64,000 bases of DNA from Bdellovibrionales bacterium. GTDB taxonomy: Bacteria > Bdellovibrionota > Bdellovibrionia > Bdellovibrionales > UBA1609. The stretch covers positions 58,887 to 122,886 of the forward strand of contig DAHVQG010000007.1 in NCBI GenBank assembly GCA_027317865.1, given 5' to 3'. Shown piece after piece: positions 1 to 64,000 of the stretch. Numbering within the stretch: position 1 is the first letter of the stretch; the number at the start of each line of letters is the position of its first letter. The notes under the pieces are model-generated. The model was not told the origin of the DNA. It did not search any database and saw only the letters and a list, made by a program, of their open reading frames with translations. Both the position numbers and the translations under genes were made by a program.

Positions 1-5
1 AAGCA

Positions 6-1700
6 TTGGGCGCAAAAGTTGTTCAAAGCGGCCCGGGGGTCGTAACGGTTAAAGTAACCGGCTCACAGGTTGGCAATTTGGCAAAGATCGACAGCGTCGA
101 ATGGGTTGAAAAGGCACCAAAAATCGGCCTATTGGACTTTGCTCCTGACGGGACCACGCTTCCACCGTCAACTGAAGGCCACCTTTCGCAACTGACCGGA
201 TATGAAACGGGCACGAAAGTTATGAACTTTGATGCCGCTTGGAATGCGGGGCTCAAGGGGCAGGGGCAATTAGTGACTGTTGGTGATACGGGCCTTGATA
301 CAGGTAACCTTGCCACATTATCTCCTGATTTTAGCTCAGTTCTGTATAACGCCATTATTTTTGGAATTGGTTCCAGTACCTGGGGCGATCCGATGGGGCA
401 CGGCACACACGTGTCCGGATCGATTGTTGGCCAAGGCGTTTTATCAAACGGCCTTGTTCACGGTGGCGCGCCCGGAGCGCAACTTCTAATGGAAAGTTTG
501 TGGTCGCAACAATATAAAACGCTCACAACCCCAGATAATTTAGCGACGTTGTTCCAAGATGCATACAATGACGGTTCGCGCGTGCATTCAGATTCATGGG
601 GATCGGTCAACGTGCCCAGCGGAGTTTATGACGCGCAGGCGGCAACATTTGACCAATTCATTTGGCAACATCCAAGTATGGTGATTTTAGTCGCTGCTGG
701 TAACGACGGTGTCGACGCCAATGGCAACGGCCGTGTCGATGCCGATTCGGTGAAATCACCTGGTACGGCCAAAAATATCATTTCGGTTGGCGCATCAAAA
801 AATTATGACCCGAATGAAGGGTTACAGATGCAGGTTGGCGATGCGTGTTTTGTAAATCCAAAAACGGGCAAGTGCTTTGTTGATCCGAAAACGGGCCAAG
901 TCATTCACCAATGGCCTGTTGGTCCGTTAGCGAGCTCATACTTTTCGGACAATCCGGATGGATTGGCGCCGTTCTCGTCGCGCGGCCCGACTGCAGACGG
1001 ACGCATAAAGCCTGATATTGTTGCGCCAGGTACCAACATTCTTTCAGATTGCTCCCAATACCCTGGAGCGAGCACCTTGTGGGGCCGGTTCAACCAGAAC
1101 TACTGCTGGTCAGGTGGCACATCCATGGCTACCCCATTAACTGCAGCAGCAGTGGTTTTGATTCGCCAGTATCTTCAACAGTCGGGAGCGCCATCTCCAT
1201 CAGCCGCTCTTGTAAAAGCTATTCTTTTGCATACCGCCTACGATATGTACCCAGGCGAATTTGGTGCGATCGGAGCTAAAAATGGACAAGAAATCCTGAC
1301 TCCAGCACCTAATGGCGATGAAGGCTTCGGCCGCGTTGATTTGGCCAATGTCATTAATGAGAACATTGAGTTTGTTGATGAAAAAACGGGTGTCGGAACA
1401 GGTCAAGTGATGCGTTACAGTGCGCCGGCAACAACTCGTAAGGTGACGTTGGTTTACACGGATTATCCTGGTTCGCCGACGGCCGCAACGGCGTTGGTTA
1501 ACCACCTCGGTCTTGAAGTTGTGGTGGGCAATCAGGTTTTTCGCACCCACGATAAAGTTGATAACGCTAAGCAGATTGTCATACCTGAGTCAGTTGTTGC
1601 ATCAGCGCATGGGGATGATGAAATTGTCGTGACGGGCACGAACGTTCCGATGGGCAACAGTTACGGCAAGCAGCCTTTTGCACTAGTGTTTTCAAATTAG
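6..1700 (+). CDS. S8 (subtilisin-like, KP-43-type) serine protease, probably 5'-truncated by the window edge
   Basis: Catalytic triad motifs GDTG, HGTHVSG and GGTSMA; oxyanion AAGN; C-terminal beta domain. Confidence 0.92.
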   Translation: MGAKVVQSGPGVVTVKVTGSQVGNLAKIDSVEWVEKAPKIGLLDFAPDGTTLPPSTEGHLSQLTGYETGTKVMNFDAAWNAGLKGQGQLVTVGDTGLDTGNLATLSPDFSSVLYNAIIFGIGSSTWGDPMGHGTHVSGSIVGQGVLSNGLVHGGAPGAQLLMESLWSQQYKTLTTPDNLATLFQDAYNDGSRVHSDSWGSVNVPSGVYDAQAATFDQFIWQHPSMVILVAAGNDGVDANGNGRVDADSVKSPGTAKNIISVGASKNYDPNEGLQMQVGDACFVNPKTGKCFVDPKTGQVIHQWPVGPLASSYFSDNPDGLAPFSSRGPTADGRIKPDIVAPGTNILSDCSQYPGASTLWGRFNQNYCWSGGTSMATPLTAAAVVLIRQYLQQSGAPSPSAALVKAILLHTAYDMYPGEFGAIGAKNGQEILTPAPNGDEGFGRVDLANVINENIEFVDEKTGVGTGQVMRYSAPATTRKVTLVYTDYPGSPTAATALVNHLGLEVVVGNQVFRTHDKVDNAKQIVIPESVVASAHGDDEIVVTGTNVPMGNSYGKQPFALVFSN

Positions 1701-1839
1701 GCTGTGTTGGAAATTTTTTACTATCGAAATGTGTGAAAACAGCGAAAATATTTCAGGCGAGCGACAAATCGTGTCGCCTGAAATTGATAAGTCGTGTCAA
1801 AAATGGTAAATAAGCTCCAACAGTTACTAGGAAGGGTGA

Positions 1840-2331
1840 ATGGCTCAATTCAATATCGGGGACAATGCCGTATATGCGGGGAGCGGTGTCGGCCGAATTA
1901 TAGCGATCGAAACGAAGGAGCTTTGTGGAATTAAGCAAACCTTCTATCGCTTTCAGCTTTTCAATAGCAATGTGTCGGCCCTGGTGCCCGTAAACAGCTC
2001 AGAATCGAAATTGCGCCCGATTATTTCAAAAGATGAGGCGAACCGGGTTGTTTCGATTGTCCGCCGCAAAGACATAAAAATAGACAAACAAACTTGGAAT
2101 CGTCGGTATCGCGAGTACATGGAGAAAATTAAAACGGGCTCGGTGTACGAAATTGCCGAAGTCTTCCGCGACCTATATCTATTGCGAGGCGAAAAAGAAT
2201 TAAGCCATGGCGAAAAAAAGATGCTTGAGCTGGCGCGTGGCTACTTGTTTCGCGAACTTCAGTTGTCTATTGGTGAAGCGAATATGAAAACTGAAGAGGA
2301 TATGGTCCGCTACATTGAATCCGCCGAATAA
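1840..2331 (+). CDS. carD: CarD/CdnL family transcription factor
   Basis: N-terminal FNIGDNAVY..GVGRI CarD/TRCF domain; QTWNRRYR motif. Confidence 0.9.
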   Translation: MAQFNIGDNAVYAGSGVGRIIAIETKELCGIKQTFYRFQLFNSNVSALVPVNSSESKLRPIISKDEANRVVSIVRRKDIKIDKQTWNRRYREYMEKIKTGSVYEIAEVFRDLYLLRGEKELSHGEKKMLELARGYLFRELQLSIGEANMKTEEDMVRYIESAE

Positions 2332-3838
2332 ATCTCAATTAAAAATTCGAACAAGGTTTGCGCCGAGTCCGACCGGTTATTTACATGTTGGGGGCGCGCG
2401 AACGGCGCTTTATTGTTATCTATTTGCCCGCCAGAATGCCGGCGAATTCGTATTACGAGTTGAAGATACCGATGAACAGCGCTCGACCGAAGATTCGATG
2501 CGCCAACAGCTTTCAGATTTGAAATGGCTGGGATACGCCTATCAAGAAGGCGTTGATGCCGACACGCTTAATGATCGTGGCCCGTACGGACCGTACAGGC
2601 AAAGTCAAAGGCTCGCGATTTATCGCGAGTACGCCGATCGGCTTCTCAAAGAAGGCAAAGCGTATTATTGCTTTTTAAGTGACGAAGAAATTGCCGAGCA
2701 GCGTGCGCAAGCTGAGCGCGCTGGTCGCCCACATCAAGTGGTAAGCCCATATCGAAATTGGTCTCTTAAAGATGCTGAAAAGAAAATTGCGGATGGGGGC
2801 GTATCACCTACAGTAAGGTTTCGTGTTTCGGATCTCAATCGCGAGTACAAATTTCGCGATTTAGTGCGGGGTGATGTCACATTCCCGTCGGATATGGTAG
2901 GCGATTTTGTCCTTTTGCGTTCGGGCGGTATGCCAGTTTACAATTTTTGCTGTGTTATCGACGACGCCTTGATGAAGATCTCACATGTTTTACGAGCTGA
3001 AGAACATCTTTCAAATACGCTGCGGCAACTTATGTTGTACGAGGCGCTTGATTTTGAACCACCGCAGTTCGGTCATCTCTCCATTATTTTAGGACCCGAT
3101 CGGCAAAAGCTTTCAAAGCGCCACGGTGCCACGAGCGTTCATGAATACCGTGAGCGGGGCTATTTGCCTGAGGCGCTCAGCAATTTCATTGCACTTCTTG
3201 GCTGGAGCTCGCCAAAAGGGCAAGAAATTCTATCGATGTCCGAGCTAATCGAACAATTTTCACTTGATCGATTGCATCCCGCGGCCGCCGTTTTCGATGA
3301 AGCTAAGCTCAAATGGGTGAATGCCCAACATTTGCGGGCGCTGCCGCACAGTGAATTGTGGAATTTAATTGAACCGTTTCTCACTAGGGCCGGGCTGCAA
3401 ATGCCTGAGGATGCAAATTGGCGCGAACGTTCACTTCAGCTATTTAAAACATCGATGGAAGTCTTGTCAGATGCCGTTGAACTCTACCGGCCTCTGTCGA
3501 TAAGTGGGGCAAATGGCGGATTCACAGTTCACGATGAAGCGCGCGAAACGCTCAGCTGGCCATCGACCGTCAAGGTTGTCGAGGAGTGGCGTAAACAACT
3601 TGAAACAGCTGCGTCGAAAAGTACAAGCGCCTATTTATCAGAAGAGGAATTTGCGACAATTCAAAATAATGTGAAATCAAATTGTGCCGTTAAGGGCAAA
3701 GAACTTTTTATGCCCATTCGTGTGGCGGTTCTAGGTAAGCCCCACGGAGCCGAGTTGAAAATTTTGGTACCGCTCATTGAGAAATCGATTTTAATAGAGC
3801 GTGCGAAAATCGTGCTCGATCATATTCTTCGCGGTTAA
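2315..3838 (+). CDS. gltX: Glutamate--tRNA ligase
   Basis: RTRFAPSPTGYLHVGG (HIGH-like) and KLSKR motifs. Confidence 0.97.
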   Translation: MNPPNKSQLKIRTRFAPSPTGYLHVGGARTALYCYLFARQNAGEFVLRVEDTDEQRSTEDSMRQQLSDLKWLGYAYQEGVDADTLNDRGPYGPYRQSQRLAIYREYADRLLKEGKAYYCFLSDEEIAEQRAQAERAGRPHQVVSPYRNWSLKDAEKKIADGGVSPTVRFRVSDLNREYKFRDLVRGDVTFPSDMVGDFVLLRSGGMPVYNFCCVIDDALMKISHVLRAEEHLSNTLRQLMLYEALDFEPPQFGHLSIILGPDRQKLSKRHGATSVHEYRERGYLPEALSNFIALLGWSSPKGQEILSMSELIEQFSLDRLHPAAAVFDEAKLKWVNAQHLRALPHSELWNLIEPFLTRAGLQMPEDANWRERSLQLFKTSMEVLSDAVELYRPLSISGANGGFTVHDEARETLSWPSTVKVVEEWRKQLETAASKSTSAYLSEEEFATIQNNVKSNCAVKGKELFMPIRVAVLGKPHGAELKILVPLIEKSILIERAKIVLDHILRG

Positions 3839-3862
3839 GGCGTTTAAAATGGGCGCGAGGAA

Positions 3863-5335
3863 TTGAAAATGAGCTTACAAATCTACAACACAATGACGCG
3901 AAAAAAAGAAGTGTTTACGCCACTTGAGCCGGGCCACGTGAAAATGTACGTGTGCGGGCCGACTGTTTATGATTTTTTGCATATCGGGAATTTTTTTGGC
4001 GCAATCTTTTTTAATCTTGTACGTAATTGGCTTGAACGGTCCGGGTATAAGGTCGATTTTGTTTATAATTACACGGATGTTGATGACAAGATCATCAATC
4101 GCGCACGTAAGGACGGGCGGCCGGCCAGCGAAATTGCAGAAACTTATATTACTGAATTTGAAAAAGATTATCGAGCATTGGGGTTAAAAAAGCACACGCA
4201 CAACCCGCGTGTCACCCAGTACATCCCGCAAATAATCGCTTTTATTGAAGATCTCATTCGACGGGGCAAAGCATACGCGGTGGATGGCGATGTATACTTT
4301 GCGGTTACGAGTTTTGACGGATACGGTAAGCTTTCAAATAAAAAATTGGATGAACTGATGACCGGCGTGCGTGTCGATATTAACGAGCACAAGCATCATG
4401 CGGCCGATTTTGCACTTTGGAAGTCCGCAAAACCAGGTGAGCCGGCGTGGCCCTCGCCGTGGGGAGCGGGACGCCCGGGCTGGCATATTGAGTGTTCGTG
4501 TATGGCATCGGCTCTTTTGGGTGAAACGATTGACATTCACGGCGGCGGGTTGGATCTCATTTTTCCGCACCACGAGAATGAAATTGCACAAAGCGAAGGG
4601 CGTACCGGCCATACCTTTGCGCGCTACTGGATGCACAACAATATGCTCGTGTTTTCAAATCAAAAAATGTCGAAATCTCTGGGTAATGTGCGAACCGGCC
4701 GATCGTTTATGGAGGAGTATAATCCTGAAATTTTAAAATTCATGATTCTATCATCTCATTATCGCAGTCACGTCGATTTTTCGCCATCGCAAATCGAAAA
4801 TGCCATCTCGGGTCTTGCGCGATTTTATTCAAGTCTTGCCTTGGCCGATAAACTGAGACAATCAAAATTGCCGCTTGTGCCACTGCCGCATAAATTTGAA
4901 CAGGCGATAGCTAATGCTGATCAAAAAGTGACCGAAGCGCTCAATGACGATTTTAACACTCCGGAGGCAATGGCGGCATTTTACGAACTGATGCATATTT
5001 TCAATTCGTTGTGCCGAACGCCGGGTAAAGTAAAACCGGAGCAAGTGGCGGTCGCTGAGGTTTATTATTCGTGGCTACGCAAACAAGGCGAGTTGATGGC
5101 GCTTTTTCAAGAAGAACCGCACACATTTTTACGATCTTTGGACGACATGATTTTAAATAGAAAAAAACTCGATCGCGCTCAAATTGAAGTTTTGGTAGCC
5201 GAACGCGCAAAAGCCCGCCAAGAAAAAAACTACGCGCGTTCAGATGAATTGCGTCTTGAGCTCACACGAATGGGCGTTTTGGTACAAGACTCAGCCGAAG
5301 GTTCGGTTTGGGAAGTCGACAAATCACAATTGTGA
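3863..5335 (+). CDS. cysS: Cysteine--tRNA ligase (alternative ATG start at 3869)
   Basis: YVCGPTVY, HIGN, GRPGWHIEC, FPHHENE and KMSKS motifs. Confidence 0.97.
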   Translation: MKMSLQIYNTMTRKKEVFTPLEPGHVKMYVCGPTVYDFLHIGNFFGAIFFNLVRNWLERSGYKVDFVYNYTDVDDKIINRARKDGRPASEIAETYITEFEKDYRALGLKKHTHNPRVTQYIPQIIAFIEDLIRRGKAYAVDGDVYFAVTSFDGYGKLSNKKLDELMTGVRVDINEHKHHAADFALWKSAKPGEPAWPSPWGAGRPGWHIECSCMASALLGETIDIHGGGLDLIFPHHENEIAQSEGRTGHTFARYWMHNNMLVFSNQKMSKSLGNVRTGRSFMEEYNPEILKFMILSSHYRSHVDFSPSQIENAISGLARFYSSLALADKLRQSKLPLVPLPHKFEQAIANADQKVTEALNDDFNTPEAMAAFYELMHIFNSLCRTPGKVKPEQVAVAEVYYSWLRKQGELMALFQEEPHTFLRSLDDMILNRKKLDRAQIEVLVAERAKARQEKNYARSDELRLELTRMGVLVQDSAEGSVWEVDKSQL

Positions 5336-5376
5336 TATGATGCTGCTGTGACTAATAATGCACGCGGCGAGCGCAC

Positions 5377-7455
5377 ATGAAACAAAAAAAGAAATTTAAG
5401 CTGGTGAGTGATTATGCTCCCACCGGCGATCAGCCGAATGCGATAAAGCAAATCCTCGAGCATATCGGGCAAGGAATCGATCATCAGACTCTTTTGGGCG
5501 TCACCGGTTCGGGCAAAACCTTTACAATGGCAAACGTGATCGAGCAATTGGGTTTGCCAACATTGGTGCTGGCGCCGAATAAAACTTTAGCCGCGCAACT
5601 TTTTGTTGAGCTGAAGGAGTTCTTTCCGGCAAATGCGGTGGAATATTTTGTTTCTTATTACGACTATTATCAACCTGAAGCGTACATTCCGTCGACCAAC
5701 ACGTTCATCGAAAAAGATTCGGCAATCAACGAGCAAATCGATCTTATGCGCCACTCGGCGACGCGCTCGCTTTTTTCTCGAGAAGACGTTGTGATCGTAA
5801 GTTCCGTGTCGTGCATTTACGGCATAGGCAGCGCTGAAGAGTATGAGACGATGACGATTCGCTTGAAGGTCAATGCGAAGATGAGGCGCGACGATTTCTT
5901 GCGCGAGCTAGTGAAAATTCAATATCGCCGAAAAGACATCGATTTTCATCGGGGAGCGTTTCGCGTGCGCGGAGATGTGGTCGAAGTGCATCCGGCCTAC
6001 GAAGAAGATCGCGTAATTCGCGTGGAGTTCTTTGGCGACTTTATTGATAAGCTTTCGTGGGTCGATCCGCTTAAGGGCGAAAAAATTGAAAGCTTGAACG
6101 ACATTGAGATTTTTCCGGGCAGTCACTATGTGACGTCGGCACAGCGAATAAAGACCGCGATTGAAACAATTCGCGATGAACTGCGCGAGCGCATCCAATA
6201 TTATCGCGAACAGATGATGCCGGTCGAAGCCGAGCGCATCGAACAGCGCACGCTTCTTGATCTCGAAATGCTTGCCGAGATGGGTTTTTGCTCGGGTATC
6301 GAGAATTATTCGCGGCACCTGACCGGTCGAGCGCCGGGTGAGCCGCCACCGACGCTTATTGAATATTTTCCGCGCGATTTTTTGACGATTATTGACGAAA
6401 GCCACGTTACCGTACCGCAAATCGGTGGCATGTTTCGCGGTGATCGCGCCAGAAAACAAACGCTTGTTCAGTATGGATTTCGTTTACCCTCGGCCCTTGA
6501 TAATCGCCCGCTTAATTTTCAAGAATTTGAAAAAATGATGAATAAAGTCGTTTATGTATCGGCGACACCCGGCGAGTACGAACTGAAAAAAAGCGGCGGT
6601 CTTCTTGTGGAGCAAATTATCAGACCGACCGGGTTGCTCGATCCGATTGTTGAAGTAAGGCCCGTTGCCTATCAAGTTGACGATTTATTAAAGGAGATCC
6701 GCGATCGCGCGAAAAAGAAAGAGCGGGTTCTTATCACAACGCTGACGAAACGGTCTGCTGAAGATCTTAGCGAATATTACGAGTCGTTGGGCGTGAAGGT
6801 AAAGTATCTGCACTCGGACATTGACACTCTCGAGCGGACTGAAATTTTGCGCGATCTGCGACTGGGTATTTTTGACGTCTTGATCGGCATCAACCTTTTG
6901 CGCGAAGGCCTTGATTTGCCTGAGGTGAGCCTAGTCGCGATTACCGACGCCGATAAAGAAGGTTTTCTGCGCTCCGAACGTTCGCTAATTCAAACAATTG
7001 GGCGCGCGGCAAGAAACGCCAATGGGCGCGTAATTTTATATGCCGATCACATCACCGACTCTATGAAACGCGCAATGGACGAGACGGCCAGGCGACGTAC
7101 GATTCAGCAAAAATATAATGAAGAGCATGGAATTACGCCCAAAACGATTCGTAAAAAAATTCAAGGTGACTTAACCGAAGTTTACGGATTTGAGCTTGTC
7201 GAAGAGAAGATCAAAGGGGCGAATAATAAAATATCGTCTCATATAGAAAAATTTAAAGGTGATGCCAAACGTGTCAACCTCGAGATCGAAAAGTTAAGAG
7301 CGAAAATGAAAAAACTTTCGGCGAATCTCGAATTTGAAGAAGCGGCTAAAGTCAGAGATGAGATCAAGCGGCTGGAGCTAATTGAGCTTGGACTTCGCGA
7401 CGGAGAGGTCGACCATCTAATGGCGGCGGTAGTGGGCAAGGGCCAGGTTGAATAA
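5377..7455 (+). CDS. uvrB: Excinuclease ABC subunit B
   Basis: [23 protein letters not shown]-terminal UVR domain. Confidence 0.98.
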
Positions 7456-7764
7456 AATGAAAATTCCAAGCGCCATGGCCAAAGACCCTTGAACGAGAAA
7501 GTCTCGGTCACCTCCGTATGCATATTCAAGAAGCCATGCTGCGTAGGCGGTGATACCGACACCGGTTACTAAAATCATAGATTTTTTAATTACTTTGGTT
7601 TTAAGCCCCAAGATTATCGGGTACTGATCGATTATAAGCCAAAATGCGACCGCAAGAGGTAAGGCGCAAAGACTTATGCTCCATAGAACGCTGTGTTTCG
7701 CAACAAAGAGGCAACAGAATAGAACAGCTGAACCGGAATAAATTAAAATACGTTTTGTTTTCAT
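7417..7764 (-). CDS. Small hypothetical membrane protein convergent with uvrB
   Basis: 115-aa ORF with about four hydrophobic segments; occupies the AT-rich uvrB-uvrC gap. Confidence 0.5.
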
Positions 7765-8019
7765 CCTTGAGATCCTCTACTTTTGAACCAATTAGATGCG
7801 CATTTCCTTCTGCGCATGAAATCAAACTTATTTAACTAGATCTTCTAACTATGCAAGTTTGCAACCGGCGGGCCAAACAGGACCGGTACAGATTCGAGAA
7901 AAGTTAGTAGAAATTGTCAATAACTTGGACAGTCGATAAGGACTATATGAGTATGGATTTGGCGCCATGTTTTGCCACATTTTACGCGAGAAAGGTACTG
8001 CTGACATCGCCTGGACGCG

Positions 8020-9912
8020 ATGGCATACTCCCATACGATGACCACAACACGAATTGAAACCCTAAGGGCACGGGTTCGAGAACTACCGAATCATTCCGGA
8101 GTGTATTTGATGAAATCGCACTCCGAAAAAGTGATTTATGTCGGCAAAGCGAAAGATTTACGAGCGCGCGTGCGTTCGTATTTTCAAGATCAAAAGAACG
8201 TGAGCCCAAAAACGCAATATCTTGTCGCGCAAATTGAACACATCGATTATATAATTACAAAGACAGAAGTAGAAGCTTTTTTGCTCGAAGCGTCGCTCAT
8301 CAAAAAATATAAGCCACGCTACAATATTCGGCTCAAAGATGACAAAGCTTACCCGTATATTCGGGTGAGTATGCCCGATGACTATCCGCGATTTTATTTA
8401 TTTCGCAAAGTCAAAGCGGATGGCGCTCTTTATTTCGGGCCCTATACATCCGGGCTTTTCGTACGTGAAACAATTCGATTTTTAAATCGCACGTTTCGTA
8501 TACGCGATTGCACTGATGGTTTTATGAGAGCGCGCACGAGACCGTGTTTGACTTATCAAATCGGCAGATGCTCCGGGCCATGCGTGAAGCTCGTCGACAA
8601 AGAAGCATATGGGTTGGATGTCGAAAATGCGCTCGACTTTCTACGCGGCCGCAACAAAAAACTAATTTTGGAGCTGAGCAAGAAAATGAAAGAGGCGGCT
8701 GCGGGTGAGAGATTCGAAGCGGCAGCGAAACTTCGCGATAGTGTTGAGGCGATACGCGCGATTTTAGAAAAGCAAATTGTGGTGAGTCGCAAAGAGGATC
8801 TCGACCAAGACGTTATCGCATTTTTTGGCGATGAACGAGGTACTCTTATTGAGACATTGCATATTCGTGCCGGCCGAGTGATAGGCAACCGCTCACAGTT
8901 TGTCCCCAAATTGAATCCCAAATCAGATGATGAAGATCCTAAGGAGTGGATGACTTCTTTTCTGAATCAGTATTACGCCGAAAACGTGGTTCCGGACCAA
9001 ATTGTTCTGCCCGTCGACTTAAGCGACGACATTTACAAACTTATGCGCGAAGTGTTTGTAAGCCGCAAACAAAAGCCGGCGCAGTTTATTCATGCGCTTG
9101 ACCGAGAACAAAAGAATTTAATGGAAATGGCCGAAAAAAATGCGCAAAGCCACTTTCAGGATCACGTCAATAAACAAACGAATATCAATCGGATTCTTGA
9201 AGAAATTCAAGCGAAGTTTCATCTACGTACATTACCATTGCGTATGGAGTGTTTTGATATATCGAATTTTCAAGGTGAAGAAAACGTCGCTTCGCAAGTT
9301 GTTTTTGAAGAAGGTCAACCGAAACGCAGCGATTATAGACGGTATAAAATCCGAACGGTTGAAGGGTCGAACGATTTTGCGTCGATGAAAGAGGTTTTAG
9401 AAAGAAGATTTCGTCACACCGAATACGATGATCCACAACTTGTTGTGATTGACGGTGGCAAAGGGCAACTCGGGATGGCGCTCAAAGCGCTCAAAGAACT
9501 GGGACGCGAAGATATTCCGTGTGTCGGGCTTGCTAAGGCCCGCGCCGAAGGTGAATTTCACGATCAAGATGTGCGCCACTCTGAAGAGCGATTTTTCTTA
9601 CCCGGGCGGTCAAACCCGGTGATGTTTTCATCTAACAGTGAAGGGCTTAAAATTTTGGTGGCTTTGCGCGATGAGGCGCATCGCTTTGCCATCACCTACC
9701 ATCGAAAATTGCGCGACGAAGCTCTTTTTCACAGCGAACTTGATGAGATTAGTGGTCTCGGAGAGACGCGAAAGACGGCGCTTCTCAAGCACTTTGGGTC
9801 AGTCGAAGCGATTGCGCTGGCTAGCTTCGACGAAATTGCTTCTATCCCAGGGATGAATAAAACGGTTGCGAAATCCGTAGTTGAAGCATTGAACAAATCA
9901 CGAAGCCGATGA
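8020..9912 (+). CDS. uvrC: Excinuclease ABC subunit C
   Basis: GIY-YIG domain (GVYLM..IYVGKAK), Cys cluster, ECFDISN, IDGGKGQ, RDEAHRFA, HhH. Confidence 0.97.
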   Translation: MAYSHTMTTTRIETLRARVRELPNHSGVYLMKSHSEKVIYVGKAKDLRARVRSYFQDQKNVSPKTQYLVAQIEHIDYIITKTEVEAFLLEASLIKKYKPRYNIRLKDDKAYPYIRVSMPDDYPRFYLFRKVKADGALYFGPYTSGLFVRETIRFLNRTFRIRDCTDGFMRARTRPCLTYQIGRCSGPCVKLVDKEAYGLDVENALDFLRGRNKKLILELSKKMKEAAAGERFEAAAKLRDSVEAIRAILEKQIVVSRKEDLDQDVIAFFGDERGTLIETLHIRAGRVIGNRSQFVPKLNPKSDDEDPKEWMTSFLNQYYAENVVPDQIVLPVDLSDDIYKLMREVFVSRKQKPAQFIHALDREQKNLMEMAEKNAQSHFQDHVNKQTNINRILEEIQAKFHLRTLPLRMECFDISNFQGEENVASQVVFEEGQPKRSDYRRYKIRTVEGSNDFASMKEVLERRFRHTEYDDPQLVVIDGGKGQLGMALKALKELGREDIPCVGLAKARAEGEFHDQDVRHSEERFFLPGRSNPVMFSSNSEGLKILVALRDEAHRFAITYHRKLRDEALFHSELDEISGLGETRKTALLKHFGSVEAIALASFDEIASIPGMNKTVAKSVVEALNKSRSR

Positions 9913-9935
9913 TTTTGACAGTAATACAGTAATAT

Positions 9936-10190
9936 TTAATGCAGTTGATGTGTCGCTTGGCGTACGCGAATGTGGCAGCTTTCGCATGAAGCCTCTTCGC
10001 GAACCTCTTGATTTACAAAATGGGTGACATTTGTAAGTAGGAGTTCACTGCCGCAAAGTGGGCAATTGTGATGGTCATCAAGAAATGCCGCCTGCCAATC
10101 GATAGGTTCAATGGTCAAATTACCGGGCTCGGTGGTCGCGTGTTTGTGTTCAAAGATGGTTTCAGTTCTTGTCGATTTCTTTGGCTCCAT
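9936..10190 (-). CDS. Small Zn-ribbon protein
   Basis: CPLC...CESC; GAGGAG SD upstream; preceded by a sigma28-like promoter. Confidence 0.7.
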   Translation of the reverse strand: MEPKKSTRTETIFEHKHATTEPGNLTIEPIDWQAAFLDDHHNCPLCGSELLLTNVTHFVNQEVREEASCESCHIRVRQATHQLH

Positions 10191-10286
10191 GCGAAGGCTC
10201 CTCTATTTTGCCCCTCACAACTGGCTCGCGACGATCAACATCGTGCGCCGGATATGGGGCGGCTTGCGTTACCCTGTGCTGAGTTC

Positions 10287-10313
10287 TGTTCGGCATTTCG
10301 CGTATCAACTTGA
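10287..10313 (-). promoter_or_regulatory. Putative sigma28 (FliA) promoter
   Basis: Minus strand TCAAG-N14-GCCGAACA, about 100 nt upstream of the 10190 start. Confidence 0.55.
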
Positions 10314-10362
10314 GACATTTTTAGTTGTTCCACTTCAGGAGTGGCGGTACTTTCATCTAGGT

Positions 10363-10833
10363 ATGGGCGAAAATCTAGCGAGCGGTGAACATCCGGCAAT
10401 AGTTTATCTGCGTGACGTTTTAGGCGTACGAACGGTACCGAAATCCGCCCTTGGGTCTTCGACTTCGGGCTTGCCCGTCATGCGGGTCGATGAGGAATGC
10501 GACGTGACGGTTCAGACTTTCAGGCCGCTGAACAGCGAAGAAAAAAGGCTTGCCGAGAAAATGCTCGCGGCAATCGACTGTCACAAGATTTTATGGCGGC
10601 AGGGTCGGCAAATCGATTTCACCTCATTGACGGAGAATCAGAGCCGCCGAGGGTTGATCGTATTCGGCAATCTTGAGAAGCCCGGTGGTTCGGATTCAAG
10701 TCTCGGAATGGTTTTTCTGCAACTACCGGATCTTGCCGAATTTTTTGGCGCCGATTCTAAAGTTCACGATCTTAAGAAATCGGCGTGGGAGAAGTTGAAA
10801 AGATTCAAACAGGCAATCGAAAATGAAAAATGA
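10363..10833 (+). CDS. Hypothetical protein (likely start ATG 10363 within ORF 10111..10833)
   Basis: ORF overlaps the nfeD start, suggesting an operon; the upstream part of the long ORF overlaps the opposite-strand gene and promoter. Confidence 0.6.
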   Translation: MGENLASGEHPAIVYLRDVLGVRTVPKSALGSSTSGLPVMRVDEECDVTVQTFRPLNSEEKRLAEKMLAAIDCHKILWRQGRQIDFTSLTENQSRRGLIVFGNLEKPGGSDSSLGMVFLQLPDLAEFFGADSKVHDLKKSAWEKLKRFKQAIENEK

Positions 10834-12205
10834 GCCAAAGTTTTTTGCACCCCAGTTGAATTCGTTAGCCGTATTTGTATCGATACTGCTGACATTTTTG
10901 TTTGCGCCAAGGGTTGTTTTGGCGGCGCAAGTAGCGAAATCAGCAACATCCGTGGTGCACGTGAGTGCAACGCCTGCCAAAACGCAGCCGACGTGCGTAC
11001 TTGAAACAAAATTAAATGACGATATTGGCCCGGCGACGCTTGATCTTATTCAACGCGCCAAAAATAGGGCTCTTCAACATCACTGCGGATCTGTTCTGCT
11101 GCTCGTGAACACGCCTGGCGGCAACATGCAAACTACCCGGCAAATTGTTGAAGAGATTCTCAATTCGCCGGTACCATTTTTGTGTTTTGTATACCCTCCC
11201 GGAGGTCATGCTGGCAGCGCGGGCGCCATTATTCTTCAAAGTTGTCATTTATCTGGTGCGGCCCCCGGTACTAATATCGGCGCTTCGACGCCGATTGAAG
11301 GGACAGGCGCGAATATCCCGAGTGACTTAAGAAGAAAAATTATAAACGACACGGTGGCCTGGGTGACTTCGCTTGCGCGAATGCGGGGTCACAATGCTCA
11401 TTTCGCTAAAGAAATGATTGTAAAAGCAAAATCAGTGAGTGCTGAAGATGCATTGAAACTGAAGGCCATCGATTTCGTAGGTGATACTCCGCAAGAGTTT
11501 CTGAAGTTTGCAAACGGCCACACGGTTGAACTGACCAATCATCAAAGTGTGACGTTGCATCCTGGTAAAATCATAGTTTTTCATCACGATTTGCGTTTCA
11601 AACTAATGAATCTTTTGACCAATCCTCAACTGGCTTACCTCATGTTTATGGGTAGCCTCGTACTTCTTTATTTTGAAATCACCCATCCCGGCCTTATGGC
11701 GCCGGGTGTTTTGGGCGGGCTGGGCCTTATCATTTCACTCATTGCGCTTCAGATGATGAACGTGACGTGGGGAGCCGTATTTTTAATTCTTTTCGGCCTG
11801 GGCCTTCTCATCAGCGAAGCTTTTTTGCCAACTTTCGGAATTGTCGGTTTCGGTGGGATCGTGTCATTTTTTATCGGTAGTCTTTTTCTTTTCGACTACG
11901 GAACTTCGGGATTTTTTCTCCCGCTTAAATTTATTTTACCCACGGTTATATTGTTGGGTGCGTTACTGTCAGGAATTGCCTATTTAGCGTTTTCAAGCCG
12001 TAAACGCAAAAAGGCAAAAGAAGCGGGCTTTGACTCAATTGACGGTAGGCAAGTGAAAGTGACTCAAACGCAAGGTGACGGTCGCAGCGGTTTTGTCCTT
12101 ATGGATGGCGAACTGTGGCGTTTCGAAAGCGATGAACCGTTGACTGTGGGCCAGCAAGTTCTAATTATAAGCCATAAAGGCTTCACACTAAAAGTCAGGA
12201 GATAA
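10823..12205 (+). CDS. nfeD: NfeD membrane-bound serine protease (ClpP class)
   Basis: NTPGG, AGSAG, TNIGA motifs; TM bundle; C-terminal OB domain GELW; adjacent to a stomatin gene. Confidence 0.92.
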   Translation: MKNEPKFFAPQLNSLAVFVSILLTFLFAPRVVLAAQVAKSATSVVHVSATPAKTQPTCVLETKLNDDIGPATLDLIQRAKNRALQHHCGSVLLLVNTPGGNMQTTRQIVEEILNSPVPFLCFVYPPGGHAGSAGAIILQSCHLSGAAPGTNIGASTPIEGTGANIPSDLRRKIINDTVAWVTSLARMRGHNAHFAKEMIVKAKSVSAEDALKLKAIDFVGDTPQEFLKFANGHTVELTNHQSVTLHPGKIIVFHHDLRFKLMNLLTNPQLAYLMFMGSLVLLYFEITHPGLMAPGVLGGLGLIISLIALQMMNVTWGAVFLILFGLGLLISEAFLPTFGIVGFGGIVSFFIGSLFLFDYGTSGFFLPLKFILPTVILLGALLSGIAYLAFSSRKRKKAKEAGFDSIDGRQVKVTQTQGDGRSGFVLMDGELWRFESDEPLTVGQQVLIISHKGFTLKVRR

Positions 12206-12206
12206 T

Positions 12207-12950
12207 ATGCAGCCAGCCATAATTTTTATTGTCATCGTGGTCGTTTTTCTCCTCATCGCATCGATCAAGATTTTAACGGAGTGGGAGCGCGCCGTCGTTT
12301 TACGATTTGGCAATTTCACCGGCGTGCGTGGACCTGGCATCATTTTTTTGATTCCGATCGCTGAGAGAATGTATCGCATCGATACGCGTACAATCGCCAT
12401 GGATGTGCAACCGCAAGACGTCATTACTAAAGATAACGTCACGCTCAAAGTGGCGGCGGTGATTTATTTTCGCGTGATTAATCCCGAGTATGCGGTCGTG
12501 CGAGTCGAAGATTATTATTTTGCCACGAGCCAATTGGCGCAAACGGCATTGCGAACGGTACTCGGTCAGTTCGTGCTCGATGAATTGCTCTCGAGCCTTG
12601 ATCGTATCAGTCATGCGCTCCAAGATTATTTAGACAAATCGACGGAGCCTTGGGGAGTTAAAATTACCTCCGTTGAAATCAAAAACATCGATTTACCGCA
12701 AAACATTCAACGTGCTATGGCGCAAGAGGCGACGGCTGAGCGGGAACGTCGCGCGAAGGTCATAAGTGCCGAAGGGGAGTTGCAGCGGTCTGAAAAGCTT
12801 TTTCAGGCGTCAGAAAAGATATCGGCGTCACCGGCGGCGCTACAACTCGCGTATTTGCAAGCGCTGACTGAAATTAAAAATGATGGCAAAACAACGATTA
12901 TTTTGCCGATTCCGCTCGAATTCGCGAAGGCATTCTTAAAAAAGGATTAA
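12207..12950 (+). CDS. SPFH/stomatin-like (slipin) protein
   Basis: ERAVVLRFG, ITKDNV, AQTALR, PWGVK, AERERRA. Confidence 0.93.
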   Translation: MQPAIIFIVIVVVFLLIASIKILTEWERAVVLRFGNFTGVRGPGIIFLIPIAERMYRIDTRTIAMDVQPQDVITKDNVTLKVAAVIYFRVINPEYAVVRVEDYYFATSQLAQTALRTVLGQFVLDELLSSLDRISHALQDYLDKSTEPWGVKITSVEIKNIDLPQNIQRAMAQEATAERERRAKVISAEGELQRSEKLFQASEKISASPAALQLAYLQALTEIKNDGKTTIILPIPLEFAKAFLKKD

Positions 12951-13057
12951 GGCGAGAAGTACGTGCGGCAGCAGCTGCCGCTTGAGCGCCATTGACGGCG
13001 CTTGTTGATAAGGCACGCACACGGGGTGCGGCATTGAGATTCCCAAGGAGGGGTAGC

Positions 13058-14299
13058 TTGCGGTTAATTTACATTTTTGCGTTCGTTTTGCTGTATGGTT
13101 CGTTTGGTCAGTCAAAAAATTTGCGTAAATCACCGTTAACTGCGCCCATTCGCGTTCGATTGTTGCGGGCCCGGCGCGCGATTGAAATGGATGGGTTCGA
13201 TTTACGATTCGACGGCGACAGTTTAAGCACTTCGGTATTGCCCATTCATTCAACCGTCGAAATTTCTCGCCTTCGAAGTGAGTGGCTCATTAGAAAAAAT
13301 CATCGCGTCTGGCGTGCGCACGGGCAAAGCTTAGTCGTGTCGGGTGAGATGCTTGAGTTTGAAAGGAATTTGCAGCCACCCGCCACGTATGTCCTTGAGG
13401 CGCGGTCGAATGCAAGTTTTGATGTGGTGGCTGACCTCAGACGAAAGGTCTATTTAGAAGGCGTGTTGCCGAGCGAAATGCCGATTACTTGGCCCGTAGC
13501 CGCGCTTGAAGCTCAGGCGGTCGCTTCAATTTCTTATGCGCGGGCGCAAGCATTGCGGCACGAACAAAGTGGTTTTGATGTCGATAGCTCGATTAACAGT
13601 CAAGTGTTCAACTGGAGTTCATATACTCGTGCCTTAACCCGCGAGCGGAGAAAACTTGCGCACGTACTTGCAATCACGCGTGGGCAGATTCTTATCAATA
13701 AACGCGGCCAACCGTATCTCGCATATTTCGACTCTGACTGTGGTGGAGTGACCGAACTTGCGCAAAATGTTTGGGCGCGCCCAGGCGACCCGACGGGCAG
13801 CAAAAAAATCGTTCATCATTTTTCTAAGAAGGGAATCGTCTACGATCAATATTGTTTATTGAATCCGCACAATCGCTGGCATTATTTTGTGACCTGGCGG
13901 CAAATTCAAAGAGCGGTGCGAGGGGAGTTTCATAACTTTCGGGGAGAAGTTCGCAACGTCAAAGTGGTCTCACGATCGCCTTCGGGTCGCGCTTATCAAG
14001 TCGAGGTTGTCGCAGTAAACGGCCGGCAACTCCTCATGCTTTCGCAAATCTTTCGCCAGTTGATAGGTTATGGGCGCATTCGCAGCACACTTTTTAAAAT
14101 TAAACATTTTCGTAACGGACTCGAATTTGACGGACGTGGTTTTGGTCACGGAGTGGGGATGTGCCAACATGGTGCACGTTTTATGGCCCTTAATGGCGCC
14201 ACCTATCAGCAGATTCTTTCGCGCTATTATCCGGAGGCGCGATTGATCAACAGCCGTGTGCATTCGGCACCGATTTCTGTCATCGCGTCATCGGAATGA
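13058..14299 (+). CDS. SpoIID/LytB-domain lytic transglycosylase (TTG start after GGAGGGG)
   Basis: YLEGVLPSEM, ALEAQAV, SDCGG, GFGHGVGMCQ, ILSRYYP. Confidence 0.88.
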   Translation: MRLIYIFAFVLLYGSFGQSKNLRKSPLTAPIRVRLLRARRAIEMDGFDLRFDGDSLSTSVLPIHSTVEISRLRSEWLIRKNHRVWRAHGQSLVVSGEMLEFERNLQPPATYVLEARSNASFDVVADLRRKVYLEGVLPSEMPITWPVAALEAQAVASISYARAQALRHEQSGFDVDSSINSQVFNWSSYTRALTRERRKLAHVLAITRGQILINKRGQPYLAYFDSDCGGVTELAQNVWARPGDPTGSKKIVHHFSKKGIVYDQYCLLNPHNRWHYFVTWRQIQRAVRGEFHNFRGEVRNVKVVSRSPSGRAYQVEVVAVNGRQLLMLSQIFRQLIGYGRIRSTLFKIKHFRNGLEFDGRGFGHGVGMCQHGARFMALNGATYQQILSRYYPEARLINSRVHSAPISVIASSE

Positions 14300-14331
14300 A
14301 TTGTGCGCTAGTAGTGCTATTTTCGCTACGA

Positions 14332-15627
14332 TTAATGGGAAGTTTTTCCGAGAAGTGCTTCGGCGACAGACTCTATAGTGGCGTCGACCGGGGTCGATCG
14401 CGACGGCCGTTCAAATAGCTGAGCCAGGTTTGGCGGCATTTCGATTTCACCGCCGATAAGCGGGTTGACGATTTCAGAAAACTTTGCCGGATGTGCCGTG
14501 GACACGATGATCCAGTGCGGAGTTTTCATTCGCTCTCGGGCTACGGCGGCCGTTGCTGTATGCGGGCACCAAATTTCACCCCAATCGGCTTTGCCGTGGC
14601 GAATGGCATGTCGGATTTCATCATCTAGGACGCTAACAGCGGACGAAATTTTTTTGAGTTCATGAACATCTGGATGCAAATCACTTAAACGCTCAAAGTT
14701 GCTTGGAGCGCCGACATCCATCGCATTTGCGAGCGTCCGAATTGAGGGCCGTGGCTCGTATCTACCGGTTCGATAAAAATTTGAAAGCGTGGTATTGGCA
14801 TTTGTCGCTATTGTGATTTCGCGAATGGGCATACCGATTTTTCGCGCCCAAAATGCCGCCACGGCATCGCCAAGATTACCCGTTGGGATAATAAGCCCCG
14901 GCGCGTGACCCGTTTTCTGTTGGTACCAAATAGCCGCCGCCGAATGATAAATCATTTGCGGCAATAGCCGTCCGATATTGATACTGTTAGCGGAAGTGAA
15001 ACGAAATTTCGAAGCAAGACCGAACTGCTCACGCACTTGTGCATCGCCAAGAATTGTTTTGACCAGGCGCTGGCAATCGTCAAACGAGCCGTTCACTTCT
15101 AGACTTAAAACATTATCGCTCCAGCATGTCAGTTGTTGTCGTTGTAGCGGAGAAACTCCATTGCGCGGAAAAAGCACAACGGCGCGAAATTTTTTAAATT
15201 CATCGAAGGCGGAGGCGACCGCTCCGCCGGTGTCGCCAGAAGTTGCAACTAAAATTGTTCGCTGCTCAGAAATTTTGAGATTCATAAACCGTGCAAGAAA
15301 GCGAGCCGCAATATCTTTAAACGCGGCCGTCGGGCCATGAAACAGCTCCAAAACGGCAGTGTCGTTTTTCAAATAACGAAGCGGAATTTGAAAATCATAG
15401 GCTGATTTTAAAAGCGAATGCAGTTCGTGGGCGGTGAGTTCATCGCGCAGAAAGGGGCTTAAGATCTTTTGTGCGATTCCGATGAATGAATGATCCGTGA
15501 TTTCGCCGGGTTGAATCAGCGGCCAGGATTCAGGTACGTAAAGCCCCTGATCGACCGCTAACCCCCGCTCGACCGCTTCAAGAAATGAAACGCGATCTGC
15601 GGCATGACGTGTACTAATGTATTTCAT
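14332..15627 (-). CDS. thrC: Threonine synthase
   Basis: ELFHGPTAAFKD (PLP lysine), ATSGDTG, NSINIGR, STAHPAKF. Confidence 0.96.
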   Translation of the reverse strand: MKYISTRHAADRVSFLEAVERGLAVDQGLYVPESWPLIQPGEITDHSFIGIAQKILSPFLRDELTAHELHSLLKSAYDFQIPLRYLKNDTAVLELFHGPTAAFKDIAARFLARFMNLKISEQRTILVATSGDTGGAVASAFDEFKKFRAVVLFPRNGVSPLQRQQLTCWSDNVLSLEVNGSFDDCQRLVKTILGDAQVREQFGLASKFRFTSANSINIGRLLPQMIYHSAAAIWYQQKTGHAPGLIIPTGNLGDAVAAFWARKIGMPIREITIATNANTTLSNFYRTGRYEPRPSIRTLANAMDVGAPSNFERLSDLHPDVHELKKISSAVSVLDDEIRHAIRHGKADWGEIWCPHTATAAVARERMKTPHWIIVSTAHPAKFSEIVNPLIGGEIEMPPNLAQLFERPSRSTPVDATIESVAEALLGKTSH

Positions 15628-16610
15628 TTTTCACCTTTGAACCCTCGCGCGCCAGGAGCAGGCAATCGAGAAATATAGGCAGTTGAGGTCACACCAGCTA
15701 TTTTAAACCGCTTTTGAATTTCTTGTGCGATTTTTTGCCCGGCGGTACGGGATTTGGCTAAAGCAAAAACACTTGGGCCACTACCTGATATTGAAAAGCC
15801 AAGGCATCCGGGTATTGCCATTGCCGCATTCTTGACGTCTTGAAATGCGGGTATCAAATGCTCTCGTTGCGGCTCAATAATTTGATCACGAAGCGAAGCG
15901 GAAATTAAACCAAAATTACTTGTCATGCAACCGAGCACGAAACCGGCAAGAAGCGAAGACTGCTCGACGTAGGATTTTAGTGAAATTTCAGGGCGTAAAA
16001 TTTTTCGCGCCTGCTTCGTTTCAACCTGCACATCCGGATGAACCAAAACGCAAACAATCCCGCTCGGAATCGAAATGTGAAACACACTCTTTGCCAATGA
16101 AGTTGAAAATTGCGAAGACGAAAGCGTAAGGCCGCCGTATAAACTGGGAGCAACGTTGTCGGGATGGGCCGAGCCCGCGGCGATTCGTTCGCCTTCGAGT
16201 GCATAGGTAAAAAGTTGCTCCATCGGAATTGGATTCTGCACGCGAGACTTTAAACGTCGAAAGATTCCGGCTGCTGCGACAACGGCGGCAACGGCCGACG
16301 CAGCTGAACCGCCCATACCTGAACCAAGCGGAATACCTTTATGTATGCGGACGCGAAATCCGTAGCTCAAGTTGAGGTCTTTCTGCATGGCCAATAGCGC
16401 GGCGGTTGCCGTATTTTGTTTGGGATCGGCGGGTATTTTGTTTTCAGTAAAAATACTCTCGATCAAAATTTCGCGTGTGCCCGAGTTGAGCGTTAATTCG
16501 ACCGTGTCGCCAACGCCCTCGAGCGCGAGCCCCAAAACGTCGAAGCCTACTCCCACATTGCCGACTGAAGCCGGGGCAAACGCCCGAATGGTTAAATCGC
16601 GTGATTTCAT
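15624..16610 (-). CDS. thrB: Homoserine kinase
   Basis: APASVGNVGVGFD, GIPLGSGMGGSAAS (GHMP), HPDN, ISGSGPS. Confidence 0.96.
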   Translation of the reverse strand: MKSRDLTIRAFAPASVGNVGVGFDVLGLALEGVGDTVELTLNSGTREILIESIFTENKIPADPKQNTATAALLAMQKDLNLSYGFRVRIHKGIPLGSGMGGSAASAVAAVVAAAGIFRRLKSRVQNPIPMEQLFTYALEGERIAAGSAHPDNVAPSLYGGLTLSSSQFSTSLAKSVFHISIPSGIVCVLVHPDVQVETKQARKILRPEISLKSYVEQSSLLAGFVLGCMTSNFGLISASLRDQIIEPQREHLIPAFQDVKNAAMAIPGCLGFSISGSGPSVFALAKSRTAGQKIAQEIQKRFKIAGVTSTAYISRLPAPGARGFKGEK

Positions 16611-19087
16611 GCTCGTGCTCCAAGGTGGCGTGCCAGTCGCAAAAGATCAGCAAATACTCCCGCGGCTGTCACCTCAGGACCGGCTCCGGGCCCTTGAACA
16701 ATAAGCGGTTGTTTGTCGTATCGCTTGGTGCGAAATGCGATCATGTTGTCGCTGCCCGTGACGCGCGCAAACGGGTGTGTTTTTTCAATGACACGCAGTT
16801 CAGCCGTTGCGCGACTTTCTCTTACATCTAGCGACCCTACAAAACGGAGTACGCCGCCGGTTTCTTGGGCCAGTTTTCGGCGGCTCGAAATTTCAGCATC
16901 GAATTCAGAAAGACGCGCCATGAATTCCTCGACGTGGGCCACCGAACGGAGCGCGTCGGGTACTAGCGATTTCACTTTCACATTATCCAATTCAATTTTG
17001 ATATTTGCTTCGCGTCCGAGAATGACAATCTTTCTTGCGACGTCCAAGCCGCTTAGGTCATCGCGCGGATCGGGCTCGGTGTAACCTAATTGTTTGGCCT
17101 CAGCCACAATTTCTGAAAAACTTGCCGTGCCCAATTGATATTTAGAAAAAATGTATGACAAAGTACCGGAGAGCAGACCCTCAATCGAGATCAATTCGTC
17201 GCCGGTTTGTAAAAGATCGCGCAATGTGGAGATAACAGGAAGACCCGCGCCCACTGTGGCTTCATACATAAAACTGCGATTACTAGCTAAAATCGATTTT
17301 TGTATTTCGGAGTAGCGGGACCAACTACCCGCTCCGGCCTTTTTGTTCGGCGTGATGACGTGAATACCGGCACGCAGCCATTGCGAATAATAATCAGCGA
17401 CGTCGTCCGAAGCCGAGCAATCGACAATCACGGCATGAGGCAAGTGATCCGCATGAACGTGGGCCACGAATTGTTCAAAATCGGCCGGCAACTCACGTGC
17501 GTCGGTAAAATTTATTTCATCTGCGAGCCGCATCGTTTTGGAGTTCGTCACGGCGCGCACGCGAAAATCGGTGTTGAATTGGCTTCGAAGTGTTTGGCCA
17601 CGCTCCCGTAGCTGCCGCAAAAACGCTTGGCCGATGGAGCCGGTGCCGACGACCCCAACCGATAAGGTGAAGTCCGAAAGATAAAATGCCGCGTGGGTCG
17701 ATCGCAGTGCACGAATTGAATCCGCTTCGTCAATGACCGCCGAAATGTTCCGCTCCGATGAACCTTGGGCTATTGCGCGAACATTGACGCCGGCATGACT
17801 AAGGGCTGAAAAAAATCTTGCCGAAACGCCTTGCTTTTTTACCATTCCGTCACCGACGAGTGCGACGATGCTGCACGAACGAGTAACGGAAATTGTTTGA
17901 ATGGCTCCGTGGCGCAACTCCGAATCGAATTCTTTTTCTAAAGTGGATTTTGCGCGGTTAACTTGATCGGCTGAAACCGCGACACAAATCGAATGTTCGG
18001 AGCTTGCTTGCGATATCAAAATGACGCTGACGCCGGCTTCACGTAAGGCGCCAAAAAGTCGTTGGGCAATCCCGGGCACGCCAATCATTCCAGTGCCTTC
18101 GACATTGACCAGGGCTATGTGGTCAACCGTGGTGAACCCGCGCGCGCCGGCCGAATTTGTAGTTTTGTGAATGACTGTTCCAGGTTGGTTGGGTCGAAAT
18201 GTATTTTTGATCCAAATCGGAATTTGCAAATCGATGGCCGGAGCCATCGTCCGTGGGTGAATGACTTTCGCGCCAAAATAAGCAAGCTCAACGGCCTCTT
18301 CGTATGACAGTTCATCGAGTCTTCGCGCTTCACTGACCTTTCGTGGATCGGCGCTGTACACGCCGTCAACATCGGTCCATATTACGATTTGCTTGGCTTT
18401 TATGAGTCGGCCAAAAATAGACGCCGAATAATCACTGCCGTTTCGTTTGAGTGTGGTGGGTACCCCTTCGGCGGTTGAGGCGATAAATCCAGTGACCACC
18501 ATTCGTTCGCTCAAACCGGCAAGACGATCGAATCGAACTTGCGATTCTTGCCAATCGATTTGGGGCCCCGTTTCGCTGTGGGTAACGACTAGGATTTTTC
18601 GCGCATCGACCCAACAGGGATTAATATCGCGTTGTCTAGACCCCCATGCGGCCGCCAAAATACGCGACGACCAAAGTTCGCCATAGCCTGAAACGAGATC
18701 GAGCGTCGAGTCCGGTAAATGCTTTGCGAGCCAAACACCGCGTAAAATATCACCCAAGTCTTTAAGATCGCTTTCGAATATCTTTGTGAAATTGGCTAAA
18801 TCGTTGCCATTTAGCATCCGCGCACTGGTCACACGGTGCAATTCCGCGATTTTGTTTAAACCCGTCTCAAATTGAGAATTTTGTTGGGAAGCGAATTGGG
18901 CGGTGTTTATTAATTGATCAGTCACGCCGGACATAGCCGATACTACAACGACGAGTTTTTCGTTTCGCCCGGCTCGCAAATGCTCGGCCGTCAAAATATC
19001 GAGGACCTGGTTAAAAGCATCGACCGAGCCGACGCTTGTACCACCAAATTTGTGGACTGTAGAGAAGCCGTTTACGAGTGACGAAAT
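16607..19087 (-). CDS. thrA: Bifunctional aspartokinase/homoserine dehydrogenase I, with an inferred non-canonical ATT start at 19087
   Basis: The frame extends beyond the listed ORF (18994) to include HKFGGTSV; NGSDYSA, two ACT domains, GTGSIG, EATVGAG, TEPDPRDDLSG. Confidence 0.92.
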   Translation of the reverse strand: MSSLVNGFSTVHKFGGTSVGSVDAFNQVLDILTAEHLRAGRNEKLVVVVSAMSGVTDQLINTAQFASQQNSQFETGLNKIAELHRVTSARMLNGNDLANFTKIFESDLKDLGDILRGVWLAKHLPDSTLDLVSGYGELWSSRILAAAWGSRQRDINPCWVDARKILVVTHSETGPQIDWQESQVRFDRLAGLSERMVVTGFIASTAEGVPTTLKRNGSDYSASIFGRLIKAKQIVIWTDVDGVYSADPRKVSEARRLDELSYEEAVELAYFGAKVIHPRTMAPAIDLQIPIWIKNTFRPNQPGTVIHKTTNSAGARGFTTVDHIALVNVEGTGMIGVPGIAQRLFGALREAGVSVILISQASSEHSICVAVSADQVNRAKSTLEKEFDSELRHGAIQTISVTRSCSIVALVGDGMVKKQGVSARFFSALSHAGVNVRAIAQGSSERNISAVIDEADSIRALRSTHAAFYLSDFTLSVGVVGTGSIGQAFLRQLRERGQTLRSQFNTDFRVRAVTNSKTMRLADEINFTDARELPADFEQFVAHVHADHLPHAVIVDCSASDDVADYYSQWLRAGIHVITPNKKAGAGSWSRYSEIQKSILASNRSFMYEATVGAGLPVISTLRDLLQTGDELISIEGLLSGTLSYIFSKYQLGTASFSEIVAEAKQLGYTEPDPRDDLSGLDVARKIVILGREANIKIELDNVKVKSLVPDALRSVAHVEEFMARLSEFDAEISSRRKLAQETGGVLRFVGSLDVRESRATAELRVIEKTHPFARVTGSDNMIAFRTKRYDKQPLIVQGPGAGPEVTAAGVFADLLRLARHLGARA

Positions 19088-19192
19088 GTGTCCCTCCTCG
19101 GGAAGTTAGACACTTTTACAAAATGTCCAAAGTCTAGACGGTTTTTCGGTTTTTGCGAAGTAAATTGAAGACTTGGCTTCGATACAATGGCT

Positions 19193-19208
19193 CGGCACGG
19201 GACTTGTA
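19193..19208 (+). promoter_or_regulatory. Putative sigma54 -24/-12 promoter
   Basis: CGGCACG-GGAC-TTGTA; motif conserved in copy 2 while the spacer differs; GT rather than the canonical GC at -12. Confidence 0.55.
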
Positions 19209-19276
19209 CAAGTGAAGGGTATGGGAGACCCGCAATTAGAGGATGAAACAGGCGAGTCCCCCTAAGCGAGGGAGTT

Positions 19277-20251
19277 ATGAAAGGAAGAAGTCGAAAGCCA
19301 CAGAGCTTAAAAGTAGTAAGATTCGCAGTTGTCGCACTGGCAATTGCTAGTCTTGCGGCATTTACGACGGCTTGTTCAAAGGGCGTAGGGAGTTCGAATA
19401 ATAGTAATAGTAACAACAATGGTAATACTGGCAGCAGCGGCACCGTTGTTTCGACAACTGGTGCTCAATCTCCGACACAAACGGTTTTAAAAGGAACAGG
19501 CGGCGGTCAAGCCCCTTTAACTTTTACTAGCCAAACGGCACTCGATCAATACGCGGGCTGGAGCCCCAATTCACCAATGAATGGTGCTATCGGCGTAAAC
19601 CTTGTGAAATTGGCCACTCTTAGTAATGGTGCCGGTGGTTACGACTACGAATTTGGCGGAGCTGTTACCATTGCCTTCACCGACGGCGCAAATACCTACT
19701 ATGATACTTTTAGCTCGCACTTACAGGGCGGCCCCAACACAGTGAATTCAGACGTGCAAAATAACCGATACAATTTGATCTCGGTGCTATATCCGGCGTC
19801 AGGTTCATATCCAGGTAAGCTGCCGGCCTATCATGGATTTTTTCAAGGCACCACGTACTGCATAATGGGCAATGGCTCGTACTCCTATGCATTGTCTCCT
19901 GGTGAAACTTGCTACGGCGAAACCTTCGGTGGAGCGGTAATTCTCGTTATGAATCAAATGGGATTCAACGCCGACGGTGAAGGTCCCACGACGGCAAGTG
20001 GTTCGGTTTGGTTTTACAATTTTACGACGGGTTACGGTGCGGCGCCATTACCCGGTACGAGCTGCTGGTTTATTACGCTTGGCCCCTATCAATGCGGTTC
20101 ATTCTTTAACGGCGGCGATTCGATTCAAACAAAAAGTTCGCTCTATCCGACCGTTACAACACCGGCATCGGAGCCGCCTATCACGTATACGGAATTGGGC
20201 ACGTTCACGGGTTTGAATTTAAACGAAGCTTTGAACGGACAATTACAATAA
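19277..20251 (+). CDS. Lipoprotein of unknown function
   Basis: Signal peptide with lipobox FTTAC; N/S/G-rich linker; four further Cys. Confidence 0.85.
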   Translation: MKGRSRKPQSLKVVRFAVVALAIASLAAFTTACSKGVGSSNNSNSNNNGNTGSSGTVVSTTGAQSPTQTVLKGTGGGQAPLTFTSQTALDQYAGWSPNSPMNGAIGVNLVKLATLSNGAGGYDYEFGGAVTIAFTDGANTYYDTFSSHLQGGPNTVNSDVQNNRYNLISVLYPASGSYPGKLPAYHGFFQGTTYCIMGNGSYSYALSPGETCYGETFGGAVILVMNQMGFNADGEGPTTASGSVWFYNFTTGYGAAPLPGTSCWFITLGPYQCGSFFNGGDSIQTKSSLYPTVTTPASEPPITYTELGTFTGLNLNEALNGQLQ

Positions 20252-20267
20252 AACGCGAGGGTTTTAT

Positions 20268-20894
20268 ATGGAGAAATCAAAAACAATAAAATTCTTAAGC
20301 GCAGTAGCGATAGCTTTTGCCTTCATCACCGGGTGTTCGCACTCGAGTAACAACACGAATCCCTACGGCTATTACAACAATAATGGTTGGTGGGGAAGTC
20401 AATACGGCGTTCCCGGTATGCCTGGTTACAATGGCTATACAACGGGATTTGTTGGCGCAGGCATTGCAACTTCAGGTCAAGCCATGGTTATTTTGGATTT
20501 CGCCGCGAACACTTCTACAGGTATTGCCACTAATCAAGCCTCTTACGTGACCGGCCAATTAGATGTATTTGGTGGCATACCTTGCGCGGCCGGTGGCGGC
20601 CTACCCGCCGGGGTTTATCAGCTTATGCCACCTAATGGCAACGCGAGCCCGAACGGAGAATTTGACGGTTCGCTCGGTCAAAATATTACGTTGATCGCGA
20701 ATGGCCCGGTTCAGGCTCAAATTGTAGTACCGGATGCTTATATCGCTAATGGGACACGCGTGTGTAGTCAATTTCCGGGCATGACCGGCTACCTGGATGT
20801 CGATGAAGTCGCTGAAGGCGGGTACGGATCTGTGTACTGCGGCGCAAGCGTCGGTTTTACGGATCAAGTTCAAACGGGCCAATATTGTCAATGA
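20268..20894 (+). CDS. Lipoprotein of unknown function
   Basis: Lipobox ITGC; G/Y/N-rich; GAGG SD. Confidence 0.8.
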   Translation: MEKSKTIKFLSAVAIAFAFITGCSHSSNNTNPYGYYNNNGWWGSQYGVPGMPGYNGYTTGFVGAGIATSGQAMVILDFAANTSTGIATNQASYVTGQLDVFGGIPCAAGGGLPAGVYQLMPPNGNASPNGEFDGSLGQNITLIANGPVQAQIVVPDAYIANGTRVCSQFPGMTGYLDVDEVAEGGYGSVYCGASVGFTDQVQTGQYCQ

Positions 20895-20902
20895 GGTGAT
20901 GT

Positions 20903-21652
20903 TTGAAAATCGTAAAACGGGTCGACTCAATGATGCACAAAATTCTCGCGGTTGCGGCACTGGTTGCAACCGTAGTATTTGCCGGCGGCTGCGCCTATCA
21001 GTATCGCACGTCGACGCCGCAAATTTCGTCGTCCAATTTGGCGAGCCTCTACGATTGCATTCTCGCCCAAAGTTGTAGCACTTCGAATACGGGCACAAAT
21101 TCTTCGACTGGATCTTCGTCAACGACAGTCAACCCGACGGGTGCAACCTCGAGTACTCAAGGGCTTTTAAATCAAGACCAAACCGCACTCGCATTTTATG
21201 CTGAAAGTGACTCCTCACGGCCGGTGTGGAGCGTGCTCGCTTTTAACGACATGGGCCTTTTATCTTCGCAATGGTCGTCAAGTTCTGGGATGCCCCAACC
21301 GGTTTTCGCTGAAAGTTCTGGTCTACAGCACGTCGACGTCATTTTTGTCGATGGATACAATATTGATAGTTCGGGCAACCCCATTCGCAGTTTTGAGCTA
21401 CTTATGAAATTTATCGATAGCCAGGGTAACATTACGTATTCAGTTTGGGATAGCATCCCTGGGACGACGAGCTTTTCAAACGGACTTTTTGACGTCGAAA
21501 TGAATCCGGTTCAAGGGACGGGACAACAACTTTGGCTGCAGTCTAGTGATATTAACTCTAGTCAAGAGTTTAATGCGTCCATACAACTTCAAGTTTTCGA
21601 CGCTAATGGTAACCCAGCCGGTCAAATCTCAACAATGACGGGCTTCGAATAA
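20903..21652 (+). CDS. Lipoprotein of unknown function
   Basis: Lipobox AGGC; S/T-rich linker; GAGGTG SD. Confidence 0.78.
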   Translation: MKIVKRVDSMMHKILAVAALVATVVFAGGCAYQYRTSTPQISSSNLASLYDCILAQSCSTSNTGTNSSTGSSSTTVNPTGATSSTQGLLNQDQTALAFYAESDSSRPVWSVLAFNDMGLLSSQWSSSSGMPQPVFAESSGLQHVDVIFVDGYNIDSSGNPIRSFELLMKFIDSQGNITYSVWDSIPGTTSFSNGLFDVEMNPVQGTGQQLWLQSSDINSSQEFNASIQLQVFDANGNPAGQISTMTGFE

Positions 21653-21860
21653 ATCTAATTCTTGATCCGTAATCGCGGACGCCGGAATTAACTGATTATT
21701 GACTTGATTGCGTCAAATTAAACTGGACTCTTCACAAAAGGTCGATCTTCATGTTTAATAATAATGCCTCAGTAAATAACATCAATTTAATCTCATATTT
21801 ATTTGAAGGTGCAAACTGCGCAAGGTGTGTGCTATTTTGCCAATTCGTTTATAGGAGGGT

Positions 21861-22745
21861 GTGATGTTGACCCATTGGGTGGATTTTTTCGACGAACTTC
21901 AAAATGTGCGGGGGCGGTCTCCAAATACCGTGATGGCCTATCGTCGCGATCTCGAACTCTATGAGGAATTTTTGAAGTCGCGCAAAAAAATCGAATTGTT
22001 CTATGAATTTTTAGGTAAAAAGAATTTGGGTGTGCGCTCGCAGGCGCGGGTGATTTCGAGCGTGCGGACGTATCTCAAATTTTGCGAACGTCACGGCGAA
22101 AAGGCCCCACACCTTCGCCAATTGCGGCTGCCAAAAGTGCGCGTGTCTTTGCCGAAGCCAACGACATTTGCAGAGTTTGAAAAACTGTATCGCGCGTGTG
22201 ACGGTAGTGATGCTTACACAACGGCCCGCAATCGAGTCGCATTGCTGCTTCTTTTCGGTGTCGGTTGCCGCGTCAGTGAATTGATTGCACTCGATGTTTC
22301 AGACTTCAACGTGACTGAAGGATGGCTTAAAGTTTTAGGCAAAGGCAACAAAGAACGTTTGGTGCCGCTAACCAAATTCTTGCAAGACGAGCTTGAGAGT
22401 TATTTGCGCAAAGCCCGCGCCAAACTTTTGCGTAAGCCGAAAACCCGCTCCATAATCGTGAACGATCGTGGACATCGGCCGAGTCGCGTCGACATATGGC
22501 GCTGGTTTCGAATGTGGTCGAATGCGGCCGGGTTATCCAAAACCATTAGTCCGCATAAGCTCCGTCATGGATGCGCGACTTCACTCCTCGAAGGTGGAGC
22601 GGATTTGCGATCGATTCAAATGTTGCTTGGCCACGCGAGCATTCAAACCACGCGCATTTACACGAATGTCTCAGTTAAAAAAGTCCGTGATGAAATTGAT
22701 AAGTACCACCCACTTTCCGGATTGCGGATAGACTCGGATACATAA
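21861..22745 (+). CDS. xerD: XerD-like chromosomal tyrosine recombinase
   Basis: GCRVSEL, GKGNKER, HKLRH, GADLRSIQMLLGH, TRIY; xerC versus xerD not certain. Confidence 0.75.
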   Translation: MMLTHWVDFFDELQNVRGRSPNTVMAYRRDLELYEEFLKSRKKIELFYEFLGKKNLGVRSQARVISSVRTYLKFCERHGEKAPHLRQLRLPKVRVSLPKPTTFAEFEKLYRACDGSDAYTTARNRVALLLLFGVGCRVSELIALDVSDFNVTEGWLKVLGKGNKERLVPLTKFLQDELESYLRKARAKLLRKPKTRSIIVNDRGHRPSRVDIWRWFRMWSNAAGLSKTISPHKLRHGCATSLLEGGADLRSIQMLLGHASIQTTRIYTNVSVKKVRDEIDKYHPLSGLRIDSDT

Positions 22746-22780
22746 ACCGCTATTTTCGCGTACGGTGATACCCTCCGGTC

Positions 22781-22796
22781 TGGCAAGTTGTTTGCT
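22781..22796 (+). promoter_or_regulatory. Putative sigma54 promoter of comM
   Basis: TGGCAAG-TTGT-TTGCT, 14 nt before the ATG. Confidence 0.5.
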
Positions 22797-22810
22797 TATG
22801 TAACTCGGGC

Positions 22811-24313
22811 ATGAGCTTTTATTCGTTTTACCGCAAGGGTCTTGATTTAGAACCCATAGAAATTGAAGTTACATTGTTGCCGGGTGTTCCGGCCTTTCAT
22901 GTGACCGGCCTTCCGGATGTCGCGACCAAAGAAAGCGTCATGCGAATCAAGGCCGCGCTTCGTCACCAGGGGTTTCAACTCCCCAAGCGCGATCAAGTGC
23001 TTTTTAATTTGCGGCCGAACCATGAGCGTAAAACGAGTCAAGGGCTTGATCTCGCTATGGCCGCTGCATACCTGTGGGAGACGAGTCAAATTCCCGAATT
23101 TGCGGGATGCGTTCAACATTCATCGTTCGGAACAGTAAAAGATTCGCGATTATTCTTATATGGCGAACTGGCGCTCGATGGCCAGGTCACAATGCCTGAC
23201 GATTTGGACTTACTCGAATCTATGCGGCCGAACGACTATCTTGTTACCGGTGAGGGCGATTGTGCGTTGGCGAGAGGGGTAGTTCGCGATTTGCGTTCAT
23301 TGCAGTCAATTGAGTGGCGAGAAGGTCAGTTTAACCCGCCTGATCTCGAAGTCGACCGGCAATTCGACCATCTCAGTTTTTGCAGAAGTGCTGCCGACAT
23401 TTTAGCGATTATAGCGGCGGGTGAACATAATTTATTTATCGCCGGGCCGGCTGGGTCCGGCAAAACTACTTTTGCGCGGATTTTGCACACTTGTTTGCGG
23501 GTGCCGACCGATTCGGAGTGGAGGCGAATAGAAAAAATCGAAAAAATTGCCGGCCGTACGGTATCGTCTGCAACAAGTAATTGTGAGCGGTTACTCAAAT
23601 CACGTTCGCGGCCTTTTGTTTCTCCGCACCATTCAGCCAGCGAAATCGCCATACTCGGTGGAGGCGTACCGGCATGTGCCGGTGAAATTACCCGTGCTCA
23701 ACACGGGGTCTTGTTGCTCGATGAGTTTTTAGAATTTGAACCGTCGGTCGTTGAGTCATTGCGAGAACCGATCGAGCGTCATGAAATCACATTGCTGCGC
23801 AAAGGAGTGAAAGTGACCTTTCCAGCTGACTTCCTTCTAGTGGCGACGACGAATTTGTGCCCATGCGGCGATTTTGTACCTGGCGACGTGCGAAAGTGCT
23901 CATACAGTCAGACACGTTGCCGCTCATTTTATCAAAAATTAACCGGACCACTCCTTGATCGTTTCGAAGCGGTTTGTTTTACGCAGCAGTGGACGCATCA
24001 GCAAGATGAAGATGTCGCGCAAGTGCGCGAACGCGTGCGCGAAGCGCAATGTTTTGCACGTAAGACGCGCGGGCAAACAATTATGAATTCGCGTTTGGAG
24101 CTTGAAGCGCTTGAGGCAATGGTTCCGCCATTTGTTATGAACAACATGTTGCCTGAAATTCCGCCGTCGCGCCGCCGCCGTCTGGCTCTATTGCGTGTGG
24201 CCCGAACAATTGCCGATTTAGATAGCAGTCCGGACATCTGTACGGAGCATCTTCACGCTGCGGGTCAGTTGACATTGCGGCCGTTTCACGAATTTCGACA
24301 CGCATTTATTTGA
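22811..24313 (+). CDS. comM: YifB/ComM Mg-chelatase-like AAA+ ATPase
   Basis: GLPD..KES, GELALDG, GPAGSGKT, PHHS, LLDE, NLCPCG, GPLLDR. Confidence 0.88.
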   Translation: MSFYSFYRKGLDLEPIEIEVTLLPGVPAFHVTGLPDVATKESVMRIKAALRHQGFQLPKRDQVLFNLRPNHERKTSQGLDLAMAAAYLWETSQIPEFAGCVQHSSFGTVKDSRLFLYGELALDGQVTMPDDLDLLESMRPNDYLVTGEGDCALARGVVRDLRSLQSIEWREGQFNPPDLEVDRQFDHLSFCRSAADILAIIAAGEHNLFIAGPAGSGKTTFARILHTCLRVPTDSEWRRIEKIEKIAGRTVSSATSNCERLLKSRSRPFVSPHHSASEIAILGGGVPACAGEITRAQHGVLLLDEFLEFEPSVVESLREPIERHEITLLRKGVKVTFPADFLLVATTNLCPCGDFVPGDVRKCSYSQTRCRSFYQKLTGPLLDRFEAVCFTQQWTHQQDEDVAQVRERVREAQCFARKTRGQTIMNSRLELEALEAMVPPFVMNNMLPEIPPSRRRRLALLRVARTIADLDSSPDICTEHLHAAGQLTLRPFHEFRHAFI

Positions 24314-24399
24314 TTCGTTGACCGGCGACCCCCATTTTTGCGATAAGTAGAAGTTCAAACGCAATGAGAATTACTGCGTGATCCTTATGCGTAGTTAAA

Positions 24400-24473
24400 G
24401 GTGGCGTAGCCAAGTGGTTAGGCATCGGTCTGCAAAACCGAGTACGGCGGTTCAATTCCGCCCGCCACCTCCA
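24400..24473 (+). tRNA. tRNA-Cys (anticodon GCA)
   Basis: GGTGGCG/CGCCACC acceptor stem, TCGGT-CTGCAAA-ACCGA anticodon arm, GGCGG-TTCAATT-CCGCC T arm, U73, encoded CCA. Confidence 0.97.
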
Positions 24474-24475
24474 AA
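24462..24475 (+). repeat. attL core (tRNA 3' end)
   Basis: CCGCCACCTCCAAA identical to 39526-39539. Confidence 0.9.
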
Positions 24476-24479
24476 AGAA

Positions 24480-24500
24480 CGCGTCGGAAGTTCCGATGCG
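24480..24500 (-). terminator. Hairpin after the tRNA; possible minus-strand terminator
   Basis: CGCGTCGGA-AGT-TCCGATGCG; followed by TTCTTTT on the minus strand. Confidence 0.45.
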
Positions 24501-24581
24501 CAAAAAGTAAGCAAAGAATAAATATAAGTAATAATTTTAAACAGTTGGCGAGAAGGCGGTCTCTGTGGTCATTTTTCGATT

Positions 24582-24652
24582 ATCACGCAAAATAACGCGA
24601 AATAACTCGATTTGCGGCATTCGCGTAGTTTTTGAGCGTAGTTGGCGGAGTG
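24582..24652 (+). repeat. Putative integrase arm-type and Xis binding repeats
   Basis: AATAACGCGA/AATAACTCGA tandem (24591-24610); GCGTAGTT at 24623 and 24636; CCGTAGTT at 39471 near attR. Confidence 0.5.
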
Positions 24653-24775
24653 TGTACTACAAGTTTTGGTGCTGTTTGGTGTGCTTAGTGGATTTTGTAT
24701 CTTTGTGCTATGGCGAAGAAGCCGCAGAACTATTGCAGAGTTTAAAAAAAGTGACGACGAAATAATTTTAAAAAT

Positions 24776-25303
24776 CTAATCGGATACGAAAACAGTCGAT
24801 GATGGCCCGTGCCAAGTAACCTGCCAGCGCGACAAAATATCTCGACCAATGAGCACGCCAAAGTTTTGATGCACCATTGGGTTTTGAATTGCGGCATTTA
24901 AATTGAAGCTCGGAATATGAATCGAAGAAATTTGCAAGTTTTGAATGCCCTTCAATGGTGTGTTGATAAATGCTGCGTCAACGACATAAAAATTTGATTC
25001 GCGAAAACCATTTGCTGTCGCATTGCGACCTTTGCCAACGGAAATCAATCCCAAATGTGTCGCAAGGGATTCGTCGATTGCTGTAGAGCTTGCTCCGGTG
25101 TCCAAATGTGCCATCACGGGAATTGCTCGACGTGGCACGGGATTTTTACTTGCGACAAATGCGGTGGCCGTTGAAACTTCAAGCAAAAAATTTAGGCCAA
25201 GTAATTGTAGGGGCATTTGCGATATATGGTGCGCGACCGCTGTGCCAGGCGGAGGAGGTGGTATAATATTAACGCCAAAATTGAAGGTATGAAAGTGCGC
25301 CAT
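24776..25303 (-). CDS. Retropepsin-like (clan AA) aspartyl protease
   Basis: HLDTGAS catalytic motif and LIGRDIL C-terminal motif. Confidence 0.88.
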   Translation of the reverse strand: MAHFHTFNFGVNIIPPPPPGTAVAHHISQMPLQLLGLNFLLEVSTATAFVASKNPVPRRAIPVMAHLDTGASSTAIDESLATHLGLISVGKGRNATANGFRESNFYVVDAAFINTPLKGIQNLQISSIHIPSFNLNAAIQNPMVHQNFGVLIGRDILSRWQVTWHGPSSTVFVSD

Positions 25304-25310
25304 TATCTGC

Positions 25311-25556
25311 CTAGACAGCTGAGCGCAGGTAATTTATTTGTTCGTTTTCAGCAAGGACTTGCTGGATAATGAACTGACCAGGTTGAAAATTTGCGGCAGC
25401 AAATTCAATTGCTTGTGCAAATTGGTCGTAGACGCCCTTCACTTTTTCGTCATGTATCACAACGAATTTGTGTTTGTAAGCTGGGTCGTTAAGCCATCCC
25501 GATAGATGAGATTGAAAGTAATTAAAATTTCTGTCTTTTGAAGGATCGTTTGCCAT
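25311..25556 (-). CDS. Small DUF5678-like protein, co-transcribed with the protease
   Basis: NFNYF...KFVVIHDEKVKGVY...AIEFA pattern; AAGGTGG SD; 7-nt gap to the protease gene. Confidence 0.65.
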   Translation of the reverse strand: MANDPSKDRNFNYFQSHLSGWLNDPAYKHKFVVIHDEKVKGVYDQFAQAIEFAAANFQPGQFIIQQVLAENEQINYLRSAV

Positions 25557-25627
25557 ACCACCTTATTATCACACATTTTCTTGCCTAGCCAACATGAGAA
25601 AAGTTCCGGCGTTTCATTTTGCGACAA

Positions 25628-25990
25628 TTAAGGTCTAAGGCCTAAAACAGCGCAGCAAAGCGCCAATGGCCCGCTCGACTCGGTAGCCTCTGATAAAGGA
25701 TTCCCTTCACGATCATAAATCGTAAATTTTACGTTATAACTTGTTTCAGATTGCCATTTCATGAGTACCCGATAGCCAATCTTTCTATGAATCAGACGCT
25801 CAATCAATATATGCTCTGAATTAAAATCTGTTGAGAATTTGGGCAGCGGATCAACTCGCGCGCCGTCTGGCTTTTTCCACCCTCCATACATACGTGGCGA
25901 AATTTCATTTAAGTTTGGCTTCATGGGTTCGGGGGGCCAGCCAAGAAAATCATTGGCGACTTTCTCATCTAATTCTTTGCTAGGATTCAT
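25628..25990 (-). CDS. Phage ABA-sandwich (BC1872-like) protein
   Basis: ELDEKVA..LGW, PKFSTD, PLALCCAVL pattern; GAGGT SD before ATG 25990. Confidence 0.65.
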   Translation of the reverse strand: MNPSKELDEKVANDFLGWPPEPMKPNLNEISPRMYGGWKKPDGARVDPLPKFSTDFNSEHILIERLIHRKIGYRVLMKWQSETSYNVKFTIYDREGNPLSEATESSGPLALCCAVLGLRP

Positions 25991-26338
25991 GCTGGCGACC
26001 TCACATAATGACAAACTTAGTCGGTTATAATTGGGATGTTTTCCGCACTTGGAGATAGCACTCTACATGGTAATGCGAAGCTGGGCGAGAATATAATTTT
26101 TGGTTACACAGGCGGCATTGATATCGTGGATCGTGAAATGGGCAACGCGAGAAATACTTCGCGTTGTTGCGGCGTTATGGCGATGAGTTCGTACAGGTAT
26201 GGAGAATTCACGTTCATGCAAAACGTGACAAAATGCGTCCCTCCTCGGGAAGTTAGACATTTTTATAAAACGTCCAAAGCTTAGACGGTTTTGGATTTTT
26301 ACGAAGCAAATTGAAGACTTGGTGTCGACGTAACGGGT

Positions 26339-26354
26339 CGGCACGTGGTTTGTA
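26339..26354 (+). promoter_or_regulatory. Putative sigma54 promoter (copy 2)
   Basis: CGGCACG-TGGT-TTGTA. Confidence 0.55.
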
Positions 26355-26422
26355 CAGGTTAAAGGTATGGGAGACCCGCAATTTGAGGAAGAAATAGGCG
26401 GGTCGCCCTAAGCGAGGGCGTT

Positions 26423-27403
26423 ATGAAAGAACAAAGCCGAAAGACGCTGAGCTTAAAGCTAGCGGGATTCGCGGTTGTCGCATTAGCGATTGCTAGCCTT
26501 GCGGCATTTACGACAGCTTGTTCAAAAAGTGTGGGGGGCGCGAATAATAGCAATAATAATGGAGCCGCCGATCCTACCTCGCCGACGTCAACGACTGTAG
26601 TCGTACCGACGCAAACGGTTTTGGACGGAACCGGCGGGGCTCAAGCTCCGTTAACTTTGAACAGCCTAACGGCACTTAATGAGTACCTAGTAGGTGGGAG
26701 CGCGGCGAATCTAGATGCCGTAAGCGCAGCCGTCGGCGTGAACCTTGTGAAACTGGCCACACTCAGCAACGGTGCGGGCGGTTATGACTACGAATTTGGC
26801 GGAGCCGTTACCATTGCATTTACCGGCATCGACGGCGGCGGCCCTACGTATGTTGAAGATTACAACTCACACATGCAGGGTAATCCGAACACCGTTAATT
26901 CAGATGTACAAAACAATGAATATAATTTGGTTTCCGTGCAATATCCGGCTTCAGGTTCATATCCAGGTCAATTGCCGGCCTATCATGGATTTTTTCAGAG
27001 CCTCACCTACTGCATAATGGGTAATGGCTCATCTACATATGCCTTGTCTCCCGGTCAACCATGTGACGGCGAAATGGTCGGCAGCGCGGTTATTCTCGTC
27101 ATGGACCAAATGGGATTTAACGCAGACGGCGAGGGTGCTACGACAGCAAGCGGCTCCGTATGGTTTTACAATTTCACGACGGGTAACGGTGCCGCACCAT
27201 TGCCCGACACGAGTTGCTGGTTTAGCACGCTCGTCCCCTATCAATGCGGTTCATTCTTCAACGGCGGTGATTCGATCCAAACGAAGAGTTCGCTCTACCC
27301 GACAGTAACGTATCTTCCCGATGGCTCAACAGTCACTTACACGGAACTTGGCACATTCACCGGCATGAATTTAAACGAAGCTTTGAACGGACAACTGCCA
27401 TGA
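26423..27403 (+). CDS. Lipoprotein, paralog or xenolog of 19277..20251
   Basis: Same lipobox FTTAC and long identical blocks such as GVNLVKLATLSNGAGGYDYEFGGAVTIAFT. Confidence 0.9.
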   Translation: MKEQSRKTLSLKLAGFAVVALAIASLAAFTTACSKSVGGANNSNNNGAADPTSPTSTTVVVPTQTVLDGTGGAQAPLTLNSLTALNEYLVGGSAANLDAVSAAVGVNLVKLATLSNGAGGYDYEFGGAVTIAFTGIDGGGPTYVEDYNSHMQGNPNTVNSDVQNNEYNLVSVQYPASGSYPGQLPAYHGFFQSLTYCIMGNGSSTYALSPGQPCDGEMVGSAVILVMDQMGFNADGEGATTASGSVWFYNFTTGNGAAPLPDTSCWFSTLVPYQCGSFFNGGDSIQTKSSLYPTVTYLPDGSTVTYTELGTFTGMNLNEALNGQLP

Positions 27404-27431
27404 ATGAAGAGCGAAACTTAACCTAAGTACG

Positions 27432-27461
27432 GTGGGGCATAAAATAAAAATTATGTATATG
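27432..27461 (+). other. dif/cer-like Xer site candidate
   Basis: GTGGGGCATAA-AATAAAAA-TTATGTATATG versus E. coli dif GGTGCGCATAA-N6-TTATGTTAAAT; 8-bp spacer as in cer. Confidence 0.35.
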
Positions 27462-27636
27462 ATCTCGGCTAATGCCGAAATTGCCCAATTTTAATTGAGG
27501 ATTAATACGATTCAATATGCACTCACGAATTTGTTATTCCCGCGGATTAGCGTGTTTCTGCGTTCTGTACTAGACAAACAAATAGATTTTAGGTTGTTTA
27601 GAAAATCTTCAGGTATACCGAAAATATCAGGTCTCT

Positions 27637-30495
27637 ATGACCAAACAAATTGAATTTAATCCTACTCCAGAGCAAAAAGCGGCAATTGACCACTTTGAGG
27701 GTCCTGCTGTCGTATTTGCTGGACCGGGTTCGGGTAAAACTGAAGTTATTGTTAGACGTGTAGTGGCGCTGGTTACCACACGAGGCGTCAAGGCCGATCA
27801 GATATTTTTGACGACATTTACAAACAAAGCGGCTGATGAGCTTCGAGTTCGGTTGGCGCAAGTTTTACGTGAAACATTGCCCGAGGCCGAAGCCGACAGA
27901 ATTGCGTCGAAAGTCAACGTCGGGACCATACATTCAATGTGTTACCGAGTGTTGCGCGAATTTGGATTCAAATACGAGGCCACAGCAAAACCAGTTATGC
28001 CCGCCACAGAAGATGATCAAATTTTATTTCTGAATCGCTTTTACAATGAGTTTGGACTTAAAAAATTTTACGAGGACACCAAAGAATTTTGGAAGAACGA
28101 GGGATTCAAAGACCCTTTCAGTAATTTTATTACCGGGTTAACTACAGCTTTAAATACGATTTCTGAAGAGTGCGACGACCCGGAAACAGTTCTACCGCAA
28201 CTCGTGTCCGCTTCAAAAGACGAAGTGATGCGCGGTTGTTTTGAAGTTTACCTCAAATACCGCGCAAAGATGAAGAGTCTCAATCGCGTTGACCAAAGTA
28301 TGGTTTTAAATCACGTCGGGGCAATATTGCGTGAACACTCGGAGACTGCGAGGCACGTGCGTGAGACTTGGCCTTTCATTCTTGTGGATGAATACCAAGA
28401 TACAAGTCCGTTGCAAGATAAGATATTCGGTCTAATCTACTGTCCTGGGTCCAACATTATGGCCGTCGGTGACGACGATCAATCCATTTATCGATTCCGA
28501 AACGCGGAGCCAAAATTATTTTTGACATTCACAGAACGATTTGGGGTGAGAGCAGACCACCGATATGTCCTTGCCGAGAATAGGCGAGCTACCCCAAGTC
28601 TCGTCGATTTTTCGAAAAAATTCATTGAAAAAAACAAAAACAGAAAATCGAAAGATTTGCGCGCAGCTAAAGATAATCCATCGGGCAATTCTCCAATTTA
28701 TTTTCAGTCTAACGATAAGGGGCAGGCAGGTCTGGCTGTCAGTTGGATAAAGGAACTTAGGTCTTCTGGCAAAATCCCAAATTTTCGAAATGCCGCGATA
28801 ATTACATTTTCAGTAGGTCATTTTGCATACGACGTGCAGTCTCATTGCCACTCGCTGGGAATTCCATACCGTATCGAATCGGATAAAGCGTTTTTGAAAC
28901 ATCCAACGCTCAAAGGTTTTATTGATTTATTGGACGCCGCTCAATCAACCGAGCCACCGACGCCGGGCAAGTTGAATTCAAGAAGCAAGCTTAGAAAAGC
29001 TTATGATGCCTTCGGAAAAACTGGATGTTCTAAGGATGAAATTGTTCGTGATCTTTCATACTGGCAACATCGGCTTGCTCATGCAGAAAGAAGCGATAAT
29101 CTTTTAAAACTCTTTTACGCGTTCATTGATCGATATAAATTAATCGGTCGCGAAACGGTATCCGAAACCATGAAAGCACTCGGACAGTTTAGCGTCTTGG
29201 TTGCAAAATTCGAAGAGGGGCGCCGATCAACGGCGTTTCAGCCACCGACCACTATGCTGGATGGAGCCGATGCAGTTGAAGAGCCGTTATCACCATCAGA
29301 TCAAAAGGCTCTTGAAAATGTAAAAGAAACTTTTCCGCCGGATTGGCTCAGTCGTCGTGCGAACAGATTTATTCGTTACCTTAGTATGCTGAATCTTTCC
29401 AATGAGCCAGAGGAGCTTGAAGATTATTTGCTCGTAACTACTATTCATAAAGCCAAGGGGTTAGAATTTGATGCCGTCGCTATACTGGGTGTTGATTCTT
29501 GGTGCTTTCCGGGCGATCCTTCTCCGGGCCTTCGCGACAAAGTACGGTTCGAACTTAATGGTCACTCTTACAAGAACTCTGATGTAATTGAAGAAAAGCG
29601 TCGACTTTTATACGTCGCGATGACGCGAGCGCGGCGATCACTTCTGCTTACGGCAGGCGAGAAACAAACGTCTCCATTCATAGCCGAGGCGGATTTAGAA
29701 TCACTTGGTTCAGAACAAATTTTAGAAAATCTACCACATATTTATGCGCCAAAGCAAAAGCGAGAGCTAGAAATACTAAGACTAAGTCACGGTCAGGTAA
29801 CAAGCTACCTTGAGTGCCCAAAGCGGTACTTGCTTGAACATCATTATGACTTTCAAGGTCTCGCAACGCCGGCATTGCGCTTAGGTCATGCTTTGCACCG
29901 GGCAATTGAAAATGCGCACCGGTGGCAAATGGAACAGAATCAACCATTAGATGAAACACTTCTGAAGACCATCTTCGCTCAAACTTGGCCGCTGCCAAAG
30001 AAAACGAAAGACGACTTTCTTCAGTATTCAGATTATGAAAAAACTTTTTTAAACTACTTTACGCATAACAACAAGCTGCAAAGGCAGGTTGTAACAGTAG
30101 AGAGCGATCTTGCCGTTGTCAGGTCATCAAATATTCTGACGGGCAAAATAGATGTGCTTCAATCGCAGAAAGAGAAACCAATTATTGTTGAAATTAAGCT
30201 TAATTATAACCGACAGAATCTTGAACATGCAAAACAACAACTCAATCATTATGCCTTAGCCTTTCCGGACCAAGAAGTTGATTTGAAAGCTCAATTTCTT
30301 CGGGGGCGAAAGTTTGAAGAAGAAATTGAACGCCGGGATAAAAACGAAGTCAAAGAACAGGTGGCCGAGGTATTTGGGCGAGTGCGGGAACAAAACTTTA
30401 AACCAAATCCAAAAAAAGATAAGTGTTCAAACTGTCGGATGAACAAAATATGTTGCGAGGGCCGTGAGTTGTTGCGGCCGGCAAGGGCTGCTTAG
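27637..30495 (+). CDS. UvrD/SF1A helicase fused to a PD-(D/E)XK nuclease with four-Cys Fe-S ligands
   Basis: AGPGSGKT, TFTNKAA, TIHS, VDEYQD, VGDDDQSIY, TIHKAKGLEF, YVAMTRAR; C-terminal ECPKRY, GKID, EIK, QLNHY, CSNCRMNKIC. Confidence 0.92.
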   Translation: MTKQIEFNPTPEQKAAIDHFEGPAVVFAGPGSGKTEVIVRRVVALVTTRGVKADQIFLTTFTNKAADELRVRLAQVLRETLPEAEADRIASKVNVGTIHSMCYRVLREFGFKYEATAKPVMPATEDDQILFLNRFYNEFGLKKFYEDTKEFWKNEGFKDPFSNFITGLTTALNTISEECDDPETVLPQLVSASKDEVMRGCFEVYLKYRAKMKSLNRVDQSMVLNHVGAILREHSETARHVRETWPFILVDEYQDTSPLQDKIFGLIYCPGSNIMAVGDDDQSIYRFRNAEPKLFLTFTERFGVRADHRYVLAENRRATPSLVDFSKKFIEKNKNRKSKDLRAAKDNPSGNSPIYFQSNDKGQAGLAVSWIKELRSSGKIPNFRNAAIITFSVGHFAYDVQSHCHSLGIPYRIESDKAFLKHPTLKGFIDLLDAAQSTEPPTPGKLNSRSKLRKAYDAFGKTGCSKDEIVRDLSYWQHRLAHAERSDNLLKLFYAFIDRYKLIGRETVSETMKALGQFSVLVAKFEEGRRSTAFQPPTTMLDGADAVEEPLSPSDQKALENVKETFPPDWLSRRANRFIRYLSMLNLSNEPEELEDYLLVTTIHKAKGLEFDAVAILGVDSWCFPGDPSPGLRDKVRFELNGHSYKNSDVIEEKRRLLYVAMTRARRSLLLTAGEKQTSPFIAEADLESLGSEQILENLPHIYAPKQKRELEILRLSHGQVTSYLECPKRYLLEHHYDFQGLATPALRLGHALHRAIENAHRWQMEQNQPLDETLLKTIFAQTWPLPKKTKDDFLQYSDYEKTFLNYFTHNNKLQRQVVTVESDLAVVRSSNILTGKIDVLQSQKEKPIIVEIKLNYNRQNLEHAKQQLNHYALAFPDQEVDLKAQFLRGRKFEEEIERRDKNEVKEQVAEVFGRVREQNFKPNPKKDKCSNCRMNKICCEGRELLRPARAA

Positions 30496-30521
30496 ATCAA
30501 TTCGCACAAAGAGGGTTCCAA

Positions 30522-31520
30522 GTGGCTTTCAGACAGATTGATGAACCGCTACGAGACGACGAAAAATCCCGCTTTGTAAGACTAGATGGGATCACTCCAC
30601 AACGAGCCCCCAAGGACGAGCTTAAAGGATTAGATTTTGACACAATGTTATTCGTTGGTTCTGGAGCAATTGACGGCGGATGGCAACCAATCAGGCAACT
30701 TTGTACCGAAATAATTGACGGTAGATTTCTGGGGCTCGTCGATTATGGGACTAATAATTGCTACTTCTAAAATGAACCTTATGACCACTTTCTAACCTCG
30801 ATTGCGTTCATGGAAACTTCGCTCAGGTCACGCTTCGCGCGCGCACTTCGAGAATCTAATTTTTCTGAAAGTCAGTCGTTTAAGATGTATTCAAATGCTG
30901 TGTCTACAAGAGAGAAAATGGCTGAAATTTTTAGAGCCGAGAAATCACTCCAATTGCGCAGTCTGGACCAACTTGAGCACGGGATCGATCTAGATCGGAC
31001 TATTGTTGTTACATCGAATTGGGACGACTGCGTTTGGTCCGATAAAAGATTTAAGCACTTAATCTACTTACATGGCCACTGCAAAATAAAAAACTCAATT
31101 GTTTTGCCTACTCAGTTTGTAACAGATGAATACCCATTGAAATATTGGATTGACCTACAATATAAAAATAGCAGCTACGAAGCGCGAGTTGCTTTGGGCA
31201 ACGTGAAATTGATTTCGGGCTGGCTTAAGGTTATACCGGATCTTCCTAGGGGCGATGAGCAAGATGTTCAACTTGAACTGAGTTACGCACACGATCTACT
31301 TCGCGAGGTGATCTCGTGCGGAAAACTAAAGCGTATGTTAATTTGGGGTTACGGTTTTAATTTGTATGATGCCGAAGTTAATCTTTTACTGACACTTGCG
31401 AGTCAAATGTACAATCCGAAAATAGAAATTATAAATCCAGATCCCACGGTCTTGCTGAAGGCGGCGCAGGTGTTAGCAGTTCCAATAAACAACATCGGTT
31501 ATCATCACCCATCAAAATAA
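30522..31520 (+). pseudogene. SIR2-like domain protein interrupted by one in-frame TAA (30768-30770)
   Basis: ORFs 30522..30770 and 30810..31520 share a frame; motifs FVGSGA, VTSNWDD, YLHG, WGYGF..YD. Confidence 0.72.
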
Positions 31521-31565
31521 AATGCCGAAGAGTATGGTTGGTGCGACGATTGATCAGAATGACGC

Positions 31566-31793
31566 TTATTCCGCCTCTAAATCCACCAGATTTTTGAGCG
31601 GAACTCCAATTGTATTAGCAATTCGCGCTAACGTATAAATTTCTGGACTGGTGAGGCCATTTTCAATTTTACTCATTGTTCCACGTGAAAATTCACCTTC
31701 GAGATAGACCCTGTCCTGACTATACCCTTGTTGCTTGCGAATTTTAGCGATATGAGCGCCGAGTTTTTTTAGAAATTGTTTCTTTTTCACCAT
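31566..31793 (-). CDS. XRE/Cro-C1 HTH regulator (controller-protein-like)
   Basis: LGAHIAKIRKQQGYSQ...MSKIENG...IANTIGV. Confidence 0.88.
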   Translation of the reverse strand: MVKKKQFLKKLGAHIAKIRKQQGYSQDRVYLEGEFSRGTMSKIENGLTSPEIYTLARIANTIGVPLKNLVDLEAE

Positions 31794-31826
31794 GTAACAA
31801 TCGTGCCGGATAATAAATTGCCATCT

Positions 31827-31840
31827 CTTCCTATAGGAAG
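31827..31840. promoter_or_regulatory. Perfect 14-bp palindrome, probable operator for the XRE regulator
   Basis: CTTCCTATAGGAAG, 33 bp upstream of the HTH gene start. Confidence 0.55.
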
Positions 31841-32071
31841 GTATTGTTTAAGCATTCATTGATTTTGCACAAGAATGGTAATTTGAAAGGTGGTCATCTA
31901 TTAGAGACTTATTTGTACCATCCGGCCTGAATAAACGGGCCTTGATCAGTTAAGACAATCTACGTTAAGCGGATGATCACCGGGGTCGCGGACTCGAAAA
32001 AAGCATGCAACATTCCCATGGGTTTGTGACCGAAATATGTAAGTTCAAATTAATTAGACCGAGGGAGGAGA

Positions 32072-33283
32072 ATGCCAAAAACACTAAAGCAAAAAATAAA
32101 AGCGCTAAAACTAAAGGACACAAAAATATTAAGCGACGTCGAACACGCCGAGTTCATAAAAGACGTAAGAACTTCGGTAAGCCAAAGCGAGCCGCCGGAT
32201 GATTCCTTTTGGAGTAATGATGATTGGAATGTCGACGTTGAGGTTGGATTTCCTAAACGAATTATAACACTCGACATTGAAACTTTCGGGCGCATTGATC
32301 CTCGAACAGATGCTATGCCAAAGGTGGGAGTCATTGGTATAAAAGCATTTGAATTCGTGAATTCACGCAAGGGGTATATTGCTAAGGACTATCTATGCTA
32401 TAACGATCAGGAAATCGGACATGCAGAAAAAGTCCTTAAGCGCACGAAATGTCCGATCCTGGGTTATAACCTTTTTAACTTTGACTACCGAGTCTTAAAC
32501 TCTTTTTTCAGTGTAAGCGATTTAATTCCGAGAACTGTTGATTTGCTTTGGTATTTTGCATCGCGGGCGAAGAGTTGTCGGCGGGCTTTACAAGGCTATT
32601 CGTTAAATGCCATGTCGCAATTAAATTTGAAAAAAAGGAAATTGACGAGTTCCGAAACCGTTCCTGAACTGTTGGCCCAGGGTAAGATCGGCCTAGTCAA
32701 GAAGCACAACGAACGTGATCTTGATCTCACGTTCTTGCTTTGGCACAAATACTTGGCCAGGAATTGGCTGATAATTTGCCCTCCGTTAATTTCGTATGAT
32801 CGTTTGCCGTTATTAGAATCAGATGTCCCATTTCTTGTTGGTCAGCAACCGATGTTAACGGCGGAGCAATGGCCCGCATTTGTAAAAGCTCGCGCCACCG
32901 GAAATTTTTTTAAGAGCCGAAGCGATCGCGACAAGGGGGGCATAATTCTTGTTTGTGACCCGGAATTCGAAATGACGGGCGTGCATCGCGAATTCGGTGA
33001 AATCGGTAACATTGAATACAAAATGTACTACCTGTTCTGTGCGGTATGCGGTTGGAATGTCACTTTGCTGTCTTTAGCTGATCGTCGAGATTACCTACGG
33101 TCGAAAGTCTACCTTCCGTGTCCTCTATGCCATCCAGAGCTTAAATCAGTGTATGAAGAGGCGGGTTTAACGGTGGGACGCAGATACTCCAAAGGGCTGA
33201 AATGTCCAATTAGGGGAGGCGCGGCCGACAAAAAATATTTAATGCACTTAGTTCGAAGAAGCCTGCGTGAATTGACCACGTAA
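32072..33283 (+). CDS. DEDD/RNase H-like 3'-5' exonuclease with C-terminal Zn finger
   Basis: TLDIET (Exo I), GYNLFNFD (Exo II), YSLN, HNERD (Exo III); CAVC...CPLC. Confidence 0.78.
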   Translation: MPKTLKQKIKALKLKDTKILSDVEHAEFIKDVRTSVSQSEPPDDSFWSNDDWNVDVEVGFPKRIITLDIETFGRIDPRTDAMPKVGVIGIKAFEFVNSRKGYIAKDYLCYNDQEIGHAEKVLKRTKCPILGYNLFNFDYRVLNSFFSVSDLIPRTVDLLWYFASRAKSCRRALQGYSLNAMSQLNLKKRKLTSSETVPELLAQGKIGLVKKHNERDLDLTFLLWHKYLARNWLIICPPLISYDRLPLLESDVPFLVGQQPMLTAEQWPAFVKARATGNFFKSRSDRDKGGIILVCDPEFEMTGVHREFGEIGNIEYKMYYLFCAVCGWNVTLLSLADRRDYLRSKVYLPCPLCHPELKSVYEEAGLTVGRRYSKGLKCPIRGGAADKKYLMHLVRRSLRELTT

Positions 33284-33442
33284 TGGCATCAATTTTGTTG
33301 CATTTCCTTTCAATAACATTGGTTGTTCAATTTTTTTTTAAATTCATTCCTGGCGTTGAAGCAACGGCCTAAAATGCATCGAGATGAGTGGACCAAAGTC
33401 GTAATCGATCCAGATTCATATTTATTTTGACGATGATAATGT

Positions 33443-34390
33443 GTGGAACCGAACTACTTCATTTCAAATATTAAGCGTCTTGGAATTACTGAAGATGAGG
33501 CAAGATTTTTTGGCGATCTAAGGTTATTTTTGCAAAATGATTCAAAATTTATTTTGAGCGAAACGTTTGGGCTGTGTTCTAGAGCTCGTCAATGCATTGA
33601 GGGCTACCAGACCCATTGTGACCGAAGCCCACTGTTTGCTTTCGATCCGGATTTATTCGGCTATGGTCAAAAAATGTTTTCTGAGGTTGTTCCAAAAAAA
33701 ATGGGTCGAAAAAGAAAGCGGGACACAGAGCGCAGAGTCCCCCTAAAACACCGATACCCACTTATAGATGATGAATATGATTTTGTAGGGTTGTACTCTA
33801 TTCCGAGTCCTACTAATTTCGGAAGCATTGACCTTTCACAATTTGACCTAGAAACGAAGCTCTTTCCCGATCTCATGCCGTACTGTTTCGATGTTTACGA
33901 GCCACTATTTGAAAGCACTATTGCAATTTACAGAAAAAAGATACGTCTAGCCTCGGTAGTTTATTTTGGAAAAAATTTGGTAACGTTATGGCAAAGAGCT
34001 CAGGAAGGCGACATCGGGGCTGCCGCAGCTATTGCTCGGATTGAACGTCATGTTTTTAAATTTAATGACCTACCAGGCTCTCGCGTTTTCGCAAAATTGG
34101 CGAAAAAACCTATGCGGCCAGGAATGGCAAATAAATGGCAAATAAAGATTGATCAAGCACCGAGGCTTGGCGGAGCCTGGAAGCGGATATTGGTGATTGC
34201 CTATTGTTGGAATTCGCGATTCATTCACCTGAAGTTGAATGAGCTATTGGCAGTGCTTGTTGGCCTAGACGTTGCGGATAAGAATCTCAATTGCGATACT
34301 TTAAAGAGATTTCTATATAGGTATGGATTCAAAAAGTCGCCCCACCGCATCCCGCCAAGAGGGAAAAAGCGAGCAATCACGAGTAGTTAA
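33443..34390 (+). CDS. Hypothetical protein
   Basis: 315-aa ORF co-oriented with the replication module; basic C-terminus; no recognised motif. Confidence 0.6.
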   Translation: MEPNYFISNIKRLGITEDEARFFGDLRLFLQNDSKFILSETFGLCSRARQCIEGYQTHCDRSPLFAFDPDLFGYGQKMFSEVVPKKMGRKRKRDTERRVPLKHRYPLIDDEYDFVGLYSIPSPTNFGSIDLSQFDLETKLFPDLMPYCFDVYEPLFESTIAIYRKKIRLASVVYFGKNLVTLWQRAQEGDIGAAAAIARIERHVFKFNDLPGSRVFAKLAKKPMRPGMANKWQIKIDQAPRLGGAWKRILVIAYCWNSRFIHLKLNELLAVLVGLDVADKNLNCDTLKRFLYRYGFKKSPHRIPPRGKKRAITSS

Positions 34391-34447
34391 ATAAAATCCA
34401 ATTTGTCATCCTTATTTCTTATCAAAATTCTGCCATGGTTCTGCTTT

Positions 34448-36155
34448 ATGAATTCAAAAGACGCACAACTAATCGCAGTGGATTTTGAAACCGATGACGT
34501 TCAGTTTTTCAACAAGAAGAATCGCAAGGAGCTAAGCTGGTCAGGACACCCGCGATTGGCCCAGGCAATGATTGTCAGTAATCGAGATGAAACGGCCTGC
34601 AACGCTACAGAAAATATAAAGGACCTTTCTGTGCCAGACGGTTCTGTGATTTTGTTTCATAACGCTGCGTTTGACATTCAGGTTGGAATAAATTCGGGAG
34701 TGTGGTGTGAACACAGTTTCAAAGTTTGATTTTCATTGTACGGCGACAATGGCGAAACTTTCTCATAATTTGCGGAGTGCCCGATTGAAGGATTTGGCGC
34801 TAGACCTGCTAGGTGAACAAAAAATCGTTCGCTACGAAGAAGCGAAAACGGGCTCGGCTGAAGGTTTTTTGAACTATGCAAAAAAGGATGCAGATTATAC
34901 CTTTCGCCTTTTTCCGGTTCTGAAGCGAGAACTCGATGACAAAAATCTTTGGGAACTGTACGAATTTGTCGAAAAACCATTTTTGCTTATCAATTTGGAG
35001 TGCCAGAGAAACGGTATTCGTTACGATGTTGATGCAGCCCGCGATGAAATTTCATCTCTTGACGAGAAGATTGCGCTTACAAAGTTAAAGCTCAACGACC
35101 CGAAAATGAACTGGAACTCACATAAGCAACTTCAAAGAAAACTCTATGGGGAGCGCGGCATTCCACTTGCGTACCATAAGGGCAAGGTATCTACCGGTAA
35201 ACGGGCGTTACAATCTCGGGCGCAAGATTCACTGGTACGAGCCGTGTTAGAGCTAAAAGAATGCGAAGCATTGAAGCGACAAATCTTAACCATTAAAAAA
35301 TTTGTCGACCCAAATACCGGAAGAATTCACGGATATATAAATCCGCTTGGGGCTGATACGGGCCGAGTAACTTCGTCTTCCCCGAATCTTCAGAATATTA
35401 AAAAGGACTCAGTTTTGAGAAAAATGTTCGTAGCGAGCAAAGGCTATAGCTTGATAGCACTTGATTTCAGCCAGATTGAGCCCAGGGTGCTCGCTCACTT
35501 TTTAGGAAAACAAACACCATTTGCACGGCTATTCGACGTTGACGAAGATTTTTATGGCTTGCTCGCTTCTGAACTAAAACTCGAAATTCACAAACAAAGT
35601 GATGCTCGCGCCGTAGTTAAGCAAATTGTCTTGGCAACACTTTATGGTATGGGTCCAAAAACTTTAAGTGAAAATCTTAAAGTCACTCAACTAAATGCGT
35701 CCGAGATTCTGAACTTATTTTTCTCGAAGTTTCCAGAGATTGTTGAATTCAAAAATCAAATGATCGCAGAGGCTCGTGAAAAAGAATATGTAATTGGGCT
35801 TTTGAACCGTAGGCGCTACATTAAGAGTTTAAACGACGTCGATAACAAGTTGAAATTTCGAGCCGAACGGCAAGTGTTGAATTCAATAGTACAAGGTTCT
35901 GCAGCTACTATTTTTAAATTCAAAGGATGCGAACTTCGACGGCAACTGCCATCGACCGTTCGATTTCTTCATCATGTCCACGACGAGTATATTTTAGAGG
36001 CACCAGAACAAGACGCGTCTGTTATGTATCGACTAGCAAAGCAAATTTTAGAAAGACCGCTACCATGGTTCTCAATTCCGTTGAAAGTCGATGGCGGAAT
36101 AGGTCGATCATGGTTGGATGCAAAAAACGCAAACAAAAAGAAAGGGGGTGAATAA
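34448..36155 (+). pseudogene. Family A DNA polymerase (3'-5' exo plus pol, no 5'-3' exo) split by a +1 frameshift within 34692-34729
   Basis: Upstream frame AVDFET, FHNAAFD; downstream frame YAKKDA, TGRVTSSSPNLQNI, motif A DFSQIE, motif B R..K...L...YG, motif C VHDE. Confidence 0.85.
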
Positions 36156-36156
36156 A

Positions 36157-36438
36157 ATGAATGTATCAGAAGTCAGAGTGTTCCCGGTTCCGGGAAACTC
36201 AAAACTGAAGGCAAAGGCTGATGTGACTTTTCTTTTAGAGAACGGCGCACGCTTAGCCGTAAAAGGTTTTAGAGTTCACGATGATGGAGAAAAGCCACCG
36301 TGGGTTGGAGTACCCACGGAGCGTGTAACTAGAAACGGGAAAACGGAATATTTCAATAATATTTGGATCGATGCGATTGGCCAATCACAAGTCTATCCGA
36401 AAATTATAGAAGAATACAACCGGTTGATAAAAAAATAG
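36157..36438 (+). CDS. SpoVG-like nucleic-acid-binding protein (probable SSB role)
   Basis: MNVSEVRV..LKAKADVTF..VKGFRV..WVGVP..Y..IIEEY matches the SpoVG pattern; AAGGGGG SD. Confidence 0.75.
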   Translation: MNVSEVRVFPVPGNSKLKAKADVTFLLENGARLAVKGFRVHDDGEKPPWVGVPTERVTRNGKTEYFNNIWIDAIGQSQVYPKIIEEYNRLIKK

Positions 36439-36521
36439 CCGAATACTGTTTAAACATTCAGTTTCGGCGCATCCAAGTGGATGTGTTTTCACGGGGGCGC
36501 CGTTAGGCGCCCCCTGAAAAC
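36438..36521. other. Three tandem hairpins; candidate rolling-circle origin
   Basis: GCCGAA..TTCGGC; CATCC..GGATG; GTTTTCA-C-GGGGGCGCC-GTTA-GGCGCCCCC-TGAAAAC immediately upstream of rep. Confidence 0.5.
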
Positions 36522-36595
36522 CAAAATGTTCTCGGTAAAGCTCGGAGGCGAGTTAATGGAGTGGTTTATTCAAAATTTTACGGAAGAGAGGACAA

Positions 36596-37459
36596 ATGAA
36601 AAATTCGGGAATGAATAATCTCAGAGAAGTTCGGAGAATTTATTCGGAGGTAGCACGGAGTAATTCCCTTGATTGTATTAAGCGTAACTCCAACAAGGGC
36701 AACTCGGCGCGAGGGCTAGCTGGGATCGAAGCTCCATGTCGAGCGGCAAAATACATTTTAAAAGGGGTAGCCGACGAGGACGGTCTGTTCCCTCACTATA
36801 AAACTTTTTGCAAGTCGTATAACTGCGAGTTTTGTGGCCCCAGAAAGAGAGCCTTAATTCGACACGCAATTGCCCTTGCTATTGAAAAATACAAATTGAT
36901 TTCCTTTGCGACACTAACGCTTGATCCGAAGACTTGCAAATGTGGGCCAGAGGGTTCGGCTAAATATATTCGGCGAGCATGGAATAAGTTTCGTGTACTT
37001 CAGAAACGTGAATTTAACAGGGGGTTAGAGTTTGTCGCAGTAATTGAGTTTCAGAAAAATGGCTACGCTCATCTTCATATTGTGTTTGATCGGTATATCC
37101 CGCACACATGGTTGAAAGAAAAGTGGGTGAACGTTGGCGGCGGTAAAATCGTAGACGTTAGAAAATGTGATGCGAAAGCATCATACTATCTTGCAAAATA
37201 CTTGGGCAAAGAATTGCTCCCAGAATATGCACAGAAGATTCGACGGTACTCAACGTCAAAAAACATCAACTTAAATCGCTTATTAAAGGAAAACCGTAAA
37301 AACGATGGTTCGATATATGAGTTTGTAAAAATAAGTGAGCAAGACGCGAGAGATATTCTTAAAGAATATATCGAGGCCGATATTCTTGACCCTAAAGATC
37401 ATATTTTAGGCTTCAAAGCGAGCAAATCATTAAATACAGAACACGGGGAGGCAATTTGA
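36596..37459 (+). CDS. HUH rolling-circle replication initiator
   Basis: Motif I FATLT, motif II EFQKNGYAHLH, motif III YLAKY; N-terminal CKSYNCEFC. Confidence 0.88.
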   Translation: MKNSGMNNLREVRRIYSEVARSNSLDCIKRNSNKGNSARGLAGIEAPCRAAKYILKGVADEDGLFPHYKTFCKSYNCEFCGPRKRALIRHAIALAIEKYKLISFATLTLDPKTCKCGPEGSAKYIRRAWNKFRVLQKREFNRGLEFVAVIEFQKNGYAHLHIVFDRYIPHTWLKEKWVNVGGGKIVDVRKCDAKASYYLAKYLGKELLPEYAQKIRRYSTSKNINLNRLLKENRKNDGSIYEFVKISEQDARDILKEYIEADILDPKDHILGFKASKSLNTEHGEAI

Positions 37460-37567
37460 ATAATTTTAATTTGAGAAACAAAACTATTTTAAATTTATCG
37501 AATTTATATGTGTTGTTGCCACAAAATCGAAAAATGAGAACACGTTACGTAAACGTAGAGGTGGATC

Positions 37568-37972
37568 GTGCTGATCAGTGAGTTGCTGGACCAATTGCCA
37601 GCCGAAATGCCATGCCCCGTGTGTTACAACCTTAAAAAGTTAAAGCTAAGTAAGAAACGTCGTCCATATTGGACCTGCAATGACTGTTGGTTGCAGGTGT
37701 TTGCCCGAGGAGACAGGTCTATAGAGGTCTTGAAGGAATTAAATAAAATTTCGAAAGTAACCTCAAAGTTTAAGGGGGAGAAAATTGCGGCTGGAATCGT
37801 CATACAGACGATACAACGTAAATTAAAAATTAAGTCAGAAATTAAACAAATTCGGGGCAAAAAATTTATTTTAACTGATGACGACGATTTCAAAAAAATT
37901 AGAAGTCTTGAAGTTGAACTAGATGAAATTCAGAAAATTTTGAATCGATTTTCAGGATTGCCAGAGAATTAA
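37568..37972 (+). CDS. Zn-ribbon plus coiled-coil hypothetical protein
   Basis: CPVC...CNDC; GAGGTGG SD. Confidence 0.65.
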   Translation: MLISELLDQLPAEMPCPVCYNLKKLKLSKKRRPYWTCNDCWLQVFARGDRSIEVLKELNKISKVTSKFKGEKIAAGIVIQTIQRKLKIKSEIKQIRGKKFILTDDDDFKKIRSLEVELDEIQKILNRFSGLPEN

Positions 37973-38070
37973 TTTAAAAAATAAAGGGCTCGAATAGCAC
38001 AAAATGATCAGCGAGGGGTGCGTATATTTTATCTGAGGATCGAATATATTTATTAAGGGGAATATTTATT

Positions 38071-38382
38071 ATGAATAATTTAAAAAATTCGCATTTTTCG
38101 AAATTATCAGTTCTACAAGGCCCTTCAAATACGTTAAATAATAAAAACTCATCGCTCTTTCAAAATAGAATAGGTACGGCTGATGCCATTGATGACTCCG
38201 GCGAGTGGTTGACGACTGACGAGGCGGCTGAATATTTGCGAATTTCACCGGCTAGCTTGCGAAATTTATCGAGCAGTGGTCGGGTCCCGTATTACAAATG
38301 GCAAAGGCGAAATAGATATAAGAAAAATGACCTCAGAGACCTCCTTCTCGCCAACAGAAGAGGGAGAATAATATGGGAGTAA
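38071..38382 (+). CDS. Excisionase-type (HTH_17/MerR-like) DNA-binding protein
   Basis: WLTTDEAAEYLRIS..SLRN..GRVP; overlaps the integrase start. Confidence 0.85.
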   Translation: MNNLKNSHFSKLSVLQGPSNTLNNKNSSLFQNRIGTADAIDDSGEWLTTDEAAEYLRISPASLRNLSSSGRVPYYKWQRRNRYKKNDLRDLLLANRRGRIIWE

Positions 38383-39476
38383 AATTCAATGATCGAACCG
38401 GTTTTTATGAGGCATCATATAGCCAGCGGCACCCGATAACGAGGATGCCCGTTACACTGCGACGCTTACGAATAAGAACAAAATCTGAAGCTGAACGAGT
38501 TTATCGGGAGTTGATTGTATCAGTTAACGACAAAATTCGGCGAAAGACGATTCCCGACTGGCCGACCGCTGTTGAAGCATATCTTAAACACGCGCTAAAT
38601 GAAGGATTCATGTCGATCACGATAGAGAACTATCGGCTTTGTTTAACGGCTCATACTTTTGGTCCGTGGTGTGACAAACTGATCGATCAAATTTCAACGG
38701 ATGAAATTCGCGAGCTGATTCGAGGCAAAGAAAAATCGCACTCGGTATCAACTCAAAAGAGCATATTGAAAATGATTCGTGGTGTTTTCAAGTATGCCGT
38801 TGAAAAGAACTTCGTGAGTCGAGACCCTACTCCACACATGAAGTTTCGAATCGGTGACAAAATCAAACGTGTGTTGGCCGAGAGCCAGGCGTCGATGTTG
38901 CTGCATAAGGCGCAGGAGTTAAACAGCGAATGGTATCCGATTTGGGCAATGGCGCTTTATACGGGGATGCGAAACGGTGAACTGTACGCGCTGACTTGGG
39001 ATAAAGTGAGCTTCGAGCGGAATTTTGTGTTGGTCGATACTTCGTGGAATAACAAGGATGGGTTCAAATCTACGAAAACCGGCGACGACCGAATCATAGA
39101 CATAGCCCCGCACCTCCTGAGTCTATTGAAAGAACTCAAATTGCAAAGTGCTGATCGTGCGTTTGTACTTCCGCGAATTCAAAAGTGGGACGATGGTTAC
39201 CAGGCCGAGGTATTGCGACAATTTTTGATCGGCATCAACATTCCGCCCGTTCGATTTCACGATTTGAGAGCTTCGTGGGCAACGATGCTTCTCAATAAAG
39301 GTGTCGAGCCAGTGAAAGTGATGGCAATGGGCGGATGGAAAGACATCAAAACCATGATGATTTACATGCGGAAAGCTGGAGTCGATATCAAAGGGAGCGC
39401 GAGCTGTTTGACGTTTCATGAACCGAACCGTGGTTCAGCCAAGGTCCTAAATTTCGACTCTGGAAGCACGCCGTAG
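38373..39476 (+). CDS. Tyrosine integrase
   Basis: TGMRNGEL (R), STKT (K), FHDLR (HxxR), GGW (H/W), catalytic Y in TMMIY. Confidence 0.95.
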   Translation: MGVKFNDRTGFYEASYSQRHPITRMPVTLRRLRIRTKSEAERVYRELIVSVNDKIRRKTIPDWPTAVEAYLKHALNEGFMSITIENYRLCLTAHTFGPWCDKLIDQISTDEIRELIRGKEKSHSVSTQKSILKMIRGVFKYAVEKNFVSRDPTPHMKFRIGDKIKRVLAESQASMLLHKAQELNSEWYPIWAMALYTGMRNGELYALTWDKVSFERNFVLVDTSWNNKDGFKSTKTGDDRIIDIAPHLLSLLKELKLQSADRAFVLPRIQKWDDGYQAEVLRQFLIGINIPPVRFHDLRASWATMLLNKGVEPVKVMAMGGWKDIKTMMIYMRKAGVDIKGSASCLTFHEPNRGSAKVLNFDSGSTP

Positions 39477-39525
39477 TTTGACGAAGTGCGCACCAAAGAT
39501 TGTTCAGTTACTTAGGTGGCGAAGG

Positions 39526-39539
39526 CCGCCACCTCCAAA
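39526..39539 (+). repeat. attR core
   Basis: CCGCCACCTCCAAA identical to the tRNA-Cys 3' end. Confidence 0.9.
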
Positions 39540-39566
39540 TTCAAGAGTTGTGATCCTGCATGGCGC

Positions 39567-40121
39567 CTATTGATTCAAAAACCGGACTTTCAACACCGGA
39601 TGAAGCTCGATACCGTTCGGAGCCGAACCGCCCGCATGCGGAAAATCAAAAAATGCGACACCCGTAACTGATGCTGGGATGTTAACTCTTGTTCCACCGC
39701 TCCAGTTCTGTTTCAAATAAGATCGTGCGGCGCTAATTAACGGCAAAAACGGACTTGAAGCCCCGACGCAGCTTGGAGAGGGGATCTCAGTGACCATGGT
39801 GTTACCGGAAGAATCTTGCACGAGTAAATGGTAATCGTCGTCGGCTTCATGGCGAATTTCGATGATCGTCGCGTGAATATTAAAAACCGTATCTTCGGTC
39901 GGTGCGATCCGTGAATGTTGCGGATATGCATTCCACCTTGGCGGGTTAAACGGCAGAGGCAGTGAAACGAGGTTCGCGATCGTAGTTGGTTGAACATTAT
40001 TAACGTTCACCTGTTGGGCATCTCGATCCGTTCCGGTTTTTACCGACCATCGCCATTTGCCACACGCCAATGCCTGGCTCGACACAAATGCGAGCGCAAT
40101 ACTAAGTATTAACCCTTTCAT
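39567..40121 (-). CDS. Secreted protein, OB-fold-like
   Basis: Signal peptide; CGKWRWSVKTGTD, DDDYHL, EIP, FFD, ELHPV. Confidence 0.7.
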   Translation of the reverse strand: MKGLILSIALAFVSSQALACGKWRWSVKTGTDRDAQQVNVNNVQPTTIANLVSLPLPFNPPRWNAYPQHSRIAPTEDTVFNIHATIIEIRHEADDDYHLLVQDSSGNTMVTEIPSPSCVGASSPFLPLISAARSYLKQNWSGGTRVNIPASVTGVAFFDFPHAGGSAPNGIELHPVLKVRFLNQ

Positions 40122-40279
40122 TGATCCCCCCCTTGCGCGAGTTACGCGTCTTTGGTCTTGATCATCCCAAGAAAAAAATTGATTTGTCGAGCACCAGAAT
40201 TGTTACTTTCAATACTAAAGTCCTGGTTTCAAACAAACTTCTAACATGACAAAATTGTTCAACAATTCCAATTGTTGAG

Positions 40280-41137
40280 TTATGGGGCATTCGGATGGGC
40301 AGCGTCAAATTCTTTTTCGGCGCGCTCGTTCCATTTGAGCACACCCCACTGGGCGTTTTCATAAGCATTTGTATAGTCAAAGCTAAGCAGGATAAGCCCT
40401 CCAAGGCCCAAGGTCGCGTCAGCCCAAGTTACGTTTTGATTTTTGATTCCAACGTACGTCGGATAAGCTATGGCCAAAGCACCGAGTATCGCCGCAGCCA
40501 GACGAATAGCTCCACCCTTGTCGTCGCCGACGTAAAATTGCCCCAAGCCTGGAATTAGAGACCGCGCGTCGGCAACTCGCTTAGATCTCCATGGTACTTT
40601 TTCAGCTTCGTGCGCATAGACTGCAAGTTGCGATTTGGGATCTTCGTGAATCAATTCGTTAAACGCATCGTTCGGATTGGTGTGTTTAAACCCGGTCACT
40701 CCAACAGACCGCAAAGCCCAACCCAGCCGATACAGTACAAGCGGTTGCAGTTTCGAGTTCGGGTAACGTTTAAGAAATGACTCCCAAATTTGTACAGCCG
40801 CATCGGGAGCGCGAACGCGAAGATTAAAAAGATCGAAAGAACTCGCCAAAGACTGAAAAAGCGGAAAATCAGTAGCTGCGGCCAACACTTCGGTAAATAG
40901 CGTTTTGTTCGAGCGCGGCGGTTGTTCAAACCGGTAGCGATAAAAACTTTCGGCTTGCATGAACATCGTACGCTCTGCGGGCGAAACCTTCATGCCATCC
41001 ACCAGAACTAGTGTGCGTTGCAAGCGGCGCTGCGCTCTTAGATAAGTGGGATCGTTTTTCTGAATTAAAATCGGCGGGCTCGCACAGCCGGTAATAGCGA
41101 CAACCGCGAACATAAAAATGAGATACAATTTCTTCAT
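40280..41137 (-). CDS. Lipoprotein with TPR-like segment and C-terminal TM helices
   Basis: Lipobox ITGC; FLKRYPNS..LYRLG; SLIPGLGQFY. Confidence 0.7.
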   Translation of the reverse strand: MKKLYLIFMFAVVAITGCASPPILIQKNDPTYLRAQRRLQRTLVLVDGMKVSPAERTMFMQAESFYRYRFEQPPRSNKTLFTEVLAAATDFPLFQSLASSFDLFNLRVRAPDAAVQIWESFLKRYPNSKLQPLVLYRLGWALRSVGVTGFKHTNPNDAFNELIHEDPKSQLAVYAHEAEKVPWRSKRVADARSLIPGLGQFYVGDDKGGAIRLAAAILGALAIAYPTYVGIKNQNVTWADATLGLGGLILLSFDYTNAYENAQWGVLKWNERAEKEFDAAHPNAP

Positions 41138-41186
41138 CGGCGCTTTAATTTGACCCGCAAAATTTTATTGGAGCAAGATAATAAAA

Positions 41187-41672
41187 ATGACTAAAAATTT
41201 TAAATTGCCGCGATGGGTACTTTATTATCGTGAACTTTTCTTTCGCATTGCAATTTTGCTTAAAGGTCTCGACGGCATTCTTGAAATTTTAGGCGGCGCC
41301 GCTTTTTTCTCGGTTGGCCCGCGGTTCATCGTCAAAGTTGTAGGCTTTCTCACGCAGGACGAAATCGCCGAAGACCCTCATGATGTGGTTGCCAATTTTC
41401 TGCGCCGTACGGCGGCCCATCTCTCGCTTTCTGGTGAGCACTTTATTGGAGCGTATTTGCTCATCGACGGAGTAATTAAAATCGCGTTGGTTGCCGCGCT
41501 TTTGAAACGGGTTCGCGGCGCTTACCCTGTCGCCGTCACCATTTTTTTCGCACTGTTTATTTATGAGTTTTACCGCTTCGCCATACATCCGAGTTTCGCG
41601 TTACTTATACTTTCGGCGGTGGACTTGATCGTGATCAGTTTAATTCTGATCGAGTACCGGTTCATGGCCTAA
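41187..41672 (+). CDS. DUF2127-like membrane protein
   Basis: LKGLDGILEILGG, EDPHD, YLLIDGVIK. Confidence 0.75.
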   Translation: MTKNFKLPRWVLYYRELFFRIAILLKGLDGILEILGGAAFFSVGPRFIVKVVGFLTQDEIAEDPHDVVANFLRRTAAHLSLSGEHFIGAYLLIDGVIKIALVAALLKRVRGAYPVAVTIFFALFIYEFYRFAIHPSFALLILSAVDLIVISLILIEYRFMA

Positions 41673-41768
41673 AAAAAATTTGCGAGTGCGGTTTAACGAA
41701 CTGTTTAACTGTATGACGTACTTGTCATTGACATCAAAACCTCACTCTGATCGAATAGCGCAAATTTC

Positions 41769-43322
41769 ATGCAGGGGGGATATATGGGGGAGCGTTCATG
41801 GAAAGTCGTATTTCTTTTAGGGTTAGCATGCACAGTCGTCGCCGCCGGCGCGGTCGCTGCGACGATTGTGTATAAGGCAACCACGAGCATAAGTTCTGAT
41901 CCTTATAGTGTACAATTACAGAAATCTGAGGTTGAACCGGATACGTACGCTTTTGGTTCAACAATTGTAGCGGCCTTTCAAGTTGGCCGATTTGCAGGCG
42001 GGGGTGCTCTCAACATTGGTTGGGCGACTTCACATGATAACGGTAAAACATGGCAGCATGGTTTCATGCCGGGCATAACAAAATACCAAGGCAATGGACA
42101 ATATGATCGGACAAGTGACGCGTCAGTTGCCTACGACGCCAAATATAACGTTTGGATGGTTTCGTCGCTTGCCGTTTACGACAGTGGCGGCGCACAACCG
42201 TTTAGTCCGGGGCTTTCAGTTCCAGCTGTCGTGTTGAACCGCTCCACAGATGGCGGGTTAACCTGGCAAGCGCCCGTATATGTTTTCAACGAGGGCCATC
42301 AAGGTTTTGTCGATAAAAACTGGACAACCTGTGACAATTGGCCAACGTCGCCTTATTACGGCAACTGCTATACCGAATTTGATGCGCCTCAATCGCGCAA
42401 TATGATTTACATGTCAACTTCGACCGACGGTGGCCTGACGTGGAGTTCACCACAAACCACGGCCGACGTTGCAAACGGCCTGGGTGGTCAACCGCTCGTG
42501 CAACCCAATGGTACGGTCGTTGTGCCGATCGGCAACGGAACGTTGAGTGGTTTGCAGTCATTTGTCTCGCGCGACGGCGGTATGACCTGGAGCGCTTCTC
42601 AACCCATTACTCAAATTGATCCACACCCTGTGGCGAATAGTTTGCGTGCACCGCCTTTGCCGAGCGCGGCCGTCGATGCCACCGGGAGAATTTATGTAGC
42701 GTGGTCCGATTGCCGTTTTGAGGCGAACTGTTCGGCAAACGATATTGTTATGACAACGTCAATGGACGGCATCAATTGGACCCCTGTGGTTCGAATCCCC
42801 ACCGAAGCCGTCGACAGTAATGTTGATCATTTTCTTCCGGCGCTTGCAGTCGATCGCAGTACCGGCGGTGCAACCGCGCATTTGAGTCTGATGTATTATT
42901 ATTATCCGCAGGCCGACTGTGCGGGTACCAATTGTGAATTGCGCGTGGCTACAATGCAGTCAACGGACGGCGGCGTAAGCTGGACCAAACCAATTGAGAT
43001 TAGTTCTCATTCCGTCTCGTGGAGAACGGTTCCGATGACCAGTCAGGGGCCGATGGTGGGCGATTATATGTCGAGCTCGTTTGTCGACGGTGGAGTAGCG
43101 TTGCCGGTGTTTGGCATGAGTTCATTACTGGCGGATGGCCGCATTAACGATGCTGTCGGTCTCGTGATGGACACAACGGCGCAAAACTTGACCTCTGAAT
43201 TCTCGCGCGCCCTTGCGTGGTCGCGGCTTGAAGAAAATCAGCCCCGCGTCTTTGTAAAACCAGAACCCGTTTTGAGTACGCGTTCAAACCAATTTGGCAA
43301 GCGCTGGTCGTATTTGTTTTAA
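41769..43322 (+). CDS. Secreted BNR/Asp-box beta-propeller (sialidase-family) protein
   Basis: Six S.D.G.TW-type Asp-boxes; signal or anchor segment. Confidence 0.85.
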   Translation: MQGGYMGERSWKVVFLLGLACTVVAAGAVAATIVYKATTSISSDPYSVQLQKSEVEPDTYAFGSTIVAAFQVGRFAGGGALNIGWATSHDNGKTWQHGFMPGITKYQGNGQYDRTSDASVAYDAKYNVWMVSSLAVYDSGGAQPFSPGLSVPAVVLNRSTDGGLTWQAPVYVFNEGHQGFVDKNWTTCDNWPTSPYYGNCYTEFDAPQSRNMIYMSTSTDGGLTWSSPQTTADVANGLGGQPLVQPNGTVVVPIGNGTLSGLQSFVSRDGGMTWSASQPITQIDPHPVANSLRAPPLPSAAVDATGRIYVAWSDCRFEANCSANDIVMTTSMDGINWTPVVRIPTEAVDSNVDHFLPALAVDRSTGGATAHLSLMYYYYPQADCAGTNCELRVATMQSTDGGVSWTKPIEISSHSVSWRTVPMTSQGPMVGDYMSSSFVDGGVALPVFGMSSLLADGRINDAVGLVMDTTAQNLTSEFSRALAWSRLEENQPRVFVKPEPVLSTRSNQFGKRWSYLF

Positions 43323-43349
43323 TATTAAATCGCACACCGGGGTGGGAAT

Positions 43350-44873
43350 ATGACGAATGAATCAAGCTCCAACAACTCGGTCGGATATAATCCGCCGAAA
43401 GGTTCAACGGCGCGTATAGATTGGTCTTCGCGTGACGGCAAAAGCGAAGAGATTGAAGTCACCGCCGAGTGGATTGTGTTGCGTAAAAAAGAAAAACCGT
43501 CGGCTGAAATTTTCAATACGTACTACCGTTTGGTTCAGCCACAAAATTCGAAAAATGGAATTCGTCGCGCCATAACGTTTGTATTAAACGGTGGACCTGG
43601 TGCCGCTTCGGCTTATTTGCACCTCGGAGGTTTGGGGCCACAGCGCGTTTGTTTCAATAAGGACGGCTCAAAATTACCACCTCCGGCAAAGTTAACGAAC
43701 AACACCGAAAGCTGGATCGAATTTACAGATTTAGTTTTCATCGACCCTGTAGGGACTGGGTTTAGTCGCGTGGTTGAAAGTGATGCCCTGGCCCCCGCTT
43801 CGGTCAGCGCGGCTCAAAAAGACACATCGGACAAAAGCAAAGTCACCGACGAAAAAGAATATTACGGGCTCAACCGTGACCTCGAGTCGCTCGGGGAATT
43901 TATCGAGCGGTTTCTCTCGAAATATAAACTTTGGGATGTTCCCGTATACATTGCCGGTGAAAGCTACGGCGGGTTTCGAACGGCAAAACTCGCAAGACGG
44001 TTACAAGAAAAACACGGCATTGGTTTGAGCGCCGTAATTGCAATTTCGCCGGCGCTCGAGTGGGCACTGCTCAACGACGGCGATTACGATGTTTTGCGGT
44101 CTGTGGACACTTTTTGTTCGATGGCTCTCGGTGCCGCATTTCACGGCCGCTCGCGCGTGTTTAAAAAAGGCGATTCGATTGAAAAGATGCGCCCCACAAT
44201 CGAATCGTTTGCGACAAAAGAGCTAGCGCACGCTTTGATGGTGGGTACGGCGCATGAACCGGCCGAGCTCGAGAAGGTTTTTTGCAAAACTGCCGATTTT
44301 CTCGGTTTGCCTGAGCAAATGGTGAAACGGGCGCATGGTCGCATACCGTTTTGGCGTTTTTCGCGTGAACTGCTACGTGATCAACAACGCATTGTCAGTT
44401 GGTATGACGCCACTCTGACGACGATTGACCCGTATCCAGATCGCGAGATGAACGAAGCTCCTGATCCGAGTCTAGTTGGCGACGAACACATATTCGAAAG
44501 CGGTATCAACCAATTGTTGCGCGCGCGCATCGGTGTCGAAACGGAACGGCGCTACGAATCGCTGAACCTCGAAGTCTATACGGTTTGGAAGCGCGACGAC
44601 TCAAAACATGCTTTCGATGGACCGGCAGGCAGTGTCGACGATTTGCGATATGCCATGAGTTTGAATCCTGAAATGAAGGTTTTAATCGTGCACGGTTATT
44701 ACGACATGATTACCCCTTACTTTTCGTCTGAGCGTTTAGTTGAGCAGATGAAGCTGTTGCCCGAGAGTCGCCGTAATCTCACGCTTAAATATTTTTCTGG
44801 AGGGCACATGTTTTATACATGGGAGGAATCGCGGATCGCATTTCGAGACTATTGCCGCAATTATTACGAGTAA
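43350..44873 (+). CDS. S10 serine carboxypeptidase
   Basis: NGGPG, IDPVGTGFS, GESYGG, GYYD, GGHM. Confidence 0.92.
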   Translation: MTNESSSNNSVGYNPPKGSTARIDWSSRDGKSEEIEVTAEWIVLRKKEKPSAEIFNTYYRLVQPQNSKNGIRRAITFVLNGGPGAASAYLHLGGLGPQRVCFNKDGSKLPPPAKLTNNTESWIEFTDLVFIDPVGTGFSRVVESDALAPASVSAAQKDTSDKSKVTDEKEYYGLNRDLESLGEFIERFLSKYKLWDVPVYIAGESYGGFRTAKLARRLQEKHGIGLSAVIAISPALEWALLNDGDYDVLRSVDTFCSMALGAAFHGRSRVFKKGDSIEKMRPTIESFATKELAHALMVGTAHEPAELEKVFCKTADFLGLPEQMVKRAHGRIPFWRFSRELLRDQQRIVSWYDATLTTIDPYPDREMNEAPDPSLVGDEHIFESGINQLLRARIGVETERRYESLNLEVYTVWKRDDSKHAFDGPAGSVDDLRYAMSLNPEMKVLIVHGYYDMITPYFSSERLVEQMKLLPESRRNLTLKYFSGGHMFYTWEESRIAFRDYCRNYYE

Positions 44874-44906
44874 CGAAAACGTTTTTTAGGTTAAGGGAGA
44901 ACATTT

Positions 44907-45326
44907 ATGAAATATGCAGTGGCGCTGGGCAGAGTTTTATTTTCGTTGATTTTTATTGTGGGCGGCCTTGGTCATTTTTCGTCTTCGACCATTTCTTGGG
45001 CCGCAAGCCAAGGTGTCCCGCTCGCACATCTCTTGGTGCCGCTTGCCGGTATTATGGCGATTGCCGGAGGCCTCAGCATCATTTTGGGATATCGCGCGCG
45101 CTACGGCGCATTGTTGCTGATTTTGTTTTTAATACCGGTGACACTTATGATGCATGCGTTTTGGAGGGTTTCAGATCCTTCCATGCACGATATACAACAA
45201 ATCATGTTTCTCAAAAATCTTTCGATGCTCGGCGGAGCGATATTAATTTTTCATTTTGGCTCCGGCCCGATGAGCTTAGATAACTTGAAGCGCAACTCGT
45301 CACAGAGTAAATCTGTCGTCGAGTGA
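44907..45326 (+). CDS. DoxX family membrane protein
   Basis: [25 protein letters not shown]. Confidence 0.88.
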
Positions 45327-45354
45327 GGCGGCGCGATTTAAGGAGAAGATTTTA

Positions 45355-45915
45355 GTGCATCCGTGGCATGATGTCGAAATTAGTGACGGCGAACAATTAA
45401 AAAACGCAAACATCGTGAACGCCGTCATAGAAATACCGAAAGGGTCGAAAATCAAATACGAGCTAGATAAAAAGAGCGGTCTAATCAAAGTGGACCGCGT
45501 TTTATTTAGCAGCGTTCATTACCCCGCTAATTATGGTTTTATACCTCGTACCTATTGCGAAGACAAAGATCCGCTAGATGTATTGGTTCTGGGGCAAGAG
45601 TCGGTTGTACCACTGGCGGTCATGCGCGCAAAAATTATCGGAGTTATGCGTATGCAAGATCAGGGGGTCGCCGACGATAAGCTGATCGCGGTTCATGCCG
45701 ATGATCCGGAATACGCACACTATCAAACAATTGGTGATTTGCCGCCTCATCGCATGACCGAAGTGCAGCGATTTTTTGAAGACTATAAAATTCTTGAACA
45801 CAAAAAGGTTGTGGTTGAGAAATTTTTAGACCACGAGGCAGCAATGCAAATTCTCAAAAATGCGATTGGTCTTTATCGGACCAAATTTTCAAAATCCGAT
45901 ATTGAGCAGCGGTGA
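45355..45915 (+). CDS. ppa: Inorganic pyrophosphatase (family I)
   Basis: HPWHD, IEIP, KYE, YPANYG, DKDPLD, DDK, FFEDYK. Confidence 0.95.
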
Positions 45916-46515
45916 GATCTCGAACATTCCTTTTGTATTGAAATTGAGAAGTCCGATTTGTATTCCATGCAAGTTGTCCGTTCGGTTGAGCAAACCGATT
46001 TGAAAGCCGTAAATCGATCGTGCAACGTTATAGAGCCCCAACTGAACGCCGTGTACTTTCGTGTGCGGGGCATAGTTCCCAATCAAACCGATTTGGGCGC
46101 CATAGACGCTCGACCCGGCCGTATTAATGTTCAAGCCCAACGTTAATTGAGCGCCAAGAACGAAAGTGCTTTCGGTATTGTAGTTCGTCAGGCCGGCAAG
46201 CTGTACCCCCAAAATGTCGGTTGTACCGTGAGTGATGTTAAATACGCCTGAAATCGCCGTCCCGCCGAATTGTACCGTCGTGACGTTACCGAGACCGCCG
46301 ACATCAAGGCCATACACGTGGCGGTTGTGCCCCCAAAGTAAGCTAAGACGCGCTCCACTGACGCCAAATGTACTCGGTGGCAATTGTACGGGAGGGATCA
46401 ACGACACGGCAATCGGGGAGTACATCGCGGCATGTGCGCGAATCGATACTGTTAAACAAGAAATGCCTAGTAGGCAACTCATGACAATAATTCGAAAGGA
46501 TGTCGTTTTTCGCAT
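45889..46515 (-). CDS. Secreted repeat protein (LA_2272-like GxQxGxxN repeats)
   Basis: Signal peptide; repeated [14 protein letters not shown]-terminal F. Confidence 0.78.
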
Positions 46516-46708
46516 TTGGTAACTCCTTTTAGCTATTTACATTTTACGGGAATTCGCCTCGAACGTCGAATCGGACTAGATGTTTGGCCTGGGTTTCAGG
46601 GGTTTGTTGTACAATTAATGAATGAATATTAAAAATTTTAAACTATTTGGGTTGATTCTTTAATCGCCATTGACAACCGGACGCGGATAAGCGAAACGAA
46701 GGCTCAAT

Positions 46709-47419
46709 ATGTTAACAGTTCGGAAGTCACAAGAGCGCGGCTCATTTGACCACGGTTGGCTTAAAACGTTTCATACGTTTTCTTTCGGGCAATATTTCGA
46801 CCCCGATTTTACCGGGTACAGTGTATTACGTGTCATTAATGAAGATCGAATCCGCGGTTGTGGTGCTTTTGCGATGCATGGGCACAAAGACATGGAAATT
46901 GTCACTTACATCATTAGTGGCGCGGTTGAACATAAAGACAGCATGGGCCAGTCAACCGTTGTACGTGCGGGGCAAGTTCAGCGCATGACAGCAGGCAGCG
47001 GGGTGCGCCACTCAGAAGCGAATCATTTTTCTGATCGCGATACCCATTTGTTACAGATTTGGATTGTGCCGCAAGTTGATTCACTTGAGCCCAGTTATGA
47101 GCAGAAAGATTTTTCGCAATCTCGAGAAAATTTGTGTTTGATTGTTTCGCGCGACGGCCGCGAAGGTTCCGTGTCGATCCATCAGGATGTCGATATATAC
47201 GCTGGCCGTGTTCAAAATATTCCACTTGTACTGCAACTTCCAGTTCTGGCTTCGCGTCGCGGATGGGTACAAATGATAAGCGGCAAGGCCCGGGTCTCGG
47301 CGAACGATAAAGAATCAGCCAATGCTCAGGCGGGCGATGGCGTGGCCATTTACGGTGTTAACGAAGTTAAAGTTCATTGCGAACCAGGCGCCCACTTTTT
47401 ATTTTTTGATTTGCCCTAG
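46709..47419 (+). CDS. Pirin family protein (YhhW-like)
   Basis: HGWL..HTFSF, RVINED, HGHKDMEI, HKDSMG, HSE, LQIW. Confidence 0.92.
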   Translation: MLTVRKSQERGSFDHGWLKTFHTFSFGQYFDPDFTGYSVLRVINEDRIRGCGAFAMHGHKDMEIVTYIISGAVEHKDSMGQSTVVRAGQVQRMTAGSGVRHSEANHFSDRDTHLLQIWIVPQVDSLEPSYEQKDFSQSRENLCLIVSRDGREGSVSIHQDVDIYAGRVQNIPLVLQLPVLASRRGWVQMISGKARVSANDKESANAQAGDGVAIYGVNEVKVHCEPGAHFLFFDLP

Positions 47420-47442
47420 GCTTTCATCTTTCGAGCGGGAGA

Positions 47443-48447
47443 TTAAGCAAATACGCTCGCGAGAACAAAGCTGAGGAGACCCAGTACATACGCGACGACC
47501 ATTGAAATTAATAAGAAATTTGTTTCTTTTGGAGCATCCCGAAATTCATCCCAAAAGTAAATCGACCAAAGCGCAGAAATGAGCATAGCGCCTTCTGAGA
47601 TTCCGAACGAAACTCCAAAGCCCATGCGTTCCGCAGCGAGTACGCTGAGTTCAAGGCCGAAACACCAAATTGAGCCGCTTAAAACTCCGACTAAGTGATC
47701 GCGCAAACTTGCATTCAAATAGTCGTCAATTGTGAGCGGCTGGCCCGAGATCGGTTCTTCCATAAGACTGGGGATAAATAGAAGCGCGCTTAAAAAAACG
47801 CCAACAGCAAATGAAAATACGGACCCATAGGGCCCCAGTTTGCCTATTTCGGGCGGATTGTAATGGTGCGCGGTTGCCATTGCCAGCACACAATAAAACA
47901 AACCAAACAAAGCACCGCTTGCGACAGGTAAAACCAGTTTTGAAAGTGACGGACGCGTTCTTTGCGGGCGAACATACTTAAAGGCTTGAGCATCCAACCA
48001 AATTGCATAAACGATCAATATAACGCCGGCAAACAATAGTGCCGGGTGCCCCTTTGGCGAAGTGATGTAATTTGAGAGGACCCCCACGACAAGGCCAGCA
48101 ACCACCGTGACCGGTAGTGCGATTTGTATTCCGACCGAGGCGATCGCATTTACAATTAAAACGTTTGAAAAGTTAAATAAGATTCCACTCGAAAAGGCGA
48201 GTACGAAATAATCAACTTTTGACTGCGCGAGATCGTCGAAGAATGACCGGCCCACGTTGCCAACCGAACCCCATGTAAAACCGAGCACGATGGTTGCGAG
48301 CAAAATGCCAATTGCATGGTCCCAATAGAATAACTCAAAACGCCACTTTTCAATCGCCAGATTTTCGATTTTAGCCCAAGAACCCCAGCAAACCATTGTA
48401 ATCAAACAGCATATGATGGCTTCGGCAAAGGTACTGGGGACATACAT
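47443..48447 (-). CDS. DMT-superfamily transporter (GRP/ureide-permease-like)
   Basis: MVCWGSW, WRFELFYWD; about ten TM segments. Confidence 0.75.
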   Translation of the reverse strand: MYVPSTFAEAIICCLITMVCWGSWAKIENLAIEKWRFELFYWDHAIGILLATIVLGFTWGSVGNVGRSFFDDLAQSKVDYFVLAFSSGILFNFSNVLIVNAIASVGIQIALPVTVVAGLVVGVLSNYITSPKGHPALLFAGVILIVYAIWLDAQAFKYVRPQRTRPSLSKLVLPVASGALFGLFYCVLAMATAHHYNPPEIGKLGPYGSVFSFAVGVFLSALLFIPSLMEEPISGQPLTIDDYLNASLRDHLVGVLSGSIWCFGLELSVLAAERMGFGVSFGISEGAMLISALWSIYFWDEFRDAPKETNFLLISMVVAYVLGLLSFVLASVFA

Positions 48448-48542
48448 GAGATCCTCCGCGTGGATCCAGCCCGAAGACGGCAGTTTGAGAGCTGCCGTCT
48501 ATTTTCATACCCGGTTCGACCCGCGCGGAGGGTAAATATTTT

Positions 48543-50036
48543 TTAATTCTGCACGTTCAGCGCAAATTTTTGGCTATCGACGAATGTTTTATGGCCGGCG
48601 GAATACGATTGTCCCTGCAACCATAAAATGTACGTTCCGTTGGGTACGGTCGGCGTGCGCCAGCCCATCGTCATTTCGCTTGCTACGTTAGGCGAACCGT
48701 AGTGCGTTACTTTACCGTTTGGGTCTTGAATAAAGAGCGAAATTCTTTGAAGCGGAACAGAACTTGTTGTGTCAACCGCCACATTAAATACTATTCGGCC
48801 GTGCACGGGCTGAGTGGCATCAAACTTTGGCGTCGCCACGATTTTGTAATTTTCCGGTTGATTGGCCACGTAGAAATAGCGGTAAATCTTCGCGGCACTG
48901 TTGCCTGCAACCAAAGTATATTTACCATCTGGCAATGTGGTCGTGTTCAATGTTAAATTGCACGCGCGAGAATGGCATGAAGTGTGAGCATTTTGGGCGT
49001 GGCTCGCATTTTCAATCGAGAGATTAAGCGCTCCATTATTCATTGTCGGATTTGCTTCAAGATCAGAAGCGCTGAATGTTCTGACGCCCGAAACAAAAGT
49101 GCGGTCGCGAAGCGGTGAGTAAATATAGTCTGGTGATTTGTTGAGTTGAAACTGCGTGTTATTTTGCCCGATGCCCGAAATGTCATCGTAGCTAACATAA
49201 GCAAAACCTTTCATGCCCCAACTTCGGCCCCAACTGTTGCGAATGATCCACGCGCCTTTGGCATCATTGTAACCAATCAGAGAAACCGCGTGCCCACCGA
49301 GCTCGGGGCCGGTTACGTGCTTATAAACGCCGCTCGAGTAAGTGATGAAATCAGAATAAACAACCATGGTTGTGACCATCGGGCCGTTTTGTAACGCTTC
49401 TTTGACTTGTTCCATACCGTACGGGTTTGTGTACGACGAAATTTTGATGGAACGTTGCGCAGCGTTCGGGCAAATCGAAGAACAATCGACATCTTTACCT
49501 GTTGCGCCTTCTGTATAAGGCGCACAAGCTTCGTCGGGGACACCATTGGATACAAGAAATTGTGCGGCGAGATTGGGCATCCAGCCGTAATCGCACATGC
49601 CGCCGCCACAAGCGAATAATGCTTGGGGCGAAAGTTCCAAATCAAGACTCGGAATGCCAGAAGTAACGTTGATTTGCGATTCGAGCGTGCCGATCGTGGC
49701 AAATGCGACACAACTTCCACACTCGCCTTGATTGAGCATCGGTGCTTCGTAATCAAAACCGTTATGGTTACGCCAATCAAGAGACGGCGGTATGTTTGCC
49801 GGAGTGTAATTCAAAGTTGAGAAATCAACGGGAGAAGGATGCACGCCTCGCGCGCCCATCATGTGCACCAATTCAGTACGCGACAAATGGTTCAACCAGT
49901 TGTCTTTTGCGCGCCAGGTGGCGTGGTTTGCCTCTAAATGTTTATTTAAAAGTTTAACCGATAAAAATTCAGCACCAAATGCACGGGCCGTGTACAACAG
50001 CGGCATACATGCCAATAAAACGAGCAGCTTTTTCAT
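48543..50036 (-). CDS. Secreted papain-like C1A cysteine peptidase with C-terminal beta domains
   Basis: LDWR, QGECGSC, GGHAV, NSWG. Confidence 0.92.
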   Translation of the reverse strand: MKKLLVLLACMPLLYTARAFGAEFLSVKLLNKHLEANHATWRAKDNWLNHLSRTELVHMMGARGVHPSPVDFSTLNYTPANIPPSLDWRNHNGFDYEAPMLNQGECGSCVAFATIGTLESQINVTSGIPSLDLELSPQALFACGGGMCDYGWMPNLAAQFLVSNGVPDEACAPYTEGATGKDVDCSSICPNAAQRSIKISSYTNPYGMEQVKEALQNGPMVTTMVVYSDFITYSSGVYKHVTGPELGGHAVSLIGYNDAKGAWIIRNSWGRSWGMKGFAYVSYDDISGIGQNNTQFQLNKSPDYIYSPLRDRTFVSGVRTFSASDLEANPTMNNGALNLSIENASHAQNAHTSCHSRACNLTLNTTTLPDGKYTLVAGNSAAKIYRYFYVANQPENYKIVATPKFDATQPVHGRIVFNVAVDTTSSVPLQRISLFIQDPNGKVTHYGSPNVASEMTMGWRTPTVPNGTYILWLQGQSYSAGHKTFVDSQKFALNVQN

Positions 50037-50141
50037 GAAAATCCCCCTCCCATAGGTGAAAAGCTTACCGGCTGGGGGATTTATGAATACTGCTAGTTTT
50101 TAATGAGACTAAAAACTAGCCTTTGGTTTTGGTATCTCGCA

Positions 50142-50528
50142 CTAATGCCATTTTTCTTCGTCGAAGTCTTTGTAATCTTCGTCGCGACTTGAGCGTGAAC
50201 TGCGGCCATAATTGGTTTGGTCGAAGTTGCGTTCATCATAGGCGCGTTGACTTCGTCGGCCTCTCGCCGATCGCGCGCGCTCAATGTAACCATCTCTCAC
50301 GGGCTCTCTGACATTTCGAGTTTGAGGACGTACATAATCGCGGCCTCTACCGCCGTGACTAGCTCGGCCACCCATGCTTGCAATTGCTCGTCGTTCTGCG
50401 AGTGACATCGCGGCGAATCCGCGCCGACTTGTTCCGCTTTTTTTCTTCGAAGCCTTACGAGACTTGAAGCTTCGTCGCGTGGGTGTGTGTCGTCGTGCAC
50501 GTGAAGTTCTACTTTGTGTTCGTGCCAT
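50142..50528 (-). CDS. KGG-motif stress-induced protein with an R/K/S-rich N-terminus
   Basis: RGFAAMS.AERRAIASMGGRASHG; GGAGG SD before ATG 50528. Confidence 0.75.
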   Translation of the reverse strand: MARTQSRTSRARRHTPTRRSFKSRKASKKKSGTSRRGFAAMSLAERRAIASMGGRASHGGRGRDYVRPQTRNVREPVRDGYIERARSARGRRSQRAYDERNFDQTNYGRSSRSSRDEDYKDFDEEKWH

Positions 50529-50602
50529 TTTCGAACCCTCCATTTGAAGTCGTAGTAACTGTTGTTTTCGGACTTTGTCTTACTGTCTAATTATTCGAAC
50601 AG

Positions 50603-50618
50603 TGCAACTATTGTGCCA
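50603..50618 (-). promoter_or_regulatory. sigma54 -24/-12 promoter
   Basis: Minus strand TGGCACA-ATAG-TTGCA, near consensus. Confidence 0.7.
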
Positions 50619-50714
50619 CTACGGCACAGTTTAGACACAATGGCGCGGGCACGCTTTCGGTTATACTGACACGTGGAGAAGTTCCTCTAGAACTGCTAAT
50701 CTGTGGACACTATT

Positions 50715-51254
50715 TCATCGACCGTATCGCGCTTGCAGACGACCGGCCGCAATCTTCAAATGGTTGAGATTGAATCCAACCATTGCGGCTGTTGCATTTT
50801 CATCGAGCGGAACTTTTTCTTTTAAAGCATACACAGTAAATACGTAGCGGTGCGGTTTTCCGGGAGGCGGGCAAGGACCGCCGTAACCGAATTGACCGTA
50901 ATCGTTTCGGCCTTGAATTGCGCCTTCTGGGAGTGGTGCCTTGCCGGAACCAGCGCCGAGCGCGAGGTGATTCACATTTGCGGGAATGTTAAACACGATC
51001 CAGTGCCACCATCCCGAACCGGTCGGTGCATCGGGGTCAAATACCGTGACGGCAAATGCTTTGGTATTTTTCGGCGCTCCCGACCATTCAAGATCCGGCG
51101 AAATGTTTTGCCCATCACAACCGGAACCGTTGAACACTTGCTCTATCGGAATTGATTTGCCTTTTCGAATCGCGTTACTTTTTAACGTTAACGTAGATGC
51201 CATACTCGCCACTCCTAAAACGATTGTTGCTATAAAAAATTGTCGAACGATCAT
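50715..51254 (-). CDS. YbhB/YbcL (PEBP/Raf kinase inhibitor-like) protein
   Basis: DPDAP, GWWHW, YGGPCPP, HRY. Confidence 0.92.
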   Translation of the reverse strand: MIVRQFFIATIVLGVASMASTLTLKSNAIRKGKSIPIEQVFNGSGCDGQNISPDLEWSGAPKNTKAFAVTVFDPDAPTGSGWWHWIVFNIPANVNHLALGAGSGKAPLPEGAIQGRNDYGQFGYGGPCPPPGKPHRYVFTVYALKEKVPLDENATAAMVGFNLNHLKIAAGRLQARYGR

Positions 51255-51264
51255 CTTCGTAAGC

Positions 51265-51771
51265 CTAATCGGGGAGTGTTAGAAAAACAAGCGCAGCTGA
51301 GTCGATAACCAGTAATCGAGTTGCGGCGTTGAGCGCGCCTGACCATGGTGCGGGGGCGAGCCACAAGTAAAACCATTCTCCGCCGATTGTAATAAAGCCG
51401 GTAGTGAAAAGAACGAAACCAATTGTTAAACCGATTAGGGCCCACGACTTAGCGTTCGCAAATTGTTCGTTTGAGCCATGACGTATTTTATATAGGTCAG
51501 TCGCGCCGCCTAAACACAAAATTGCGGCGACCATTTCGGCAACGATAATGAGTAAATAAACGGCGTGATGCGCGAGAGGCGAATGAAATGCCCGCCAATG
51601 TGGTGCGAGGGTAGGCAATGCCTTCATATTCAGAACATGTTCAACGTATGAAAAGTTGATGTCGTAATTGAAAATATTGTTCAACGCAATTGCGCCTAAC
51701 AATACTGCAACACAACTGACCACAGTGATTTTGCAATAACGTAAAACCATCATATTGCGATTTGTTTGCAA
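51265..51771 (-). CDS. DUF2165-like membrane protein (start uncertain)
   Basis: NNIFNY..N..VEHVLNM, WRA, IGGEWF. Confidence 0.75.
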   Translation of the reverse strand: MQTNRNMMVLRYCKITVVSCVAVLLGAIALNNIFNYDINFSYVEHVLNMKALPTLAPHWRAFHSPLAHHAVYLLIIVAEMVAAILCLGGATDLYKIRHGSNEQFANAKSWALIGLTIGFVLFTTGFITIGGEWFYLWLAPAPWSGALNAATRLLVIDSAALVFLTLPD

Positions 51772-52147
51772 AAATAGTGCTAACTTCGCTGTGGCCTATT
51801 GCCAGGAAAACAGTGGGCATGGTTCCGAATTCGGCCTTGTCCCGCCTCTAATTAGCGTCGGTGTGTCGGTCTGTTTTGTTTGCGATGCAATACCCGGACC
51901 CTCCGGGCATTTTTGACAATGCAAGATTACGTCAAACTAAATCAGCTCGAGTCGTAGGGATTTGATCGCGTTGGTGGTCGATTTTTTGTGCGGTGGTTGA
52001 GCGTTGTGAATACGTCTTGAGTTCCTGTCGCTAAAACGCTGGGATTAAGACGAAAACGCGGCGTGAGGTTTCGTTGCCTAAATTTGGCGTGATTCACGGA
52101 GTCCTAAACCATAGACAATAAATCTTCAAAGATTTAATCATTATTAC

Positions 52148-52306
52148 ATGGAAATAATCAGACCTGGAAAAAGTTCGGATGCCGAAGCTATTGCAAAGGT
52201 CCACGTTATCGCGTGGCGTGAAACCTACGCGGGAATTGTTCCCAACGACTATTTGGATTCGCTTTCCGTTTATTGTTCAACGTATGCCTGTCGAGTTTTT
52301 GGTTGA
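52148..52306 (+). pseudogene. Truncated GNAT acetyltransferase fragment (52 aa)
   Basis: My translation MEIIRPGKSSDAEAIAKVHVIAWRETYAGIVPNDYLDSLS... is a typical GNAT N-terminus; the rest is absent. Confidence 0.7.
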
Positions 52307-52341
52307 TGACGAATCAACCCGCATGGACTAGAAGCAGAAGT

Positions 52342-52716
52342 ATGCCGACTCAATTAATTGAATCTTCATGTCATTGTGGTGCTGTAAAGTTGCAGATCGA
52401 AGGCGATATTCCTGAAACGTTGACCTCATGCAATTGTTCGCTCTGTCGCCGATACGGAGATTTAATGGCTTATTATTCACCCACAAAAGTTAAAATCTTT
52501 GCTGAGTCTGGTGCCACTGATGAATACATTTGGGGAGACAAGAGTATCGCATTTGTCCGATGTAGTAATTGTGGCTGCTTTAGTCATTGGAGAAGTTTAG
52601 ATCCCAATCAAAACGATCGAATGGGCGTAAACGCGCGGCTCTTTACAAACGTTGAAATCGACAAAATTCGCATCCGCCATTTCGATGGGGCAAACACCTG
52701 GCAATATCTTGACTGA
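52342..52716 (+). CDS. GFA/CENP-V family Zn protein
   Basis: CHCG, CNCSLC, CSNCG, MGVNAR. Confidence 0.88.
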   Translation: MPTQLIESSCHCGAVKLQIEGDIPETLTSCNCSLCRRYGDLMAYYSPTKVKIFAESGATDEYIWGDKSIAFVRCSNCGCFSHWRSLDPNQNDRMGVNARLFTNVEIDKIRIRHFDGANTWQYLD

Positions 52717-52754
52717 TTTTTGAATGGAACCGTTAGCAAACCAAATCCGACCGG

Positions 52755-53198
52755 CTAACAAAACAAAGCACGGATTTTGGTGCAGTAAGGTTTGGCGAAA
52801 AGAGCGAGGTATAATTCAAGCAGAGTGACTACGATTGCAAGTGGCAAGCCCGAACGGTCGATAAAAAAGTGAAACAAAAAAATGTTAGCAACTACGGGTG
52901 CCAGTATAACAACTCCAAGTGAAACGTAGGCGCCGGTCAGAAGTAGTGCTCCACCAACGACTTGCACCCCAAAAAGAAACGGAATGAAATAGCCGGTCGC
53001 ATATAAGCCCGAGAAAAACTGTTCGGGTCTTCCGTGCATCGGCGGCATCGGCAGAAAATGAAAAAATCCGTTGAGGCCAAACACGACAAATATCAAGCCC
53101 AATACAATGCGTGCGATTGTGGTCAATTTGCTCAAGTGGAGGCTCCTTGCCAGATAATTAAATGGTTTCTTCACAAAAATTGTTCCACCATGCAGCAA
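52755..53198 (-). CDS. DoxX family membrane protein (start uncertain)
   Basis: ARIVLGLIFVVFGLNGF, LAPVVANIFLFH. Confidence 0.78.
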   Translation of the reverse strand: MLHGGTIFVKKPFNYLARSLHLSKLTTIARIVLGLIFVVFGLNGFFHFLPMPPMHGRPEQFFSGLYATGYFIPFLFGVQVVGGALLLTGAYVSLGVVILAPVVANIFLFHFFIDRSGLPLAIVVTLLELYLALFAKPYCTKIRALFC

Positions 53199-53238
53199 CC
53201 CGTGTCAATATGACGCAATTACATTTAGAATGGCATGA

Positions 53239-54159
53239 ATGAACCCCATCATTGAAGTTTCACATTTAAATAAGATTTATGCCGGTGGTTTTCAGGCGCT
53301 AAAGGACGTCAGTCTTCAAATTGATAAGGGCGAGATCTTTGCGCTTCTTGGGCCGAACGGTGCGGGCAAAACAACGCTGATTCATATTATTTGTGGGATC
53401 GTCAACCGGACTTCCGGTGAAGTGTTGGTTGATGGTCACGATATTATACGTGACTACCGGTACACCCGTTCGCTGATTGGGTTGGTTCCACAAGAATTAG
53501 CGACCGATCAATTTGAAACCGTATGGAATATCGTCCGTTTCAGCCGCGGCATTTTTGATCAACCAAAAAACCCGGCTTATCTTGAAAGCGTGCTGAAAAA
53601 TCTCGCGCTGTGGGAGAAACGCAAAAACAAAATTATGACATTATCGGGCGGGATGAAACGACGTGTGATGATTGCCAAAGCACTCGCGCACGAACCGCAG
53701 ATTTTGTTTTTGGACGAACCAACGGCCGGTGTCGATGTCGAACTTCGCAAAAGCATGTGGGAGCAAGTGCGGCGGCTTCGCGAATCGGGCGTCACGATCA
53801 TTCTTACCACGCACTATATCGAAGAGGCGGAAGAACTTGCCGATCGAATCGGCGTGATTAACCACGGGGAGCTTATCGTAACCGAAGATAAAAGTCGTTT
53901 GATGAAAAAATTGGGTAAAAAAGAATTGAACCTTGAACTCAAAGCGCCGCTCAAAGCCATTCCCGAGGCACTTTCGGGTTACCAGCTCAAATTATCGCCG
54001 GATGGTCTGGTGCTGACTTTGGCTTACGATTCAACGCACAACGAAAGCGGAATTACAGAATTATTGGATCGACTTAAAGAAAACGGCGTGAGTTACAAAG
54101 ACATTTATACCAAACAAAGCAGTCTTGAAGAAATATTTGTGCAATTGGTGCATCAATGA
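53239..54159 (+). CDS. ABC transporter ATP-binding protein (YadG-like)
   Basis: [21 protein letters not shown]. Confidence 0.93.
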
Positions 54160-54923
54160 GAATTAATTTTCGAGCGATTGGGGCCATATATAGGTTTGAA
54201 ATGGCGCGAACATTTCGAACAATCCTGCAGAGTATAGCGTCGCCGGTGATTTCGACGACGTTGTATTTTATCGTTTTCGGGTCCGCGATCGGTAAGCACA
54301 TGAGCGCTGTTAACGGTGTAAGTTACGGGGCTTTTATTGTTCCGGGTCTTACAATGCTAACGGTACTGCAACAAAGTGTCGCCAATGCGTCGTTCGGAAT
54401 TTATTTTCCGCGTTTTGTCGGGACGATTTACGAAGTTCTTTCGGCGCCCGTCTCATACTTCGAAATTTTGGTCGGATATGTCGGAGCGGCTACAACGAAG
54501 GCTATGATGGTCGGAACGATCATTCTGCTAACGTCATGCTTTTTTGTGCCGTTACATGTTGACCATCCGTTTTGGATGATCGGTTTTCTTTTGCTGACAT
54601 CTTTATCATTCAGTCTTTTGGGTTTTATCATTGGCATTTGGGCCGATGGGTTTGAGAAGCTGCAGCTCATACCGCTTCTCATCATCACGCCGCTGGCGTT
54701 TTTAGGCGGTGCTTTTTATTCCATCAAAATGCTGCCGCCGCTGTGGCAAAAAATTTCGATGGCCAATCCGGTTGTCTATTTGATCAGCGGTTTTCGCTGG
54801 AGCTTTTATGAAAGATCGGATGTCAGCGTGCAGACAAGTCTTTTGATGATCAGTCTTTTTCTCGCCATTTGCATATTAATCGTAGCGAGAATTTTTAAAA
54901 CCGGTTACCGGCTCAAAACATGA
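54156..54923 (+). CDS. ABC-2 permease (YadH-like)
   Basis: [27 protein letters not shown]. Confidence 0.9.
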
Positions 54924-56479
54924 TAGATCCGAAGTCGTCAGTTCTCGACAACCGGTATTTTGCGGTGCCGTTGCGCGATTGGACCTGGCTTTTTGCGCTC
55001 GGGCTCCTTCGCTTTTTGATCGGTCTACATTACGGTTTGGGCGTCGACGAAGCTCATTACGCGCTGTATGGTTTGCACCTCGATTGGAGTTATTTCGACG
55101 ACACACCGCTAGTCGGTTGGGTTCAAGCGATTTTTTTACATTTGTTTGGACTTCATGATTGGGTCGTACATCTACCGGCTGAAATTGCCGGTGTCGTTTC
55201 AGGTCTCTTAGCCTTTCGTTTATGTGAAAAACTCACTGGTGATGTAAGGGCCGCGCGTTGGGGCGCAATCGCTTTAAGCGTTTCATTTTTGCCAAACGGT
55301 CTTTGGTTTATGCTGGAGCCCGACACCCTCCTTCTCATTTTTGTATTTTGGCTTTGTGAAATCGTAATCCGTCTTCGCAACTCCGGTTATCGGAATTGGC
55401 GCGAGTGGTGCGAATTGGGTTTATGTTTGGGGCTCTGCGGGCTATCGAAGTATACCGCCATTATTTTGGTACCCGGACTTTTGCTTTTTTCACTTTGGGA
55501 GCGAAATTATCGCGAAATCAAAGACCATGTGTCAAAGTTTCTCGCCGCTGTGGTGATTGCGTCGATCATTGTTTCACCCGTTTTTTACTGGAATGCGATT
55601 CACGGTTGGATCAGTTTTCATTATCAAATTTCGCACGTCGTTTATGCTCATCGCCTCTCGCTCAAGCATTATTTGAAAAATTTTGTTTCATTTATAGGCG
55701 TGCAAACTGTGGCTTACAGTCCGTTTGTTATTGCGGCTGCAGCGATCGGCTGGTGGCGATGGAAGCGAAATTTTAGCGAGTTCACTGGCACGCAATTGTC
55801 ATTGGGGCGACTCATACTTAGCCTCGCGCTGACTTGCTTGGCCTTTTTTGCTTATACAAGCTCACGACAACCGGGTTTGCCGCACTGGACTTTCTTTGCA
55901 TGGGGCCTTCTGCTGCCGGCCGGCGTTTCGATCGGAGCTGCGCCCACGCCGAGTGGCCGCCGTGCAGGCGTGTTTGCGCGCGGGTTGACCGTCGTCTCGA
56001 GTCTCGTTGTCGGCGTTTTATTTTTCGAACTTGCTTTTCACGTGATTCATTATCCACCATACCGGTCGCCGTATAACGATTTTGCCGGTTGGCAGGAGCT
56101 AAGGCCTACGGTTAAGAAGCTAGTTGCAGAAGAGTGCGAAAATTTCCGTATTCGACCTATGCGTACAAAGGCCGCCGCTTTATGTGAAAAAATTGCTATC
56201 GGTGTGCCGAATTGGACTCTTGGTAGCCGTGCCATGTGGTATTATTCGGGCATCGCGCCCGTTTACGTACTCGACAATAAATTCGACCAGTTCAATTTGT
56301 GGGAAGGCAATCCGCCCATCGGTAAAGACCTTTTGATTTTGCAATGGCGAGGCTTTCCGATGAAGCTCGATCAAAAATCGAAATGTACAAGCATTCAACC
56401 CATTGGCACAAAAGTTTTCTCTGAGCACGGCATACCGATCACTTCGGTAAAACTTTGGTGGTGTTTGGGCTACAAGTAA
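54920..56479 (+). CDS. GT-C glycosyltransferase (ArnT/PMT_2-like)
   Basis: DEAHY, YFDDTP, PD, LSKY; multiple TM segments. Confidence 0.85.
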
Positions 56480-56580
56480 GAATGTTGTTGCCGCGCCCTG
56501 GCCCGATCGAAATAAGGCCTTGCCATACGGGGCGTATTTTTTCAAACTGTGCCTAAGTCATCCGGAGGACATAGCCTAAT

Positions 56581-57012
56581 ATGGCAGAAGCGAAAACGTC
56601 AGAAATATTTAGCTGCACGCCCGCGGAGTTTTACGGAATTGTCAGCGATTACGAAAAATATCCGGACTTTTTAAGCGAAGTCAAAAATTGCCAAATTTTG
56701 AAAACTGAGCCTGGTCGAAAATTAGTTGAGTACACTGTTTCTATCATCAAAGATTTTAAATACCGGCTATGGATGACCGAAGAGCTCAATCAAAAAGTCG
56801 CATGGGTTTTCGAGTCAGGCGATCTGTTCAAAGTTTCGACCGGGTACTGGCAGCTCCAAGAAGAAGGCGGTAAAACCCGCGCAACGTATTTTTTAGACGC
56901 AAAATTCAACCTGTTTGTACCTGGACCGATTGCAAAAGCTCTGGTCAACGTGAATTTGCCTAACATGATGAGCTCATACCATAAGCGAGTAAAAGAACTT
57001 TATGGCAAGTGA
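56581..57012 (+). CDS. START/SRPBCC (Coq10/RatA-like) protein
   Basis: IVSDYEKYPDFL, GYWQL. Confidence 0.8.
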   Translation: MAEAKTSEIFSCTPAEFYGIVSDYEKYPDFLSEVKNCQILKTEPGRKLVEYTVSIIKDFKYRLWMTEELNQKVAWVFESGDLFKVSTGYWQLQEEGGKTRATYFLDAKFNLFVPGPIAKALVNVNLPNMMSSYHKRVKELYGK

Positions 57013-57355
57013 CGACGGAAGAGACGAAGGTGGATCTCGCAGCAGTTTTGACCTTGTTAAAAAATTGATCAGTGCGGGTGTCGGTGCTGCGTTCATGACC
57101 GAAGAAAGTATCCGCGCGTACCTGGGCGAATTGAAATTGCCCAAAGATGTACTCGGTACCCTTCTGCAGGGTGCGCAAAAATCAAAAGACGAGCTTATGG
57201 ATCGAGTCGGTAATGAAATCATTAAAATCGTGCAGAAAATTGATTTTGTGCACGAGGCCTCGCGTTTCGTCGAGGAACATAAATTTCGCATCACGGCTGA
57301 AGTCGATGTTGTGAAAAAAGACCGCAAAAATTCTCAAGTTGAGACGCCGCTCTGA
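57002..57355 (+). CDS. Conserved hypothetical protein (phasin-like)
   Basis: KKLISAGVGAAFMTEE; overlaps neighbouring genes. Confidence 0.65.
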   Translation: MASDDGRDEGGSRSSFDLVKKLISAGVGAAFMTEESIRAYLGELKLPKDVLGTLLQGAQKSKDELMDRVGNEIIKIVQKIDFVHEASRFVEEHKFRITAEVDVVKKDRKNSQVETPL

Positions 57356-57602
57356 CGATCAGTCTCTCGGTATGTTGGGCTCATGCGTAGTTTTCATTTT
57401 ATCCATTTTGGCTTTTGCCGTTTCGTCGCGCGGGCTTTTTTCGGCTTTGCAAGAAAATGTTGCGTTAACCGCATTGACCACCGGTTATTCGCGGCAAGCC
57501 GTTCGGATTGGCAAAGCATACAAGCTTTTCGCATGGGGTGCGCTGACGCTGTTTTTATTCGCGATGATGATAGGAAGTTTAATTGAGGTCATCCGACTGT
57601 AG
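57339..57602 (+). CDS. Small two-TM hypothetical protein
   Basis: Fills the operon gap; two hydrophobic segments. Confidence 0.5.
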   Translation: MRRRSDDQSLGMLGSCVVFILSILAFAVSSRGLFSALQENVALTALTTGYSRQAVRIGKAYKLFAWGALTLFLFAMMIGSLIEVIRL

Positions 57603-58611
57603 CGCCAAGCCTCAGAAACGCCTGACCGCGTTTGAGCATCGCATTCTGCGGACTTTGCGGAACTGTGGCGCGGTCCATCGGCGCATTCTTATTGCTGTTT
57701 CAGGCGGCGTCGATTCGATGGCGCTTTTGTCGGTACTTGTGCGCTTGCAACCACTTCTAAAAAACGAATTGGCCGTTATTCATGCGCACCACGGTTTGGG
57801 GCCTAATGTACCGCAAAAACAAAAAACATTTCGTAATCGAGCTCGTCAGCTCGTCTCGACGGCGGCCGACGCGTACGGAGTGAAATGTTTTACGGTCGTC
57901 TACAGGGGCCGCGTTGCATTGGCGTCAGAGGCGCAATTTCGCGCTTTTCGATGGCGGGCCATTTTTCGCACACAAAAAACCTGGCGGGCGCAAATCATTG
58001 CGACGGCTCATAATGCTGATGATCTACTTGAAACGCGGCTATTGCGGCTTCTTCGCGGCACGGGTTTAAGGGGGCTTGCGGCGATGTTTGTCAAATCGAG
58101 CACTCAGGAGCGCAGGGTCATTATCCGTCCATTTTTACAAGTGTCGCGTCAAGAAATTTTAAGTTACGCCAAAGAAATGCAGTTGAGTTGGCTCGAAGAT
58201 CCGAGTAATGAGAATTTGGAATATCGACGAAACTGGTTGCGGCACGTGTGGTTACCGCTCCTGCGAAAGGCGTGGCCATCTGCAGATCAAACTTTGGCGC
58301 GTTCTCTTGAAACGATCGTCACCGAATGGTCACAGGTTGGTTCTAGACGTCGAAAACTTTCAAGAGATATAGTGCAAAATAAGGTAATGTCTCGACCAAA
58401 GTATCTCGCGCTCAGTCGTGAAGAGAAATCCGCTTGTCTTGCCGATTATCTGGTTGCAGTGGGTATACACGATTTTACGCAGGGGCAAATATATGAGATT
58501 TCTCGGTATCTTGACAGTTCCCGAAAGCGATTCAAATTTAAAGCGGTACGACGTGAATGGATGGTCACTCCGAGCGAAATTCGTGTTAAACTACAAACAA
58601 GAGGCTTTTAA
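57583..58611 (+). CDS. tilS: tRNA(Ile)-lysidine synthase
   Basis: SGGVDS PP-loop, AHNADD..ET, RP, EDPSN; adjacent to ftsH. Confidence 0.9.
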
Positions 58612-60581
58612 TGCGTAATTCACAAAAAACCATGGCTCTTTGGGCGATCTTTTTGGTGCTTGGAGTGTTGTTTTTTCAGATGTACCAAGCCCAAAAGCAC
58701 TTAACGATCCAAAATTTCAATTATCCGAAATTCGTTGCGGCTTTAAAGGCCGGCGAAGTCAAAGATGTCACATTTCGAGACGGTGAAATTTTAGGCGACG
58801 TCAAAGCTCAATACAAAGATAAATTCGGTGGCGCTACCAAATTTCAGATTGTCGGCAATACAGGCAGTGACGGTTACAAACTCGTTGTGGCAAATGGCCT
58901 TGTGCCGAATTACGAGCGCAACGACAACTCATTCATGACTTCGTTATTTCTGAATTGGCTCCCACTTATTTTGATTATCGTCATGTTTCTGTTTTTGTTT
59001 CGGCAGATTCAAGTTGGTGGCGGCAAAGCCATGAGTTTTGGCAAATCGCGAGCCCGGCTTCTGACTGAAAATAAGAATCGAGTCACGTTTCGAGATGTGG
59101 CTGGGGTTGAAGAGGCAAAACAAGAATTGGTTGAAATTGTCCAGTTCTTGAAGGACCCCAAAAAGTTTACGCGCCTGGGTGGGCGTATTCCTAAAGGAGT
59201 TTTGTTGGTTGGCCCTCCTGGGACAGGCAAAACTTTACTGGCTCGAGCCGTAGCGGGTGAGGCCAACGTTCCATTTTTTACTATTTCGGGCTCTGACTTT
59301 GTCGAGATGTTTGTCGGCGTAGGCGCGAGCCGCGTCCGTGATCTTTTTGATCAAGGTAAGAAAAATGCGCCCTGCCTTATTTTCATCGATGAGATCGATG
59401 CGGTAGGTCGGCATCGTGGAGCCGGTATGGGCGGCGGACACGACGAACGCGAACAGACACTGAATCAGTTGCTTGTTGAGATGGACGGTTTTGAAAGCAA
59501 TGATGGCGTAATTTTAATTGCGGCCACAAACCGGCCCGACGTGCTTGATCCGGCGCTGTTACGACCGGGCCGGTTCGACCGTCGAGTTGTTGTCAATCGT
59601 CCCGACCTGAACGGTCGCGAACAAATTCTTCAAGTGCACACTAGAAAAACGCCGCTCGCTTCGAATGTCGACGTATCAAAAATTGCTCGCGGCACGCCCG
59701 GTTTTAGCGGAGCCGATATTGAAAACCTAGTTAATGAAGCGGCACTCATCGCAGCGCGATCAGATAAAAATCGTGTTGAAATGTCTGATTTTGAACACGC
59801 AAAAGATAAGATCTTGATGGGTAGCGAACGCAAATCTATGATCGTGAGCGATAGTGACCGGCGCATCACCGCCTATCACGAAGCCGGCCATACGCTTGTG
59901 GGCAAAATTTTACCGGGACTAGATCCGGTACATAAGGTTTCGATTATTCCACGGGGCATGGCGCTTGGAATTACCCAAACGCTCCCCAAAGAAGATTTGT
60001 TGCATCTCACTCGCAGCAAAGCTGAAAACACAATTGCAATGTTGTTTGGCGGTCGAGCGGCAGAAGAACTGATTTTTAAAGATTTCACGACGGGTGCCGG
60101 TAATGACATCGAACGCGCAACATCCATGGCTCGCAGTATGGTTTGCGAATGGGGAATGAGCGATAAAATCGGCCCACTAACACTTGAAAAACGCGAAGGC
60201 CCTGTTTTTCTGGGGATGCAGTCGACCCATCAGCGCGAGTATTCTGATCAGAAAGCTCAAGAAATCGACGCCGAAGTGAAACGAATTGTCGACGAAGCTC
60301 ATCAAAAAGCGCTCCAAGTTTTGAAAGATAATATGCAAGCGCTTCACAATCTTGCAAAATCACTTCTTGAACACGAGACGATCGACGGCGAAGAAGTCGA
60401 CATGATTATCTCAGGTGCATCGATTGAAGATATCGCCCGTCGGCGAGCTGAGACTAAATCAAAACTCGAAGAAGAGCAGCGAATTGCTAAAGAAGAAGAA
60501 GAAAAGAAAAAGAATTTGGCGGCTGCAACAGGTTCGGGGTCTCGTGATCCGTTGGGGAATCCAGGTCCGGTTACCGCGTAG
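58611..60581 (+). CDS. ftsH: ATP-dependent Zn metalloprotease FtsH
   Basis: [14 protein letters not shown], second region of homology, HEAGH. Confidence 0.98.
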
Positions 60582-60621
60582 TGGTGGCGCCGTACAAGAT
60601 TGACACGGCAAGGGCGTTATT

Positions 60622-61431
60622 GTGGGCTTTTGGACGGACGTCGAAAAACTACAATTTTTGATTAAGCAAGTGGGTTGGCGCGACATCGTCGATTTACTAT
60701 TGGTCTGGTTTGTCATTTATCGTGCACTTCTACTTACAAAAAGTTCGGGCGCCGTCCAAATCTTGTCGGGTATGGGTGTACTCGCAATTGCGTATTTTAT
60801 CAGCCATTGGCAAGGCTTTATTACCTTCAACTGGATTCTCGATCTTTTCTTTTCTAACCTGTTTTTGATTGTTGTAATTTTATTTCAGGGTGAAATTCGC
60901 CGGGCTTTGGCCCATATCGGGTCGAATCCGCTTCTTATCGGCTCGGCAACAATGGAAACTCGCCAGAACCTCGACGAAGTGGCCAAGGGCGCAATGGAAT
61001 TGGCTAAAAAAGGGATCGGAGCACTCATTGTGGTCGAACGCGACATTGTTCTAGACTATTTTATCGAGCCCGGAACTGAACTTGACGCAGTTATTTCGTC
61101 GGATCTGATCAGCTCGATCTTTGCGCCGACAAGCCCTCTCCACGATGGCGCGATGATTGTTCGTAACGGAAGAATTTTTTCTGTCGGCAATTTTTTGCCG
61201 CTTTCAAAAAGCGCGGTCTTAGATAAACACAAGGGGACGCGGCACCGGGCCGCTTTGGGATTGGCCGAACAGACTGATGCTCTCATCATGGTTGTTAGTG
61301 AAGAAGCTCGCAGTGTCAGTTTGTTTTACGGCGAGGTTATAAAGACTGATCTTGATATGCCAACACTGTTGAATTCGCTTTACCAAGAAATGGGTCTAAG
61401 GTTGCGGCCCGAGAAAGTTGCAACTGCATGA
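60622..61431 (+). CDS. dacA: Diadenylate cyclase CdaA/DacA
   Basis: Three TM segments, LHDGA, GTRHRAA, VSEE. Confidence 0.93.
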   Translation: MGFWTDVEKLQFLIKQVGWRDIVDLLLVWFVIYRALLLTKSSGAVQILSGMGVLAIAYFISHWQGFITFNWILDLFFSNLFLIVVILFQGEIRRALAHIGSNPLLIGSATMETRQNLDEVAKGAMELAKKGIGALIVVERDIVLDYFIEPGTELDAVISSDLISSIFAPTSPLHDGAMIVRNGRIFSVGNFLPLSKSAVLDKHKGTRHRAALGLAEQTDALIMVVSEEARSVSLFYGEVIKTDLDMPTLLNSLYQEMGLRLRPEKVATA

Positions 61432-61865
61432 GTTCTAGACGTTGGCGGATTTGGTTTCTGGATCTTTTTCGTGAAAACTGGCTTTATAAAATCGTGGCGC
61501 TCATCGTTGCGGCGGCGGTTTGGGCGACAACAATTTACGGGCAAAAAGACACAATTATGATAAAGACATTGAACGTCGAGTACATTTTGCGCCCTCAATA
61601 CATCATCGCAAATAATTATTTGCGAACGGCCCAGGTGAAGGTAGCCGGTCCACACGAAGCGTTGAGAACTTTTGCCATGTCGGCATCACCGCTCGTGATC
61701 AATTTGGCGAGTCAAAAAGTCGGTGAAGATGTTATTCCGCTCTTAGCTTCAAATGTAGAAGTCCCTTTGGGGGTAAAAGTGTTGTCGATTCGGCCTAATT
61801 TTATAAAAATCAGAATTCGAAAAGCGCATGTACGTTCGCATTCGACCAAAGGAGCGGTCAGATGA
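61428..61865 (+). CDS. cdaR: CdaR/YbbR-domain protein
   Basis: NWLYKIVAL..W TM anchor, single YbbR-like domain, position between dacA and glmM. Confidence 0.78.
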   Translation: MSSRRWRIWFLDLFRENWLYKIVALIVAAAVWATTIYGQKDTIMIKTLNVEYILRPQYIIANNYLRTAQVKVAGPHEALRTFAMSASPLVINLASQKVGEDVIPLLASNVEVPLGVKVLSIRPNFIKIRIRKAHVRSHSTKGAVR

Positions 61866-63247
61866 GCCAAAATAAAAGAAAATTATTCGGCACAGATGGG
61901 ATACGGGGCACGGCAAATCGCGACCCGATGACGCCTGATATCGCTCTCAAAGTCGGCCAAGCTTTGGGTTATGTTTTGAAAAGTTCGCCAAGCGCGCCCA
62001 TCCGAAAGGGACTGCCTCGAACGGTTCTTATTGGTAAAGACACACGGCTTTCGGGTTACATGATCGAGCAAGCGATGGCGTCGGGTCTAAATTCAATGGG
62101 TGTGCGGGTATTGCTAACCGGGCCGCTACCGACTCCAGGCATCGGTTTTGTCGCACAAAACATGCGCGCTGATGCCGGGGTGGTAATTTCAGCGTCGCAC
62201 AACGCGTACCACGATAACGGCATCAAAATATTTGGTTCCGACGGTTTTAAAATCGACGCGTTGATGGAAGAAGAGATTGAACGCCTTGTGTTCGAAGAAG
62301 ATATATCCGCGCTTCTTGAAGATCCGGATCGCATCGGCCGCACCCGGCGAATAGACGACGCCGACGGCCGTTATATTGTTTACGCGAAAAATACTTTTCC
62401 GCTCAATTTGAGTCTCGAAGGGATGCGCATTGTTCTCGATTGCGCGAACGGCGCGGCATACAAAGTTGCTCCCGCAATTCTTGAGGAGTTAGGCGCAGAA
62501 GTCATGGTCATCGGCAACGAGCCGAATGGCCGCAATATCAACGACAAAGTGGGTGCGCTTTACCCGCATCGAATAAGTGAAGAGGTCGTACGATTTCGCG
62601 CGGATGTCGGTGTTTCGCTTGACGGCGATGCGGATCGGGTGATGATGGCCGATGAGCGTGGTCACATCGTAAACGGCGATCATATTTTGGCTATTTCGGC
62701 ACTTCATAAAAAGGACAAAAAACAACTTGTACACGATACGGTTGTGGCGACCGAAATGAGCAACATCGGTCTCGAACAATGCCTCAACCGGAGCGGCGTT
62801 CAACTAGTTCGTACTGATGTCGGCGACAAGTACGTTGTCGAAGAAATGCGCAAAAACGGCTATAACTTAGGCGGTGAACAGTCGGGCCACATCATTTGCC
62901 TAGACCACAGTACCACGGGAGATGGGATCGTCGCGGCACTGGATGTGTTATCAGTCATGCGGTCAACCGGGCGCAAATTGAGTGACCTCAGCAACGTAAT
63001 GATGGATGTGCCGCAAGTTTTGGTTAACGCGCGCGTGAAATCGCGTGCCGAGTTGAAGGAGATCCCAGGGTATGAAGAATTGATTGCCAAGGTACGCGAC
63101 CGATTAAAAGGGCGCGGGCGCGTGTTTGTGAGATTTTCAGGTACAGAACCCGTTGCGCGTGTACTTGTTGAGGGGCCGGATAAACGATTGATTTCAACTT
63201 TTGCCGAAGAAATTGCGAATCTAATTCAGTCGCACTTGGGCCGGTAG
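61862..63247 (+). CDS. glmM: Phosphoglucosamine mutase
   Basis: FGTDGIRG, SASHN, DGDADR, GGEQSGH, RFSGTEP. Confidence 0.96.
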   Translation: MSQNKRKLFGTDGIRGTANRDPMTPDIALKVGQALGYVLKSSPSAPIRKGLPRTVLIGKDTRLSGYMIEQAMASGLNSMGVRVLLTGPLPTPGIGFVAQNMRADAGVVISASHNAYHDNGIKIFGSDGFKIDALMEEEIERLVFEEDISALLEDPDRIGRTRRIDDADGRYIVYAKNTFPLNLSLEGMRIVLDCANGAAYKVAPAILEELGAEVMVIGNEPNGRNINDKVGALYPHRISEEVVRFRADVGVSLDGDADRVMMADERGHIVNGDHILAISALHKKDKKQLVHDTVVATEMSNIGLEQCLNRSGVQLVRTDVGDKYVVEEMRKNGYNLGGEQSGHIICLDHSTTGDGIVAALDVLSVMRSTGRKLSDLSNVMMDVPQVLVNARVKSRAELKEIPGYEELIAKVRDRLKGRGRVFVRFSGTEPVARVLVEGPDKRLISTFAEEIANLIQSHLGR

Positions 63248-63253
63248 CACTCT

Positions 63254-64000
63254 ATGCGCCTGGCAACTGTGGAGCAATGTCGGACTCTCGATAATTTATC
63301 TGTTCGCACCTACGGACTTGCTCAAGATACTTTAATGGAAGCTGCCGGCATCGTGGCGGCCCGTGAGTTACAACAAAATTTTTATCCGGAATTGAGCCGC
63401 GGGATGACCGTCATTGTTTGTGGTCCCGGAAATAACGGGGCCGATGGTCTCGTGGTTGCACGACATTTACATTCCACGGGGTTTCGCGATTTATTGGTGG
63501 TAACCGTTGCGCCAAAAGATAAACGCTCGACTTTGTTTCGTTTACAATACGAACGCGCGCGTAAGCACGGCATTCACTTCGATTCGTCGCTTGAAGCACT
63601 TTCGAATGCCGAGTTAATCGTCGACGGACTATTTGGAATCGGATTAAATAAAAAACCAGCCGGAGCCTTTCAAAAAGCCATTGAGAAAATCAACGCGTGC
63701 AAAGTGCCGGTTGTGAGCCTGGATACTCCGTCGGGACTTCAATGTGACAGCGGTATAACTGCTGGAGTGGCCATTCAAGCGCACACAACGTTAACGTTTG
63801 GACTCGCCAAGCCCGGATTTTTTATCGCCGACGGCCCTGCGTGTGTCGGCAAATTGCGGGTTTTACCGATCGGCTATGCCTATGAGTGTGTGCGAAAGAC
63901 CGCGACGACGCATTTTTTGTTCAACGAAAAACTCGCGCGCAGATATTTGCCGGAACGTAAAGACCGAACGAACAAAGGGGATTATGGCCGGCTCGTCGTG
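63254..64000 (+). CDS. nnr: NAD(P)HX epimerase/dehydratase (YjeF), runs off the window
   Basis: My translation: LMEAAG, CGPGNNGADG, VDGLFGIG, DTPSG, NKGDYG. Confidence 0.9.
   Translation, partial: MRLATVEQCRTLDNLSVRTYGLAQDTLMEAAGIVAARELQQNFYPELSRGMTVIVCGPGNNGADGLVVARHLHSTGFRDLLVVTVAPKDKRSTLFRLQYERARKHGIHFDSSLEALSNAELIVDGLFGIGLNKKPAGAFQKAIEKINACKVPVVSLDTPSGLQCDSGITAGVAIQAHTTLTFGLAKPGFFIADGPACVGKLRVLPIGYAYECVRKTATTHFLFNEKLARRYLPERKDRTNKGDYGRLVV

Follow-up and report, generated by a model that had tools for sequence, protein, structure and literature searches.

We describe an integrative element of the Bdellovibrionales in which a conserved replication and integration block would support a rolling-circle cycle, with the element's own family A DNA polymerase (PolA) in the role of the host polymerase; we hold this reading to be probable, with moderate confidence. 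Comparison across genomes indicates that the element represents a real and recurrent type of rolling-circle integrative element, and we infer a role of PolA in replication. No description of a Rep protein paired with its own Klenow-like polymerase was found in the literature searched.

The element comprises 15.1 kb (positions 24462–39539 of the window, i.e. the whole 64-kb stretch of DNA that was analysed) and sits in the 3′ end of a tRNA-Cys gene (Table 1). It is bounded by the 14-mer CCGCCACCTCCAAA, which has two exact matches in the window; shuffled sequences are expected to contain 0.02 and none of 100 shuffles reached two. The repeat pair and the tRNA 3′ end bear out the att-bounded element of ~15 kb that an earlier sequence-only reading had proposed, and the attP junction given there is consistent with the sequence. 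GC content is 0.37–0.46 over 28–39 kb and about 0.48–0.50 in the flanks. Both flanks are housekeeping DNA (gltX, cysS, uvrB, uvrC, thrA/B/C, an XerC/D-like gene and a comM-like gene on the left; ppa, tilS, ftsH, cdaA and glmM on the right), amid which the element is a bounded insertion. Profile scans of 18 ORFs (Pfam, PHROGs, NCBIfam and PADLOC) found no capsid, terminase, primase, VirB4 or coupling-protein families, as had been claimed from the letters alone.

Table 1. Features of the integrative element and its target site (positions in the window).
Feature	Position	Strand	Evidence or remark
tRNA-Cys (GCA), integration target	24400..24473	+	ARAGORN; Rfam tRNA 68.4 bits
attL core, 14-bp direct repeat CCGCCACCTCCAAA, tRNA 3′ end	24462..24475	.	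exact match
Retropepsin-like aspartyl protease, 175 aa, cargo	24776..25303	-	PF13650 33.2 bits (cut-off 24.3)
326-aa protein with N-terminal signal-like segment (by eye), cargo	26423..27403	+	no family
UvrD/PcrA-family SF1 helicase with C-terminal PD-(D/E)XK (Cas4/AddB-like) nuclease, cargo	27637..30495	+	PF00580 217 bits, PF12705 77 bits
236-aa protein, SIR2_2/DUF4917/AbiH-like (Atlas leads only), cargo	30810..31520	+	feature scores 0.90–0.93; structure TM 0.54–0.56
Cro/CI-type HTH regulator	31566..31793	-	PF01381 39.2 bits; divergent from replication-integration gene run
o403, probable RNase H-fold 3′-5′ exonuclease, C-terminal Cys-rich segment	32072..33283	+	phrog_17 E 2.5e-5; Atlas
o315, protein without family	33443..34390	+	profile scans: nothing found
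PolA N-fragment: Exo I DFET, Exo II FHNAAFD; ends 7 residues past GVW	34403..34729	+	tblastn with intact L002 PolA
PolA C-fragment: Exo III and polymerase domain, without 5′ nuclease domain	34707..36155	+	PF00476 256 bits (cut-off 34.3)
SpoVG-fold protein	36118..36438	+	likely start ATG 36157, 2 nt past PolA stop
Pair of conserved stem-loops (candidate for a single-strand origin or a Rep-binding region)	36470..36523	+	fold stability, compensatory changes
HUH rolling-circle Rep	36596..37459	+	PF23343 51 bits (cut-off 27.8)
Candidate nick site CTTG/AT within rep	36668..36673	+	predicted cut past 36671
Zn-ribbon protein downstream of Rep, conserved	37568..37972	+	weak Zn-ribbon Pfam matches only
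Excisionase-type HTH_17 protein	38071..38382	+	PF12728 47.5 bits; phrog_66
Tyrosine integrase	38373..39476	+	PF00589 76.5 bits; phrog_1 E 4.7e-50
attR core, second 14-bp copy	39526..39539	.	50 nt past int stop

The element is organized into two arms: a variable left cargo arm (~7.5 kb) and a right arm that forms one gene run. The latter encodes, co-directionally, a probable exonuclease, an ORF without family, the family A polymerase, a SpoVG-fold protein, a hairpin cluster, an HUH Rep, a Zn-ribbon protein, Xis and Int, which agrees with the run described earlier except that PolA occupies two ORFs. Its last six genes (PolA-SpoVG-Rep-Zn-Xis-Int) make up a conserved replication and integration block. 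Among 10 Rep-bearing loci compared from species-representative genomes, two have the same gene order, and both belong to Bdellovibrionales MAGs: L001, in a tRNA-Ser gene, and L002, in a tRNA-Met gene. Their repeats measure 9 and 13 bp, respectively, the block is conserved at 47–59% identity and attR lies 50–63 nt past the int stop in each element. A close Rep relative also occurs on the same contig for 11 of the 19 PolA-clade proteins (41–57% identity); in one MAG the two locus tags (K2X47_11705 and K2X47_11715) are two genes apart. Recurrence of the PolA, SpoVG, HUH Rep, Xis and Int combination on this scale rules out a chance mosaic.

Outside the block, no gene is common to the window element, L001 and L002, and all genes left of PolA differ. 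The protease and the UvrD-nuclease were not found in either sister element. GajB-like PADLOC models match the UvrD-nuclease, and PcrA/Rep/UvrD models score far under their cut-offs. Because of its nuclease fusion and its absence from L001 and L002, we regard this protein as variable cargo and not, as the sequence-only reading had suggested, as the element's helicase. The 236-aa protein has no Pfam match. At the start of the right arm, promoter-like sites occur on the + strand (31786–31847). The o403 protein had been called a DEDD exonuclease: its phrog_17 match falls within the exonuclease portion of a profile for a polymerase, its Atlas look-alikes are of the RNase_H_2/PolB-exo kind (score 0.91) and DxE, NxxxFD and HxxxD motifs can be read by eye, but it lacks a Pfam match. 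It is absent from L001 and L002 and specific to the window element, and L001 and L002 have unrelated ORFs at the position equivalent to o315.

Another reading takes the element as a cryptic single-stranded DNA provirus or phage satellite, with structural genes that are unrecognizable or supplied by a helper. The Rep family name (PF23343) covers plectrovirus ORF2 and inovirus G2P, the origin motif resembles that of phiX174 and several ORFs have no family. However, neither the window element nor the scanned ORFs of L001 and L002 gave a match to a PHROG structural or morphogenesis family, a tblastn search with Rep against 50,697 phage records was empty and the three elements share no gene beyond the replication and integration block, which makes this reading very improbable.

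PolA is a family A enzyme without a 5′ nuclease domain, as previously proposed; it is, however, encoded not by one ORF but by two, split after Exo II, with the C-fragment in the +1 frame relative to the N-fragment. This split had been overlooked. A PolA tree, earlier suggested as a check, resolves a distinct monophyletic clade (100/100) distant from cellular Pol I; clade members score at least 313 bits, the next proteins fall to 218 and phage PolA proteins are at most 32% identical. The catalytic columns D253, R301, K305, Y313 and H425-D426-E427 are invariant, and the L002 PolA is intact. A frame-split PolA could be impaired in the window element, and a gene spread over two frames is what would be expected if the window copy were a decaying, immobile remnant with an inactivating frame offset. 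We consider this improbable: at least four diverged sequences (window, L001, P0242 and P0243) share the position of the break, 6–7 residues past GVW, the N-fragment is conserved like the polymerase part (49% vs 52% identity, window vs L001), the exonuclease and polymerase motifs are all retained, and the other core genes and both att sites are intact.

Other phyla have a SpoVG-Rep-(Zn)-recombinase backbone that lacks PolA; it mostly lies next to tRNAs and frequently carries defence cargo (PDC-S65, ThsB and PDC-S07 in elements of the Rep family). The SpoVG gene is directly upstream of Rep in 7/10 loci, across phyla, and the Zn-ribbon protein has BLASTP matches in 5/10. The pSAM2-like, widespread nature of this backbone had not been noticed before. 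PolA is missing from all eight Rep loci outside the Bdellovibrionales, and therefore this replicon type needs no polymerase of its own. Since, in addition, the block has no conserved helicase and second-strand priming must be the host's, the term 'self-replicating' used in the sequence-only reading is overstated. The same eight loci and the defence cargo would fit an accessory PolA (for repair, translesion synthesis, defence or counter-defence) beside a replication module served by host polymerases, and so would a match of PolA to a PADLOC PolA-like model tied to DRT systems (E 4.4e-42). This alternative is nevertheless unlikely. PolA keeps a fixed position while the genes to its left all differ, in each of the three elements read as DNA its stop adjoins or overlaps the start of SpoVG, so that the two genes appear to be translationally coupled, and its co-occurrence with Rep on 11 contigs argues for long co-inheritance with the core and not for cargo turnover.

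Rep has an N-terminal 4-Cys cluster and TLTLD, HLH and YxxxY motifs, with invariant alignment columns, and its fold is HUH (AF2 and Foldseek), with matches to Helitron, AAV Rep, pMV158 RepB, SIRV1 ORF119 and geminivirus Rep. Plasmid relatives of Rep are only tiny, non-mobilizable rolling-circle plasmids of 0.8–2.3 kb (e.g. Thermotoga pRQ7/pRKU1). A CTTGA motif inside the 5′ end of rep is constrained at the DNA level (CTT Leu codon in 9/10 loci, P about 3e-6) and aligns on the annotated phiX174 origin and nick site (CTTGATT in the window vs CTTGATA in phiX174), with deviations at two loci, L002 and L010 (CTTGTT, CTCGTC); it is likely the origin. The sequence surrounding the candidate nick shows no structure (z -0.62). 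The hairpin cluster upstream (36440–36595) has a z of -5.19, with none of 200 shuffles as stable, and both stems are preserved with compensatory changes in L001 and L002. The SpoVG-like protein scores under the Pfam cut-off (PF04026, 22.8 vs 29.6 bits), and its fold is confirmed by an AF2 model (pLDDT 89) whose ten best Foldseek PDB matches are all SpoVG. SpoVG proteins bind DNA, RNA and single-stranded DNA (PMC3688583, PMC4959528 and PMC11086051). The element's protein most likely binds single-stranded DNA or the origin hairpins, and a function in handling single-stranded DNA is plausible.

HUH Reps and relaxases share chemistry, and the element itself carries no transfer genes. It could be an integrative mobilizable element (IME), in which Rep mainly acts as a relaxase that nicks an oriT for helper-mediated conjugative transfer, and PolA and the SpoVG-like protein are used to make the replacement or complementary strand in the donor or recipient. 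Rep-like relaxases are used by some IMEs. Such elements are among those reviewed in PMC5704250. However, profile scans found neither a coupling protein nor mating-pair genes nor a known Mob family, and Rep's closest relatives on plasmids belong to non-mobilizable replicons; we judge this alternative, which is compatible with our main reading, to be unlikely.

In the rolling-circle cycle that we favour, (i) Xis and Int would excise a circle at the 14-bp core; (ii) the two-tyrosine HUH Rep would cut the + strand at CTTG/AT in its own gene, like phiX174 protein A and pC194-type plasmid Reps; (iii) the 3′-OH would be extended round the circle and the displaced single strand closed by Rep; and (iv) the hairpins just upstream of the nick, exposed last, would act as a single-strand origin at which a host-made RNA primer is extended. 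In the phiX174 and pC194-type replicons, Pol III, Pol I and a UvrD-family helicase are supplied by the host. The Klenow-like PolA (3′-5′ exonuclease and polymerase) may stand in for the host Pol I or Pol III that rolling-circle plasmids use, with extension starting at the nick (by strand displacement), at the single-strand origin or at both; we infer as plausible that the Rep nick primes it. The title of Kramer, Khan and Espinosa (1997), in the reference list of PMC4595007, states that DNA polymerase I is required in lagging-strand synthesis.

Several known systems share features with the element. pSAM2 inserts into a tRNA gene and uses rolling-circle replication, and its rep, xis and int genes, in this order, form a repressor-controlled operon (PMC2440964). 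Actinomycete integrative elements (AICEs) of this type share with the window element a size of about 11–15 kb, the tRNA target, post-excision rolling-circle replication, the rep-xis-int order and a repressor, and the Pfam RepSA model weakly matches its Rep family. By contrast, it lacks FtsK-like transfer protein, Pra/KorSA and Nudix Pif genes, its host is not an actinomycete, its Rep is flanked by SpoVG-fold and Zn-ribbon genes and its block includes a family A polymerase. Like pipolins and casposons, it is integrative, flanked by direct repeats and equipped with its own DNA polymerase and recombinase; pipolins are also reservoirs of defence systems (PMC11551731), and its variable arm holds defence-like genes. 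Its polymerase, however, belongs to family A and is no primer-independent enzyme of family B, a Rep nick would provide the primer in place of de novo or protein priming, and, unlike in casposons, the recombinase is not Cas1. With phiX174 and pC194-type replicons it shares an HUH and YxxxY Rep, with phiX174 the nick motif within the rep gene itself, and with rolling-circle plasmids hairpins upstream of the nick, the usual position of the sso, which most such plasmids carry upstream of the dso (PMC4595007). It differs in being integrated, far larger and polymerase-bearing, and comparing profiles shows no significant relation between Rep and phiX174 protein A (probability 1.4%, E 0.036). ICEBs1-type ICEs and IMEs likewise excise, replicate by rolling circle from an HUH-type nick and use a single-strand origin (PMC4595007), but the window element has no conjugation genes or helicase processivity factor and has its own polymerase.

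In brief, PolA appears to have joined an older, widespread SpoVG-Rep-recombinase backbone in a lineage of the Bdellovibrionales, and this backbone appears to work without PolA.

The element (24462–39539) is bounded by a direct repeat derived from a tRNA gene. ARAGORN finds a single tRNA in the 64-kb window, tRNA-Cys(GCA); the repeat, CCGCCACCTCCAAA, takes in the final 12 bases of this gene and two further bases, and a second copy lies 50 nt beyond the stop codon of the tyrosine integrase. With up to one mismatch allowed, the repeat occurs twice in 64 kb against 0.02 matches expected by shuffling, and none of 100 shuffles contained two. GC content is 0.37–0.46 across 28–39 kb against ∼0.48–0.50 outside, and housekeeping genes are present on both sides. 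The integrase matches the PF00589 catalytic domain with 76.5 bits (cut-off 27.1), and this domain together with direct repeats from a tRNA 3′ end characterizes tRNA-integrating tyrosine recombinases. An Rfam scan of positions 24000–40000 (E up to 0.1) matched the tRNA alone. On the element side of attR there is a 7-bp hairpin (GGTGGCG-AAGGC-CGCCACC), the 5′ arm of which repeats the first seven bases of tRNA-Cys and would give attP a mini acceptor stem; no such hairpin was seen at attR of two sister elements, L001 and L002, from Bdellovibrionales MAGs. Just 5′ of the target tRNA, an XerC/D-like recombinase gene and a ComM-like (Mg-chelatase family) gene (21861–24313) look chromosomal and lie outside the element.

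The genes of the element form a left arm (24.5–31.8 kb) and a run from o403 to the integrase, all on the plus strand (32072–39476). The Cro/CI-type HTH gene is divergent from this run, with promoter-like sites in a 280-nt spacer (within 31566–32072), an arrangement reminiscent of a repressor switch controlling the replication and integration operon. No capsid, terminase, portal, primase, VirB4 or coupling-protein family was matched by the 18 element ORFs in Pfam, PHROGs, NCBIfam and PADLOC, which bears out what the sequence-only reading had said of such genes. Its DEDD exonuclease, o403, retains RNase H-fold exonuclease matches, which are leads only. The UvrD-nuclease, the 82-aa ORF and the 236-aa protein (27637–31520) are possibly a defence gene set. 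GajB-like PADLOC models match the helicase part of the UvrD-nuclease, but neither GajA nor any other partner model was matched and PADLOC completed no known system, so that an assignment to Gabija or another known defence system is not supported. For the retropepsin-like protease region, PADLOC gives a weak candidate, PDC-M08B (E 0.0014).

Features of the element and its borders, in order along the window
Feature	Position	Strand	Remark
tRNA-Cys(GCA)	24400–24473		integration target
Retropepsin-like aspartyl protease (175 aa) and adjacent 81-aa ORF	24776–25556	−	left end of element
Three ORFs			left arm; no family
UvrD/PcrA-family helicase fused to Cas4/AddB-like PD-(D/E)XK nuclease (952 aa)	from 27637		left arm; C-terminal Cys cluster
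82-aa ORF			left arm, after UvrD-nuclease
236-aa protein	up to 31520		left arm; SIR2_2/DUF4917/AbiH-like Atlas clusters are the only leads
Cro/CI-type HTH gene	31566–31793	−	left arm
o403	from 32072	+	RNase H-fold exonuclease leads only
o315		+	between o403 and PolA; no match
PolA, N-terminal ORF	34403–34729	+	
PolA, polymerase ORF	34707–36155	+	+1 frame
SpoVG-like gene	from 36157	+	likely ATG start, 2 nt past PolA stop
Hairpin spacer (157 nt)			between SpoVG-like gene and Rep
Rep (HUH endonuclease, predicted)		+	
Candidate nick CTTG/AT	36668–36673	+	inside the rep gene
Zn-ribbon protein		+	
HTH_17 excisionase		+	
Tyrosine integrase	up to 39476	+	
attR-side hairpin	39516–39534		
Second att copy	39526–39539		

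We then examined whether this gene combination recurs. The protein collection holds 123 Rep relatives at E up to 0.001, and an alignment of 30 of them (13 near-full-length best matches plus a spread of others) was used in a genome scan that yielded 10 loci (L001–L010); 17 element proteins were compared by BLASTP with every ORF of 50 aa or more, in all six frames, from these loci. Both sister elements, from uncultured Bdellovibrionales, contain the PolA N-part, PolA, SpoVG, Rep, Zn-ribbon, Xis and Int genes in unchanged order at 33–59% identity. Upstream lies a tRNA gene, Ser-GCT for L001 and Met-CAT for L002, and a repeat of its 3′ end (9 bp and 13 bp, respectively) closes each element 50–63 nt past the int stop. 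By contrast, no gene left of PolA is common to the window, L001 and L002, even at E up to 5, and UvrD, o403, o315 and all left-arm genes have no match in L001–L010 at that threshold. A conserved seventh gene 5′ of PolA was considered and rejected, the ORFs at this position (o315, 292 aa in L001 and 336 aa in L002) having no pairwise similarity.

The PolA proteins form a clade of 19 members in the protein collection (313–1075 bits, 41–57% identity), after which the next matches are cellular Pol I proteins at 218 bits. Ten of the 19, including that of the window, are encoded on contigs equal in size to contigs on which one of the top 13 Rep relatives is found (166281 for the window; 18327, 3722, 38099, 8212, 12677, 13842, 8015, 22428 and 62589), L001 provides an eleventh case, and in one MAG the PolA and Rep locus tags are K2X47_11705 and K2X47_11715. 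No Rep match was found among the other eight, on contigs of 2.5–33 kb. The shared gene order in L001 and L002 and the pairing of 11 of the 19 clade PolA proteins with Rep speak against a chance mosaic, one of the outcomes that the sequence-only reading had named as refuting its proposal; another, ordinary prophages, is opposed by the absence of any PHROG structural family from the 15 L001 and L002 ORFs scanned.

The polymerase itself belongs to family A, appears Klenow-like and has no 5′ nuclease domain. Its PF00476 polymerase domain scores 256 bits (cut-off 34.3), and D253, E258, R301, K305, Y313 and H425-D426-E427, in what are known as motifs A, B and C of family A polymerases, are invariant in the 16 clade members aligned (16 of 19; three fragments of 350–444 aa were omitted). 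Aligned by eye with intact relatives, the Exo motifs DFET, FHNAAFD and YAKKD are recognizable in a putative 3′–5′ exonuclease domain that is divided between two ORFs; its PF01612 scores (19.6 and 14.6 bits) stay below the cut-off of 23.6. Neither PF02739 nor PF01367 was found in the window ORFs or among the precomputed domains of clade members P0122–P0139, unlike the cellular Pol I matches, in which they are present. The PolA lacking a 5′–3′ exonuclease proposed from sequence thus stands as to family and the missing 5′ nuclease domain, with the amendment that its gene is divided into two ORFs. When a maximum-likelihood tree was built from the C-terminal 470 residues of the 16 clade members and eight cellular Pol I proteins, the clade had 100/100 support on a long branch; the best phage match of PolA has 32% identity.

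The PolA gene of L001 is split at the same place (7827–8090 and 8035–9516), while L002 and at least 11 others encode a contiguous protein (554–590 aa). In the window the N-fragment ends seven residues past a GVW motif that itself lies behind Exo II, and two free-standing N-fragments, P0242 and P0243, end six residues past it. Random decay of the gene would account for a broken frame, but four observations argue against it: (i) the break is at the same site; (ii) the N-frame residues beyond GVW still resemble those of the intact relative P0122; (iii) identity between the window and L001 is about as high for the N-fragment (49%) as for the polymerase part (52%); and (iv) the split forms do not make up a single clade. 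The tree places the window sequence with intact P0122 and L001 outside that group, so the split arose or disappeared on more than one occasion. The fixed-site split favours one of two alternatives, a two-chain enzyme or a product of +1 recoding. For two chains, internal GTG starts occur at 34707 and, in L001, at 8080, each with a purine-rich stretch 5′ of it (by eye). A simple slippery-site +1 frameshift was rejected as a general model, because AAA-G at 34721–34724 fits the window but not L001.

The gene following PolA had been read as SpoVG-like, and modelling upholds this. The protein scores 22.8 bits against PF04026, below the cut-off of 29.6, which only three of ten aligned homologues pass (L007, 36.5; L006, 30.3; L003, 30.2). 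Its AF2 model (pLDDT 89) indicates a SpoVG fold: the ten best PDB matches are all SpoVG chains (2ia9, 2i9x and 2i9z), with probability 1.00 and TM 0.56–0.80. The PolA and SpoVG ORFs abut or overlap in L001 and L002 as well. SpoVG proteins are described as binding DNA, RNA and ssDNA in three reports (PMC3688583, PMC4959528, PMC11086051).

Motifs, catalytic tyrosines and predicted fold all place Rep in the HUH endonuclease superfamily. The metal-binding H159-L-H161 and the tyrosines Y198 and Y202 (YxxxY) are invariant in the 30 aligned homologues, as are C48, C72, C77, C80 and TLTL (106–109). Rep matches PF23343 (REP_ORF2-G2P) with 51.0 bits against a cut-off of 27.8, which all 10 related loci also exceed. 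HUH enzymes make up eight of the nine best Foldseek PDB matches of its AF2 model (pLDDT 82), which include a Helitron (E 8.4e-4), AAV Rep, pMV158 RepB, SIRV1 ORF119 and WDV Rep. These relatives came from fold searches only, PDB sequence searches with the Rep profile and the SpoVG-like protein giving nothing significant. A tblastn search with Rep found no match in phages and only four in plasmids, all of 0.8–2.3 kb and non-mobilizable, among them 846-bp Thermotoga plasmids that have an annotated Rep protein. Profile comparison with phiX174 protein A was not significant (probability 1.4%, E 0.036), the aligned region being motif 1 plus HUH.

A conserved SLD..K.N.N motif lies in the N-terminal 40 residues of Rep, where the AF2 model is disordered. 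The underlying DNA was compared in 10 loci, leaving out L008, in the ORF of which the motif was not found. Eight of them have CTTGA(T/C) (the window; L001, at 10010; L003, at 10034; L004–L007; and L009), and nine encode the leucine by CTT, a codon that makes up just 19% of leucine codons in these genes (binomial P ∼3e-6). The invariant leucines of TLTLD, by contrast, have varied codons. In the phiX174 record the origin of viral-strand synthesis is at position 4306, likewise inside the initiator's own gene, and the invariant CTTG, in an alignment of loci other than L008 and L010, ends right before it; L003 and the phiX174 origin have 15 contiguous bases in common. Because of this exact alignment, we infer a candidate plus-strand nick after G36671. 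The informative signal is the codon-level constraint and not the count of exact CTTGATA, which occurs eight times in the window against 5.6 expected and never at the rep site.

The region around the candidate nick has no more structure than shuffles do. The spacer between SpoVG and Rep contains strong hairpins (z −5.19), and two stem-loops ∼150–200 nt 5′ of the candidate nick persist in L001 and L002, where both arms of the stems have changed; one stem shows CATCC/GGATG against GCTCC/GGAGC, and the other is the long G+C stem. The MAFFT alignment of this region is out of register with the stems. In most rolling-circle plasmids, the single-strand origin lies 5′ of the double-strand origin and is thereby exposed last (PMC4595007).

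The remaining eight loci belong to Verrucomicrobiaceae, Zixibacteria, a 'Deltaproteobacteria' MAG, Omnitrophota, Deferrimicrobium and further MAGs. The Pfam scan covered all 89 ORFs of L001–L004 and, out of 90 ORFs in L005–L010, the 69 nearest to Rep. None of these eight loci contains PolA. One or two SpoVG genes lie directly 5′ of Rep in L003–L007, i.e. in seven of 10 loci with L001 and L002 counted; L003 and L007 contain two tandem paralogues. A Zn-ribbon homologue lies 3′ of Rep in half of the 10 loci, a tyrosine or large serine recombinase within a few kb of Rep in seven, and a tRNA gene close by in six (L001–L006), while L008–L010 contain Rep alone of the block. In several phyla (L003–L007), a block of one or two SpoVG genes, Rep, in part the Zn-ribbon gene, and a recombinase occurs next to tRNA genes and lacks PolA. 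Cargo of recognized or candidate defence type includes PDC-S65 in L002 (E 5e-198), a ThsB-like TIR protein and PDC-M28B in L003, and PDC-S07 and a type IV restriction model in L006; L001 contains an Abi_C-domain protein. A Tle1-like phospholipase is also among the cargo of the L003–L007 blocks.

We also compared the element with known systems. Like the AICE pSAM2, for which PMC2440964 describes tRNA integration, rolling-circle replication and a rep-xis-int operon, it combines tRNA integration with the rep-xis-int order, and by analogy its backbone works like that of pSAM2. It is not an AICE, because its 18 ORFs include no FtsK/TraB-like dsDNA translocase and its host is different. It has in common with pipolins, as portrayed in PMC11551731, its own polymerase and defence cargo; the pipolin enzyme is a primer-independent family B polymerase, whereas here a family A enzyme is the only polymerase and nick priming is proposed. 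Casposons differ in their Cas1 integrase and family B polymerase, neither of which was found in the element. Inovirus or microvirus proviruses have capsid and morphogenesis genes; the element matched no PHROG structural family, and tblastn with Rep gave no phage match. In the open literature searched, subscription journals lying outside this scope, we found no integrative element reported to join a family A polymerase to an HUH Rep or to a SpoVG gene, and no account of a SpoVG-Rep module.

The sequence itself shows the bounded insertion, the recurrent gene block, the HUH and SpoVG folds, the constrained CTTGA motif and the conserved hairpins, on which a replication cycle can be proposed. The element would be excised from the chromosome as a circle, and Rep would nick its plus strand at CTTG/AT. 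PolA may then synthesize DNA from the nick, from the hairpins 5′ of it acting as a single-strand origin, or from both, with the SpoVG-like protein acting on ssDNA. HUH Rep proteins of this superfamily classically work with UvrD-family helicases, and such a helicase could aid replication. The element's own UvrD-nuclease, earlier suggested for this role, was rejected as a conserved replicative helicase and is treated as cargo because it is fused to a nuclease and missing from the sister elements, as from all ten loci. It is a tentative and rather doubtful proposal that these elements are a self-synthesizing, family A counterpart of pipolins and casposons, in which a phiX174-type Rep nick in its own gene serves as primer for a strand-displacing Klenow-like PolA, made through conserved +1 recoding or as two chains and assisted by a SpoVG-fold ssDNA-binding protein, with no primase and perhaps no helicase.

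The accepted view is that small rolling-circle replicons and integrative elements rely on polymerases of the host; where an element encodes its own, the known cases are family B enzymes. An HUH Rep and a family A polymerase that form a conserved pair through long co-inheritance would represent a third way for a mobile element to secure its own DNA synthesis, and would offer a natural Klenow-like rolling-circle system, primed by a nick and open to in vitro testing. The fixed-site PolA split is a candidate for recoding or for a two-chain polymerase. More widely, the occurrence of the SpoVG-Rep-Zn-recombinase block, with defence cargo, in MAGs from Bdellovibrionales, Zixibacteria, Omnitrophota and Verrucomicrobia suggests a class of small islands that carry defence genes, and a replication-linked role for SpoVG-fold proteins.
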